Of a stretch of DNA of 32,000 nt, positions 1-32,000 are shown in pieces. This stretch comes from Okeania sp. (GTDB lineage Bacteria; Cyanobacteriota; Cyanobacteriia; Cyanobacteriales; Microcoleaceae), in assembly GCF_035285525.1 (NCBI RefSeq), contig NZ_JAYKGW010000154.1, forward strand, positions 5,870 through 37,869, in the 5' to 3' direction. A program made the position numbers and the translations under genes. How positions within the stretch are numbered: position 1 is the stretch's first letter; each line of letters opens with the position of its first letter. The notes under the pieces were generated by a model. The model made no database searches. It saw only the letters and a program-made list of their open reading frames with translations, and was not told where the DNA came from.

Positions 1-1331
1 ATTTAGAAAAATTACTTGCAGAATCTTGTAAAAAAGTTTCTCCAACTGTACCATCAGAGTACCCCCTAAATCCAAAAATGGCAACTTGGTTAGAAGAAGT
101 ACGCGATCGCGCAGCCACTTGGGTGCGTGAGTTGAGTATCCCTACTAAGCAAGATGAGGAATGGCGCTTTAATAACTTATCTCTAATGATGAAGTTAAAT
201 TTTCAAGCGTCCGCTCCAGTAAATTTAGATGTTTTAAATATTGCTCACTTGATTTTACCGGAAGCAATAAATAGTCGCTTGGTATTTGTGAATGGAGTAT
301 TTGCACCAAAGTTGTCATCCCTGACAGATATAGAAAATGAGGTATTTGTGGGCAACTTGGGACAGTTACCAACCGAATATCAAGAGCGCATCGGTAATTA
401 TTTGGCGAAACAACCAGGAACTCAAGAAGTATTTACTTCCCTGAATACTGCTGGTTTAACTGATGCAGCGGTGGTATGGTTGCCAAAAAATGCGGTGGTG
501 GAGAAACCAATACATCTATTATTTATTGCTACTCAGACGGAAGTTCCCATATTGACTCAACGTCGTTGTTTAGTAGTAGCTGAATGTAATAGTAGCGCGA
601 CAATAGTTGAGCATTGTGTGACAGCACAAATAATTTGTCCGGAAGCACCAACTTCTCAACCCTATCTGACAAATACGGTGACAGAAATATGGGTGGAGGA
701 AAATGCAGAAATTAATCATACCAGGATACAACGAGATGCAGGAGCAGCATTTCATATCGGCAAAACAGCGATCGCTCAAGCTAAAAATAGTCGTTATACT
801 GGTAATGCTATTAATTTAGGAGGGAGGTTATTTCGTCATAATTTACAAGTTACTCAAATGGGTGAGGGAACGGAAACTAATCTTTATGGTTTAGCGTTTA
901 TTGGTAATGAGCAAGAAGCGGATACTCATAGCAACATTATTTTGAATCATCCGAATGGTGTGAGCGAGCAAATTTATAAGTGTATTGTTGATGATAAAGC
1001 ACATTCTATATTTAATGGCAAAGTTTATGTTTCTCAAACTGCACAATTGACAAATGCTGCTCAATTAAATCGTAATTTATTACTTTCTTCTGGAGGGAGG
1101 GTTGATACAAAACCGCAGTTAGAAATTATTGCGGATAATGTGCAATGTTCTCATGGAGCAACTGTTAGTCAGTTGGAAGATGATGAGGTGTTTTATTTAC
1201 AAAGTCGGGGTATAAATAAAGAGGCAAGTCGTAATTTATTAATTGATGCTTTTGCCGCTGAAATTCTGAATAAAATGCCTCTACCTTCTTTGCAAAAAAT
1301 TTTAAAACAATGTGTTGCTTGTAAGGTTTAA
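1..1331 (+). CDS. sufD: Fe-S cluster assembly protein SufD (probably 5'-truncated by the window edge)
   Basis: The 417-aa ORF-track protein has an N-terminal EEWRFNNLS and the C-terminal SufB/D block LNRNLLLSSGGRVDTKPQLEIIADNVQCSHGATVSQLEDDEVFYLQSRGI. It lies directly upstream of sufS. The frame is open from nt 3 up to the ATG at 78 (LEKLLAESCKKVSPTVPSEYPLNPK-M), so the real start may lie left of the window. Confidence 0.9.
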   Translation, partial: LEKLLAESCKKVSPTVPSEYPLNPKMATWLEEVRDRAATWVRELSIPTKQDEEWRFNNLSLMMKLNFQASAPVNLDVLNIAHLILPEAINSRLVFVNGVFAPKLSSLTDIENEVFVGNLGQLPTEYQERIGNYLAKQPGTQEVFTSLNTAGLTDAAVVWLPKNAVVEKPIHLLFIATQTEVPILTQRRCLVVAECNSSATIVEHCVTAQIICPEAPTSQPYLTNTVTEIWVEENAEINHTRIQRDAGAAFHIGKTAIAQAKNSRYTGNAINLGGRLFRHNLQVTQMGEGTETNLYGLAFIGNEQEADTHSNIILNHPNGVSEQIYKCIVDDKAHSIFNGKVYVSQTAQLTNAAQLNRNLLLSSGGRVDTKPQLEIIADNVQCSHGATVSQLEDDEVFYLQSRGINKEASRNLLIDAFAAEILNKMPLPSLQKILKQCVACKV

Positions 1332-1382
1332 AAGAAGGAGGAAGGAAGAAGTAAGAAGGAGGAAGTAAGAAGGAGGAAGGTA
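1331..1382. repeat. Polypurine tract (GAAGGAGG / GAAGTAAGAAGGAG units) abutting the sufD stop codon
   Basis: aaagaaggaggaaggaagaagtaagaaggaggaagtaagaaggaggaaggtaaa is almost pure A/G on the + strand. GAAGTAAGAAGGAG is directly repeated. Confidence 0.85.
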
Positions 1383-1421
1383 AATTAAAAAGTTGATTTA
1401 GATTTATGTTATGGTTGACTT

Positions 1422-1955
1422 TCGGTAAAATTAAATATCTTGGGGATTTGGTCTCCAAACCCGATACCAAACTTGTAATTTTTACCAATAAACATATTCA
1501 GAAAAGGTTCTGAAACTATTAATAAAATTTCAGATTTTTCTTGCCTCCATGACTGGAAATACTAATAATTCAATATGGTTTAATTAAGGATTTTTTTGCA
1601 GTTATGTAATATTCAAACTCATACAATCCTTTGATGTAAAATGTCATAGTATCGGTAAAATTAAATATCTTGGGGGTTGGGAGACCAAACGCCTACCAAA
1701 CTTAGAATTTTTACCAATGAACATATTCAGAAAATGTTCTGAAAATATAAATTCAATATCCTAGGATTTTGGCTTCCCAATCCTCTACCAAAATTGAAAT
1801 TTTCACCAATGAACATATTCAGAAAAGGATTTTTTTGCAGTTATGTAATATTCAAACTCATATAATCCTTTAACATCAAATCTGATAATATCGGTAAAAT
1901 TTAATATCTTGGGGTTTGGAGACCAAACCCCTACCAAATTTGGAGTTTTTACTTT
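1422..1955. repeat. Composite dispersed-repeat array (about 239-bp unit) filling the sufD-sufS spacer
   Basis: tcggtaaaat(t)taaatatcttgggg..GG(A/T)(G/C)(A/T)CCAAAC..accaaa..tttttacc aat(g/a)aacatattcagaaaa(g/t)gttctgaaa starts at 1422, 1652 and 1891, with a degenerate copy near 1757. aaggatttttttgcagttatgtaatattcaaactcata starts at 1586 and 1825. Spacing is 230-239 bp. Confidence 0.9.
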
Positions 1956-2010
1956 GCCAAAAACTATATAGTAAAATACTTCCCAAAAACCTCTAGGATT
2001 TATCAATATG

Positions 2011-2039
2011 TGTAAGGGCGAATGGCATTCGCCCCTACA
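2011..2039. repeat. 29-nt near-perfect palindrome tgtaagggcgaatg-g-cattcgcccctaca
   Basis: The arms are reverse complements with one mismatch. It is a GC-rich island in AT-rich DNA, resembling cyanobacterial small palindromic repeats. Confidence 0.8.
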
Positions 2040-2051
2040 ATATAGATTATC

Positions 2052-2088
2052 ATAACTGATAACTGATAACTGAAAAAGCTGATAACTG
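2052..2088. repeat. Heptamer short tandem repeat (ATAACTG x3, plus one more copy after a 9-nt gap) just upstream of the sufS ATG
   Basis: ataactg ataactg ataactg aaaaagctg ataactg was read directly. The reverse-complement motif cagttatcagttat recurs at 22650-22663. Confidence 0.85.
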
Positions 2089-2094
2089 AAACAG

Positions 2095-3357
2095 ATGACT
2101 ATTATTCAAGAAAAAACTTTAGCAGACAAAACCCGCGCAGATTTTCCAATTTTAAATCAGAAAATAAATGGTAAACCACTGGTTTATTTAGATAATGCTG
2201 CTACTTCCCAAAAACCTCTAACAGTTTTAAATACTTGGCAGAAATATTATCTCAAATATAATGCCAATGTACACCGAGGTATTCATACTTTAAGCTCCAA
2301 AGCAACAGATGCTTATGAAGGAGCAAGAGATAAAGTAGCTACTTTTATTAATGCTGCATCTCGGAATGAAATTGTTTATACTCGAAATGCTAGTGAAGCT
2401 ATTAATTTAGTTGCCTATTCTTGGGGTTTAAATAATCTCAAACCAGGAGACGAAATAATTGTTTCTGTTATCGAACATCATAGTAATTTTGTTCCTTGGC
2501 AAATGATTGCTCAAAAAACTGGAGCAGTTTTAAAATTTGTCGAACTAACAGAAACTCAAGAATTTAATTTAGAACAATATAAAACCTTAGTTTCCGACAA
2601 AACCAAGTTAGTAGCAGTCGGTCATATTTCTAATGTTTTAGGTTGTATTAATCCAGTCAAAGAAATTTGTTCAATTGCTCATCAAAATGGAGCCAAAGTC
2701 TTAATAGATGCTTGCCAAAGTGTACCTCATACTGTAGTAAATGTACAAGAAATAAACTGTGATTGGTTAGTAGCTTCAGGTCATAAAATGTGCGCTCCTA
2801 CTGGTATTGGTTTTCTCTATGGAAAATTAGAATTACTAGAAGAAATGCCACCATTTTTAGGAGGAGGTGAAATGATTTCCGAAGTATTTCTTGACCATTC
2901 CACCTATGCAGAATTACCCCATAAATTTGAAGCAGGAACCCCAGCTATTGGAGAAGCGATCGCTCTGGGTGCAGCAGTAGATTATCTGACAAATATAGGT
3001 ATGGAAAATATCCATAATTATGAAGCAGAATTAACTGCTTATTTGTTTAAAAAATTAGGTCAAATTCCTGAAATTACTATTTACGGACCTCAACCAAATA
3101 GTGATGGTGAAGGTAGAGCAGCATTAGCATCTTTTACAGTAGAAAATATTCATCCCAATGATTTATCAACAATGTTAGATGAAGCAGGAATAGCTATTCG
3201 TTCTGGTCATCATTGCGCTCAACCTTTACATCAATATTTAAAAGTTTCATCCACCGCAAGAGCAAGTTTATCTTTCTATAATACTCGTGATGATATTGAT
3301 GCTTTTATTATTGCTTTAAAAGACACAATCGAATTTTTTGCTAATATTATGGGTTAA
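2095..3357 (+). CDS. sufS: Cysteine desulfurase SufS (group II, PLP-dependent)
   Basis: 420 aa with the PLP-lysine motif [13 protein letters not shown] and the catalytic-Cys loop [11 protein letters not shown]-terminal DFPIL....[16 protein letters not shown]. Located downstream of sufD. Confidence 0.95.
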
Positions 3358-3360
3358 ACT

Positions 3361-3395
3361 AAGGAAGAAGGAAGAAGAAAGAAGAAATTTTTTTT
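3361..3395. repeat. Polypurine tract (27 nt) followed by T8, 3 nt after the sufS stop
   Basis: aaggaagaaggaagaagaaagaagaaa then tttttttt. The composition and position relative to the stop codon match the tract after sufD. Confidence 0.85.
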
Positions 3396-3420
3396 CCAAC
3401 TAATATAAGTTGTAACATTT

Positions 3421-3610
3421 TATAGAACCCCTAATCGTATCTTTGCAAAAGTGAGGATTTAAAGAAAGGAGTCAGGAGTGAGGATTTCCAGAAATAGAAT
3501 AGAGAAAAAAGTATAAAAATACCCCCATTATGCACCATCTACCCTACTCCCCTACTCCCCTACTCCCCTACTCCCCAGCTAATTTTATAGAGCAGCTTAG
3601 GGGTTCTATA
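3421..3610. mobile_element. MITE-like 190-bp element with perfect 14-bp terminal inverted repeats
   Basis: tatagaacccctaa (3421-3434) is the exact reverse complement of ttaggggttctata (3597-3610). The interior has no ORF. It contains purine-rich ggagtcaggagtgagga, partly complementary to the CCCCTACT octamer run. Confidence 0.6.
3542..3576. repeat. Octamer tandem repeat CCCCTACT (about 4.4 copies)
   Basis: ccctact cccctact cccctact cccctact cccc was read directly. Confidence 0.9.
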
Positions 3611-3633
3611 GTAGGGGTTTGGAGACCAAACCC
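3611..3633. repeat. GGTTTGG-AGA-CCAAACC hairpin repeat (family copy)
   Basis: gtaggggtttggagaccaaaccc. The same 17-nt quasi-palindrome, with an AGA or TCT centre, occurs at 1447-1462, 1676-1690, 1914-1930, 3843-3864, 20140-20184, 22608-22627 and 22851-22867. Confidence 0.85.
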
Positions 3634-3644
3634 AAGCTAAAACG

Positions 3645-3768
3645 GTGCGTTACGACAGATTATTAAATGCCTTTTTATAGTTAATTTGTGTGGGTATTTT
3701 CATGTTTAATCTCAGCCGTTTCGCTGCGCGGCATGAAAAACGCAGCTTTGCGAAACGCAAAAACGCAC
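3645..3768. repeat. GC-rich nested inverted-repeat island (candidate structured element)
   Basis: The outer arms gtgcgtt (3645-3651) and aacgcac (3762-3768) pair. The inner arms cgtttcgctgcg (3717-3728) and cgcagctttgcgaaacg (3741-3757) also pair. There is no ORF. Confidence 0.4.
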
Positions 3769-3842
3769 TCTACAAACTTTGTTAATCATACTGCTATAAA
3801 ATGTTCAATTTTTTTTACTAATATAAATTGTAACGTTTTATA

Positions 3843-3864
3843 GTAGGGGTTGGGTCTCCAAACC
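3843..3864. repeat. GGTTGGG-TCT-CCAAACC hairpin repeat (family copy, opposite orientation)
   Basis: gtaggggttgggtctccaaacc. It is preceded by ttttttttactaatataaattgtaacgttttatag, which also occurs at 3388-3424. Confidence 0.8.
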
Positions 3865-3894
3865 AAATCAAAAATGTGATTTGAAAACCAAAAA

Positions 3895-3922
3895 GTAGGG
3901 AAGTTGTATGCAACGTCCCTAC
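3895..3922. repeat. 28-nt palindrome GTAGGGA(A/C)GTTG-TATG-CAACGTCCCTAC (copy 1)
   Basis: gtagggaagttgtatgcaacgtccctac. Near-identical copies are at 24579-24606 (inside a PKS gene) and 29099-29122. Confidence 0.9.
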
Positions 3923-3973
3923 AGGTTTATAATTTATCAAATTACAAATTTTTTCCAACTAATAGAGGTTATT

Positions 3974-4351
3974 ATGAGAGAGTGGAATCTAAATAAACTG
4001 ATAGTTATTAACTTAATTATTTTGAATATTGCGATTATTTTCCTAGCAGTAGCCTTAATTTTTTCACCCTATCAAACTTTAGCAACTTCTCTTCCTGAAA
4101 CTAAAGAAAAAACCGAGCCAAAAATTGAATCAATAAATTCAGAAAAGTTAGCTCAGAGTAGGAAGATAAAATATGAATATAAAGTTGAATATCAATTTGG
4201 TTTTCCTCAAAGTGAGCAAGAAAGAAGCCAATATACAGAAGCTTTAAATAATGCTGGAAAAGATGGATGGGAATTAAGTCAAACTGATGTTGTTTTTAAT
4301 CCTACTAACGGACGAGGATTATATATCCTCATTTTCAAAAGACAAAAATAA
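3974..4351 (+). CDS. Small membrane-anchored protein with a DUF4177-like C-terminal domain
   Basis: The ATG at 3974 is preceded by gaggt. There is an N-terminal TM helix (LIVINLIILNIAIIFLAVALIF). The C-terminal KYEYKVEY....LNNAGKDGWELSQ....LYILIFKRQK matches my recollection of the DUF4177 pattern. The longer track start at 3908 lies inside the palindromic repeat. Confidence 0.6.
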   Translation: MREWNLNKLIVINLIILNIAIIFLAVALIFSPYQTLATSLPETKEKTEPKIESINSEKLAQSRKIKYEYKVEYQFGFPQSEQERSQYTEALNNAGKDGWELSQTDVVFNPTNGRGLYILIFKRQK

Positions 4352-4533
4352 ATCTTAATTCTTATCTTCAAAATGTGGAAAAAACCTAACTGCCAATCCC
4401 CTTTCCTGCTGCCATATTTCAAAGCTATCCCTTGTTTAATTGGGAAAATAGCAAAAATATCAAAAGACAATTTATCATACTAAAAAAAAGCTATCATACT
4501 GTCAAGCTGAAGATAGAAGAAATAGAAAAAATT

Positions 4534-5142
4534 ATGTCAAAAACTAAACCATATCAACCTTTTTTGCTCCGTTTATTTCATAATATCAATGGTTTATTAG
4601 TAATAGCTTGTATAATTACAGGATTTTTGGTTTATGACAGTTGGGATGGTAGATTTGGCAAAATCGGTTTGACTATCAAAAACCGTAGTTTAATAGATAT
4701 TCATGGAACTTTTGCTTTTGCTTTATTCTTTGTATTTTTGGGATTTATTATAGTTAGTATTAAAGTTGGTAAAAGCCGTTTAGTCAAATCAGATGATTGG
4801 CAAAAATTGACAAAGAACGTGGGTAAAAATATTTGGTGGTATACACTGCATCGCGCAGTGAATACCACAATTTTATTCTCAGCAATACTATCAATAGGTT
4901 CAGGGAAATTTCAAAATGAAAATTGGTTGGCTAATGGTGAAATTTATCATTTTTGGTACTCCCTGCATCTGATAAGTTGGCTAATCATGTTATTGGCGAT
5001 CGCTACTCACTTATTAATGAGTACTAAAGTAGGTGGATATCCTCTCATTTTATCCATGTTTAATACCAAATATATGCCCCAAGAAAGCCCGAAATTATGG
5101 CTAGAAAAAATTATAGTTTGGTTAAAACACCCTAGATGGTAA
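4534..5142 (+). CDS. Cytochrome b561 / Ni-hydrogenase b-type cytochrome-like four-helix membrane protein
   Basis: There are four predicted TM helices, each with a conserved-looking His (LFHNINGLL, IDIHGTFAF, YTLHRAVNT, YSLHLISWL), the bis-haem ligand pattern of PF01292-type proteins. The start is taken at MSKTKPY (4534). The track start at 4432 adds a Lys-rich non-membrane leader. Confidence 0.55.
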   Translation: MSKTKPYQPFLLRLFHNINGLLVIACIITGFLVYDSWDGRFGKIGLTIKNRSLIDIHGTFAFALFFVFLGFIIVSIKVGKSRLVKSDDWQKLTKNVGKNIWWYTLHRAVNTTILFSAILSIGSGKFQNENWLANGEIYHFWYSLHLISWLIMLLAIATHLLMSTKVGGYPLILSMFNTKYMPQESPKLWLEKIIVWLKHPRW

Positions 5143-5221
5143 TTCAATAATTAACATTGTTCATTATTAATTGCTAAACTCTTTTTTATAAATAAGAGAA
5201 CTGACTAAAATTATGATTTTT

Positions 5222-5461
5222 TCTTTTTTCTCCATGAATAGAAAGCCTTTATACCTGAATTTTTCCGGTGTATCTCATATTTGCCAAAATACTTTTTTCC
5301 TATTGTCAATTTTTAGTTTTGAAAGATAGTTGCTTCTTTACATTAAAATTCACATTTGACACTCCATAATGTAAAAAAAATACTTCAGTAGAAGGTAACA
5401 ATAACTGATAAATGCTCGGAAAATAAAGGTATAAAGTTTCTCCATGAATGGAGAAAAAATA
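5222..5461. repeat. About 35-bp inverted repeats flanking 170 bp of AT-rich non-coding DNA (MITE-like)
   Basis: The left arm tcttttttctccatgaatagaaagcctttatacct (5222-5256) pairs with the reverse complement of aggtataaagtttctccatgaatggagaaaaaata (5427-5461). It lies between two convergent genes. Confidence 0.55.
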
Positions 5462-5510
5462 AACAAATTCCTTTTAGTTAATCCTCTTTTTTATTAAGAA
5501 GAGGTAATTA

Positions 5511-6752
5511 TTAATTGTTAGTCATAGCTATCATGCGATCATAAACATAACGAGATAACTGAGGAAATATCTCCTGATCATTATGATAAGCAGCATCTTC
5601 TCCAAAAATAGCCAAAATATAAATAGCTTTATCATCCAAAGTTCTGACAAACGCTACCTCCATACGATGTTTAGTAGTCAAACCAACTTTAGAACCAAAA
5701 TAAATATTAGGAGGTAAAGACTCACCCAAAAAACCTTTAATATTGTCAGTATCATCTGGCAATGCTCCCGGTCTTAAATCTCTCGTTAATAAATAAGCCA
5801 TTCTCGTGCTATATTTCTGTGAAACTGCCTGCCTAGTGTATATTTCATACATTAATCGAATAGCATGGTCAGTGGAAATTAAATTGCTCAGAAACTTACC
5901 ATTTTCTTGTCTTAGTTGGCGATCGCGACCTACCGGACCAGTTTGACTAGGAGAATATATAGGGTAATTTTTCGTACTCACAATTAAACCTTGATAACCT
6001 GCTTTTTGAAAAAAATCATTGACTGACTTTCTTTTTTCTAACCAAGTATTTAATTTTTCTCCTGCTAATTCATCTCCGGATTTCGTATTAGTAATTGCAT
6101 CCAAAATTATACCAGCAGAATCATTATGAGACTTCTGCATCATCAATTTTAAATCTTCATGGAACTTAGATTCATCATCAATCAAACCTTGTTCAACTGC
6201 CCCATAAAATGCAGCCATCCAAAATAATTTAGCCACACTAGCAGGATATCTCAAAACTTGATTTTGATATCCAGCAAATGTGTGAACATCTTGGTTACTA
6301 ACATCTATTAAACTAATAGATAAAGACTCTGTAGGTAGCCCTTTTTCTGTAACAATATTAACTAATTCATTAACTACTTCTTGTAACTGTGAACTAAAGC
6401 GTTTGTATGGTTCTTTACGAACATTATAGGCAAACCCTAAATCTTCAAGAGGTTGTTCTGGAACTGGGGAAACATAAGGTGGTACAAGAGTAGGTGATAG
6501 AGAAGATTCAGGAGTAGATATAGATGTTTCTGAAACTGGACGGCCTCTAAAAGGCAAACTAATAACCCAGCTAACTGTCATTAGTAAAGCAACTAAAATC
6601 AATATATTTTTATATTTTAACTTTGATAATATTACTTTTGCATTTTGAGTTTTAACTCGTCGAGGTACTTTAACTGGTCGTTGCTTAACTACCGGATATG
6701 ATGGACGAACTCGACGACTAAATGTCTTAGGTGGTAGCTTTTCTGCTTGCAT
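5511..6752 (-). CDS. Membrane-anchored serine hydrolase, class A beta-lactamase fold
   Basis: 413 aa with an N-terminal basic region plus a TM helix (ILILVALLMTVSWVISL). It has the S-x-x-K motif (PASVAKLFW), an S-x-N motif (KSHND) and a KTG-like motif (SKVGLT). Confidence 0.75.
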   Translation of the reverse strand: MQAEKLPPKTFSRRVRPSYPVVKQRPVKVPRRVKTQNAKVILSKLKYKNILILVALLMTVSWVISLPFRGRPVSETSISTPESSLSPTLVPPYVSPVPEQPLEDLGFAYNVRKEPYKRFSSQLQEVVNELVNIVTEKGLPTESLSISLIDVSNQDVHTFAGYQNQVLRYPASVAKLFWMAAFYGAVEQGLIDDESKFHEDLKLMMQKSHNDSAGIILDAITNTKSGDELAGEKLNTWLEKRKSVNDFFQKAGYQGLIVSTKNYPIYSPSQTGPVGRDRQLRQENGKFLSNLISTDHAIRLMYEIYTRQAVSQKYSTRMAYLLTRDLRPGALPDDTDNIKGFLGESLPPNIYFGSKVGLTTKHRMEVAFVRTLDDKAIYILAIFGEDAAYHNDQEIFPQLSRYVYDRMIAMTNN

Positions 6753-7500
6753 TTGAATAGTATATTAGAAATATAAGTGATAATAATTTTCTTCTCTATC
6801 AAGACTCTACTATAATATATACTTAAATTTTCAACTATAATTCAGAAAATTGATTTAGAGGCCAGTATCTTTAAAGAGGATGATGAGGGTATTGTACTAT
6901 AATCATCTTTAAATTTACTTAAATTATTTGCATAATTTCAGAATCATTTATTTTAATAGGTTGGCAAATTTTTATCTGTAATCTAAATTACCAAAAGGTA
7001 CTAATTAAAACTGATATATTTTTTTGATAAAATTAAAAATAATTATCAGTTATTACTTTCAATAATCTGAATGAAATGATAGGGTCATATTTTTATATAA
7101 TAAATAATTGTATGGCAATAGTATTTGTCCCTTATGCAGCTTAAATCAACTATGATTTTCATAGCAATAATAAAATTAAAAATTGGGACTATCAAGTCAA
7201 AATGAAACTAGGGACAAATGATGAGTAACTTTATTAAAGTAACATCAAATATGATTATAGTCATCCACTGATTAGTGCCCAACTTACCTATCTTCAGCAA
7301 TATCTAAAAAATCAAGCCTGATATCTATATGTTGATTTAATAGATAAACCTTGAAGCATAGGTATTCATTCAGGAAAAAGTATTTAGTAGTTGTCCATAA
7401 AAATAAGTGGATAAAATTTACTTTTTATTTACAAAAAAGTGTTTTATTTACAAAATTATGTTAAGATAATAGCAACTCTTAAAATAAAAGGAGAAAAAAT

Positions 7501-7800
7501 ATGGCCTCAGATAAAAAGATCAAAGCAGTAACCGTTCTGCGTAGCGACGCAGATTTTGGTGGTATTCCAGATACGATTAGTGGCAGTAAAAAAACCAAGA
7601 AGAAAAAGAAAAAACAAAGTATAGGAATGCTAGAGAAGCCTGTATTAGATTTAGCTAAACAGTTTGATAAGGCAACCACCGCATACAGAGAGGGTCACGA
7701 AAAGTCTAACTCCAAAAAAAGAGATGGTTGGATCAAAGATTTACCAAAAAACAGTACCAAAGCTTTAGGTAAGTTTAAAATTCCTTTTAGCCCTTTTTAA
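7501..7800 (+). CDS. Hypothetical small lysine-rich protein (99 aa)
   Basis: A strong Shine-Dalgarno aaggag (7488-7493) lies 7 nt before the ATG. No recognisable domain. Contains a KKTKKKKKKQ run encoded by an A-rich tract. Confidence 0.4.
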   Translation: MASDKKIKAVTVLRSDADFGGIPDTISGSKKTKKKKKKQSIGMLEKPVLDLAKQFDKATTAYREGHEKSNSKKRDGWIKDLPKNSTKALGKFKIPFSPF

Positions 7801-7820
7801 TATTCCGGGAAAATCGTAAC

Positions 7821-7877
7821 GTTAGCAAAAAAATGATGATCTGAATCAAAGAGATCATAAAAATCAATGCTAACTTT
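7821..7877 (+). terminator. Candidate nested hairpin terminator after the 7501-7800 ORF
   Basis: The outer stem is gttagca (7821-7827) with tgctaac (7868-7874). The inner stem is atgatct (7836-7842) with agatcat (7852-7858). It is followed by ttt. The stems are AT-rich and the U-tract is short. Confidence 0.3.
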
Positions 7878-8123
7878 AATAGTATCTGTTAAAAAGAATA
7901 ACTTACTAGGCAAGCAGTGTCATTCAAGGGATAACCTAAGACATTGAGAGTTGAGAATACCTTTAATTCTCATATCGTTAAAGTTGGTAAGGTTTCAAGC
8001 ACTATTAAAAGCTTGTTGACTAATAGGTTATCTCGTGTGTTAGTTGTTTAGCACCTAGACAACTTGAATCCCAAAATAGCATAAAAAAAATAATTCCATT
8101 CGTAACAGCCACATTAGTTAGTT

Positions 8124-8226
8124 AGGACTTACGCATACGAAACCCGGTTTCTAGGATAAATCGTTGTTTTTGAGCAATAGCAGTCTACGATAAACTTGGT
8201 TTCTGGGATCATCTGCGTAAGTCCTG
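8124..8226. mobile_element. About 103-nt MITE with AGGACTTACGCA / TGCGTAAGTCCT terminal inverted repeats
   Basis: aggacttacgca (8124-8135) and tgcgtaagtcctg (8214-8226) are reverse complements. The interior carries acgaaacccggtttct and acgataaacttggtttct. A solitary end, caggacttaagca, is at 8328-8340. Confidence 0.7.
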
Positions 8227-8518
8227 TTAGTAAATTTATTCCTGATTACTAACGTTGTGGTTAGTTACCAAATCATTGCCAAACAAAATACTTAAATCAA
8301 AATCAAGAATATGACATTAAGCTTATACAGGACTTAAGCAAAGGCAACATATACAGCGTATGGTTCTGTGAAGCTGAGGCTAATACACCCTACTAATAGG
8401 ATTCATGGGTAAGCCGAGTTAAAAAAAATCTCTTAAAGAGATATTAATGTTATTTAGAGAGTAGATTTTAGGTATGTGATGGTATTTGACTGAAAATTTT
8501 GATGAGGAGAAATAAAAA

Positions 8519-8728
8519 ATGGTAATGTCTGGAGATAAAAAGAAAGTCCAGGAAGCAAACACCATCATACTGGAGTTTGGTTCAGCAGATAGCGATGATA
8601 TTAAAGACTTGCATTATGGTCAAGGTAAACTATTTAGAAAAATAGCTAAAGCGATCGAACAACTAAAAGAATCAGGTGAAATTGCAGAGAACATACAACC
8701 TGTAATTGCTGTTGTTAAGAAAAAATAG
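8519..8728 (+). CDS. Hypothetical small protein (69 aa)
   Basis: A Shine-Dalgarno gaggag (8504-8509) lies 9 nt before the ATG. The pattern IILEFGSADSDDIKDLHYGQGKLFRKIAKAIEQLKE....PVIAVVKKK loosely resembles small DUF-type proteins (I recall DUF6200). This is unverified. Confidence 0.45.
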   Translation: MVMSGDKKKVQEANTIILEFGSADSDDIKDLHYGQGKLFRKIAKAIEQLKESGEIAENIQPVIAVVKKK

Positions 8729-8754
8729 AAATTGATGCCGAGTAATAACTTGGT

Positions 8755-8858
8755 CAGGACTAAAACAGCTCCAACCCATAAACCAGGTAGGAGCGTAGAT
8801 TTTTACTGCTGAAAACAACGATTACTCTTAGAAAACGGGTTTCTTTGCCTAAGTCCTG
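8755..8858. mobile_element. Second copy (104 nt) of the CAGGACT...AGTCCTG MITE family
   Basis: The ends are caggactaaaac (from 8755) and gcctaagtcctg (to 8858). The interior has gaaaacgggtttct, as in the 8124-8226 copy. It starts 27 nt after the 8519-8728 stop codon. Confidence 0.65.
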
Positions 8859-9092
8859 TTGGTATAATTTCAAGCAAATAGGAATAATTCTATTGAATTA
8901 AGATAGATACCTATTAATTACCTAACCAAGTAACTAGACTTGAAAAGCGCGGAAATTGCTTTGATGCAATTTCCGTTTAAATGATATAAAAATGATCCCA
9001 AAATCTTTCTGAAGAAGGGTATAGGGCATATAGATAACTTAAATAAAAAAAAATAAATCACCTCAGTTAAACAAGGAATTGAAATAGATCAA

Positions 9093-10286
9093 GTGAAGAT
9101 ACTATTAGTTTGTACAGAAAAATTGCCAGTACCTTGTATACGAGGTGGAGCTATTCAAACATATATAGATGGTATTCTACCCTACCTAAAACGAGAACAT
9201 GAAATCACAGTATTCTCATTAGCAGACCCAGAACTACCAGATCGGGAAATTAGAGAAAATATTCGCTACCAACGTGCTAGTAGAACAACATCAGAAGAAT
9301 ACTATCAAGCAGTAGCAGATTTTGTAGCAGGACAACAATTTGATTGGATAGTAATATACAATCGTCCCAAATATTTACCAATAGTTGCTAAGGCAGCTCC
9401 AAATACTCGGTTTCTACTAAGTATGCACAACGAAATGTTCCATACTAAGAAGATAGAACCAGAAGAAGCAAAAATATGCTTGGATCGAGTAGAAAAGGTA
9501 GTCACGGTAAGTAAATTTATTGCTGATGGGATAGCCAAGTTATTTCCAGAATATAAACACAAGCTACAACCTGTATATGCTGGAGTAGACCTCAAGCGTT
9601 TTCAGCCAAGATGGACAGAAGGGGGGGGAGAAAAACGCCAACAAATGTTGGCAGCTCATGGTTTAGAAGGTAAACAAGTAATCCTTTGTGTGGGCAGGTT
9701 AACAGATAAAAAAGGACCACATATTTTAATATCTGCGATCGCCAAAGTAATCAAAAAACACCCATCTGCTGTACTATTGCTAGTAGGAAGTAAGTGGTAT
9801 GGTAATAACAACGAAAATGATTATGTTCGTGAGATTAAAGGAAAAGCCGAAAAATTAGGATCGGCAGTGCAGATGACAGGATTTATTCCTCCATCAGAAG
9901 TTGCAGATTATTTCCTATTAGGTGATATATTTGTATGTGCTTCTCAATGGGAAGAGCCTCTAGCTAGAGTTCATTACGAGGCAATGGCAACTGGACTATG
10001 TACGATTACTACCGCTAGGGGAGGAAACCCAGAAGTAATTGTGCCTGGGAAAAACGGTATTGTCATCACAGATTATGAAAATCCGAATGCCTTTGCCAAG
10101 CAGATAGATTACTTATTATCTAAACCCAAGGAAAGTGAAGCAATGGGAAGAACAGGTCGTGAGTTGGCTGAACTATATTATAGTTGGTCAAGGGTGGCTT
10201 GGGATATCCTAAGTATAATAAACGATTCAAAATCACTGCCTTTAGAGAAACTAAACTCAATAGAGCAAGATAAAGAAGCTGGATAA
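9093..10286 (+). CDS. Glycosyltransferase, GT4 family (GT-B fold, retaining type)
   Basis: 397 aa with a GTG start giving MKILLVCTE. It has the E-x7-E motif (EEPLARVHYEAMATG), GRLTDKKGPHILI and the C-terminal Glycos_transf_1 pattern. It is on the same strand as the first PKS gene and 260 bp upstream of it. Confidence 0.85.
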   Translation: MKILLVCTEKLPVPCIRGGAIQTYIDGILPYLKREHEITVFSLADPELPDREIRENIRYQRASRTTSEEYYQAVADFVAGQQFDWIVIYNRPKYLPIVAKAAPNTRFLLSMHNEMFHTKKIEPEEAKICLDRVEKVVTVSKFIADGIAKLFPEYKHKLQPVYAGVDLKRFQPRWTEGGGEKRQQMLAAHGLEGKQVILCVGRLTDKKGPHILISAIAKVIKKHPSAVLLLVGSKWYGNNNENDYVREIKGKAEKLGSAVQMTGFIPPSEVADYFLLGDIFVCASQWEEPLARVHYEAMATGLCTITTARGGNPEVIVPGKNGIVITDYENPNAFAKQIDYLLSKPKESEAMGRTGRELAELYYSWSRVAWDILSIINDSKSLPLEKLNSIEQDKEAG

Positions 10287-10557
10287 ATCGAATCCGATTT
10301 TTCCATATCAAAGTCAGACTTACTTAATATAAGGATAGGAATTATATAAAATCCGATTGATGATACGGTAACTGTTGTATATAACCTCCTTAATCTAAGT
10401 ATAGTCTCAATTTAGTTTCCAGGCTTCAATATTTTCTTTTTTCTTAATGTATGACATTTGACTCTATTTGTCATACTACGATGACTAAATTACTCGGGTT
10501 CTACATCATACCCTAAAACCCAGAACAAACTCAAGAATATTTGTATTGGTTGATTTT

Positions 10558-13500
10558 ATGAAGGAACAACAAAAAAGTGACCTAACAGCTATTATTGGCA
10601 TAGCTTGTCGATTTCCAGGGGCAAATGACTATAATCAGTTCTGGGAAAATATAGAAGCAGGAGTAAATAGCATTAGTGAAATTCCTCCCCAAAGGTGGGA
10701 AATAGAAAAACATTATTCTCCTCTTCCTAATCAACCAAATAAGACAATAAGTAAATGGGGTGGATTAGTAGAAGGTATAGATGAGTTCGATGCCGAGTTT
10801 TTTAGTATTTCTCCGAGAGAAGCAGGAAAGGTAGACCCACAACATAGAATAATGTTGGAACTGAGCTGGTCTTGTATCGAAGATGCGGGTTACTCACCAT
10901 CTGCATTTTCGGGAAAAGATGTGGGTGTTTTTATGGGGGCTTGTAACTATGACTCCATTCTCTTGATGAACCGAAATCAAGACAATGTAGAAGGTCATAG
11001 TGGAACGGGAACTTGGACTTGTATGATTCCCAACCGTATCTCTTCATTTTTTAATCTGCATGGTCCAAGTATTCCTATAGATACAGCTTGTTCGAGTTCA
11101 TTAGTAGCTGTTCATTATGCACTTAAGTCCCTAAAAGAATCAGAATGTGAAATGGCATTAGTGGGTGGCATCAGCGTATTATTTACCTCAACAACATATA
11201 TCCAGATGAGTCAACTGGGGATGTTGTCACCAACAGGTCAATGTAGAACATTTAGTAGTGATGCTGATGGTTATGTTAGGGGAGAAGGAGCAGGAGTAGT
11301 TTTATTAAAGCCTCTGACCAAAGCAATGGAGGATGGAGACCGGATTTATGGTGTAATTAAAGGAAGTGCTATTAATCATGGAGGTAAAGCTAGGACTATC
11401 ACATCTCCCAATGTTTATTCCCAAGCTCAAGTTATTCGTTCTGCTTATACTAATGCCAATGTTTCCCCGAATACAGTATCTTACATGGAATCCCATGGAA
11501 CGGGGACACCATTGGGAGATCCAATCGAAGTTAATGCTTTGAAAAGAGCCTACAGACAACTATATCAACAGTATGGAGTAGAAAAAACAGATAATTCCTA
11601 CTGTGGAATAGGAGCAGTAAAAAGTAATATAGGGCATTTAGAAGGAGCAGCAGGGATTGCTGGACTAATAAAAGTCTTGTTAGCAATGAAGTACAAAAAG
11701 CTACCCAAAATTGTTAACTTCAAGGAATTAAATCCACGGATTAGTCTGAAAGGTACTCCTTTTTATCTCATAGAGGAAACCCAAGAATGGGAAAGATTAA
11801 AAAATGAATCAGGGGAAGATATTCCGAGACGAGCAGGTTTAAGTTCCTTTGGTATCGGTGGTGTTAATGCTCATATTGTATTAGAAGAATCCCCAGAAGT
11901 AGAAAGGGTAGGGAATATAGAGGGTTCAGTTAATATTTTAAGTTTGTCGGCGAAAACAGAAACAGCTCTTGCTGATCTAGTTAATAGTTATGAAAATTAT
12001 TTAGAAGCAGAAAATAATGATGAGTTAGCAGATATTTGCTACACAGCAAACATTGGGAGAAACGACTTTAGTCATAGATTAGCATTCATCACTTCCGGAA
12101 AACCAGATTTATTAGAAAAAATTAAACAATACAAACAGGGAGAGGAAGTTACTGGCATCTGTTCGGGAAAAATAACCAGCCAAACTACGACAAAAATAGC
12201 TTTTCTATTTACTGGTCAAGGTTCTCAATATCTGCAAATGGGAAGGGAGTTATATAATACTCAACCAACTTTTAAGGAAGCTATCGACAAGTGTAATGAG
12301 ATTCTGGGAAAATATCTAGAAGTTCCTTTATTAGATGTACTTTATCCTGATGATGAAACTTCGACTTTAATCAACCAAACAGCTTATACTCAACCAGCTA
12401 TATTTGCTCTAGAGTATGCCTTAGCTAAGTTATGGTCATCTTGGGGTATTAAACCAGATGTAGTCATGGGTCATAGTGTAGGTGAATATGTCGCAGCAAC
12501 AGTGGCTGGAGTATTTAGTTTAGAGGATGGTCTGAAATTAATTGCTACTAGGGGTCGGTTGATGCAACAGTTACCCGCAGGTGGAGAAATGGTGTCGGTG
12601 ATGGCATCGGAGTCAAAAGTAGAATCTGTTATTACTCCTTATACAGACAAGGTAGCGATCGCTGCGATAAATGGACCTCAGAGTATAGTGATATCAGGAG
12701 CTGCGCCAGAAGTAAAAGATATTATTAGTAGTTTAAAATCAGAAGGAATCAAAGCCAAAAAACTACAAGTATCCCATGCTTTTCATTCACCGTTGATGGA
12801 ACCAATGTTGAAAGAATGGGAAGCAGTAGCGAGTCAACTAACTTACAATCAGCCCAAGATACCAGTAGTATCAAACGTTACAGGAAAGGTGGCAGATGAA
12901 AGCATAACAACAACCAAATATTGGGTAGATCATGTACGTCAACCAGTAAGATTTTTCCAAGGGATGGAAGTCTTACATCAAGAGGGTTATGACATATTCC
13001 TAGAAATCGGGCCGAAACCAATATTATTGGGTATGGGGCGTCGGTGTTTACCCGATCATCTAGGAGAATGGTTACCATCGTTACGTCCTAATGCCGATGA
13101 ATGGCAACAAATATTATCAAGTTTAGGGAAGTTGTATGTTAAGGGGGTAGAAGTTGATTGGTTAGGATTCGAGCAAGATTATAGCCGTAAGAAAGTTTCA
13201 TTGCCTACATATCCATTCCAACGACGACGGTATTGGGTAGAGGAGAGTAGCCAGCAGAAACAGCGATCGCCAAGAACTTTTGGCTCCCAAGTGCCAATAC
13301 ATCCATTATTGGGTTACAAAATTGATATCGCAGGCCAGCAAAAGATTTTTGAATCATTCCTGGGAGCAGAGAATCCAGAATACCTCAAAGATCATAAAGT
13401 ATTTGCAGAACCTCTGTTACCAACAACAGCATATTTGGAAATGGCTTTAGCAGCAGGTAAAAGCCAATATCAAACTCCACTGATAGAAGTAAAAGAACTG

Positions 13501-16500
13501 AGTATAGAGCGGGGGTTAGTTTTATCCGAAGCCGAGAAAATAGTTCAGACGATACTTACCCCATTAGAAAATGATATCTATCAGTTCCAGATATTTTCTC
13601 AACAACAGGAAGGGGAAGAAAACCAAAAATGGCTACTCCATGCAGCAGGTAAAATACAGCCAGGAGCGCCAGAAGTAAAAGAAACCAAATTTGAAACAGA
13701 GAAATATTTAGCTGAATGCAGTGAATCTGTAGAAGTTGCCAAACATTATCAGAGTAGTGAGGAAATGGGAATTAGTTATGGTCCCAGTTTTCAAAGAATA
13801 AAACAGCTCTGGAAAGGAGATAGTCAAGCTATCGCTAAAATTATTCTGGCTCCAGAAATGGCAGCTACTATTGGGGAGTATAATATACATCCAGTAATGT
13901 TAGATTCTGCATTGCAGGTAATCTTTAATGCACTGCCAGTAGAAGACAATGATAGTCAACAAACATATTTGCCAGTAGGGGTAGATAAGTTAACAATTTA
14001 TAATCCGGCAGAATCATCTATGTATGCTTATGGGTCAGTAGATGGTGCGGGTGCAGGAAATTGGAAAGCTGATGTGATTCTCGGCAACGAATCAGGTAAA
14101 ATAGTTGCTAAAATTTCTGGGTTACGAGTGAAAGCAGCAAGCAAGGAAGCTTTAATTGGCAAAAAAGAAGAATCTATTACTAACTTGCTGTATGAGATAG
14201 AATGGCGGGCAAAAGGACGTTTGGGCAGGACGTTGCCACCAGATTATTTGCTGGCTCCTAAAGATATTGAACAGCAACTAGAACCAACTATTAAGGAATT
14301 GATAGTTCAAGCTCAATTAGAAAGCTATCAAGAAGTCCCAGGAAAACTAGAAGCATTAAGTCTGGATTATGTGTTACAGGCGATTAAAGAATTAGGGTGG
14401 AATTATCAAGCTGGAGATAGTTTTGATAGTGAAAAAGAATTAGAAAGCTTAGGTATCGTAGAAATTCAACAACGTCTTTTCAAACGAATGCTACAGATGA
14501 TGGCAGAAGGCGGAATAATTGAACCAGTAGCTGGCACAGATACTCAGTGGAATGTACTGCAAACATTAGATGTAGAGCCAAAGCAAGGGAAAAAAAGAGG
14601 AGACGAACTACTGAGTCAATATCCAGAGGCAGGAGCTGAGTTAACACTTTTAAATCGTTGTGCGTCTAAATTAAGTTTGGTATTGCGGGGAGAAACTGAC
14701 CCGGTACAGTTAGTGTTTCCATCAGGAGATTTGAGTACAGCAACTAGGGTATATCAAGACTCCACTATAGCGAAATTGATGAATACTGTAGTAGAAAAAG
14801 CGATCGCTACAGCTATTGCTCAACTACCAAAATCTCAAAGTGTCAGGTTGTTAGAAATAGGAGCAGGAACTGGAGGAACTACAAGTTATATTTTACCGAG
14901 TCTACCAGAAAATAATACGGAGTATATATTTACTGACTTGGGAGCTTTGTTTACAGCCAAAGCCAAAGAAAGATTTGGGGATTATCCTTTTGTAGATTAT
15001 CAGATATTAGATATAGAAGCAGATCCAACAACTCAGGGTTATAATGCTCATCAATATGATGTAATTATTGCAGCGAATGTTCTCCATGCAACAGCTAACT
15101 TGACAGAAACCCTATCTAATGTACGAAAACTTTTAGCACCAGGGGGAATATTAGTTTTATTTGAACTAACAAGTCGTCAGCGATGGTTAGATTTAGTATT
15201 TGGATTATTGGAAGGATGGTGGAGATTCCAAGATTTAGAAATACGACCTGATTATCCTCTACTGAGTCGTTCCAAGTGGCAAGAGGTATTGCAGAAAACA
15301 GGTTTTACTGAAGTCGTAAGTTTACCAGAAGTTGAGGGAATGCCAGAAGTTTTGTATCAGCAATCAGTTATTGTTGCTCAGAATACAAAGGTATTACCAC
15401 CATCATCAGAATCTAAAAATTGGTTGATATTAGCAGACAAACAGGGAGTAGCTGAAGAGTTAGCAACTAAACTAAAGTTTATGGGAGATGTTCCTCTTTT
15501 GGTATTTGCTGGAGAGAAATATCAAGATTTGGGAGAGGGTAAGTTTACTATTAATCCTAACAACCCAGAAGATTTTAAACAATTGATGGGAGCGGTTTCT
15601 TCCTTGTATGGAGTTGTGCAATGTTGGACGACGGAAACTGGAGGCAGTGAAAAAATAGAAGAGTTATCGCGGTACGGGTGTGGAACAACTTTATATTTAG
15701 TTCAAGCACTGGTACAAGGAGGATTATCTCAGCCACCTCGTTTATGGTTAGTCACTTCTGGTTCTCAACCAGTACCATCTAGTAATTCCTTAATGGCAAA
15801 AGTAGGTCAATCTTCACTATGGGGAATGGGGAAAGTTATTAGCTTAGAACATCCAGAATTTAATTGTGTACGGATAGATTTAGATTCAGAAACAACTATA
15901 GAGAATCAAGCTAATGCGTTGTTTAAGGAAATTTGGTCAGAAGATTTAGAAGATCAGGTAGGGTTCCGTGAAGATTATCGTTATATAGCTAGATTAGTTG
16001 CCAGTCATCACCAGGAACTCCCAGCTACAAGAGGACTGACAATACCATCCCAACCCTATAAACTGGGTATATCAGAAAAAGGCAGTTTAGACAGCTTAAC
16101 CCTAGAAACAATCAAGAGAAATGCTCCAGCACCAGGGGAAGTAGAGATTCAGGTAATGGCAACCGGACTTAATTTCCTAGATTTGGTGGCAACACTAGGA
16201 TTAGTACCAGATGAAGTAGATGGTGTATCTCAAAAACATTTGAGAGAAATGGATAGATTTGGGGGAGAATGTGGTGGTTATGTAGTAGCAGTAGGAGAAG
16301 GAGTAAAAGGTTTAGAAATTGGTGATGAAGTTGTAGCTATGGCTAGAGGTAGCTTCAGTCAATATGTGACAGTTAACGCCAGTTATGTAGTGCCGAAGCC
16401 AGAAAATATAACTTTTGCAGAAGCAGCATCAATACCAGCTAACTTTTTAACTGCTTATTATGCTTTACATCACGTTGCCAAGATTACTAAAGGCGATCGG

Positions 16501-18210
16501 ATTCTGATTCATGCAGCAGCCGGAGGTACAGGAATGGCTGCGGTGCAAATAGCTCAAAAAGTAGGTGCAGAAGTTTTTGCGACAGCAAGTCCTCCTAAAT
16601 GGGAGACTCTAAAACGAATGGGAGTCAAATATATTATGAATTCCCGGACTGTGGAATTTGCTGACCAGGTAATGGAGTTTACTGAAGGGAAAGGAGTAGA
16701 TATTGTTCTTAACTCTCTGACTTCAGGAGATTTTGTGAGTAAAGGTTTGTCAGTAGTTACTTCTCAAGGTCGTTTTGTAGAAATAGGGAAACGGGGGGTA
16801 TGGACATCTAGTCAAGTAGCAGAAGTGAGACCAGATATATCTTATTCAGTAGTAGATTTGCTGCGAAAATCTGAGGAAGAACCAGAATTAATCAATTCCA
16901 TGTTGCAGGAGTTAACAGCAGACTTCTCCAACGGTTTATTGAAGCCACCACCTCTAAAAGTATTCCCTATAGAGGAAGTTGTCAGTGCCTTCCGTTATAT
17001 GCAGCAAGCTAAACACATAGGTAAAATTGTGGTTACTCAACCCAAACAAGAGCCTGACAAACCTGTAAGTTTCCGTGATGACGCTGCATACTTAATTACG
17101 GGGGGTATGGGAGATATGGGTTTACTTATATCTCGTTGGATGATTGCCAAAGGAGCCAAAAAATTAGTGCTAGTTGGACGTAGCACTCCCAATGAAACTG
17201 TAAAAGAGAAATTAGCAGAGTTAGAAAGTGCTGGAGCATCGGTGATAGTAGAAAAAGCTGATGTGTCCGACTGGGAAGCAATGAAGGGAGTTATGGAGAG
17301 GATTAATAATTCAAATACACCATTAGCAGGAGTTATGCACTCTGTTGGTGTATTATCAGATGGGGTGCTGCAAAATCAAACTTGGTCAAGCTTCGAGAAA
17401 GTGATGTCACCCAAGGTTTATGGTAGTTGGTATCTACACCAGTTGACTAAAGACCAGCCATTGGACTTTTTCTTACTGTTTTCTTCAGCAGCATCCTTGT
17501 TTGGCTCCACTGCTCAGGCCAACCACTCAGCCGCCAATGCCTTTTTAGATGGTTTAGCTCATTATCGTCGAGGGATGAAATTACCAGGATTGAGTATTCA
17601 TTGGAGTACGGTATCTCAGATTGGGGAAGCTGCTGCTATAGGGGCAGATGTGAGACTTGCAAAGCAAGGTGTAGGAGCGATTACCCCAGGTCAAATATTA
17701 GAATCTCTGGAACTATTAATGAGTGGTAAAGCTGCTCAGGATATAGAAGTTGGAGTAGTCCCGATTGACTGGTCAGCTTGGCAAGATAGAGTAAGCAAAT
17801 GGAGGTTTTTAGCAGATTGGCAAAGATCTGTTGTTGAAGTTACAGCAACAGAAACCAAACTTTTAGAACAGCTAAAAGAATCATCACCAGAAGAACAAGA
17901 AAAAATATTAGTAGATTACCTGAAAGGTAAAGTAGCTAACATTTTTGGCATGACAGGATCCGAGACAATAAGTATAGAGGAATCTCTAACTACTATGGGA
18001 CTTGATTCTTTGATGGCCGTTGAACTAAGGAATCTGATCCAAAAAGAATTAGGATTTGATGTACCTATGCAAACAATCATTGAAGGTATCAGTATTTCAG
18101 AAATAGTTGATTTAGTTTCTAAACAGCTATTACTAGAACAAGTTAGTTACTCAAATACTGCTTCACAAACTGAAGAAATAGATGAAGATATGGAGGAAAT
18201 TACTTTATGA
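10558..18210 (+). CDS. Type I polyketide synthase, KS-AT-DH-cMT-ER-KR-ACP (PKS1)
   Basis: The start is taken at ATG 10558 (MKEQQ...). The track uses an upstream TTG at 10546, and the residue numbers below count from 10546. All seven domains were recognised by motif (see the domain features). The stop overlaps the next gene's start (ATGA at 18207-18210). Confidence 0.97.
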   Translation: MKEQQKSDLTAIIGIACRFPGANDYNQFWENIEAGVNSISEIPPQRWEIEKHYSPLPNQPNKTISKWGGLVEGIDEFDAEFFSISPREAGKVDPQHRIMLELSWSCIEDAGYSPSAFSGKDVGVFMGACNYDSILLMNRNQDNVEGHSGTGTWTCMIPNRISSFFNLHGPSIPIDTACSSSLVAVHYALKSLKESECEMALVGGISVLFTSTTYIQMSQLGMLSPTGQCRTFSSDADGYVRGEGAGVVLLKPLTKAMEDGDRIYGVIKGSAINHGGKARTITSPNVYSQAQVIRSAYTNANVSPNTVSYMESHGTGTPLGDPIEVNALKRAYRQLYQQYGVEKTDNSYCGIGAVKSNIGHLEGAAGIAGLIKVLLAMKYKKLPKIVNFKELNPRISLKGTPFYLIEETQEWERLKNESGEDIPRRAGLSSFGIGGVNAHIVLEESPEVERVGNIEGSVNILSLSAKTETALADLVNSYENYLEAENNDELADICYTANIGRNDFSHRLAFITSGKPDLLEKIKQYKQGEEVTGICSGKITSQTTTKIAFLFTGQGSQYLQMGRELYNTQPTFKEAIDKCNEILGKYLEVPLLDVLYPDDETSTLINQTAYTQPAIFALEYALAKLWSSWGIKPDVVMGHSVGEYVAATVAGVFSLEDGLKLIATRGRLMQQLPAGGEMVSVMASESKVESVITPYTDKVAIAAINGPQSIVISGAAPEVKDIISSLKSEGIKAKKLQVSHAFHSPLMEPMLKEWEAVASQLTYNQPKIPVVSNVTGKVADESITTTKYWVDHVRQPVRFFQGMEVLHQEGYDIFLEIGPKPILLGMGRRCLPDHLGEWLPSLRPNADEWQQILSSLGKLYVKGVEVDWLGFEQDYSRKKVSLPTYPFQRRRYWVEESSQQKQRSPRTFGSQVPIHPLLGYKIDIAGQQKIFESFLGAENPEYLKDHKVFAEPLLPTTAYLEMALAAGKSQYQTPLIEVKELSIERGLVLSEAEKIVQTILTPLENDIYQFQIFSQQQEGEENQKWLLHAAGKIQPGAPEVKETKFETEKYLAECSESVEVAKHYQSSEEMGISYGPSFQRIKQLWKGDSQAIAKIILAPEMAATIGEYNIHPVMLDSALQVIFNALPVEDNDSQQTYLPVGVDKLTIYNPAESSMYAYGSVDGAGAGNWKADVILGNESGKIVAKISGLRVKAASKEALIGKKEESITNLLYEIEWRAKGRLGRTLPPDYLLAPKDIEQQLEPTIKELIVQAQLESYQEVPGKLEALSLDYVLQAIKELGWNYQAGDSFDSEKELESLGIVEIQQRLFKRMLQMMAEGGIIEPVAGTDTQWNVLQTLDVEPKQGKKRGDELLSQYPEAGAELTLLNRCASKLSLVLRGETDPVQLVFPSGDLSTATRVYQDSTIAKLMNTVVEKAIATAIAQLPKSQSVRLLEIGAGTGGTTSYILPSLPENNTEYIFTDLGALFTAKAKERFGDYPFVDYQILDIEADPTTQGYNAHQYDVIIAANVLHATANLTETLSNVRKLLAPGGILVLFELTSRQRWLDLVFGLLEGWWRFQDLEIRPDYPLLSRSKWQEVLQKTGFTEVVSLPEVEGMPEVLYQQSVIVAQNTKVLPPSSESKNWLILADKQGVAEELATKLKFMGDVPLLVFAGEKYQDLGEGKFTINPNNPEDFKQLMGAVSSLYGVVQCWTTETGGSEKIEELSRYGCGTTLYLVQALVQGGLSQPPRLWLVTSGSQPVPSSNSLMAKVGQSSLWGMGKVISLEHPEFNCVRIDLDSETTIENQANALFKEIWSEDLEDQVGFREDYRYIARLVASHHQELPATRGLTIPSQPYKLGISEKGSLDSLTLETIKRNAPAPGEVEIQVMATGLNFLDLVATLGLVPDEVDGVSQKHLREMDRFGGECGGYVVAVGEGVKGLEIGDEVVAMARGSFSQYVTVNASYVVPKPENITFAEAASIPANFLTAYYALHHVAKITKGDRILIHAAAGGTGMAAVQIAQKVGAEVFATASPPKWETLKRMGVKYIMNSRTVEFADQVMEFTEGKGVDIVLNSLTSGDFVSKGLSVVTSQGRFVEIGKRGVWTSSQVAEVRPDISYSVVDLLRKSEEEPELINSMLQELTADFSNGLLKPPPLKVFPIEEVVSAFRYMQQAKHIGKIVVTQPKQEPDKPVSFRDDAAYLITGGMGDMGLLISRWMIAKGAKKLVLVGRSTPNETVKEKLAELESAGASVIVEKADVSDWEAMKGVMERINNSNTPLAGVMHSVGVLSDGVLQNQTWSSFEKVMSPKVYGSWYLHQLTKDQPLDFFLLFSSAASLFGSTAQANHSAANAFLDGLAHYRRGMKLPGLSIHWSTVSQIGEAAAIGADVRLAKQGVGAITPGQILESLELLMSGKAAQDIEVGVVPIDWSAWQDRVSKWRFLADWQRSVVEVTATETKLLEQLKESSPEEQEKILVDYLKGKVANIFGMTGSETISIEESLTTMGLDSLMAVELRNLIQKELGFDVPMQTIIEGISISEIVDLVSKQLLLEQVSYSNTASQTEEIDEDMEEITL
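10585..11886 (+). other. PKS1 ketosynthase domain
   Basis: IGIACRFPG at the N-terminus. The active-site Cys182 is in IDTACSSSL (codon 11089-11091). The His motifs are ESHGTGT and SNIGHLEGAAG. The domain ends at GGVNAHIVLEE. Confidence 0.95.
12193..13086 (+). other. PKS1 acyltransferase domain (malonyl-type signature)
   Basis: FLFTGQGSQ, the active site GHSVGEY (Ser644), YTQPAIFALEYAL, and HAFHS (aa 744-748). The HAFH motif is associated with malonyl-CoA specificity. Confidence 0.9.
13297..14145 (+). other. PKS1 dehydratase domain
   Basis: IHPLLGYKI, LKDHKVFAEPLLPTTAYLEMA (His950 and Pro959, with Ala in place of the usual Gly at +4), GISYGPSFQ, and HPVMLDSALQ. Confidence 0.85.
14608..15375 (+). 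other. PKS1 C-methyltransferase domain
   Basis: The SAM motif I is LLEIGAGTGGTT (nt 14848-14883). Also YDVIIAANVLHAT and LLAPGGILVLFE. It sits between DH and ER as in cMT-containing modules. Confidence 0.85.
16057..17037 (+). other. PKS1 enoylreductase domain
   Basis: MDR-type ER with the NADPH motif LIHAAAGGTGMAAVQIAQ, a C-terminal AKHIGKIVV and an N-terminal GEVEIQVMATGLNF. Confidence 0.9.
17083..17625 (+). other. PKS1 ketoreductase catalytic subdomain (catalytic Tyr position is His)
   Basis: The Rossmann motif is YLITGGMGDMGL and the Lys is in SPKVYGSW. The region that normally reads G..NYAAANAF reads STAQANHSAANAF. His2327 is codon CAC at 17524-17526. Confidence 0.85.
17887..18123 (+). 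other. PKS1 acyl carrier protein domain plus acidic C-terminal tail
   Basis: The phosphopantetheine site is MGLDSLMAVEL (Ser2488, codon 18007-18009). The tail SQTEEIDEDMEEITL follows. Confidence 0.9.
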
Positions 18211-18371
18211 AACTGACCGAAATTCTGTCTCAAATCTCAAGCCAAGGCATTAAATTATGGGCTGAAGGTGATGAGTTGAAAATCCGTGCCCCCAAGGGAG
18301 CTTTAACAACAGAAACTCGCGATTTATTATCCAAAAATAAACTCGAATTACTTCATTTACTTCAGGAAAAA
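18207..18371 (+). other. TubC-type N-terminal docking domain
   Basis: ILSQISSQGIKLWAEGDELKIRAPKGALTTETRDLLSKNKLELLHLL matches the L..L...G..LW.EGD.L...AP.G.L......L...K.ELL.LL pattern of NRPS N-terminal docking domains that follow a PKS. Confidence 0.8.
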
Positions 18372-21300
18372 AGTAGTAATGTTAGTGCTACATCAGTACC
18401 TTTAGTTTATGTTGGTAGGGATAAAGATTTACCAGTTACTTATCAACAGGAGCGTCTCTGGACTATAGATCAGTTAATGGGAAATAAGTTAAATCTCAAT
18501 GTTTCTACGGCTCTAAAAATTGAAGGTTTAATAGATATTCCATTGCTCCAAAAAAGCTGGAATGAAATTATTAGTCGTAATGAAAGTTTGAGGACTATTT
18601 TCAGTTTTGCAGAAGGATCGTTAATTCAGGTTATTGTTCCTAGTTTAGATTCTAAGATTTCAGTAATAGATTATCAAGGCTTAAGTAAGACGGAGCAAGA
18701 GAGGGCAATTTCGGAAATTATTGAAAAGGAAGCCGAACAATATTTAGATTTATCTCAAGGACCACTGGTACATTTAAAACTTTTGAGATGTAGTGAGACA
18801 GAGGGTGTATTAATATTAGTATCTCATCATATTATTAGTGATGGTTTATCTCACAATTTTATATTCCGCGAACATATACTTTTGTATGATTCTTATCTAA
18901 GTCAAAAACCTTCTCCGTTACCAGAATTAGATATTCAATATGGAGATTATTCTGTTTGGCAACGTCAGTTATTACAAGGAGAAGTATTACAAAAGGGAAT
19001 AGATTTTTGGAAACAAGAACTAGCAAATATTTCTACTTTATATCCTGTACCATCTGATATCTTTCAAGTATCTCCAGGATTTAAAGCTATTAAAAAGAAT
19101 TTTTCCATATCTATGACTACATGGCCTTTAATACAAAAGGTGAGTAATCAATATAGTGTTACTCCTGTAGTTATTTTTCTATCAGTATTTTATGTATTGG
19201 TATTTCAATACTCTTTAAAACAGGATATTGTAGTTGGTCTTCCAGTTTCAGGAAGGTTGCACCATAAACTAGAATCTGCTATTGGTTACTTTACTGATAG
19301 TATTCTATTACGAGGCAAAATACCTGATAGTTCTATTACTTTTAAAGAATTACTGAAGAAAGTTAAAGAGGTGACGATAAAAGCTTATGCTAACCAACAC
19401 ATTCCTCTCAACTTTGTATCAGAATTTCTGAATAAGCAAAACAATCAACAGTATAGAAATTTATTTCAGATTTTCTTTGACTATATTGACTTTGGAGGAA
19501 AAGAAAAGATTGAATCTCCTAACATGACAGGAACTATACTGGAAGAAAAGTTCCCTACAGATATAGATTTGTTCTTTCTTTTATTAAAATATGAACATGA
19601 GCTAAAAGGGTCTTTTGCTTACAATCCTGATTTGTTTGAAGAAGAAACAATTACAGGTTTTATAGATTCCTTTTTATTACTTCTAGAAAAAGCAATTAAT
19701 GCTCCAGAGACGAAAATAAACGATTTAGAAATATCAGAAAATCTGGCAAAACGTAAGACAGAGATTCACAGTCAATCAAGAAAAATAAATCTGATAGAAA
19801 CTGCTTTGAAATCTATTCCTGAAGTAAAAGAATCTGCTATTTTAAACAGGGATAATCAACTGGTTGCTTATCTGGTGATTGAGGATAATTATTCTGTAGA
19901 AAAAGTAAAATATTTCCTAGAATCTTATCTAGATTCCGATTTTCTCCCTAAGGCTTATGTACCTGTTTCTAGCTTACCAAAAACAGAATCAGGAGAAATA
20001 GATGAAGCTGTTTTAACAAGTTTAGAAGTTATTGACTCAGAATTAATAAATCTTTGGGAACAAAAACTGCGATCTCATCCCGAAATAGAAGAAGTAGCAG
20101 TAGTAGTGCAGCGGAAAGAAGCTTATCCAGTTATAGAAAGTAGGGGTTTGGAGACCAAACCCTATTTGGTCTCCAAGCCCTACCCCGGAACACCCGACTA
20201 TCCAATACAACTTACCCAAGAAAATATTCCAGATACTGCCCCTGGAGAAGTAGATGAGATAGCAGCATCGGTAGAATTTAAAACTTGGGCAGACTTATTA
20301 CCAGGTACTGATGAACCAGCAATATATAGCACCGATGGTCGCCAACCTCTGACTCACTCACAACTCAAAGATTTTGTCAAGTGTCCTCCAGATAACGCTA
20401 GTCTCAGTTATCTGGGGATTAAAATAACTGACCGGGTATGTGCTGCCATGGACAATGGACCAGAAGCAGCAACAGCATTTTTGTCCTTGGCACAACAATG
20501 TGTGTTTGCACCCATTAGCACATCTTTAACAGAAAAGCAAGTGCAATTTGAGTTGGAAGATCTGGGTGCAGTAGCTTTAGTATTGCAAAGAGGAGAAGCT
20601 AACAGCAGGGAGAATGCTAAGTTAAAAGCTTGTGCCGAAAGTTTAGGAGTGCGGGTGATTGAGCTAATACCCGATGCTTCAGTCTGCGGTTTATTTACTC
20701 TCGAAGAAGTCACGACTAATCAGGAAAATCATCAACCAATAACAGCAGAGGACAATAAACCGACTCGTGACCATGTAGCTTTAGTGCTGCATACCAGCGG
20801 TACAACCAGAAAACCAAAAACAGTACCTTTGACTCATGGAAATTTGACAGCAGGTTCCCTGACTATTAGTCGGACGATACAACTGACTCCAGAGGATACT
20901 TGCATCAATATTATGCCTCTGTTTCATATTCACGGTCTTTCCGTTAATATTCTGGCTTCGATGTTAGCAGGTGCCAGCGTACTTTGTACTCCAGGGTTAT
21001 ACGCCACTGAAAACGGAGTAGGTGATTTCTTTAAGTGGTTGAAACCAGATGAGATAGGCGAGGGAAAAAAAATCACTTGGTATTCTGCTGTACCAACCAT
21101 GCACCAAGCAATTTTGGAATATGCAGAACAAACTATAACTGAAATAGGTAAAGCGCCCGACCATTCTCTCAGATTAATTCGTAACTGTTCGGCAGCACTG
21201 CTACCAGCTATTGTTGATAGAATGGCAACAGCATTTAATTGTGAAGTTTTGCCTACTTATGCGATGACAGAATCTATGCCTATTTGTAGTCCAGAAGTAG

Positions 21301-22583
21301 GAAAGGGTTTGCTCAAACGAGGTTCTGTAGGTCGTGCTGCTGGCCCGAAAGTAATTATTGGTGATGTGAAGACAAATGGGCAAGGCAAACCAGTATTAAA
21401 TGTGCTGGAACCTTATGCAGAAGGAGAGGTAATGGTTCGGGGTGCTTGCGTTACTGCCGGATATGAGTTACGAGAATGGATGGATTATAATCCCAATGAG
21501 GAAGCTTTTATTGACGGTTGGTTGAGAACTGGAGATAAGGGTTACAAAGACGAAGATGGTTATGTTTATCTGGTAGGAAGGTTCAAAGAAATTATTAACC
21601 GAGCCGGGGAAAAAATTAGCCCGATGGTGGTAGAGGATGTATTGCAGCGCCATCCCGCAGTCGGACAGGTAGTTGTGTTTGCTGCTCCCCATGAACTTTT
21701 GGGTGAAGTGGTGGGAGCTGCAATAGTGCCAGTTCCTAATCAACCACGACCAACTCTGGCAGCATTACGGCAGTTTGCCATGAAGGAAAAAGAACTAGAA
21801 ACCCAATGGTTGCCAGAATGCTTGGTCTGGATGAGTGCTATTCCTAAAGGTCTGACTGGAAAACCTGCTCGTATAGGTTTAGCCAAAAGGTTAGAGTTGC
21901 CGACTTTGACGACTGATGTGACGAAATCGCCCCGAACTTTTGTAGCAACAGAAGGAGCGGATGGTAAGTATGTTTTAGAAACATTAGAACATCAAATTGA
22001 GAATGGTAAAGGAGGTTGTCAGAGTTTACAACAGTTGACAGTTTATTTTACTTCTAAGACCACAGAATTTTCTCTCAGTAAGTTAGAGGGTTTGGAAGTA
22101 AGCGATCGCTTTGGTACTCTGAGTAAAATTCTGCCTTCTGCTTTCGTGCAGTTAGAAAGATTACCATTAACATCTGATGGAAAACTAGACCGGAAACGGT
22201 TACAAAGCCATGAAAAAAATGGTAGTTCTCCAACTGTACAACAAGGAAATAAAACTGAGCAAAAAATTGTTGCTATTTGGAAGGAGGTACTGCAAATAGA
22301 AGAAGTTGGAATTTATGATAACTTTTTTGAGCTAGGAGGTAAGTCTGTTCTACTGATACAAGTTTATGGCAAGTTACAAGAAATATTTGATATGAGTAAT
22401 TTGAAAGTTGTTGACTTGTTAGCTAACCCAACTGTTCATTCGTTAAGCGAATTTATTGTCAGTGGTGGTGCAACTGAATTAGATAAAAAGATCAAAGTTA
22501 GTTATGAGAAACGTGTAAGTAAACGTCTCTCTAAGAAAAATGAAAGGGTTAATATGCGGAAGAAACTCCGTGCTAACAGATAG
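18207..22583 (+). CDS. Atypical NRPS-like protein: docking domain, C, A-subdomain remnants, nested AAE3/Pcs60-like ligase, PCP
   Basis: 1458 aa. The ATG overlaps the PKS1 stop. The domains were identified by motif (see the domain features and findings). Confidence 0.93.
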   Translation: MKLTEILSQISSQGIKLWAEGDELKIRAPKGALTTETRDLLSKNKLELLHLLQEKSSNVSATSVPLVYVGRDKDLPVTYQQERLWTIDQLMGNKLNLNVSTALKIEGLIDIPLLQKSWNEIISRNESLRTIFSFAEGSLIQVIVPSLDSKISVIDYQGLSKTEQERAISEIIEKEAEQYLDLSQGPLVHLKLLRCSETEGVLILVSHHIISDGLSHNFIFREHILLYDSYLSQKPSPLPELDIQYGDYSVWQRQLLQGEVLQKGIDFWKQELANISTLYPVPSDIFQVSPGFKAIKKNFSISMTTWPLIQKVSNQYSVTPVVIFLSVFYVLVFQYSLKQDIVVGLPVSGRLHHKLESAIGYFTDSILLRGKIPDSSITFKELLKKVKEVTIKAYANQHIPLNFVSEFLNKQNNQQYRNLFQIFFDYIDFGGKEKIESPNMTGTILEEKFPTDIDLFFLLLKYEHELKGSFAYNPDLFEEETITGFIDSFLLLLEKAINAPETKINDLEISENLAKRKTEIHSQSRKINLIETALKSIPEVKESAILNRDNQLVAYLVIEDNYSVEKVKYFLESYLDSDFLPKAYVPVSSLPKTESGEIDEAVLTSLEVIDSELINLWEQKLRSHPEIEEVAVVVQRKEAYPVIESRGLETKPYLVSKPYPGTPDYPIQLTQENIPDTAPGEVDEIAASVEFKTWADLLPGTDEPAIYSTDGRQPLTHSQLKDFVKCPPDNASLSYLGIKITDRVCAAMDNGPEAATAFLSLAQQCVFAPISTSLTEKQVQFELEDLGAVALVLQRGEANSRENAKLKACAESLGVRVIELIPDASVCGLFTLEEVTTNQENHQPITAEDNKPTRDHVALVLHTSGTTRKPKTVPLTHGNLTAGSLTISRTIQLTPEDTCINIMPLFHIHGLSVNILASMLAGASVLCTPGLYATENGVGDFFKWLKPDEIGEGKKITWYSAVPTMHQAILEYAEQTITEIGKAPDHSLRLIRNCSAALLPAIVDRMATAFNCEVLPTYAMTESMPICSPEVGKGLLKRGSVGRAAGPKVIIGDVKTNGQGKPVLNVLEPYAEGEVMVRGACVTAGYELREWMDYNPNEEAFIDGWLRTGDKGYKDEDGYVYLVGRFKEIINRAGEKISPMVVEDVLQRHPAVGQVVVFAAPHELLGEVVGAAIVPVPNQPRPTLAALRQFAMKEKELETQWLPECLVWMSAIPKGLTGKPARIGLAKRLELPTLTTDVTKSPRTFVATEGADGKYVLETLEHQIENGKGGCQSLQQLTVYFTSKTTEFSLSKLEGLEVSDRFGTLSKILPSAFVQLERLPLTSDGKLDRKRLQSHEKNGSSPTVQQGNKTEQKIVAIWKEVLQIEEVGIYDNFFELGGKSVLLIQVYGKLQEIFDMSNLKVVDLLANPTVHSLSEFIVSGGATELDKKIKVSYEKRVSKRLSKKNERVNMRKKLRANR
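18420..19721 (+). other. Condensation domain
   Basis: C1 is TYQQERLW, C2 is LRTIFSF, C3 is SHHIISDGLS (His-His-x3-Asp-Gly, nt 18825-18845), C4 is YGDYSVWQ and C5-like is IGYFTDSILLRG. Confidence 0.9.
19779..20024 (+). other. A-domain C-terminal subdomain-like remnant 1 (no preceding core, A10 Lys lost)
   Basis: aa 525-606 read RKINLIETALKSIPEVKESAILNRDNQLVAYLV...LPKAYVPVSSLPKTESGEIDEAVL. This resembles the post-A8 to A10 region of NRPS A domains, but with GEID where GK(I/V/L)D is expected. Confidence 0.6.
20040..20129 (+). other. A-subdomain-like remnant 2, N-terminal part
   Basis: aa 612-641 read ELINLWEQKLRSHPEIEEVAVVVQRKEAYP, a second copy of the IE..L..HP.V.EA.VV element. It is interrupted after about 30 aa. 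Confidence 0.5.
20140..20184 (+). repeat. 45-nt inverted-repeat element (GGTTTGGAGACCAAACC family, both orientations) inserted in frame in the coding sequence
   Basis: gtaggggtttggagaccaaa-ccctat-ttggtctccaagccctacc is translated as (S)RGLETKPYLVSKPYP. The length is 15 codons with no stop. The same motif is abundant in the intergenic DNA of this window. Confidence 0.9.
20274..21902 (+). other. Complete ANL-superfamily adenylating domain, AAE3/Pcs60 (oxalate-CoA ligase)-like
   Basis: aa ~690-1232 contain LHTSGTTRKPK (A3, nt 20787-20819), MPLFHIHGL, WYSAVPTMHQAIL, LRLIRNCSAALLP, YAMTES, GWLRTGD, GRFKEIINRAGEKISP and PKGLTGKPAR. The motif spellings match my memory of the plant AAE3 / yeast Pcs60 clade (LHTSGTTSRPK, LPLFHVHGL, WYTAVPTIHQIIL, IRSCSASL) better than they match NRPS A domains. 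Confidence 0.8.
22020..22205 (+). other. A-subdomain-like remnant 2, C-terminal part (intact A10)
   Basis: aa 1272-1333 read SLQQLTVYFTSKT....LSKILPSAFVQLERLPLTSDGKLDRKRL. This is the canonical LP.(A/Y)..P..FV.L..LPLT.(N/D)GK.DR..L ending of an NRPS A domain. Confidence 0.65.
22254..22466 (+). other. Peptidyl carrier protein domain
   Basis: IVAIWKEVLQIEEVGIYDNFFELGGKSVLLIQV, with the phosphopantetheine Ser1380 at codon 22344-22346. A Lys/Arg-rich tail follows (KKIKVSYEKRVSKRLSKKNERVNMRKKLRANR). Confidence 0.85.
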
Positions 22584-22607
22584 GGAGTAGGGAGGTTCCA
22601 TAGAATC

Positions 22608-22627
22608 GGGGTTTGGTCTCCAAACCC
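22608..22627. repeat. GGGGTTTGGTCTCCAAACCC hairpin repeat (family copy) 25 nt after the NRPS stop
   Basis: Read directly. It is followed by gaaaccgggtttg (22640-22652) and the heptamer motif cagttatcagttat. Confidence 0.85.
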
Positions 22628-22764
22628 TTTCTATACTGAGAAACCGGGTTTGTAATTTCAGTTATCAGTTATTAGTACATTGAAGCTTTTGCCAGAGACT
22701 TGAAACACTGAATTGAAATTTTTTTATCCCCTTGAAAAGGGCATTATATCAAATCCGCTTGCTA

Positions 22765-22867
22765 CGGTTCCCGAAAAATTGGAGAACAAGGTTATAGCAT
22801 CAGAAAAGAGAGAAAACTCCTAGTTTGTAGAGGGTGCGGTTCCCGAAAAATTGGAGACCAAACCCCT
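22765..22867. repeat. Direct repeat cggttcccgaaaaattggaga (22765-22785 and 22837-22857), the second copy running into a GGAGACCAAACCCC motif
   Basis: The two 21-nt copies are identical. The second continues as ttggagaccaaacccctaag. Confidence 0.85.
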
Positions 22868-23006
22868 AAGGTCTTGAACTATACCGAATACTAACGGATT
22901 TAATATTAGAACTAATTTTTAGATAATTTAGATATTTCCAAATACTGAGATTGACTAAAACCAAACCGGTTTCTATACTAAAATTTATAAGATCAGAATA
23001 AATATT

Positions 23007-26000
23007 ATGAATCAACCAGAAGAAGCACAACAGCAATATAATGATAATGAAATTGCTATCATAGGAATGTCTGGGCGTTTTCCAGGGGCAAGAAACTTGG
23101 ATGAGTTTTGGGATAATCTCAAGAATGGTGTTGAATCTATCTCATTATTATCAGATAAACAATTAATAAAATCTGGTGTTGCCCCCGAAATACTCAATAA
23201 TCCTAGCTATGTAAAAGTCGGTTCTACGGTTTCAGACATTGAAATGTTTGATGCTAACTTTTTTAACTACAGTCCCAGAGAAGCAGAAGAAATAGATCCA
23301 CAACAACGACTTTTTTTAGAGTGTGCTTGGGAAGCAATCGAAAGTAGTGGTTATAATCCAGAAAAATATGAAGGTTCCATTGGGGTTTATTCTGGCAGTG
23401 GACTGCCCACCTATTTAATGTATAACCTCGAAGAACAAGATTTTATTCTCCTGGGTAATCGCTACTTTACCCAAATGGTGGCTAATGACAAAGATTACTT
23501 AGCAACCCGCACCGCTTACAAACTAAACCTTACCGGACCAGCAATCACTATTCAAACAGCTTGCTCAACATCATTAGTTGCCGTACATTTGGCTTGTCAA
23601 AGTTTGCTCAATGGAGAATGTGACATGGCTTTAGCAGGTGGTGTTTCCATCCAAGTCCCTCAAAATGTGGGATACTTACATCAAGAGGGATTGATCGGTT
23701 CTCACGATGGTCATTGTCGTGCCTTTGATGCTAAAAGTTCGGGAACAGTTTTTGGTAATGGTGTGGGAGTTGTGTTACTGAAACCACTTCCAGATGCTAT
23801 AGCAGATGGAGATATTATTCATGCTGTGATTAAGGGTTCGGCGATTAATAATGATGGTTCTTTGAAACTAGGTTATACTGCTCCCAGTGTAGATGGTCAA
23901 GCAGCAGTTATTTCTGAAGCTCAAGCTGTCGCGAGTATAAGTCCAGAAACAATTACATACATAGAAGCTCATGGTACGGGGACAGAATTAGGAGATCCCA
24001 TTGAAATTGAAGCTTTAACCAAAGCCTTTTCCGAAAGCACCGATAAAAAACAATTTTGTGCTATAGGTTCCCTGAAAACAAATGTGGGACACATGAATAC
24101 GGCAGCAGGGGTAGGAGCATTGATTAAAACTGTTTTGGCTCTCAAACATAATTTAATACCTCCCAGTCTCCACTACGAAAAACCTAATCCCCAAATTAAT
24201 TTTAGCGATACTCCCTTTTACGTCAACAATACTTTATCTGAGTGGAAAGGGAACGGCATTCCTCTACGAGCTGGAGTTAGTTCTTTTGGAATAGGTGGAA
24301 CTAACTCTCACGTTGTGTTGGAAGAAGCTCCCACTCTGGAGAAAGCAGAAGATGATTTACCACGTCCGGTTCATATATTAACTTTGTCAGCAAAGACTGA
24401 CACAGCTTTATCAGATTTAGTCGATAGTTATCATCAGTATTTAAAGAGTAATCCAGATTTAGATATAGGAGATGTTTGTTTCACTGCTAATACAGGAAAA
24501 GTTCATTTTCACCACAGATTAGCAGTTGTTGCTGCCAACCAAACAGAATTAATCGAAAAACTAGAACAGTTAAAATCAGTAGGGACGTTGTATGCAACGT
24601 CCCTACCTGGTATCTGTTCTGGAAAACTGTTAATGAATGCTGCTCCTCCTAAAGTCGCCTTTCTATTCACTGGTCAAGGTTCCCAATATCTCAATATGGG
24701 CAAGGAATTATACGAACAAGCACCAGTTTTCCAAGCAACACTTGATGAATGTGATGAAATATTAGGGGAACTTGGTGTCACCTCCATATTAGAAATTATC
24801 TATCCTGATGCAGAGACATCACCCCTAGACCAAACAGCTTATACCCAACCGGCTCTATTTGCTATAGAATATGCTCTAGCCAAATTATGGGAATCTTGGG
24901 GCATTCAACCAGATGTAGTTATGGGTCATAGTGTCGGTGAATATGTGGCAGCAACAGTGGCCGGAATATTTAGTTTAGAAGATGGTCTAAAATTGATAGC
25001 AGCAAGGGGTCAGTTGATGCAAAAGTTACCTGCTGGTGGAGAAATGGTGGCGGTGATGGCATCAGAAGCAAAAGTCAAAAGTCTCCTTACACCTTATAGA
25101 GAAAAAGTAGCGATCGCAGCTATAAATGGACCCAAAAGTGTGGTAATTTCTGGTGAAGCGACAGCAGTAAGGGAAATTGTTAGCAGTTTAGAATCAGAAA
25201 AAATCAAAACTAAACAATTACAGGTATCTCACGCATTCCATTCACCATTGATGGAACCTATGTTAGCAGAATGGGAAGCAGTAGCTCAGGAACTGACTTA
25301 TAATCAACCAGAAATTCCGATTATATCGAACGTTACCGGAACAATAGCAGACGCAAGTATTACAACACCAAAGTATTGGGTAGATCATGTACGTTTACCA
25401 GTAAGGTTTGTTGACGGTATGAATGCTTTAGACAAACAGGGGGTTGACATTTTCCTAGAAGTCGGACCAAAACCAATATTGCTGGGAATGGGTCGCCGAT
25501 GTTTACCTAAAGATGTGGGTGTTTGGTTGCCATCATTACGTCCTGATGTAGGGCAGTTTTCTGAGATACTTTGTACTTTAGGAGAGTTATATGTGCGGGG
25601 TGTAAAAGTAGACTGGGTAGAATTTGATGGAGAATATATTCGTCAGAAAGTGACATTACCTACTTACCCATTCCAGCGACAAAAATACTGGCTCGATAAC
25701 TATTCACGGGGAGCAAGTTCGGCTTCAGTTAATCGGGATCGGAGTTTGATCGCTGAGGAGGAAATATCCAATTCTTTATTAGGTCGTAAATTACCTTTAC
25801 CCTTTGCCCAACAATTTCGCTTTCAGACTAAATTAACTCCTGAGTTTCCTTCTTATGTAAAAGACCACAGATATTACGGCAGAATAGTTGTAGCTGGTGC
25901 ATCTCACATTGTTTTTGGTTTGCTAGCGGGTAAAGAAGCACTAAAAAGTGAGTCTTGCATTGTAGAAAATATTGAGTTTTTGCAGATATTGGGAGCAGAT

Positions 26001-28706
26001 GAAACTTCTAGTCGAACAGTGCAGATAGTCCTAGATCGAGAAAAAGATACAGAATATACTTATCAGTTGATCAGTTGTGAAGCAGGAACAGAATATGACC
26101 CATCAACAACTTGGACGGTTCATATTAAAGCCAAAGTTCGCTCTGTGAATAATTCAGAGTTACCGAAAGAAAATATTGATATTAAAGCATTAAAAACGCG
26201 ATGTGTTCATTCTTTTTCCAGCAGTGAATATTACTCAACTGCACTGGAACCGATGAAAGGAGATTTTCATCTGGGGCCGACATTTCAATGGACAGAACAA
26301 GCTTGGATCGGCGGTACAGAAAGCTTGGTAAAAATAAAATCTGCTGAAAACAATGAAGAAATGCAGGAATATTGGCCTCATCCTGGTATGGTTGATTCTG
26401 GAATTGTGCCCATAGCTCTGTTGTCATTACTACAACAGTTTTCTGAAAATAATGATAATGGCAAAAGACCTACTATAGAGAGGGATGTAGAAATTCCTAC
26501 TTACGCATTTGCTGGAGCGAAGAGTTTTAAGTTTTTTGATAATTTTGACATTGATGATGAATTGTGGTACTACACAAAAATTGACGATTCCAGTTCTTAC
26601 GAGCAAGGAGAACTGCAAGGTAATACTTATTTGCTCAATGGAAATGGCAAAATATTAGCAGAATATAGGGGAATAAACTTCCGTCAACTAAGTCGCAAGT
26701 TATTGTTGAGGAGTTTTGGGTTAGATTTTAGTCAATGGTATTATCAAACAGAATGGCAACCTTCTCCTTTAATGTCTGGTGACGCACAGGAACCAGGAAC
26801 TTATCTGTTATTTTGCCCTACAGGAGAATCAAATACTAAGTTAAAAGAATGGAGCGATCGCCTAAACTCGAACTTATTAAAGCCAGGTAATCAGTGTATA
26901 GTTGTTTATCCAGGAGATAGTTATCAAAAGCTATCTTCTGAAGACAAAAAGCAGACAATTCAATTATCTCCAACAGAACCAGAACATTTTTCTAAGTTAC
27001 TAGATGAAGTAAATGAGTTAACAGAAGAGCTACCTTTGAAGAGTGTGATTCACCTTTGGAGTTTAGATACAAATGTTGATGATTTGACAAAAACAGAAGA
27101 AATAATTTGTGGTAGTATTATTCACTTATTGCAAGGGATACAATCTCTAGAAAAATCACCTCCTCTGTTATTAGTTACTCAAGGTGCTTTACTAGGAGTT
27201 GGAACTAAAGATTCAGAAGTAAGTATTAACTCTCAACCCCAGCAATCTCTTTTATGGGGGGTAAGCAAAGCCATAAGTTTGGAGTATCCGCAGTTAGACT
27301 GTCGTTGTTTAGATCTAGATCCTCAGACAGATGAACCAGAAAGCATAAAAGTTTTGTTGGATGAAGTCGCCTACCAGCAAACATCAACCAGTGGAGAAAA
27401 TCAAATTTGCTATCGTCAAGGTGAACGGCAAGTAGCAAGACTCACTCAACCGAAGTTAGATACAGATACCAAATTAACTATTGAGACGGAAGCAAGTTAT
27501 GTGATTACTGGTGGTTTAGGTGCTTTGGGATTAGAAGTGGCTCAGTTCCTAGTCAAACAGGGAGTGAAGAGTATAGTCTTAATAGGGCGCAACTCTCCCT
27601 CAGAAACCGCCCAGGAAAGTATTCAAGAGTTAGAAGCAGCAGGAACTCAAGTTTCAGTATTCTTGGGAGATGTGTCTGTGGAAAAAGATATGGTTGATAT
27701 TTTCCAAAAGATACAGACATCCTTACCTCCCCTTAAAGGTGTAATTCATGCTGCTGGAGTGGTAGATGACGGATTTATACAACAAATGAGTTGGCAACAA
27801 TTTACAAAAGTTACTGCTCCCAAAGTAGCTGGAACTTGGAATATACATAAACTAACAAAAGATATACCATTAGATTTATTTGTTTGCTTTTCCTCCATTG
27901 CATCGGTCTTAGGTTCCCCTGGTCAAAGTAATTATGCTGCAGCTAACGCTTTTATGGATGCAGTCGCCCAATACCGTCAAAATATAGGATTACCAGGATT
28001 GAGTATTAACTGGGGACCTTGGGCAAATATTGGTATCGCTGCTAGACTGGGGGCACAACAACAAAGTCGGATTCAAAGCCAAGGTTTACAAGGAATTACA
28101 ACGGAGCAAGGGTTACAAGCTTTAGAAGAAGTATTAGCTACCGAAGCAGCACAGATAGCAATATTTAATGTTAACTGGCAGCAGTTATTGAGTCAATTTG
28201 GCTCGATGACTCCAGCATTCCTATCAGAAATAGCAAGTAAGCATCCACTTCAAGGTCAAGGAAACCAAGGACCAAAACAGCGGGAGTTGTTAGAACAAAT
28301 GAAGGTAGGAACAACTGACCAAAGACAAAGGTTAATGGTTGATTATTTGATTGGTGTTGTTGCTAAAGTCTTGAGGCGGGGTAAAAATGATTTACCAGAT
28401 CCAGAGGAAGGATTCTTTAATTTAGGAATGGATTCCCTGATGGCACTAGATTTTGGGCAAATGATTCAGGTAGATTTAGGTATGACTTTGTCCTCAACTT
28501 CTACTTTTGAGTATCCAAATATTCAGGCATTAGCTGAATATTTAGAGGAAATAATTCCCAAAATAGATGAGACGGAAACTGAGTCTGGAAAAGCTGATGC
28601 TGTAGTTGATTCAGAAAATTTAATTACAGAGATTAGTCAGCTTTCAGAAGACCAAATGGATGCAGCTATTGATGAAGCTCTGACTCAACTTTATCAATTT
28701 ATATAA
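23007..28706 (+). CDS. Type I polyketide synthase, KS-AT-DH(like)-KR-ACP (PKS3)
   Basis: 1899 aa. The domains were recognised by motif (see the domain features). There is an acidic N-terminus (MNQPEEAQQQYNDNE) and a helical C-terminal docking-like tail. Confidence 0.97.
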   Translation: MNQPEEAQQQYNDNEIAIIGMSGRFPGARNLDEFWDNLKNGVESISLLSDKQLIKSGVAPEILNNPSYVKVGSTVSDIEMFDANFFNYSPREAEEIDPQQRLFLECAWEAIESSGYNPEKYEGSIGVYSGSGLPTYLMYNLEEQDFILLGNRYFTQMVANDKDYLATRTAYKLNLTGPAITIQTACSTSLVAVHLACQSLLNGECDMALAGGVSIQVPQNVGYLHQEGLIGSHDGHCRAFDAKSSGTVFGNGVGVVLLKPLPDAIADGDIIHAVIKGSAINNDGSLKLGYTAPSVDGQAAVISEAQAVASISPETITYIEAHGTGTELGDPIEIEALTKAFSESTDKKQFCAIGSLKTNVGHMNTAAGVGALIKTVLALKHNLIPPSLHYEKPNPQINFSDTPFYVNNTLSEWKGNGIPLRAGVSSFGIGGTNSHVVLEEAPTLEKAEDDLPRPVHILTLSAKTDTALSDLVDSYHQYLKSNPDLDIGDVCFTANTGKVHFHHRLAVVAANQTELIEKLEQLKSVGTLYATSLPGICSGKLLMNAAPPKVAFLFTGQGSQYLNMGKELYEQAPVFQATLDECDEILGELGVTSILEIIYPDAETSPLDQTAYTQPALFAIEYALAKLWESWGIQPDVVMGHSVGEYVAATVAGIFSLEDGLKLIAARGQLMQKLPAGGEMVAVMASEAKVKSLLTPYREKVAIAAINGPKSVVISGEATAVREIVSSLESEKIKTKQLQVSHAFHSPLMEPMLAEWEAVAQELTYNQPEIPIISNVTGTIADASITTPKYWVDHVRLPVRFVDGMNALDKQGVDIFLEVGPKPILLGMGRRCLPKDVGVWLPSLRPDVGQFSEILCTLGELYVRGVKVDWVEFDGEYIRQKVTLPTYPFQRQKYWLDNYSRGASSASVNRDRSLIAEEEISNSLLGRKLPLPFAQQFRFQTKLTPEFPSYVKDHRYYGRIVVAGASHIVFGLLAGKEALKSESCIVENIEFLQILGADETSSRTVQIVLDREKDTEYTYQLISCEAGTEYDPSTTWTVHIKAKVRSVNNSELPKENIDIKALKTRCVHSFSSSEYYSTALEPMKGDFHLGPTFQWTEQAWIGGTESLVKIKSAENNEEMQEYWPHPGMVDSGIVPIALLSLLQQFSENNDNGKRPTIERDVEIPTYAFAGAKSFKFFDNFDIDDELWYYTKIDDSSSYEQGELQGNTYLLNGNGKILAEYRGINFRQLSRKLLLRSFGLDFSQWYYQTEWQPSPLMSGDAQEPGTYLLFCPTGESNTKLKEWSDRLNSNLLKPGNQCIVVYPGDSYQKLSSEDKKQTIQLSPTEPEHFSKLLDEVNELTEELPLKSVIHLWSLDTNVDDLTKTEEIICGSIIHLLQGIQSLEKSPPLLLVTQGALLGVGTKDSEVSINSQPQQSLLWGVSKAISLEYPQLDCRCLDLDPQTDEPESIKVLLDEVAYQQTSTSGENQICYRQGERQVARLTQPKLDTDTKLTIETEASYVITGGLGALGLEVAQFLVKQGVKSIVLIGRNSPSETAQESIQELEAAGTQVSVFLGDVSVEKDMVDIFQKIQTSLPPLKGVIHAAGVVDDGFIQQMSWQQFTKVTAPKVAGTWNIHKLTKDIPLDLFVCFSSIASVLGSPGQSNYAAANAFMDAVAQYRQNIGLPGLSINWGPWANIGIAARLGAQQQSRIQSQGLQGITTEQGLQALEEVLATEAAQIAIFNVNWQQLLSQFGSMTPAFLSEIASKHPLQGQGNQGPKQRELLEQMKVGTTDQRQRLMVDYLIGVVAKVLRRGKNDLPDPEEGFFNLGMDSLMALDFGQMIQVDLGMTLSSTSTFEYPNIQALAEYLEEIIPKIDETETESGKADAVVDSENLITEISQLSEDQMDAAIDEALTQLYQFI
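23049..24329 (+). other. PKS3 ketosynthase domain (hybrid NRPS-to-PKS type signature)
   Basis: IQTACSTSLVAVHLACQSL (Cys186, codon 23562-23564), EAHGTGT and TNVGHMNTAAG. The TACSTSL spelling is common in KSs that accept chains from a PCP. Confidence 0.9.
24579..24606 (+). repeat. 28-nt perfect-arm palindrome (copy 2) embedded in frame in the KS-AT linker of PKS3
   Basis: gtagggacgttg-tatg-caacgtccctac begins exactly at codon 525 and is read as VGTLYATSL(P). Paralogous linkers in PKS1 (QGEEVTGICSGK) and PKS4 lack it. Confidence 0.9.
24648..25544 (+). other. PKS3 acyltransferase domain (malonyl-type signature)
   Basis: FLFTGQGSQ, GHSVGEY (Ser642) and HAFHS (aa 742-746). It is visibly very similar at nucleotide level to the ATs of PKS1 and PKS4. 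Confidence 0.9.
25767..26711 (+). other. PKS3 dehydratase-like domain with divergent motifs
   Basis: VKDHRYYGRIVVAGASHI (His954 and Gly958, but Ala963 where Pro is usual), FHLGPTFQ instead of Y.YGP.F, and HPGMVDSGIV (Asp1130 present, no Gln/His at +4). Confidence 0.6.
27492..28031 (+). other. PKS3 ketoreductase catalytic subdomain
   Basis: YVITGGLGALGL, HAAGVVDDG (an LDD-like, B-type indication) and GSPGQSNYAAANAF with the catalytic Tyr present. The structural subdomain is roughly 26790-27461. Confidence 0.9.
28320..28550 (+). other. PKS3 acyl carrier protein domain
   Basis: FFNLGMDSLMALDF, with Ser1810 at codon 28434-28436. Confidence 0.9.
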
Positions 28707-28708
28707 AA

Positions 28709-28902
28709 TAGGGAACAGGGAACAGGTATGGAGGGAATAGTTTCATCTAAAAATGTAGGTTGGGTTGAGGTACGAAACCCAACAAAACTTGATTAGGGAA
28801 CAGGGAACAGGTATGGAGGGAACAGGGAATAGGTATGGAGGGAACAGTTACACCTAAAAATGTAGGTTGGGTTGAGGTACGAAACCCAACAAAACTTGAT
28901 TA
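28709..28902. repeat. Tandem pair (87 and 107 nt) of a composite repeat: GGGAACA-type heptamers plus the GTAGGTTGGGTTGAGGTACGAAACCCAAC hairpin
   Basis: Copy 1 is 28709-28795 and copy 2 is 28796-28902. Copy 2 has an internal duplication of gggaa(c/t)aggtatggagggaaca. The hairpin cores are at 28755-28783 and 28862-28890. It starts 3 nt after the PKS3 stop. Confidence 0.9.
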
Positions 28903-29001
28903 GGTTCAACCCAACAAAGCTTGATTATGGTTGGGTTATAGCAACCGCCAAGGCAGTTAGGACATATTAAAAGCCTAAAATCCAGACAAAGCCAGATTTT
29001 T

Positions 29002-29029
29002 CCTTCTGCCTTCTACCCTCTGCCTTCTG
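29002..29029. repeat. Heptamer short tandem repeat CCTTCTG (4 copies, 2 degenerate)
   Basis: ccttctg ccttcta ccctctg ccttctg was read directly. Confidence 0.8.
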
Positions 29030-29098
29030 CTATATTCTCACGGAGAAGTAAGCTACGTCCCATGCTATACTACTCAACTTTATCAAAGGAGGCACAAA

Positions 29099-29122
29099 GT
29101 AGGGACTATGCAACGTCCCTAC
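29099..29122. repeat. Palindrome GTAGGGAC-TATG-CAACGTCCCTAC (copy 3, shortened)
   Basis: gtagggactatgcaacgtccctac belongs to the same family as 3895-3922 and 24579-24606. Confidence 0.85.
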
Positions 29123-29166
29123 TCAACGGGAGCCAGATGCTCCCACTATCTAAAGCCTAGATTGTT

Positions 29167-29195
29167 GTTGGGTTTCGTACCTCAACCCAACCTAC
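29167..29195. repeat. Inverted copy of the 29-nt GTAGGTTGGGTTGAGGTACGAAACCCAAC core
   Basis: gttgggtttcgtacctcaacccaacctac is the exact reverse complement of 28755-28783 and 28862-28890. It ends 31 nt before the PKS4 ATG. Confidence 0.9.
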
Positions 29196-29226
29196 ACCTA
29201 ATATCTACCAAAAAAGGAATTAAAAA

Positions 29227-32000
29227 ATGGTACTTAGCTCCGAAACTACTCAACTCTCAAATCAACAACGTCTGTTGCTAGCAGTCAAACAAGCAACTGC
29301 CAAACTCAATGAAATTGAAACAGCGACTACTGAACCAATAGCAATTATTGGTACTGCTTGTCGTTTTCCAGGGGGTGTTGATACTCCAGAATCTTACTGG
29401 AAATATCTTAGAGAATCAATAGATGGCAGAATAGAGATTCCCAAAGAACGGTGGGATAATGACCGCTACTATAATTCTGACCCCGAAGCACCAGGCCAAG
29501 TCTACGTTCGCCACGGTTATTTTCTACAACAACCTGTAGACCAGTTTGACCCTGGTTTTTTTGGTATTTCTGGGGCAGAAGCAAATAAGATGGATCCATC
29601 TCAACGACTTTTGTTGGAGGTTACTTGGGAGGCATTAGAAAATGCAGGTATTGCACCCAGAAGTTTGAAAAATACAGAAACAGGAGTATATATAGGTCAA
29701 TGTTTTAATGATTATATATTCGTTGGCACAGATGCCTTACCTAATAATTTGAGTGATTTTTATCTAGGTCTGGGTACAGCAATGAATACTTCTTCAGGTC
29801 GGATAGCTTATGTTTTTGGATTACAAGGACCAACTTTTACTTTGGATACAACTTGTTCCTCATCCTTAGTTACTTTACATATAGCTTGTCAGAGTTTGCG
29901 GAGTGGAGAATCTAATCTTTCTTTGGTAGGTGGAGTAAATTTAATGCTTCATCCAACTGTTACTCATGGATTCTGTAAAGGTCGAGCATTATCCCCCGAT
30001 AGTCGTTGCAAGACTTTTGATGCGAGTGCTGATGGTTATGCTAGGGGAGAGGGTTGTGGCATACTTGTCCTCAAACGTCTTCGGGATGCTGTGGCCGATG
30101 GCGATCGCATTTTGGCTCTGGTGAAAGGTTCTGCTATTAACCATGATGGCCCTAGTAGTGGACTGACAGTTCCCAACCAACAGGCGCAAAAGAAGGTGCT
30201 GCGACAAGCTTTGGCAAATGCTAAGGTCAACCCGTCAGAGGTTGACTATATTGAATGTCACGGTACGGGAACTTCTTTGGGAGACCCTCTGGAAGTTAAG
30301 GCTATTGATGATGTTTATTGTGGAGAAAGAAGTAAGGATGCTCCTTTGATTTTGGGTGCGGTTAAAAGTAATGTGGGGCACTTGGAAGCTGCTGCTGGGG
30401 TGGCAGGGTTAATTAAGATTATTGGGATGTTGCAAAGTAAGGAAATACCGCCAAATCTTCACTTTAATCAACCTAACCCTCAGATTGATTGGGATAAAAT
30501 TCCGGTGCAGGTGGCAACCAATGTTATACCTTGGAACAAACCAGGTAAACCGATGTTGGCAGGAATTAGTGGATTTGGCATGAGTGGTACTAATGCTCAT
30601 GTGATTTTACAATCAGCACCAGAAGAAGTCAAAATTCCAAATTCCAAATTCAAAGGTGACGGTGATAGTGAGAATACTTTAGAACGTTCGCTTCATTTAT
30701 TAACTCTGTCAGCTAAAACTAAAAAAGCTTTGGAGGAGTTGGTGGTTCGTTATCAAAATTATCTGACACAAGAAAATAATGAGAATGAGTTGGCTGACAT
30801 TTGTTATACAGCTAACACAGGGCGTACCCATTTTAATCACAGATTAGCAGTTATGGCAGCTAGTCAAGCAGAGTTATTGGAGAAATTAAGCGCTGGTGTA
30901 ACTGGGGAGGAATTATTTTTAGGGCAAGCATCTAGTAGTGCTGTACCAAAGGTAGCTTTCTTATTTACTGGTCAAGGTTCCCAATACATTAATATGGGTT
31001 GGGGATTATATCAGCAAGCTCCAGTTTTTCGACAGGCGATCGACCAATGTAATGAAATTTTCAGTAAAATTGTTGAGGAGCAAGAAGAATCAAAATCAGT
31101 TTCTCTGTTGGATGTGATGTATTCTGATACTGAAGAAGATTCTGACTCATCTCTACTACACCAAACTGCTTATACTCAACCAGCACTATTTTCTATTGAA
31201 TATGCTTTAGCTAAATTATGGCAATCTTGGGGTATTCAACCAGATGTAGTTATGGGGCACAGTGTTGGTGAATATGTGGCGGCAACAATAGCAGGAATTT
31301 TTAGTTTAAAAGATGGATTAAAATTAATTACTACCAGGGGAAGGTTAATGCAAAAGTTACCTGCTGGTGGGGCAATGGTTTCTGTGATGGCTTCAGAATC
31401 AAAAGTACGTCCTTTACTAGCAAACTACACGGATAAGGTGGCTATGGCAGCTATTAATGGGCCAGCAAGTGTGGTGATTTCTGGAGAGTCAGAAATAGTA
31501 GAGGCGATCGCTAGCAAATTAAAGTCGGAAAAAATTAAAACGAAACAACTGCAAGTTTCTCATGCTTTCCATTCACCTCTGATGGAACCAATGTTAGAGG
31601 AGTTTGAGAAAATAGCTAATGAACTTGACTATAATATACCTAGAGTTCCAGTAATATCTAACGTCACAGGAATAAAGGCAGATAGTAGCATTACTACGGC
31701 GAAATATTGGGTAAATCATGTTCGACAACCAGTGAGATTTAACCAAAGTATGAATGCTTTGCAACAACAGGGAATTGATATTTTCCTAGAAGTCGGACCA
31801 AAACCAATATTATTAGGTATGGGACGTCGGTGTTTGCCAGCAGATGTAGGTGTGTGGTTGCCATCATTGCGTCCGAGTCAAATCCCTCAACCACAAATCC
31901 CCCTCCCGTCACCCTTGGAAATCCCCCTCCCGTCCCCCTTGGAAATCCCCCTCCCGTCCCCCTTGGAAATCCCCCTCCCGTCCCCCTTGGAAATCCCCCT
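29227..32000 (+). CDS. Type I polyketide synthase, docking-KS-AT-... (PKS4), 3'-truncated by the window edge
   Basis: It is absent from the ORF track because no stop is reached. I translated it by hand from the ATG at 29227 (aagga 9 nt upstream): MVLSSETTQLSNQQRLLLAVKQATAKLNEIE..EPIAIIGTACRFPGG... The frame is open without a stop to nt 32000. Confidence 0.95.
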   Translation, partial: MVLSSETTQLSNQQRLLLAVKQATAKLNEIETATTEPIAIIGTACRFPGGVDTPESYWKYLRESIDGRIEIPKERWDNDRYYNSDPEAPGQVYVRHGYFLQQPVDQFDPGFFGISGAEANKMDPSQRLLLEVTWEALENAGIAPRSLKNTETGVYIGQCFNDYIFVGTDALPNNLSDFYLGLGTAMNTSSGRIAYVFGLQGPTFTLDTTCSSSLVTLHIACQSLRSGESNLSLVGGVNLMLHPTVTHGFCKGRALSPDSRCKTFDASADGYARGEGCGILVLKRLRDAVADGDRILALVKGSAINHDGPSSGLTVPNQQAQKKVLRQALANAKVNPSEVDYIECHGTGTSLGDPLEVKAIDDVYCGERSKDAPLILGAVKSNVGHLEAAAGVAGLIKIIGMLQSKEIPPNLHFNQPNPQIDWDKIPVQVATNVIPWNKPGKPMLAGISGFGMSGTNAHVILQSAPEEVKIPNSKFKGDGDSENTLERSLHLLTLSAKTKKALEELVVRYQNYLTQENNENELADICYTANTGRTHFNHRLAVMAASQAELLEKLSAGVTGEELFLGQASSSAVPKVAFLFTGQGSQYINMGWGLYQQAPVFRQAIDQCNEIFSKIVEEQEESKSVSLLDVMYSDTEEDSDSSLLHQTAYTQPALFSIEYALAKLWQSWGIQPDVVMGHSVGEYVAATIAGIFSLKDGLKLITTRGRLMQKLPAGGAMVSVMASESKVRPLLANYTDKVAMAAINGPASVVISGESEIVEAIASKLKSEKIKTKQLQVSHAFHSPLMEPMLEEFEKIANELDYNIPRVPVISNVTGIKADSSITTAKYWVNHVRQPVRFNQSMNALQQQGIDIFLEVGPKPILLGMGRRCLPADVGVWLPSLRPSQIPQPQIPLPSPLEIPLPSPLEIPLPSPLEIPLPSPLEIP
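29332..30615 (+). other. PKS4 ketosynthase domain
   Basis: LDTTCSSSLVTLHIACQSL (Cys codon 29854-29856), ECHGTGT and SNVGHLEAAAG. The domain ends at GTNAHVILQS. It is preceded by a coiled-coil-like N-terminal docking segment (29227-29331). Confidence 0.93.
30949..31875 (+). other. PKS4 acyltransferase domain (malonyl-type signature)
   Basis: KVAFLFTGQGSQ, GHSVGEY (Ser codon 31261-31263) and VSHAFHSPL. It ends at the conserved WLPSLRP (31855-31875). Confidence 0.9.
31896..32000 (+). repeat. 24-nt perfect tandem repeat (at least 4.4 copies, continues past the window) inside the PKS4 coding frame
   Basis: The unit is aaatccccctcccgtcccccttgg, at 31896-31919 (one mismatch), 31920-31943, 31944-31967 and 31968-31991, with a partial copy at 31992-32000. 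It is translated in frame as (Q/E)IPLPSPL repeats. Confidence 0.95.

What the first reader, a model, noticed from the sequence alone, without database searches (positions are those of the whole stretch)
9093..32000. Orphan hybrid PKS-NRPS-PKS-PKS assembly line with matching docking elements and an upstream GT4
Four consecutive same-strand megasynthase genes form a colinear line: PKS1 (KS-AT-DH-cMT-ER-KR-ACP), the NRPS-like protein (dock-C-...-PCP), PKS3 (KS-AT-DH-like-KR-ACP) and PKS4 (KS-AT-..., continuing off the window). The gene ends look like cognate docking pairs. The PKS1 acidic tail (EEIDEDMEEITL) faces a TubC-type N-dock. The NRPS Lys/Arg-rich tail faces the acidic head of PKS3 (MNQPEEAQQQYNDNE), whose KS has the TACSTSL spelling common in PCP-accepting KSs. 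The PKS3 helical tail (SEDQMDAAIDEALTQLYQFI) faces a coiled-coil N-terminus in PKS4 (QQRLLLAVKQATAKLNEIE). All three ATs carry the HAFH malonyl signature, so the only branch would come from the cMT. A GT4 glycosyltransferase lies 260 bp upstream, which suggests a glycosylated product. I cannot match this domain string to a described cyanobacterial pathway from memory. The cluster is incomplete in this window: no loading module, no TE or release domain, and the right border is unseen.
Basis: partly seen in the sequence, partly recalled or inferred. Interest (0 to 1): 0.75.

Follow-up and report, generated by a model that had tools for sequence, protein, structure and literature searches.

The report
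Iron-stress-linked cryptic polyketide assembly line
This is a real, still-uncharacterised polyketide/peptide-type gene cluster from an Okeania cyanobacterium, the counterpart of a Trichodesmium cluster that switches on under iron starvation, and its "peptide" module has had its amino-acid-activating domain replaced by an oxalate-ligase-like enzyme.

Summary
GT4, PKS1 (KS-AT-DH-cMT-ER-KR-ACP), an NRPS-like protein, PKS3 (KS-AT-DH0-KR-ACP) and a partial PKS4 (KS-AT) lie on one strand at the stated coordinates.

Four things change the picture.
1. The window ends at the end of a 37.9-kb Okeania contig. PKS4 orthologues (84-88% identical) are KS-AT-ACP-TE, so PKS4 is very probably the last module and the line has only four modules.
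2. By gene order and published annotation, the locus is the orthologue of T. erythraeum IMS101 Tery_3819-3822. That cluster was called "cryptic" in 2025 and is induced by low iron. It is followed by the iron-stress markers Tery_3823-3826.
3. The NRPS-like module is a mosaic. Its dock, C domain, A-subdomain remnants and PCP are 49-65% identical to keto-acid (KAL-KR) depsipeptide modules. The KAL-KR core is replaced by an oxalyl-CoA-synthetase-like ligase that lacks the oxalate-binding His, and there is no KR. Only 3 of 1.84 billion protein-cluster representatives share this architecture.
4. Small DUF6312 and DUF6200 genes and the GT4 are syntenic with PKS1 across genera, so the locus starts near position 7500.

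The product is unknown. My best guess is an ester-linked small 2-hydroxy acid (glycolate or lactate), extended to a β-keto-δ-hydroxy acid or lactone lipid. I rate this a new variant of a known kind.

The parts
7501..7800 (+). Small ORF (99 aa), DUF6312 family; probable left part of the locus
   Evidence: Pfam PF19831, E 2.3e-32. 82% identical and in the same position (DUF6312-DUF6200-GT4-PKS1) in locus L010.
8519..8728 (+). Small ORF (69 aa), DUF6200 family
   Evidence: Pfam PF19702, E 4.5e-24. Called as a gene in Logan contig L012. IMS101 has two copies upstream of its GT4. 45% identical to the C-terminal DUF6200 domain of the Lipase_3 protein downstream of the orthologous cluster.
9093..10286 (+). 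GT4-family glycosyltransferase (397 aa)
   Evidence: Glycos_transf_1 5.4e-38, Glyco_transf_4 3.8e-8. Orthologues are 88% (IMS101, bin.35) and 69% (R. casamattae) identical, and all adjoin PKS1. dN/dS 0.108 against IMS101.
10546..18210 (+). PKS1, the first module: KS 10588-11721, AT 12202-13152 (HAFH), DH 13300-14151, cMT 14794-15315, ER 16132-17034, KR 17083-17616 (catalytic Tyr replaced by His at 17524-17526), ACP 17914-18117, acidic tail ...EEIDEDMEEITL. Probable true start is the ATG at 10558. No loading domain and no N-terminal dock.
   Evidence: Pfam; motifs; start codon. All domains have dN/dS between 0.085 and 0.34 against IMS101.
18207..22583 (+). NRPS-like mosaic module: TubC_N dock 18219-18368; C domain 18426-19745 (HHIISDG at 18825); canonical A-subdomain remnant 19752-20141; oxalyl-CoA-synthetase-like ANL ligase 20307-21896; second A-subdomain remnant (A10 motif LPLTSDGKLDRK) 22017-22226; PCP 22260-22457 (LGGKS); Lys/Arg-rich tail 22479-22580. 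No KR.
   Evidence: Pfam; PDB sequence hits; segment identities and GC content; AlphaFold model and Foldseek; rarity of the architecture.
23007..28706 (+). PKS3: KS 23046-24179 (QTACSTSL), AT 24660-25604 (HAFH), inactive DH-like domain 25776-26786 (Asn at 25770-25772 in place of the catalytic His), KR 27492-28025 (VDD motif, Tyr present), ACP 28341-28544, helical tail
   Evidence: Pfam; alignment; dN/dS.
28710..29196 (.). Repeat element in the PKS3-PKS4 spacer: a 107-bp tandem duplication and 32-nt perfect inverted repeats (28754-28785 and 28861-28892 against 29165-29196)
   Evidence: The spacer is 520 bp here and 252 bp in orthologue L007.
29227..32000 (+). PKS4, cut by the contig end: CurL-like N-terminal docking helix 29227-29331, KS 29332-30465 (DTTCSSSL), AT 30958-31839 (HAFH), then a 24-nt tandem repeat 31895-32000. 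Orthologues continue with ACP-TE, total length 1354-1383 aa.
   Evidence: Pfam. P0121 is annotated 'partial' at 925 aa on the 37,869-nt contig, and P0122-P0126 carry PP-binding plus Thioesterase. The IMS101 copy is 87% identical. CurL match. Repeat.

Best explanation
SHOWN. The window holds the left and central part of a four-module, cis-AT hybrid assembly line from an Okeania sp. By gene order and published annotation it is the orthologue of Trichodesmium erythraeum Tery_3819-3822.

INFERRED MECHANISM.
1. PKS1 has no loading domain and no N-terminal dock, so it must be primed in trans by an acyl-ACP or acyl-CoA. It adds one malonate, C-methylates it and, probably, fully reduces it.
2. Its ...EEITL tail docks on the TubC-type β-hairpin domain of the next protein.
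3. In that protein an oxalyl-CoA-synthetase-like ligase loads a small carboxylic acid on the PCP. This ligase replaces the keto-acid-ligase + ketoreductase pair of the ancestral depsipeptide module. The substrate is most likely a 2-hydroxy acid that needs no reduction (glycolate, or lactate; about 0.4).
4. The C domain joins the acyl chain to it, most likely through an ester bond.
5. PKS3 (hybrid-type KS, dead DH, B-type KR) adds a C2 unit and leaves a β-hydroxyl.
6. PKS4 (KS-AT-ACP-TE by orthology) adds a last C2 unit, leaves the β-keto group, and releases the chain by hydrolysis or δ-lactonisation.
7. The predicted core is a 2-methylacyl-O-CH(R)-CH(OH)-CH2-CO-CH2-COOH lipid or its 4-hydroxy-5,6-dihydropyranone.
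8. The GT4 and the DUF6312/DUF6200 proteins would tailor or handle it. In orthologous loci, so would the lipocalin, the BVMO-like FMO, the lipase-DUF6200 proteins and the second FMO.
9. In Trichodesmium the whole block responds to iron limitation, so the product probably serves iron-stress physiology, as a metal-binding lipid or a stress lipid (about 0.5 for Trichodesmium; untested for Okeania).
For: Identity of the source:
- The NRPS-like protein is 100% identical to an Okeania sp. protein on a 37,869-nt contig.
- The same gene order, GT4-PKS1-NRPS-PKS3-PKS4, occurs in IMS101 at 77-88% amino-acid identity.

Terminal module: PKS4 orthologues carry ACP and TE.

Link to the Tery genes:
- Downstream genes in three orthologous contigs are Lipocalin_5 (162 aa in L013), FMO-like (493 aa), Lipase_3+DUF6200 and FMO-like (638 aa).
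- This matches the published description of Tery_3823-3826 as strongly iron-stress-induced (PMC4642986; PMC5776111).
- Tery_3819-3822 is reported as induced under low iron (PMC12090762).

Mosaic module:
- The flanks are 49-65% identical to the dock-C-Ax'-KAL-KR-T proteins P0011 and P0013, but the ligase is only 23% identical to their ligase.
- KAL-KR modules make ester bonds (PMC13643306).
- Best PDB matches of the ligase are oxalyl-CoA synthetases 6QJZ and 5IE0 (E 3e-72). Foldseek gives TM 0.85-0.87 to 5IE0/5IE2/5IE3.
- The catalytic motifs A3, A5, A7, A8 and A10 are intact.
- The ligase has dN/dS 0.089, the lowest in the protein.

Not oxalate:
- The AtAAE3 oxalate ligands Ser289 and Lys500 are kept, but His319 is Pro or Met (residues from PMC8905533).
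- Relatives with the same YAMTESxPI motif often carry a C-terminal carrier domain, so they load carrier proteins.

Domain states: DH0 in PKS3, KR in PKS3 with the catalytic Tyr and a VDD motif, HAFH in all ATs.

Co-expression: ATGA overlap of PKS1 and the NRPS-like gene.
Against: - No product is known.
- The ligase substrate cannot be read from sequence. Its Ser289 equivalent is retained, and glycine is isosteric with glycolate.
- In Roseofilum L005 the same module sits in front of KS-AT-ACP3 plus an HCS cassette. From my recollection of the malyngamide pathway, which I could not check, glycine is used at that position.
- The PKS1 KR has His at the catalytic Tyr position, so 'full reduction' is uncertain.
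- The priming agent is not found.
- The TE and the downstream genes are seen only in orthologues, not in this strain.
- The iron response was measured in T. erythraeum, not in Okeania.
- No transporter or TonB-type receptor lies in the window.
- The Tery locus tags were assigned by gene order and published annotation, not by direct look-up.
Confidence: 0.55

Rival explanations
1. The embedded ligase activates glycine (or another small amino acid such as β-alanine) and the C domain makes an amide. The product is then a lipopeptide-polyketide of the malyngamide or jamaicamide kind, as the first reader's 'NRPS' label implies.
For: The C domain has an intact HHxxxDG motif. In Roseofilum L005 and Symploca L002 the same module is fused to KS-AT-ACP3 plus an HMG-CoA synthase / ECH cassette, or to further PKS domains. 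As I recall it, the malyngamide module at that position takes glycine. Roseofilum clusters are labelled 'malyngamide' by antiSMASH (PMC9967302). Glycine and glycolate are isosteric.
Against: The ligase belongs to the acyl-CoA-synthetase (oxalyl-CoA synthetase) branch of ANL enzymes, not to NRPS A domains. I know of no amino-acid-activating member of that branch. The scaffold it sits in is 49-65% identical to ester-forming keto-acid modules (PMC13643306). A canonical glycine A domain would have been the simple solution. The L005 upstream modules (no DH, no O-MT) do not fit the lyngbic acid chain of malyngamides as I recall it.
Confidence: 0.2
2. The ligase still activates oxalate or a 2-oxo acid (glyoxylate, pyruvate), which is not reduced on the line. 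The acyl chain is then joined in some non-standard way, or the oxo-acyl-PCP acts as a second starter for PKS3 and the C domain does something else.
For: The closest solved structures are all oxalyl-CoA synthetases. The Cys288-Ser289 and Lys500 equivalents are kept. The ancestral module type activated 2-oxo acids. There is no KR in the module.
Against: His319, one of the two residues specific to oxalate-using enzymes, is lost across the whole clade. An oxo-acyl-PCP offers no nucleophile to an intact and conserved C domain (dN/dS 0.23). The PKS1 docking tail and the TubC_N dock are conserved, which argues that the chain really is passed on.
Confidence: 0.12
3. The locus belongs to a pathway that is already characterised, or its product is an already known compound (for example trichothilone A, found in IMS101), so it is not orphan.
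For: Trichothilone A is made by IMS101 and has no assigned cluster. I could not run antiSMASH or MIBiG comparisons.
Against: The authors predict a cyclisation domain and N-methyltransferases for trichothilone. Here the C domain has HHxxxDG rather than a Cy motif, and the only MT is a PKS cMT. Four modules are too few for a 537-Da thiazole macrolide. The 2025 paper calls Tery_3819-3822 cryptic. Full-text searches for the Tery locus tags and for the DUF families found no product assignment.
Confidence: 0.07
4. The cluster is decaying and makes nothing. The evidence would be the dead DH, the Tyr-to-His change in a KR, repeat insertions in the spacers, and a repeat expansion inside PKS4.
For: DH0 in PKS3; KR Tyr to His in PKS1; a MITE-like element and a 24-nt coding repeat.
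Against: There are no frameshifts or stops in 21 kb of coding sequence. Every domain is under purifying selection against T. erythraeum, with dN/dS 0.02-0.45 apart from one 51-residue inter-domain linker at 0.62. The orthologous genes are transcribed and iron-regulated. The repeat lies in a linker that is length-variable in orthologues.
Confidence: 0.04

Closest known systems
Trichodesmium erythraeum IMS101 'cryptic PKS cluster' Tery_3819-3822 with the flanking iron-stress genes Tery_3823-3826
   Same: Same gene order: (DUF6200), GT4, PKS1 with cMT and the KR Tyr-to-His change, NRPS-like, PKS3, PKS4. Amino-acid identities are 77% (PKS1), 84% (NRPS-like), 87% (PKS4) and 88% (GT4).
   Different: Different genus. 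The spacers differ: 260 against 95 bp between GT4 and PKS1, plus a repeat element between PKS3 and PKS4. There is one DUF6200 gene here and two in IMS101. The downstream lipocalin, FMO and lipase genes cannot be seen in this strain because the contig ends. The iron response is known only for Trichodesmium.
Keto-acid-activating depsipeptide modules: C-KAL-KR-T (CrpD-M2 of cryptophycin) and C-Ax-KAL-KR-T (Dol15D-M2 of dolastatin 15); StsA KAL-KR structure
   Same: A C domain, degenerate remnants of a canonical A domain (A8-A10 region) on both sides of an inserted non-NRPS ligase, then T. The flanks are 49-65% identical to cyanobacterial members P0011 and P0013. The published recombination breakpoints, between C-Ax and KR-T, are in the same places.
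   Different: The inserted ligase is not a KAL. It is 23% identical to the KALs of P0011/P0013, and its best matches are oxalyl-CoA synthetases. There is no KR at all, so the 'activate a keto acid, then reduce it' logic cannot apply.
Oxalyl-CoA synthetase (AtAAE3, LsOCS, yeast Pcs60; NCBIfam FadD7 family)
   Same: Fold and sequence match (E 3e-72, 33% identity, TM about 0.86). All ANL core motifs are present. The pocket residues Val/Ile-His, Cys-Ser, Ala-Met and the A10 Lys are kept.
   Different: It is embedded in a megasynthase and followed by a PCP instead of acting on CoA. The oxalate-binding His319 is replaced. It belongs to a separate 'YAMTESxPI' clade made up mostly of marine microalgal proteins, many fused to carrier domains.
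Curacin/jamaicamide-type cyanobacterial cis-AT PKSs (CurL) and the malyngamide pathway of Okeania hirsuta
   Same: KS-AT didomains are 56-59% identical to CurL and relatives. The PKS4 N-terminal docking helix is CurL-like. Malyngamide PKSs are also KS-first and primed in trans, by a LipM homologue (PMC10088813). Related loci carry HCS β-branching cassettes.
   Different: There is no LipM, GNAT or FAAL loader in the window, no HCS cassette here, the line is TE-terminated after four modules, and the NRPS-type module is non-canonical.

Membership tests
Modular cis-AT type I PKS | KS with the Cys-His-His triad, an in-line AT with GHSxG, and an ACP with a DSL serine in each module | tested here: met
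   PKS1: DTACSSS / HGTGT / NIGH, GHSVG, GLDSL. PKS3: TACSTS / HGTGT / NVGH, GHSVG, GMDSL. PKS4: TTCSSS / HGTGT / NVGH, GHSVG; its ACP is seen only in orthologues.
Canonical NRPS elongation module (C-A-T) | C domain with HHxxxDG | tested here: met
   HHIISDG at residue 207; Condensation E 1.9e-83.
Canonical NRPS elongation module (C-A-T) | A complete NRPS-type adenylation domain (motifs A1-A10, Asp235 for the α-amino group) | tested here: not met
   Only A-subdomain pieces remain. Residues 516-645 match residues ~446-532 or ~871-956 of GrsA, ApnA and McyA. Residues 1307-1340 carry the A10 motif. The active ligase is an acyl-CoA-synthetase-type ANL enzyme, and no NRPS A domain appears among its best 50 structural matches.
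KAL-KR depsipeptide module (C-(Ax)-KAL-KR-T) | C domain, Ax remnant and pseudo-Asub/T scaffold | tested here: met
   Identity to P0011 / P0013 by segment: dock 62/63%, C 49/57%, Ax remnant 49/57%, pseudo-Asub 65/44%, PCP plus tail 63/41%.
KAL-KR depsipeptide module (C-(Ax)-KAL-KR-T) | Embedded keto-acid ligase of the KAL clade | tested here: not met
   23% identity to the ligases of P0011 and P0013. StsA (6ULW) is not among the ligase hits at E<=1e-10. I did not align it against a validated KAL sequence (CrpD-M2, Dol15D-M2).
KAL-KR depsipeptide module (C-(Ax)-KAL-KR-T) | KR domain between the ligase and T | tested here: not met
   No KR or adh_short hit in the protein. Only about 120 residues lie between the ligase and the PCP, and they are Asub-like.
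Oxalyl-CoA synthetase (AAE3/Pcs60) | Overall sequence and fold of the family | tested here: met
   6QJZ E 2.7e-72, 5IE0 2.3e-71, 8AFF 6.6e-64. Foldseek 5IE2 E 6.9e-47, TMt 0.85.
Oxalyl-CoA synthetase (AAE3/Pcs60) | Family-specific oxalate ligands Ser289 and His319 (AtAAE3 numbering; PMC8905533) | tested here: not met
   The Ser289 equivalent is kept (NCSAAL). The His319 equivalent is Pro (HMMER alignment) or Met (MAFFT alignment) within YAMTESMPICS.
TubC-type β-hairpin docking (PKS/NRPS subunit interface) | An N-terminal TubC_N domain on the acceptor and a conserved short acidic C-terminal motif on the donor | tested here: met
   TubC_N E 1.5e-16. The donor tails read ...DEDMEEITL or ...EEREEITL in Okeania, Trichodesmium, Dapis, Roseofilum and Symploca. 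Physical binding is not testable here.
Class 2 cyanobacterial PKS docking domains (Cur type) | An N-terminal coiled-coil helix before the KS, and a matching two-helix ACP tail | tested here: inconclusive
   PKS4 residues 8-50 align with CurL 11-53 (4MZ0, E 3e-10), but part of that stretch is the start of the KS. The CurK-CurL fusion 4MYZ scores only E 2.3. The PKS3 tail has no PDB match.
Siderophore / metallophore gene cluster | Iron-repressed expression | not testable with these tools
   Reported for the T. erythraeum orthologues only.
Siderophore / metallophore gene cluster | Genes for recognised chelating groups (catechol, hydroxamate, α-hydroxycarboxylate, thiazoline/phenolate) and for a dedicated receptor or transporter | tested here: not met
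   None in the window. The orthologous flanks hold two class-B flavin monooxygenases, a lipocalin and lipases, but no transporter.

The most novel reading that the evidence does not exclude
Trichodesmium and its benthic relatives (Okeania, Hydrocoleum) make their own iron-stress lipid, possibly a metal-binding 1,3-dicarbonyl glycolipid, from this locus. Trichodesmium has long been thought to make no siderophore. The locus would run from DUF6312 through GT4 and PKS1-PKS4 to the lipocalin, BVMO and lipase genes. The pathway would use a previously undescribed module type: a carrier-loading, oxalate-ligase-like domain, whose nearest relatives are in marine microalgae, installs a C2/C3 hydroxy acid directly and so replaces the keto-acid-ligase + ketoreductase pair.
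Probability: 0.15. Interest if true: 0.85.

Novelty: new variant of a known kind. Interest (0 to 1): 0.62.

Why it matters
Trichodesmium supplies a large share of new nitrogen to the ocean and is often iron-limited. Tery_3823-3826 are among its strongest iron-stress markers, and their function is unknown.

My main point is that these markers sit directly behind a complete, TE-terminated four-module assembly line, and that the whole block is conserved in culturable benthic relatives. That gives a concrete hypothesis to test: one locus, one iron-stress metabolite. It also offers easier organisms in which to test it.

For natural-product enzymology, the mosaic module shows that the recombination-prone slot described in 2026 for keto-acid ligases can accept a different ANL ligase and can lose the KR. 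This widens the set of non-amino-acid building blocks that NRPS-type modules may use, and suggests an engineering route to them.

Tried and rejected
Searches that found nothing:
- Exact-sequence look-ups of PKS3 and SufD in the contig index. I reached the contig through the NRPS-like protein instead.
- The malyngamide biosynthesis paper (Moss 2018) is not held, by DOI or by PMC id. I therefore could not check whether the malyngamide glycine module is of this mosaic type.
- The PDB search with the PKS3 C-terminal tail gave no hit.
- Rfam and tRNA scans of the window gave nothing.
- The promoter/terminator scan of 6700-10700 was not above the shuffled controls: 24 against 17.5±4.3. I make no claim about regulatory sites.
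- I did not attempt a Fur-box search. The only conserved non-coding block found is about 50 bp directly upstream of the GT4 start.
- A literature search for DUF6200 and DUF6312 found nothing.

Ideas considered and rejected:
- Heterocyst-glycolipid (Hgl) type cluster. The hgl PKS genes are of a different, PUFA-synthase-like type as I recall (from memory, not tested), and the line here contains a C-ligase-PCP module.
- Looekeyolide. From its published structure (a 16-carbon polyketide chain plus two further units) it needs far more than four modules. The matching Roseofilum loci carry HCS cassettes instead.
- Aplysiatoxin dihydroxyvalerate unit. Lactate plus one KR-reduced extension is an attractive match, but the extra PKS4 extension and the small number of modules do not fit (reasoning from memory of the structure, not tested).
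- Trichothilone A. There is no Cy domain and no N-MT.
- 'The PKS1 KR is dead'. I did not adopt this, because KR, ER and DH all show dN/dS of 0.10-0.15.
- The AlphaFold model could only be used for a whole-model search. I could not inspect whether the two A-subdomain remnants pack together.

Full report
**What is in the window.**

- GT4 glycosyltransferase, 9093-10286.
- PKS1, 10546-18210: KS-AT-DH-cMT-ER-KR-ACP.
- NRPS-like protein, 18207-22583: TubC_N dock, C, AMP-binding, PCP.
- PKS3, 23007-28706: KS-AT-partial DH-KR-ACP.
- PKS4, from 29227 to the window end: KS-AT.

All genes are on the + strand. The PKS1 stop overlaps the NRPS-like start as ATGA. All three ATs read GHSVGE...HAFHS. The quoted tails and heads are present. 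The true PKS1 start is probably the ATG at 10558. Another assembly calls the gene there at 2550 aa, and IMS101 starts at the equivalent Met.

**Source and right border.**

The NRPS-like protein is 100% identical to a protein annotated from Okeania sp. on a 37,869-nt contig. The PKS4 fragment is identical to a 925-aa protein marked 'partial' on the same contig. So the window's right end is the contig end.

The break falls in a 24-nt tandem repeat (31895-32000, 4.4 copies, 98% matches). It encodes (PLPSPLEI)n in the post-AT linker, which varies in length among orthologues.

PKS4 orthologues are 84-88% identical and 1354-1383 aa long. They carry PP-binding and Thioesterase domains. The IMS101 copy is 87% identical and runs into the same TE sequence. 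PKS4 is therefore very probably KS-AT-ACP-TE, the terminal module, with only about 450 residues missing. The line would then have four modules and not be open-ended.

**Orthology with a published cryptic cluster.**

A scan of one genome per species found the same arrangement in T. erythraeum IMS101, at NC_008312 5.867-5.891 Mb. Related arrangements occur in Dapis, Okeania SIO2F4, Symploca and Roseofilum.

Three contigs carry PKS4 orthologues. One of these (L013) has a PKS4 matching IMS101 at 1324 of 1330 aligned residues. Downstream of PKS4 they show:
- Lipocalin_5 (162 aa in L013).
- An FMO-like protein of 493 aa.
- Lipase_3+DUF6200.
- A second FMO-like protein of about 640 aa.

This is the published description of Tery_3823 (162 aa, lipocalin 5), 3824, 3825 (lipase pfam01764) and 3826 (flavin monooxygenase). 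These are among the proteins most strongly induced by iron stress in Trichodesmium, and were proposed as an unconventional siderophore-related system (PMC4642986; PMC5776111). The four genes before them, Tery_3819-3822, are reported as a 'cryptic PKS cluster' up-regulated at low iron (PMC12090762).

I assigned the locus tags from gene order and annotation, not from a tag look-up. No paper in the held library assigns a product. The one IMS101 metabolite without a cluster, trichothilone A, is predicted by its discoverers to need a cyclisation domain and N-methyltransferases. Both are absent here: the C domain reads HHIISDG.

**Left border.**

- The order DUF6312-DUF6200-GT4-PKS1-NRPS-PKS3-PKS4 recurs in a MAG, bin.35.
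- IMS101 has two DUF6200 genes before its GT4.
- The DUF6200 protein is 45% identical to the C-terminal domain of the downstream lipase.
- The GT4 is 88% identical in IMS101 and bin.35, and 69% identical in R. casamattae. In all three it adjoins PKS1. Its dN/dS is 0.108.

The GT4 thus belongs to the locus. Whether it glycosylates the product is untested.

**The NRPS-like module is a mosaic.**

Reading the protein shows two fragments that look like the C-terminal subdomain of a canonical A domain: residues about 516-645 and about 1271-1340. They flank a complete ANL ligase at about 701-1230.

PDB searches confirm this:
- The first fragment matches residues ~446-532 or ~871-956 of GrsA, ApnA and McyA.
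- The second fragment, with the PCP, matches the A10-PCP junction of LgrA and PvdL.
- The ligase's best matches are oxalyl-CoA synthetases: 6QJZ 2.7e-72, 5IE0 2.3e-71, Pcs60 6.6e-64.
- NCBIfam places it nearest the FadD7 family.
- An AlphaFold model (pLDDT 82.9) matches AtAAE3 best (TM 0.85-0.87). No NRPS A domain appears in the best 50.

Segment by segment, the dock, C domain, first remnant, second remnant and PCP-plus-tail are 49-65% identical to two cyanobacterial proteins: Moorena JHB P0011 and Symploca P0013. Those proteins have the architecture dock-C-Ax'-ligase-KR-pseudoAsub-T. The ligase here is only 23% identical to theirs, and the KR is missing.

That architecture is the keto-acid (KAL-KR) depsipeptide module, described in September 2026 for dolastatin 15 and cryptophycin. 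The published recombination breakpoints lie on either side of the inserted ligase (PMC13643306). Here the same slot holds a different ligase.

Composition and selection agree with an insertion:
- The insert is compositionally distinct: GC 0.44 / GC3 0.32, against 0.31 / 0.20 for the C domain.
- It is the most constrained part of the protein: dN/dS 0.089, against 0.23 for the C domain and 0.37-0.39 for the remnants.

The architecture is rare. A search of 1.84 billion cluster representatives found only three that match across remnant, ligase, remnant and PCP. All other hits cover only the ligase or only the PCP region.

**What the ligase may load.**

In AtAAE3, oxalate is held by Ser289, His319 and Lys500. 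Ser289 and His319 are specific to oxalate enzymes (PMC8905533). Here the Ser and Lys equivalents are kept, but His319 is Pro or Met within the motif YAMTESMPICS.

The same His-less motif, with a one-residue deletion, marks a clade that a neighbour-joining tree separates from the TEASH-type enzymes. The cyanobacterial domain nests in that clade. Its nearest neighbours are transcripts and proteins of marine microalgae: MMETSP/EukProt entries, Prymnesium, Scyphosphaera, Pelagophyceae and Effrenium. Several of these carry a C-terminal carrier domain or even a KS. In Aerosakkonema a 46%-identical ligase-PCP didomain precedes an NRPS. The tree has no support values, so the algal affinity is only a lead.

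I infer that the domain loads a carrier protein with a small acid that is not oxalate. Two observations make a small 2-hydroxy acid (glycolate, or lactate) the most economical reading, at about 0.4:
- The surrounding scaffold comes from modules that present a 2-hydroxyacyl-PCP to an ester-forming C domain.
- The KR has been lost.

Glycine is isosteric with glycolate and remains a serious rival, at about 0.2. In Roseofilum L005 the same module precedes KS-AT-ACP3 plus an HCS cassette, an arrangement I recall from the glycine position of the malyngamide pathway. I could not read that paper to compare.

**The PKS modules.**

- PKS1 starts with its KS at residue about 11-15. It has no loader and no dock. 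The same is true in IMS101, bin.35, R. casamattae and Symploca. It must therefore be primed in trans. A precedent in Okeania is the LipM-type priming of the malyngamide PKS (PMC10088813).
- Its DH, cMT and ER motifs are intact. Its KR has His where the catalytic Tyr should be (NHSAANAF). This occurs only in Okeania and Trichodesmium.
- KR, ER and DH have dN/dS of 0.10-0.15, so I do not call the reductive loop dead. This point stays unexplained.
- The PKS3 DH has Asn for the catalytic His in all orthologues, and its C-terminal half diverges. Its KR has the catalytic Tyr and a VDD (B-type) motif.
- PKS4 has no reductive domains.

The predicted chain is: starter + C-methylated C2 unit, then the loaded acid, then a C2 unit with a β-hydroxyl, then a C2 unit with a β-keto group, then TE release by hydrolysis or δ-lactonisation.

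The first downstream FMO in orthologues carries a BVMO-type fingerprint, FSGTQFHSARW. Together with the lipases this suggests ketone-to-ester-to-alcohol processing. That is speculation and lies outside the window.

**Docking.**

- PKS1 to NRPS-like: the TubC_N hit and the conserved ...EEITL tails in five clusters support this pair.
- PKS3 to PKS4: the PKS4 head aligns with CurL residues 11-53.
- PKS3 tail: no match.
- NRPS-like tail to PKS3 head: this rests on charge only, although the basic tail is conserved in P0011.

**Verdict.**

The cluster is real, intact and orphan. It is a new variant of a known kind: an ordinary cyanobacterial cis-AT PKS framework with an undescribed C-ligase-T module. 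It is linked by orthology to an unexplained iron-stress locus of an ecologically important diazotroph. The chemistry of the product remains inference.

Noticed in passing
window 31895-32000: A 24-nt tandem repeat (4.4 copies, 98% matches) inside PKS4 encodes (PLPSPLEI)n in the post-AT linker. It runs to the last base of the window and contig, so it probably caused the assembly break. Orthologues have different short insertions at the same place.
   Followed up: partly
window 28710-29196: The PKS3-PKS4 spacer holds a MITE-like element: a 107-bp tandem duplication rich in GGGAACAGG, and 32-nt perfect inverted repeats (TGTAGGTTGGGTTGAGGTACGAAACCCAACAA). The spacer is about twice as long as in orthologue L007.
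   Followed up: partly
window 22584-23006: The 424-bp NRPS-PKS3 spacer has a 25-nt direct repeat (22765 and 22837) and two imperfect inverted repeats. The orthologous spacer in IMS101 is only about 110 bp.
   Followed up: no
window 17524-17526 (PKS1 residue 2327): The catalytic Tyr of the PKS1 ketoreductase is His (CAC). This is shared with T. erythraeum but not with bin.35, Roseofilum, Dapis or Symploca homologues. The domain is nevertheless under strong purifying selection.
   Followed up: partly
window 20142-22016: The ligase insert has clearly higher GC and GC3 (0.44 / 0.32) than the flanking C domain and remnant (0.31-0.33 / 0.18-0.20). This is visible as a step in the composition profile, and fits a foreign origin.
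   Followed up: yes
L013 (Tara Oceans contig) 1-9704 against L004: A metagenome contig joins the PKS1 ACP region (IMS101 L004 position 9660) directly to the PKS3 ACP region (position 19742). It skips the NRPS-like gene and most of PKS3. Identity is 97.6% on one side and 99.7% on the other. This is either an assembly chimera or a natural ACP-to-ACP deletion variant.
   Followed up: partly
window 78-3357: sufD (78-1331) and a sufS-type cysteine desulfurase (2095-3357) lie about 5 kb upstream of the locus. The suf operon is iron-regulated in Trichodesmium (PMC12090762). Short tandem repeats follow these genes: (AAGAAGG)7 at 1332-1380, a 7-nt repeat at 2052-2100, and (CCCTACTC)4.4 at 3542-3576.
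   Followed up: no
window 3908-6752: Three unrelated genes lie between suf and the locus: a DUF4177 protein (3908-4351), a cytochrome b561-like membrane protein (4432-5142), and a class-A β-lactamase-family protein on the minus strand (5511-6752). About 750 bp follow (6753-7500) with no ORF of 60 aa or more.
   Followed up: no
L014 10001-17817 (Aerosakkonema sp.): A free-standing ligase-PCP didomain, 46% identical to the window's ligase, sits directly before an NRPS with C, formyltransferase-like, C, A, PCP and TE domains. Here the same ligase type acts as a loading module.
   Followed up: no
proteins P0362-P0503: Many very large proteins (1.6-7.7 kaa) carry a ligase of this type, often at the N-terminus, with several further matched stretches. 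They appear to be megasynthases that use it as a loader. I did not determine their organisms.
   Followed up: no
L001 360-10004 (Dapis sp. BLCC M172): In Dapis the NRPS-PKS3-PKS4 cassette (82% identical) follows ECH, ECH-ER and a PKS without cMT that has a 130-residue repeat-containing N-terminal extension. The same three-gene tail is thus attached to a longer, β-branching assembly line.
   Followed up: partly

Follow-up and report, generated by a model that had tools for sequence, protein, structure and literature searches.

A condensation module encoded by Okeania sp. is placed by phylogenetic comparison as an offshoot of the keto-acid depsipeptide modules that carry a split pseudo-Asub. The split architecture itself is already known, and what the comparisons point to as new is an enzyme of the oxalate-ligase type in place of the KAL-KR cassette, with no KR. 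It is likely that the module derives from a C-(Ax remnant)-(N-half)-KAL-KR-(C-half)-T arrangement in which KAL-KR was swapped for one OCS-like ligase, and that the resulting module loads a small acid that the C domain incorporates through an ester. All coordinates given below refer to the forward (+) strand of the window, which is the entire 32,000-nucleotide stretch of DNA that was analysed.

Domain order and the two Asub copies

The module is encoded by an intact open reading frame (18207-22583) whose 1458-aa product is identical to WP_324237365.1 from Okeania sp. A preliminary description had taken the host to be a member of the Nostocales, but Okeania belongs to the Oscillatoriales. The span singled out in that description, 19722-22205, corresponds to aa 506-1333 of the protein. 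This protein is annotated simply as a ‘condensation domain-containing protein’, and its sister modules with a KAL-KR cassette are listed as ‘SDR family oxidoreductase’. From the N terminus, the order is a docking domain, a C domain, a core-less Asub remnant, a 30-aa N-terminal half of a second Asub, a disordered linker, an ANL ligase, the C-terminal half of the second Asub, and a T domain.

Pfam searches recognize a TubC_N-type docking domain at aa 5-54 (18219..18368; PF18563, E 1.5e-16), a condensation domain at aa 74-513 (18426..19745; PF00668, E 1.9e-83) with an intact HHxxxDG motif (SHHIISDG), AMP-binding and AMP-binding_C domains at aa 702-1086 and 1142-1219, and a thiolation (PCP) domain at aa 1352-1417 (22260..22457; PF00550, E 3e-8) whose Ppant serine lies within an LGGKS motif. 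The protein ends with a basic tail (aa 1421-1458; 22467..22583 including the stop codon) that is helical in the AF2 model (model residues 926-953) and presumably serves as a docking element towards the downstream PKS. The preliminary description had proposed that the adenylation core expected after the C domain is missing. In agreement with this, the C domain extends to aa 513, an Asub remnant begins at about aa 523, and the Pfam search finds no PF00501 match between aa 505 and 690.

Two copies of the Asub subdomain are present, as had been proposed. The first is a core-less Asub (‘Ax’) remnant at aa 523-606 (19773..20024), of which aa 530-596 alone match PF13193 (E 5e-7) and which aligns with canonical NRPS Asub sequences by hhalign (E 3.3e-22). 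Its AF2 secondary structure retains the H-E-E-H-E-H succession of fold elements (pLDDT 87-95). The A10 lysine of this copy is indeed replaced, in this case by glutamate (SGEIDEA vs NGKVDRR), and its dN/dS of 0.40 makes it the fastest-evolving domain-like part of a scaffold whose pieces overall range from 0.05 to 0.40.

The second copy is split. Its N-half, at aa 607-642 (20025..20132), comprises one helix and the first strand, is placed by hhalign on Asub columns 21-39 (aa 606-636), and combines a dN/dS of 0.05 with pLDDT values of 88-96. The C-half, at aa 1272-1335 (22020..22211), opens at a conserved SLQQLTxYFT motif, retains intact A9 and A10 (LPLTSDGKLDRKRL), and is placed on Asub columns 46-108 (aa 1273-1347; E 1.5e-15). 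Neither half yields a Pfam match when searched singly. When stitched together, the two cover the whole Pfam profile (E 0.0075) and are colinear with canonical Asub sequences (hhalign probability 99%, E 2.6e-18), and when a profile built from the stitched halves is compared with NRPS structures in the PDB, its alignment to their Asub-PCP segments continues unbroken through the stitch point. The break, between columns 39 and 46, falls at the hairpin turn between A8 and A9, which bears out the earlier proposal that a whole second adenylating enzyme interrupts the subdomain there. We infer from these alignments that the two halves pack as one Asub-like domain in three dimensions.

Because no A core is present and the first copy lacks its A10 lysine, the Ax remnant and the split pseudo-Asub are catalytically dead scaffolds. 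By analogy with the pseudo-Asub of StsA, they might keep the T domain close to the embedded ligase.

Between the N-half and the ligase lies a variable linker at aa 643-689 (20133..20273) that is predicted to be disordered (pLDDT 30-45) and carries indels among orthologs. The palindromic repeat previously described between the two halves is real, although it is shorter than the 15 codons originally given: the in-frame inverted repeat at 20144-20180 has 16-nt arms and spans about 12 codons. It is one copy of a dispersed short repeat that occurs at about eight sites in the window, compared with zero expected by chance. We considered whether this palindrome could be the junction of a mobile element behind the cassette swap and rejected the idea, because the linker around it is variable and disordered, Dapis already has one of its arms, and copies of the motif lie scattered between genes.

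Separate histories of the flanks and the cassette

In a neighbour-joining (NJ) tree, the C domain falls within the clade formed by C domains of pseudo-Asub depsipeptide modules (bootstrap 100%). Within it, the modules without a KR form a monophyletic group (84%), and the KAL-KR modules P0010 and P0011 branch first (92%). Both flanks of the ligase give the same picture. Residues 1-642 are 53-59% identical to P0013-P0017, the C-half aligns with the segment that follows the KR of KAL-KR modules (39-65% identity), the T domain likewise aligns after their KR, and both pseudo-Asub halves are conserved with these sister modules. By alignment and tree position, the C domain thus nests, together with both flanks, within the family of keto-acid depsipeptide modules.

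The closest relatives carry a StsA-like KAL and a KR in the ligase slot. Its sister modules have a KR of about 500 aa (PF08659) between the ligase and the C-half, whereas the Okeania protein has a 39-aa linker in this place (21903..22019) and no Pfam match to a KR. Reduction of a 2-keto acid in cis by this module is therefore excluded. When compared with P0011, its flanks are 50-65% identical, its ligase only 23% identical, and the KR is absent. The sister modules P0011 and P0013 show the reverse pattern, with 89% identity between their KALs and 75% between their KRs but only 38-56% between their flanks. These values show that flanks and cassette have separate histories, and the contrast agrees with the recombination breakpoints published for such modules (PMC13643306).

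The preliminary description considered the architecture to be unprecedented, which cannot be maintained. The hallmark of keto-acid depsipeptide modules, according to summaries of the StsA structure (6ULW; PMC10510592, PMC7923214), is an intact ligase enclosed by a pseudo-Asub that is split into pieces of about 30 and about 70 residues, and modules of the C-Ax-KAL-KR-T and C-KAL-KR-T types that retain partial Ax remnants have been described (PMC13643306). We compared the Okeania module with C-KAL-KR-T representatives (StsA module 1, PDB 6ULW; CrpD-M2; ClyF; HctE/F) and with C-Ax-KAL-KR-T representatives (Dol15D-M2 and PyrG). It shares with them a ligase set between two pieces (~30 and ~70 aa) of a single Asub-like domain that immediately precedes the T domain, a degenerate A remnant after the C domain, the same C-domain clade, and the same recombination junctions. 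Unlike these modules, it carries a ligase that is not a KAL and lacks the Gly-Met motif, has no KR, and is bordered by PKS modules on both sides.

Interrupted A domains with MT, KR, Ox or E inserts, such as those of TioS and PchE, are another point of comparison in that their insertions occur at the same Asub hairpin between A8 and A9. However, those proteins have a working host core and receive a tailoring domain, whereas the Okeania module has lost its host core and what is inserted is the adenylating enzyme.

The embedded ligase and its candidate substrates

The enzyme in the slot (aa 690-1232; 20274..21902) is a complete ANL ligase with a core and its own Asub. As the preliminary description stated, it is self-contained and its A3, A5, A7, A8 and A10 motifs are intact. 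The assignment to the AAE3/Pcs60 clade rather than to NRPS A domains also stands. By sequence and by structure, the enzyme most closely matches the oxalyl-CoA synthetases LsOCS from Lathyrus (6QJZ; phmmer E 8e-72), AAE3 from Arabidopsis (5IE0-5IE3; 6e-71) and Pcs60 from yeast (8AFF; 3e-63), with a target-normalised TM-score of 0.85 to AAE3 in Foldseek. Sequence identity is 44-49% to OCS-like ligases, compared with 23-26% to KAL and NRPS A domains; the KALs of P0011, P0013 and P0014 give 23-25%, and NRPS A domains give 25-33% if a value of 33% that applies only to a 183-residue segment is counted. StsA is not among the top PDB matches of the embedded ligase, whereas the cassette of P0013 matches 6ULW with an E value of 8e-237. 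In an NJ tree of the ligases, the clade of the embedded ligase is separated from the bacterial OCS-like group with 100% support, still within the OCS-like family.

The five motifs listed above are shared with the oxalyl-CoA synthetases, and seven of eight AAE3 pocket residues, including Ser289, are kept or conservatively changed, such that the pocket is predicted to stay small. Equivalents of AAE3 Ser289, Cys288, Ala313-Met314, His216 and Lys500 are conserved. His319, an oxalate contact in AAE3, is proline in the Okeania protein, in four full-length and three partial aligned orthologs, and in the related ‘NCSAAL’ clade; bacterial OCS-like ligases have glutamine at this position. The embedded ligase differs from free-standing oxalyl-CoA synthetases in its location inside a megasynthase, its fusion to a carrier domain, its His319 substitution and its separate subclade.

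This subclade has the signature RNCSAAL / YAMTESMPICSP / TGKPARI and is otherwise rich in marine-protist sequences. Ligases of the same type (RNCSAAL / TESMPICSP) occur in transcriptomes of dinoflagellates, haptophytes and pelagophytes as free ANL, ANL-T and ANL-T-KS proteins. Because OCS-like ligases are fused to T or T-KS in other proteins as well (P0133, P0184, P0206 and P0012), loading of a T domain by members of this clade is plausible by analogy.

Since the slot holds an oxalate-CoA-ligase-like enzyme without a reductase, the 1458-aa module probably loads a small acid. Mechanistically, the embedded ligase would adenylate a C2-C3 carboxylic acid and pass it to the T domain. The C domain, a member of an ester-forming clade, would then connect the T-bound unit with the acyl chain, 2-methyl-branched and fully reduced, that the upstream PKS supplies, and the downstream KS-AT-DH-KR-ACP module would extend the resulting intermediate. 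The most coherent version of this scheme is one in which the ester would be formed to the 2-hydroxyl group of directly loaded glycolate or lactate, and direct loading of such a hydroxy acid would make a KR unnecessary.

There is a parallel for this loading logic, provided that the hydroxy-acid reading is right. The fungal synthetases for enniatin, beauvericin and PF1022 activate 2-hydroxy acids directly, use no in-line KR, and form the ester with their C domains. However, these depsipeptide synthetases employ ordinary NRPS-type A domains and have neither a pseudo-Asub nor an OCS-like ligase.

The dicarboxylic substrate raised in the preliminary description is doubtful, because one of the two oxalate-specific contacts (His319) is lost and an oxalyl thioester offers the C domain no nucleophile. 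More broadly, the ligase might have kept the preference of its relatives for planar 2-oxo acids (glyoxylate, pyruvate or oxalate), with reduction or transamination in trans, or some non-canonical chemistry, occurring before or instead of esterification by the C domain. LsOCS and other characterised oxalyl-CoA synthetases take oxalate and, weakly, glyoxylate but refuse glycolate and lactate (PMC8905533), and family precedent therefore favours 2-oxo acids over hydroxy acids. The conserved pocket residues listed above and the descent of the module from keto-acid modules in the C-domain tree point in the same direction. Nevertheless, we regard this reading as unlikely: the module lacks a KR, no stand-alone reductase or aminotransferase is its neighbour in this window or at the corresponding loci of Dapis and Roseofilum, neither an oxo-acyl nor an oxalyl thioester would provide a nucleophile for the intact C domain, and the oxalate-specific histidine is proline throughout the ligase subclade.

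Two further observations sit uneasily with loading of a hydroxy acid. The ligase reads YAMTES where KALs read FGMAEV, and its Ala-Met thus occupies the backbone position of the KAL Gly-Met keto-sensing motif; together with the family precedent, this runs against our model. So does the statement, quoted in PMC7923214, that the pseudo-Asub is exclusive to NRPSs that use keto acids.

Neighbouring modules, conservation and wider meaning

The module is flanked upstream by a KS-AT-DH-cMT-ER-KR-ACP PKS module (10546..18210) and downstream by a KS-AT-DH-KR-ACP PKS module (23007..28706), both assigned by Pfam. The C terminus of the upstream protein is an acidic tail (..EEIDEDMEEITL), and the stop codon of its gene shares nucleotides with the start codon that follows (ATGA). 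The resulting PKS-C/ANL/T-PKS tri-module block is conserved among the Okeania, Dapis and Roseofilum loci, with the same downstream PKS neighbour in Dapis and Roseofilum. The KR-less form is also found, as a protein only, in a cyanobacterial metagenome-assembled genome. A single search of genome contigs for the region downstream in Roseofilum returned paralogous PKS loci only, of which Dapis BLCC M229 had the best (59% identity); the Roseofilum contig was not among them.

Five full-length orthologs were found. In the four that were aligned, the ligase pocket and A10-lysine motifs are identical and A3 varies conservatively (RKPK or KRPK). The clear degeneration of the host A domain, and the evolutionary rate of the first Asub copy, the highest of any domain-like part, could be taken to mean that the module is a decaying relic skipped by the assembly line, or that its ligase acts as a free CoA ligase without loading the T domain. 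We consider this very improbable. The reading frame is unbroken in all orthologs, the HHxxxDG motif, the Ppant serine and the ligase catalytic motifs A3, A5, A7, A8 and A10 are present, the ligase (dN/dS 0.04-0.08) and the T domain (0.04) are the most constrained parts, and docking elements occur at both ends. The dN/dS values indicate purifying selection on the KR-less module in the lineages that carry it. With its catalytic motifs intact, its dN/dS low and its motifs kept by orthologs, the module is, by these sequence criteria, functional.

In both Dapis and Roseofilum, an HCS cassette or a tandem-ACP module adjoins the block. Pathways of the malyngamide/jamaicamide type combine PKS modules with HCS β-branching, and several ‘malyngamide-like’ clusters have been reported in Roseofilum genomes (PMC9967302). 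The ligase might accordingly load a small amino acid such as glycine, alanine or β-alanine, from which the C domain would form an amide. This option is improbable: instead of an NRPS A domain the module contains a ligase whose nearest characterised relatives, the oxalyl-CoA synthetases, have a non-amino acid substrate, and its C domain resides inside the ester-forming depsipeptide-module clade.

Among known compounds, several were considered as products. Looekeyolide from Roseofilum was rejected, as its assembly needs a hydroxy-Met module followed by one for D-Leu or D-Phe, and so was canalesolide from Okeania, whose terminal KS-AT-ACP-C-A arrangement includes no such module. A product of malyngamide/jamaicamide logic could be made only with amino acid loading, and both the ligase and the clade of the C domain speak against such loading. 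The upstream PKS module presumably does not match that of aplysiatoxin, and this candidate was dropped.

It is conceivable, if rather unlikely, that the split pseudo-Asub and the Ax remnant form a general ‘socket’ for unrelated adenylating enzymes, used here for direct loading of a C2 unit (e.g. glycolate) to build an in-chain polyketide ester without a KR. In any case, the 1458-aa protein represents a naturally conserved counter-example to the exclusivity of the pseudo-Asub for keto-acid NRPS modules. For module engineering, it suggests that the junctions flanking the cassette tolerate foreign adenylating enzymes. For genome mining, it is relevant that Pfam shows only C, AMP-binding and PCP domains for the KR-less module.

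The PKS-X-PKS block of Okeania, Dapis and Roseofilum should place an unusual small acid into the chain of its natural product. Moreover, the module links an assembly line of cyanobacteria with a clade of ligases that toxin-producing marine protists possess in abundance. Glycolate starter units are documented for dinoflagellate polyketides (PMC5484107), and ligases of the RNCSAAL clade could conceivably, though with low probability, be the loader of these units because the same subclade is represented in the dinoflagellate, haptophyte and pelagophyte transcriptomes as ANL, ANL-T and ANL-T-KS proteins.

Domain layout and genomic setting

The open reading frame at 18207-22583 on the forward strand encodes a 1458-aa C-ANL-T protein identical to WP_324237365.1 from Okeania sp., which is annotated in the database as a ‘condensation domain-containing protein’. 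Pfam assigns a TubC_N docking domain (aa 5-54), a condensation (C) domain (aa 74-513), AMP-binding and AMP-binding_C domains (aa 702-1086 and 1142-1219) and a PP-binding domain (aa 1352-1417), and reveals no AMP-binding core from the end of the C domain to aa 690. The core-less layout proposed in the preliminary description is thus confirmed: no full-length PF00501 match was found at aa 505-690, PF13193-like similarity is present, and aa 690-1232 do not group with ordinary NRPS A domains.

The gene is flanked by an upstream PKS module (KS-AT-DH-cMT-ER-KR-ACP, 10546-18210) and a downstream PKS module (KS-AT-DH-KR-ACP, 23007-28706), followed by a third PKS whose frame is open from 29224 past the window end. 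The upstream PKS gene shares the sequence ATGA (18207-18210) with the C-ANL-T gene, its stop codon overlapping the latter's start codon, and the acidic C-terminus of this PKS (18150-18210) carries the tail EEIDEDMEEITL, which is of the kind expected to bind a TubC_N-type docking domain. The first PKS of the window begins with a KS, and no loading domain is visible on it. After its AT domain, the portion of the third PKS inside the window ends in at least four copies of the tandem peptide repeat PLPSPLEI (31873-31998), which looks like a repetitive proline-rich linker. Far upstream (78-3357), genes for a SufD-like protein (78-1331) and a SufS-like cysteine desulfurase (2095-3357) are accompanied by cytochrome b561-like and beta-lactamase-family genes, and these likely mark the left boundary of the cluster, near 9-10.5 kb.

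A split A subdomain shared with keto-acid depsipeptide modules

The segment after the C domain (aa 525-606), previously described as an A-subdomain remnant, is indeed one. Residues 530-596 alone match PF13193 (E 5e-7), and a profile made from orthologs and sister modules aligns the segment up to aa 607 with the small C-terminal A subdomain (Asub) of canonical NRPSs (E 3.3e-22). This first copy carries a substitution of the A10 lysine (SGEIDEA versus NGKVDRR). A second copy is split by the ligase, also as proposed. In profile alignments its N-half (aa 606-636) matches Asub columns 21-39 (E 5.6e-5) and its C-half (aa 1273-1347) matches columns 46-108 (E 1.5e-15). When stitched, the two halves are colinear on Asub (probability 99%, E 2.6e-18), with a score approximating the sum of the individual scores. 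A profile of both halves plus the T domain gives one unbroken match across the Asub-PCP region of the LgrA, SrfA-C, TycA and EntF structures, and the stitch point falls on the A8-A9 hairpin turn.

An AF2 model of aa 505-1458 (mean pLDDT 86, pTM 0.71) shows the first copy as helix-strand-strand-helix-strand-helix, the N-half as helix-strand and the C-half as strand-helix-strand-helix, all at pLDDT 85-96. Because of this colinearity, these confidence values and the precedent of StsA, we infer that the two halves pack physically together.

The StsA keto-acid depsipeptide module is described as having a ‘pseudo Asub’ composed of about 30 N-terminal and about 70 post-KR residues (PMC10510592, PMC7923214). 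The closest non-orthologous proteins, P0013-P0017 from Symploca/Caldora and P0010/P0011 from Moorena producens JHB, are of this type. They share 36-59% identity with aa 1-642, and the alignment resumes at aa about 1260-1420, beyond a long insertion. Docking domain, C domain, Asub remnant and N-half are common to all, but in the sister modules the N-half is followed by an AMP-binding domain and a KR before the C-half and PCP. The unit inserted in P0013 matches StsA (PDB 6ULW) across the adenylation and KR domains with E 8e-237. Moreover, both C-Ax-KAL-KR-T and C-KAL-KR-T modules (KAL, keto-acid ligase) are known from a 2026 PNAS study of dolastatin 15, which reports that partial Ax regions with A6-A10 motifs persist in four-domain modules and infers that the KAL was inserted by recombination between C-Ax and KR-T (PMC13643306). 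Therefore, the duplicated remnants are the Ax remnant and split pseudo-Asub of a known family. The anatomy and ligase clade given in the preliminary description stand, whereas the architecture, which it did not recognise as a known one, is not new in kind.

What is new is a KR-less depsipeptide-type module with an oxalate-ligase-like enzyme in the pseudo-Asub socket. Unlike the KAL-KR modules, the Okeania protein has a socket ligase from another ANL clade and lacks a KR, such that the ligase is followed by just 39 residues before the C-half begins at its conserved SLQQLTxYFT motif. A bootstrapped NJ tree of C domains (no ML) unites the pseudo-Asub modules in a clade distinct from canonical C domains (100%); the KR-less modules are monophyletic (84%) and branch above the KAL-KR modules P0010/P0011 (92%). 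Flanks and cassette have separate histories, as the identities show: P0011 and P0013 share 89% (KAL) and 75% (KR) in the cassette and 38-56% in the flanks, and the Okeania protein and P0011 share 23% in the ligase, with no KR, and 50-65% in the flanks. The simplest reading is that KAL-KR was replaced once, at the published junctions, by an OCS-like (oxalyl-CoA-synthetase-like) ligase.

Between P0011 and P0013/P0014, KAL (89%) and KR (73-75%) far exceed the C domain, Ax remnant and C-half plus T (only 38-60%), a mosaic suggesting that cassettes were recently exchanged or homogenised among modules from different genera.

An in-frame inverted repeat at 20144-20180 (16-nt arms, 94% complementarity) lies in a linker that varies among orthologs and is disordered in the model. 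The repeat is one instance of the short palindromic motif GGTTTGGAGACCAAACCC, which has 12 matches on both strands (0 expected by chance) at about 8 mostly intergenic window sites: 1444-1461, 1675-1692, 1913-1930, 3616-3633, 3847-3864, 20145-20180, 22609-22626 and 22848-22865. Copies are often clustered in twos or threes at intervals of 231-239 bp, as part of a longer repeated unit. At the linker position, a single arm is present in the Dapis ortholog, and the repeat is incidental to the architecture.

The embedded ligase and its substrate

Residues 690-1232 form a complete ANL enzyme, and the AAE3/Pcs60 affiliation suggested earlier holds for both sequence and structure. The best PDB sequence matches are oxalyl-CoA synthetases (OCS): LsOCS (6QJZ, E 8e-72), AAE3 (5IE0, E 6e-71) and Pcs60 (8AFF, E 3e-63). 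By structure, AAE3 is the best match (target-normalised TM-score 0.85), together with Pcs60 and LsOCS. Identity is 44-49% to OCS-like ligases and only 23-26% to sister-module embedded ligases and NRPS A domains. The signature RNCSAAL, YAMTESMPICSP, TGKPARI marks a clade separated at 100% from bacterial OCS-like ligases. This RNCSAAL/TESMPICSP subclade (P0122-P0205) consists mostly of transcriptome sequences from marine protists (MMETSP/EukProt), with named matches including Effrenium voratum, Prymnesium parvum and a pelagophyte, and occurs as free ANL, ANL-T and ANL-T-KS forms. An ANL-T-KS fusion sits on a metagenome contig, and at least one metagenomic member adjoins a T-C protein in an operon-like FMO / ANL / T-C / ... 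/ AMP-binding order (members at L082 5662-8112 and L083 8001-9767).

The oxalate pocket of AtAAE3 comprises Val215-His216, Cys288-Ser289, Ala313-Met314, His319 and Lys500, of which Ser289 and His319 are OCS-specific contacts (PMC8905533). In the Okeania protein these positions read Ile-His, Cys-Ser, Ala-Met, Pro and Lys, so the pocket stays small but lacks one carboxylate contact. The embedded ligase would load a small C2-C3 acid onto T. From the logic of the assembly line, a small 2-hydroxy acid that is loaded directly is favoured, because the C domain belongs to an ester-forming lineage, the module has no KR and no reductase lies nearby. The precedent of the enzyme family points instead to planar 2-oxo acids, since LsOCS accepts oxalate and glyoxylate but neither glycolate nor lactate (PMC8905533). 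The proposed substrate, though uncertain, is a small C2-C3 acid on T, most likely a 2-hydroxy acid that would be esterified by the C domain.

Conservation and neighbouring genes

Orthologs with the same architecture (59-85% identity) were found in Okeania, Dapis sp. BLCC M172, Roseofilum capinflatum, R. casamattae and a cyanobacterial MAG, and the top matches from 5.8 billion proteins included no further architecture of this type. Every catalytic motif is intact. Across the five aligned full-length proteins (the Okeania protein and four orthologs), the ligase pocket and A10-Lys motifs do not vary and the A3 motif shows only conservative changes (RKPK/KRPK); the Okeania protein and five orthologs all retain HHxxxDG and the Ppant serine. 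Pairwise dN/dS values between Okeania and Dapis, which are noisy for short regions, are 0.04-0.08 for the ligase, 0.04 for the T domain, 0.05 for the N-half, 0.23 for the C-half, 0.28 for the C domain and 0.40 for the Ax remnant.

The PKS-C/ANL/T-PKS block is syntenic across Okeania, Dapis and Roseofilum, but its surroundings vary. An HMG-CoA-synthase beta-branching cassette (HCS-ECH1-ECH2/ER) lies directly upstream in Dapis BLCC M172 (L001 1-3157), a GT4-type glycosyltransferase gene is located upstream in Okeania (window 9093-10286) and Roseofilum (L003 1932-3077), and a tandem-ACP module (KS-AT-ACP-ACP) follows in Roseofilum. Because these neighbours differ between genera, the block seems to be common to different pathways.
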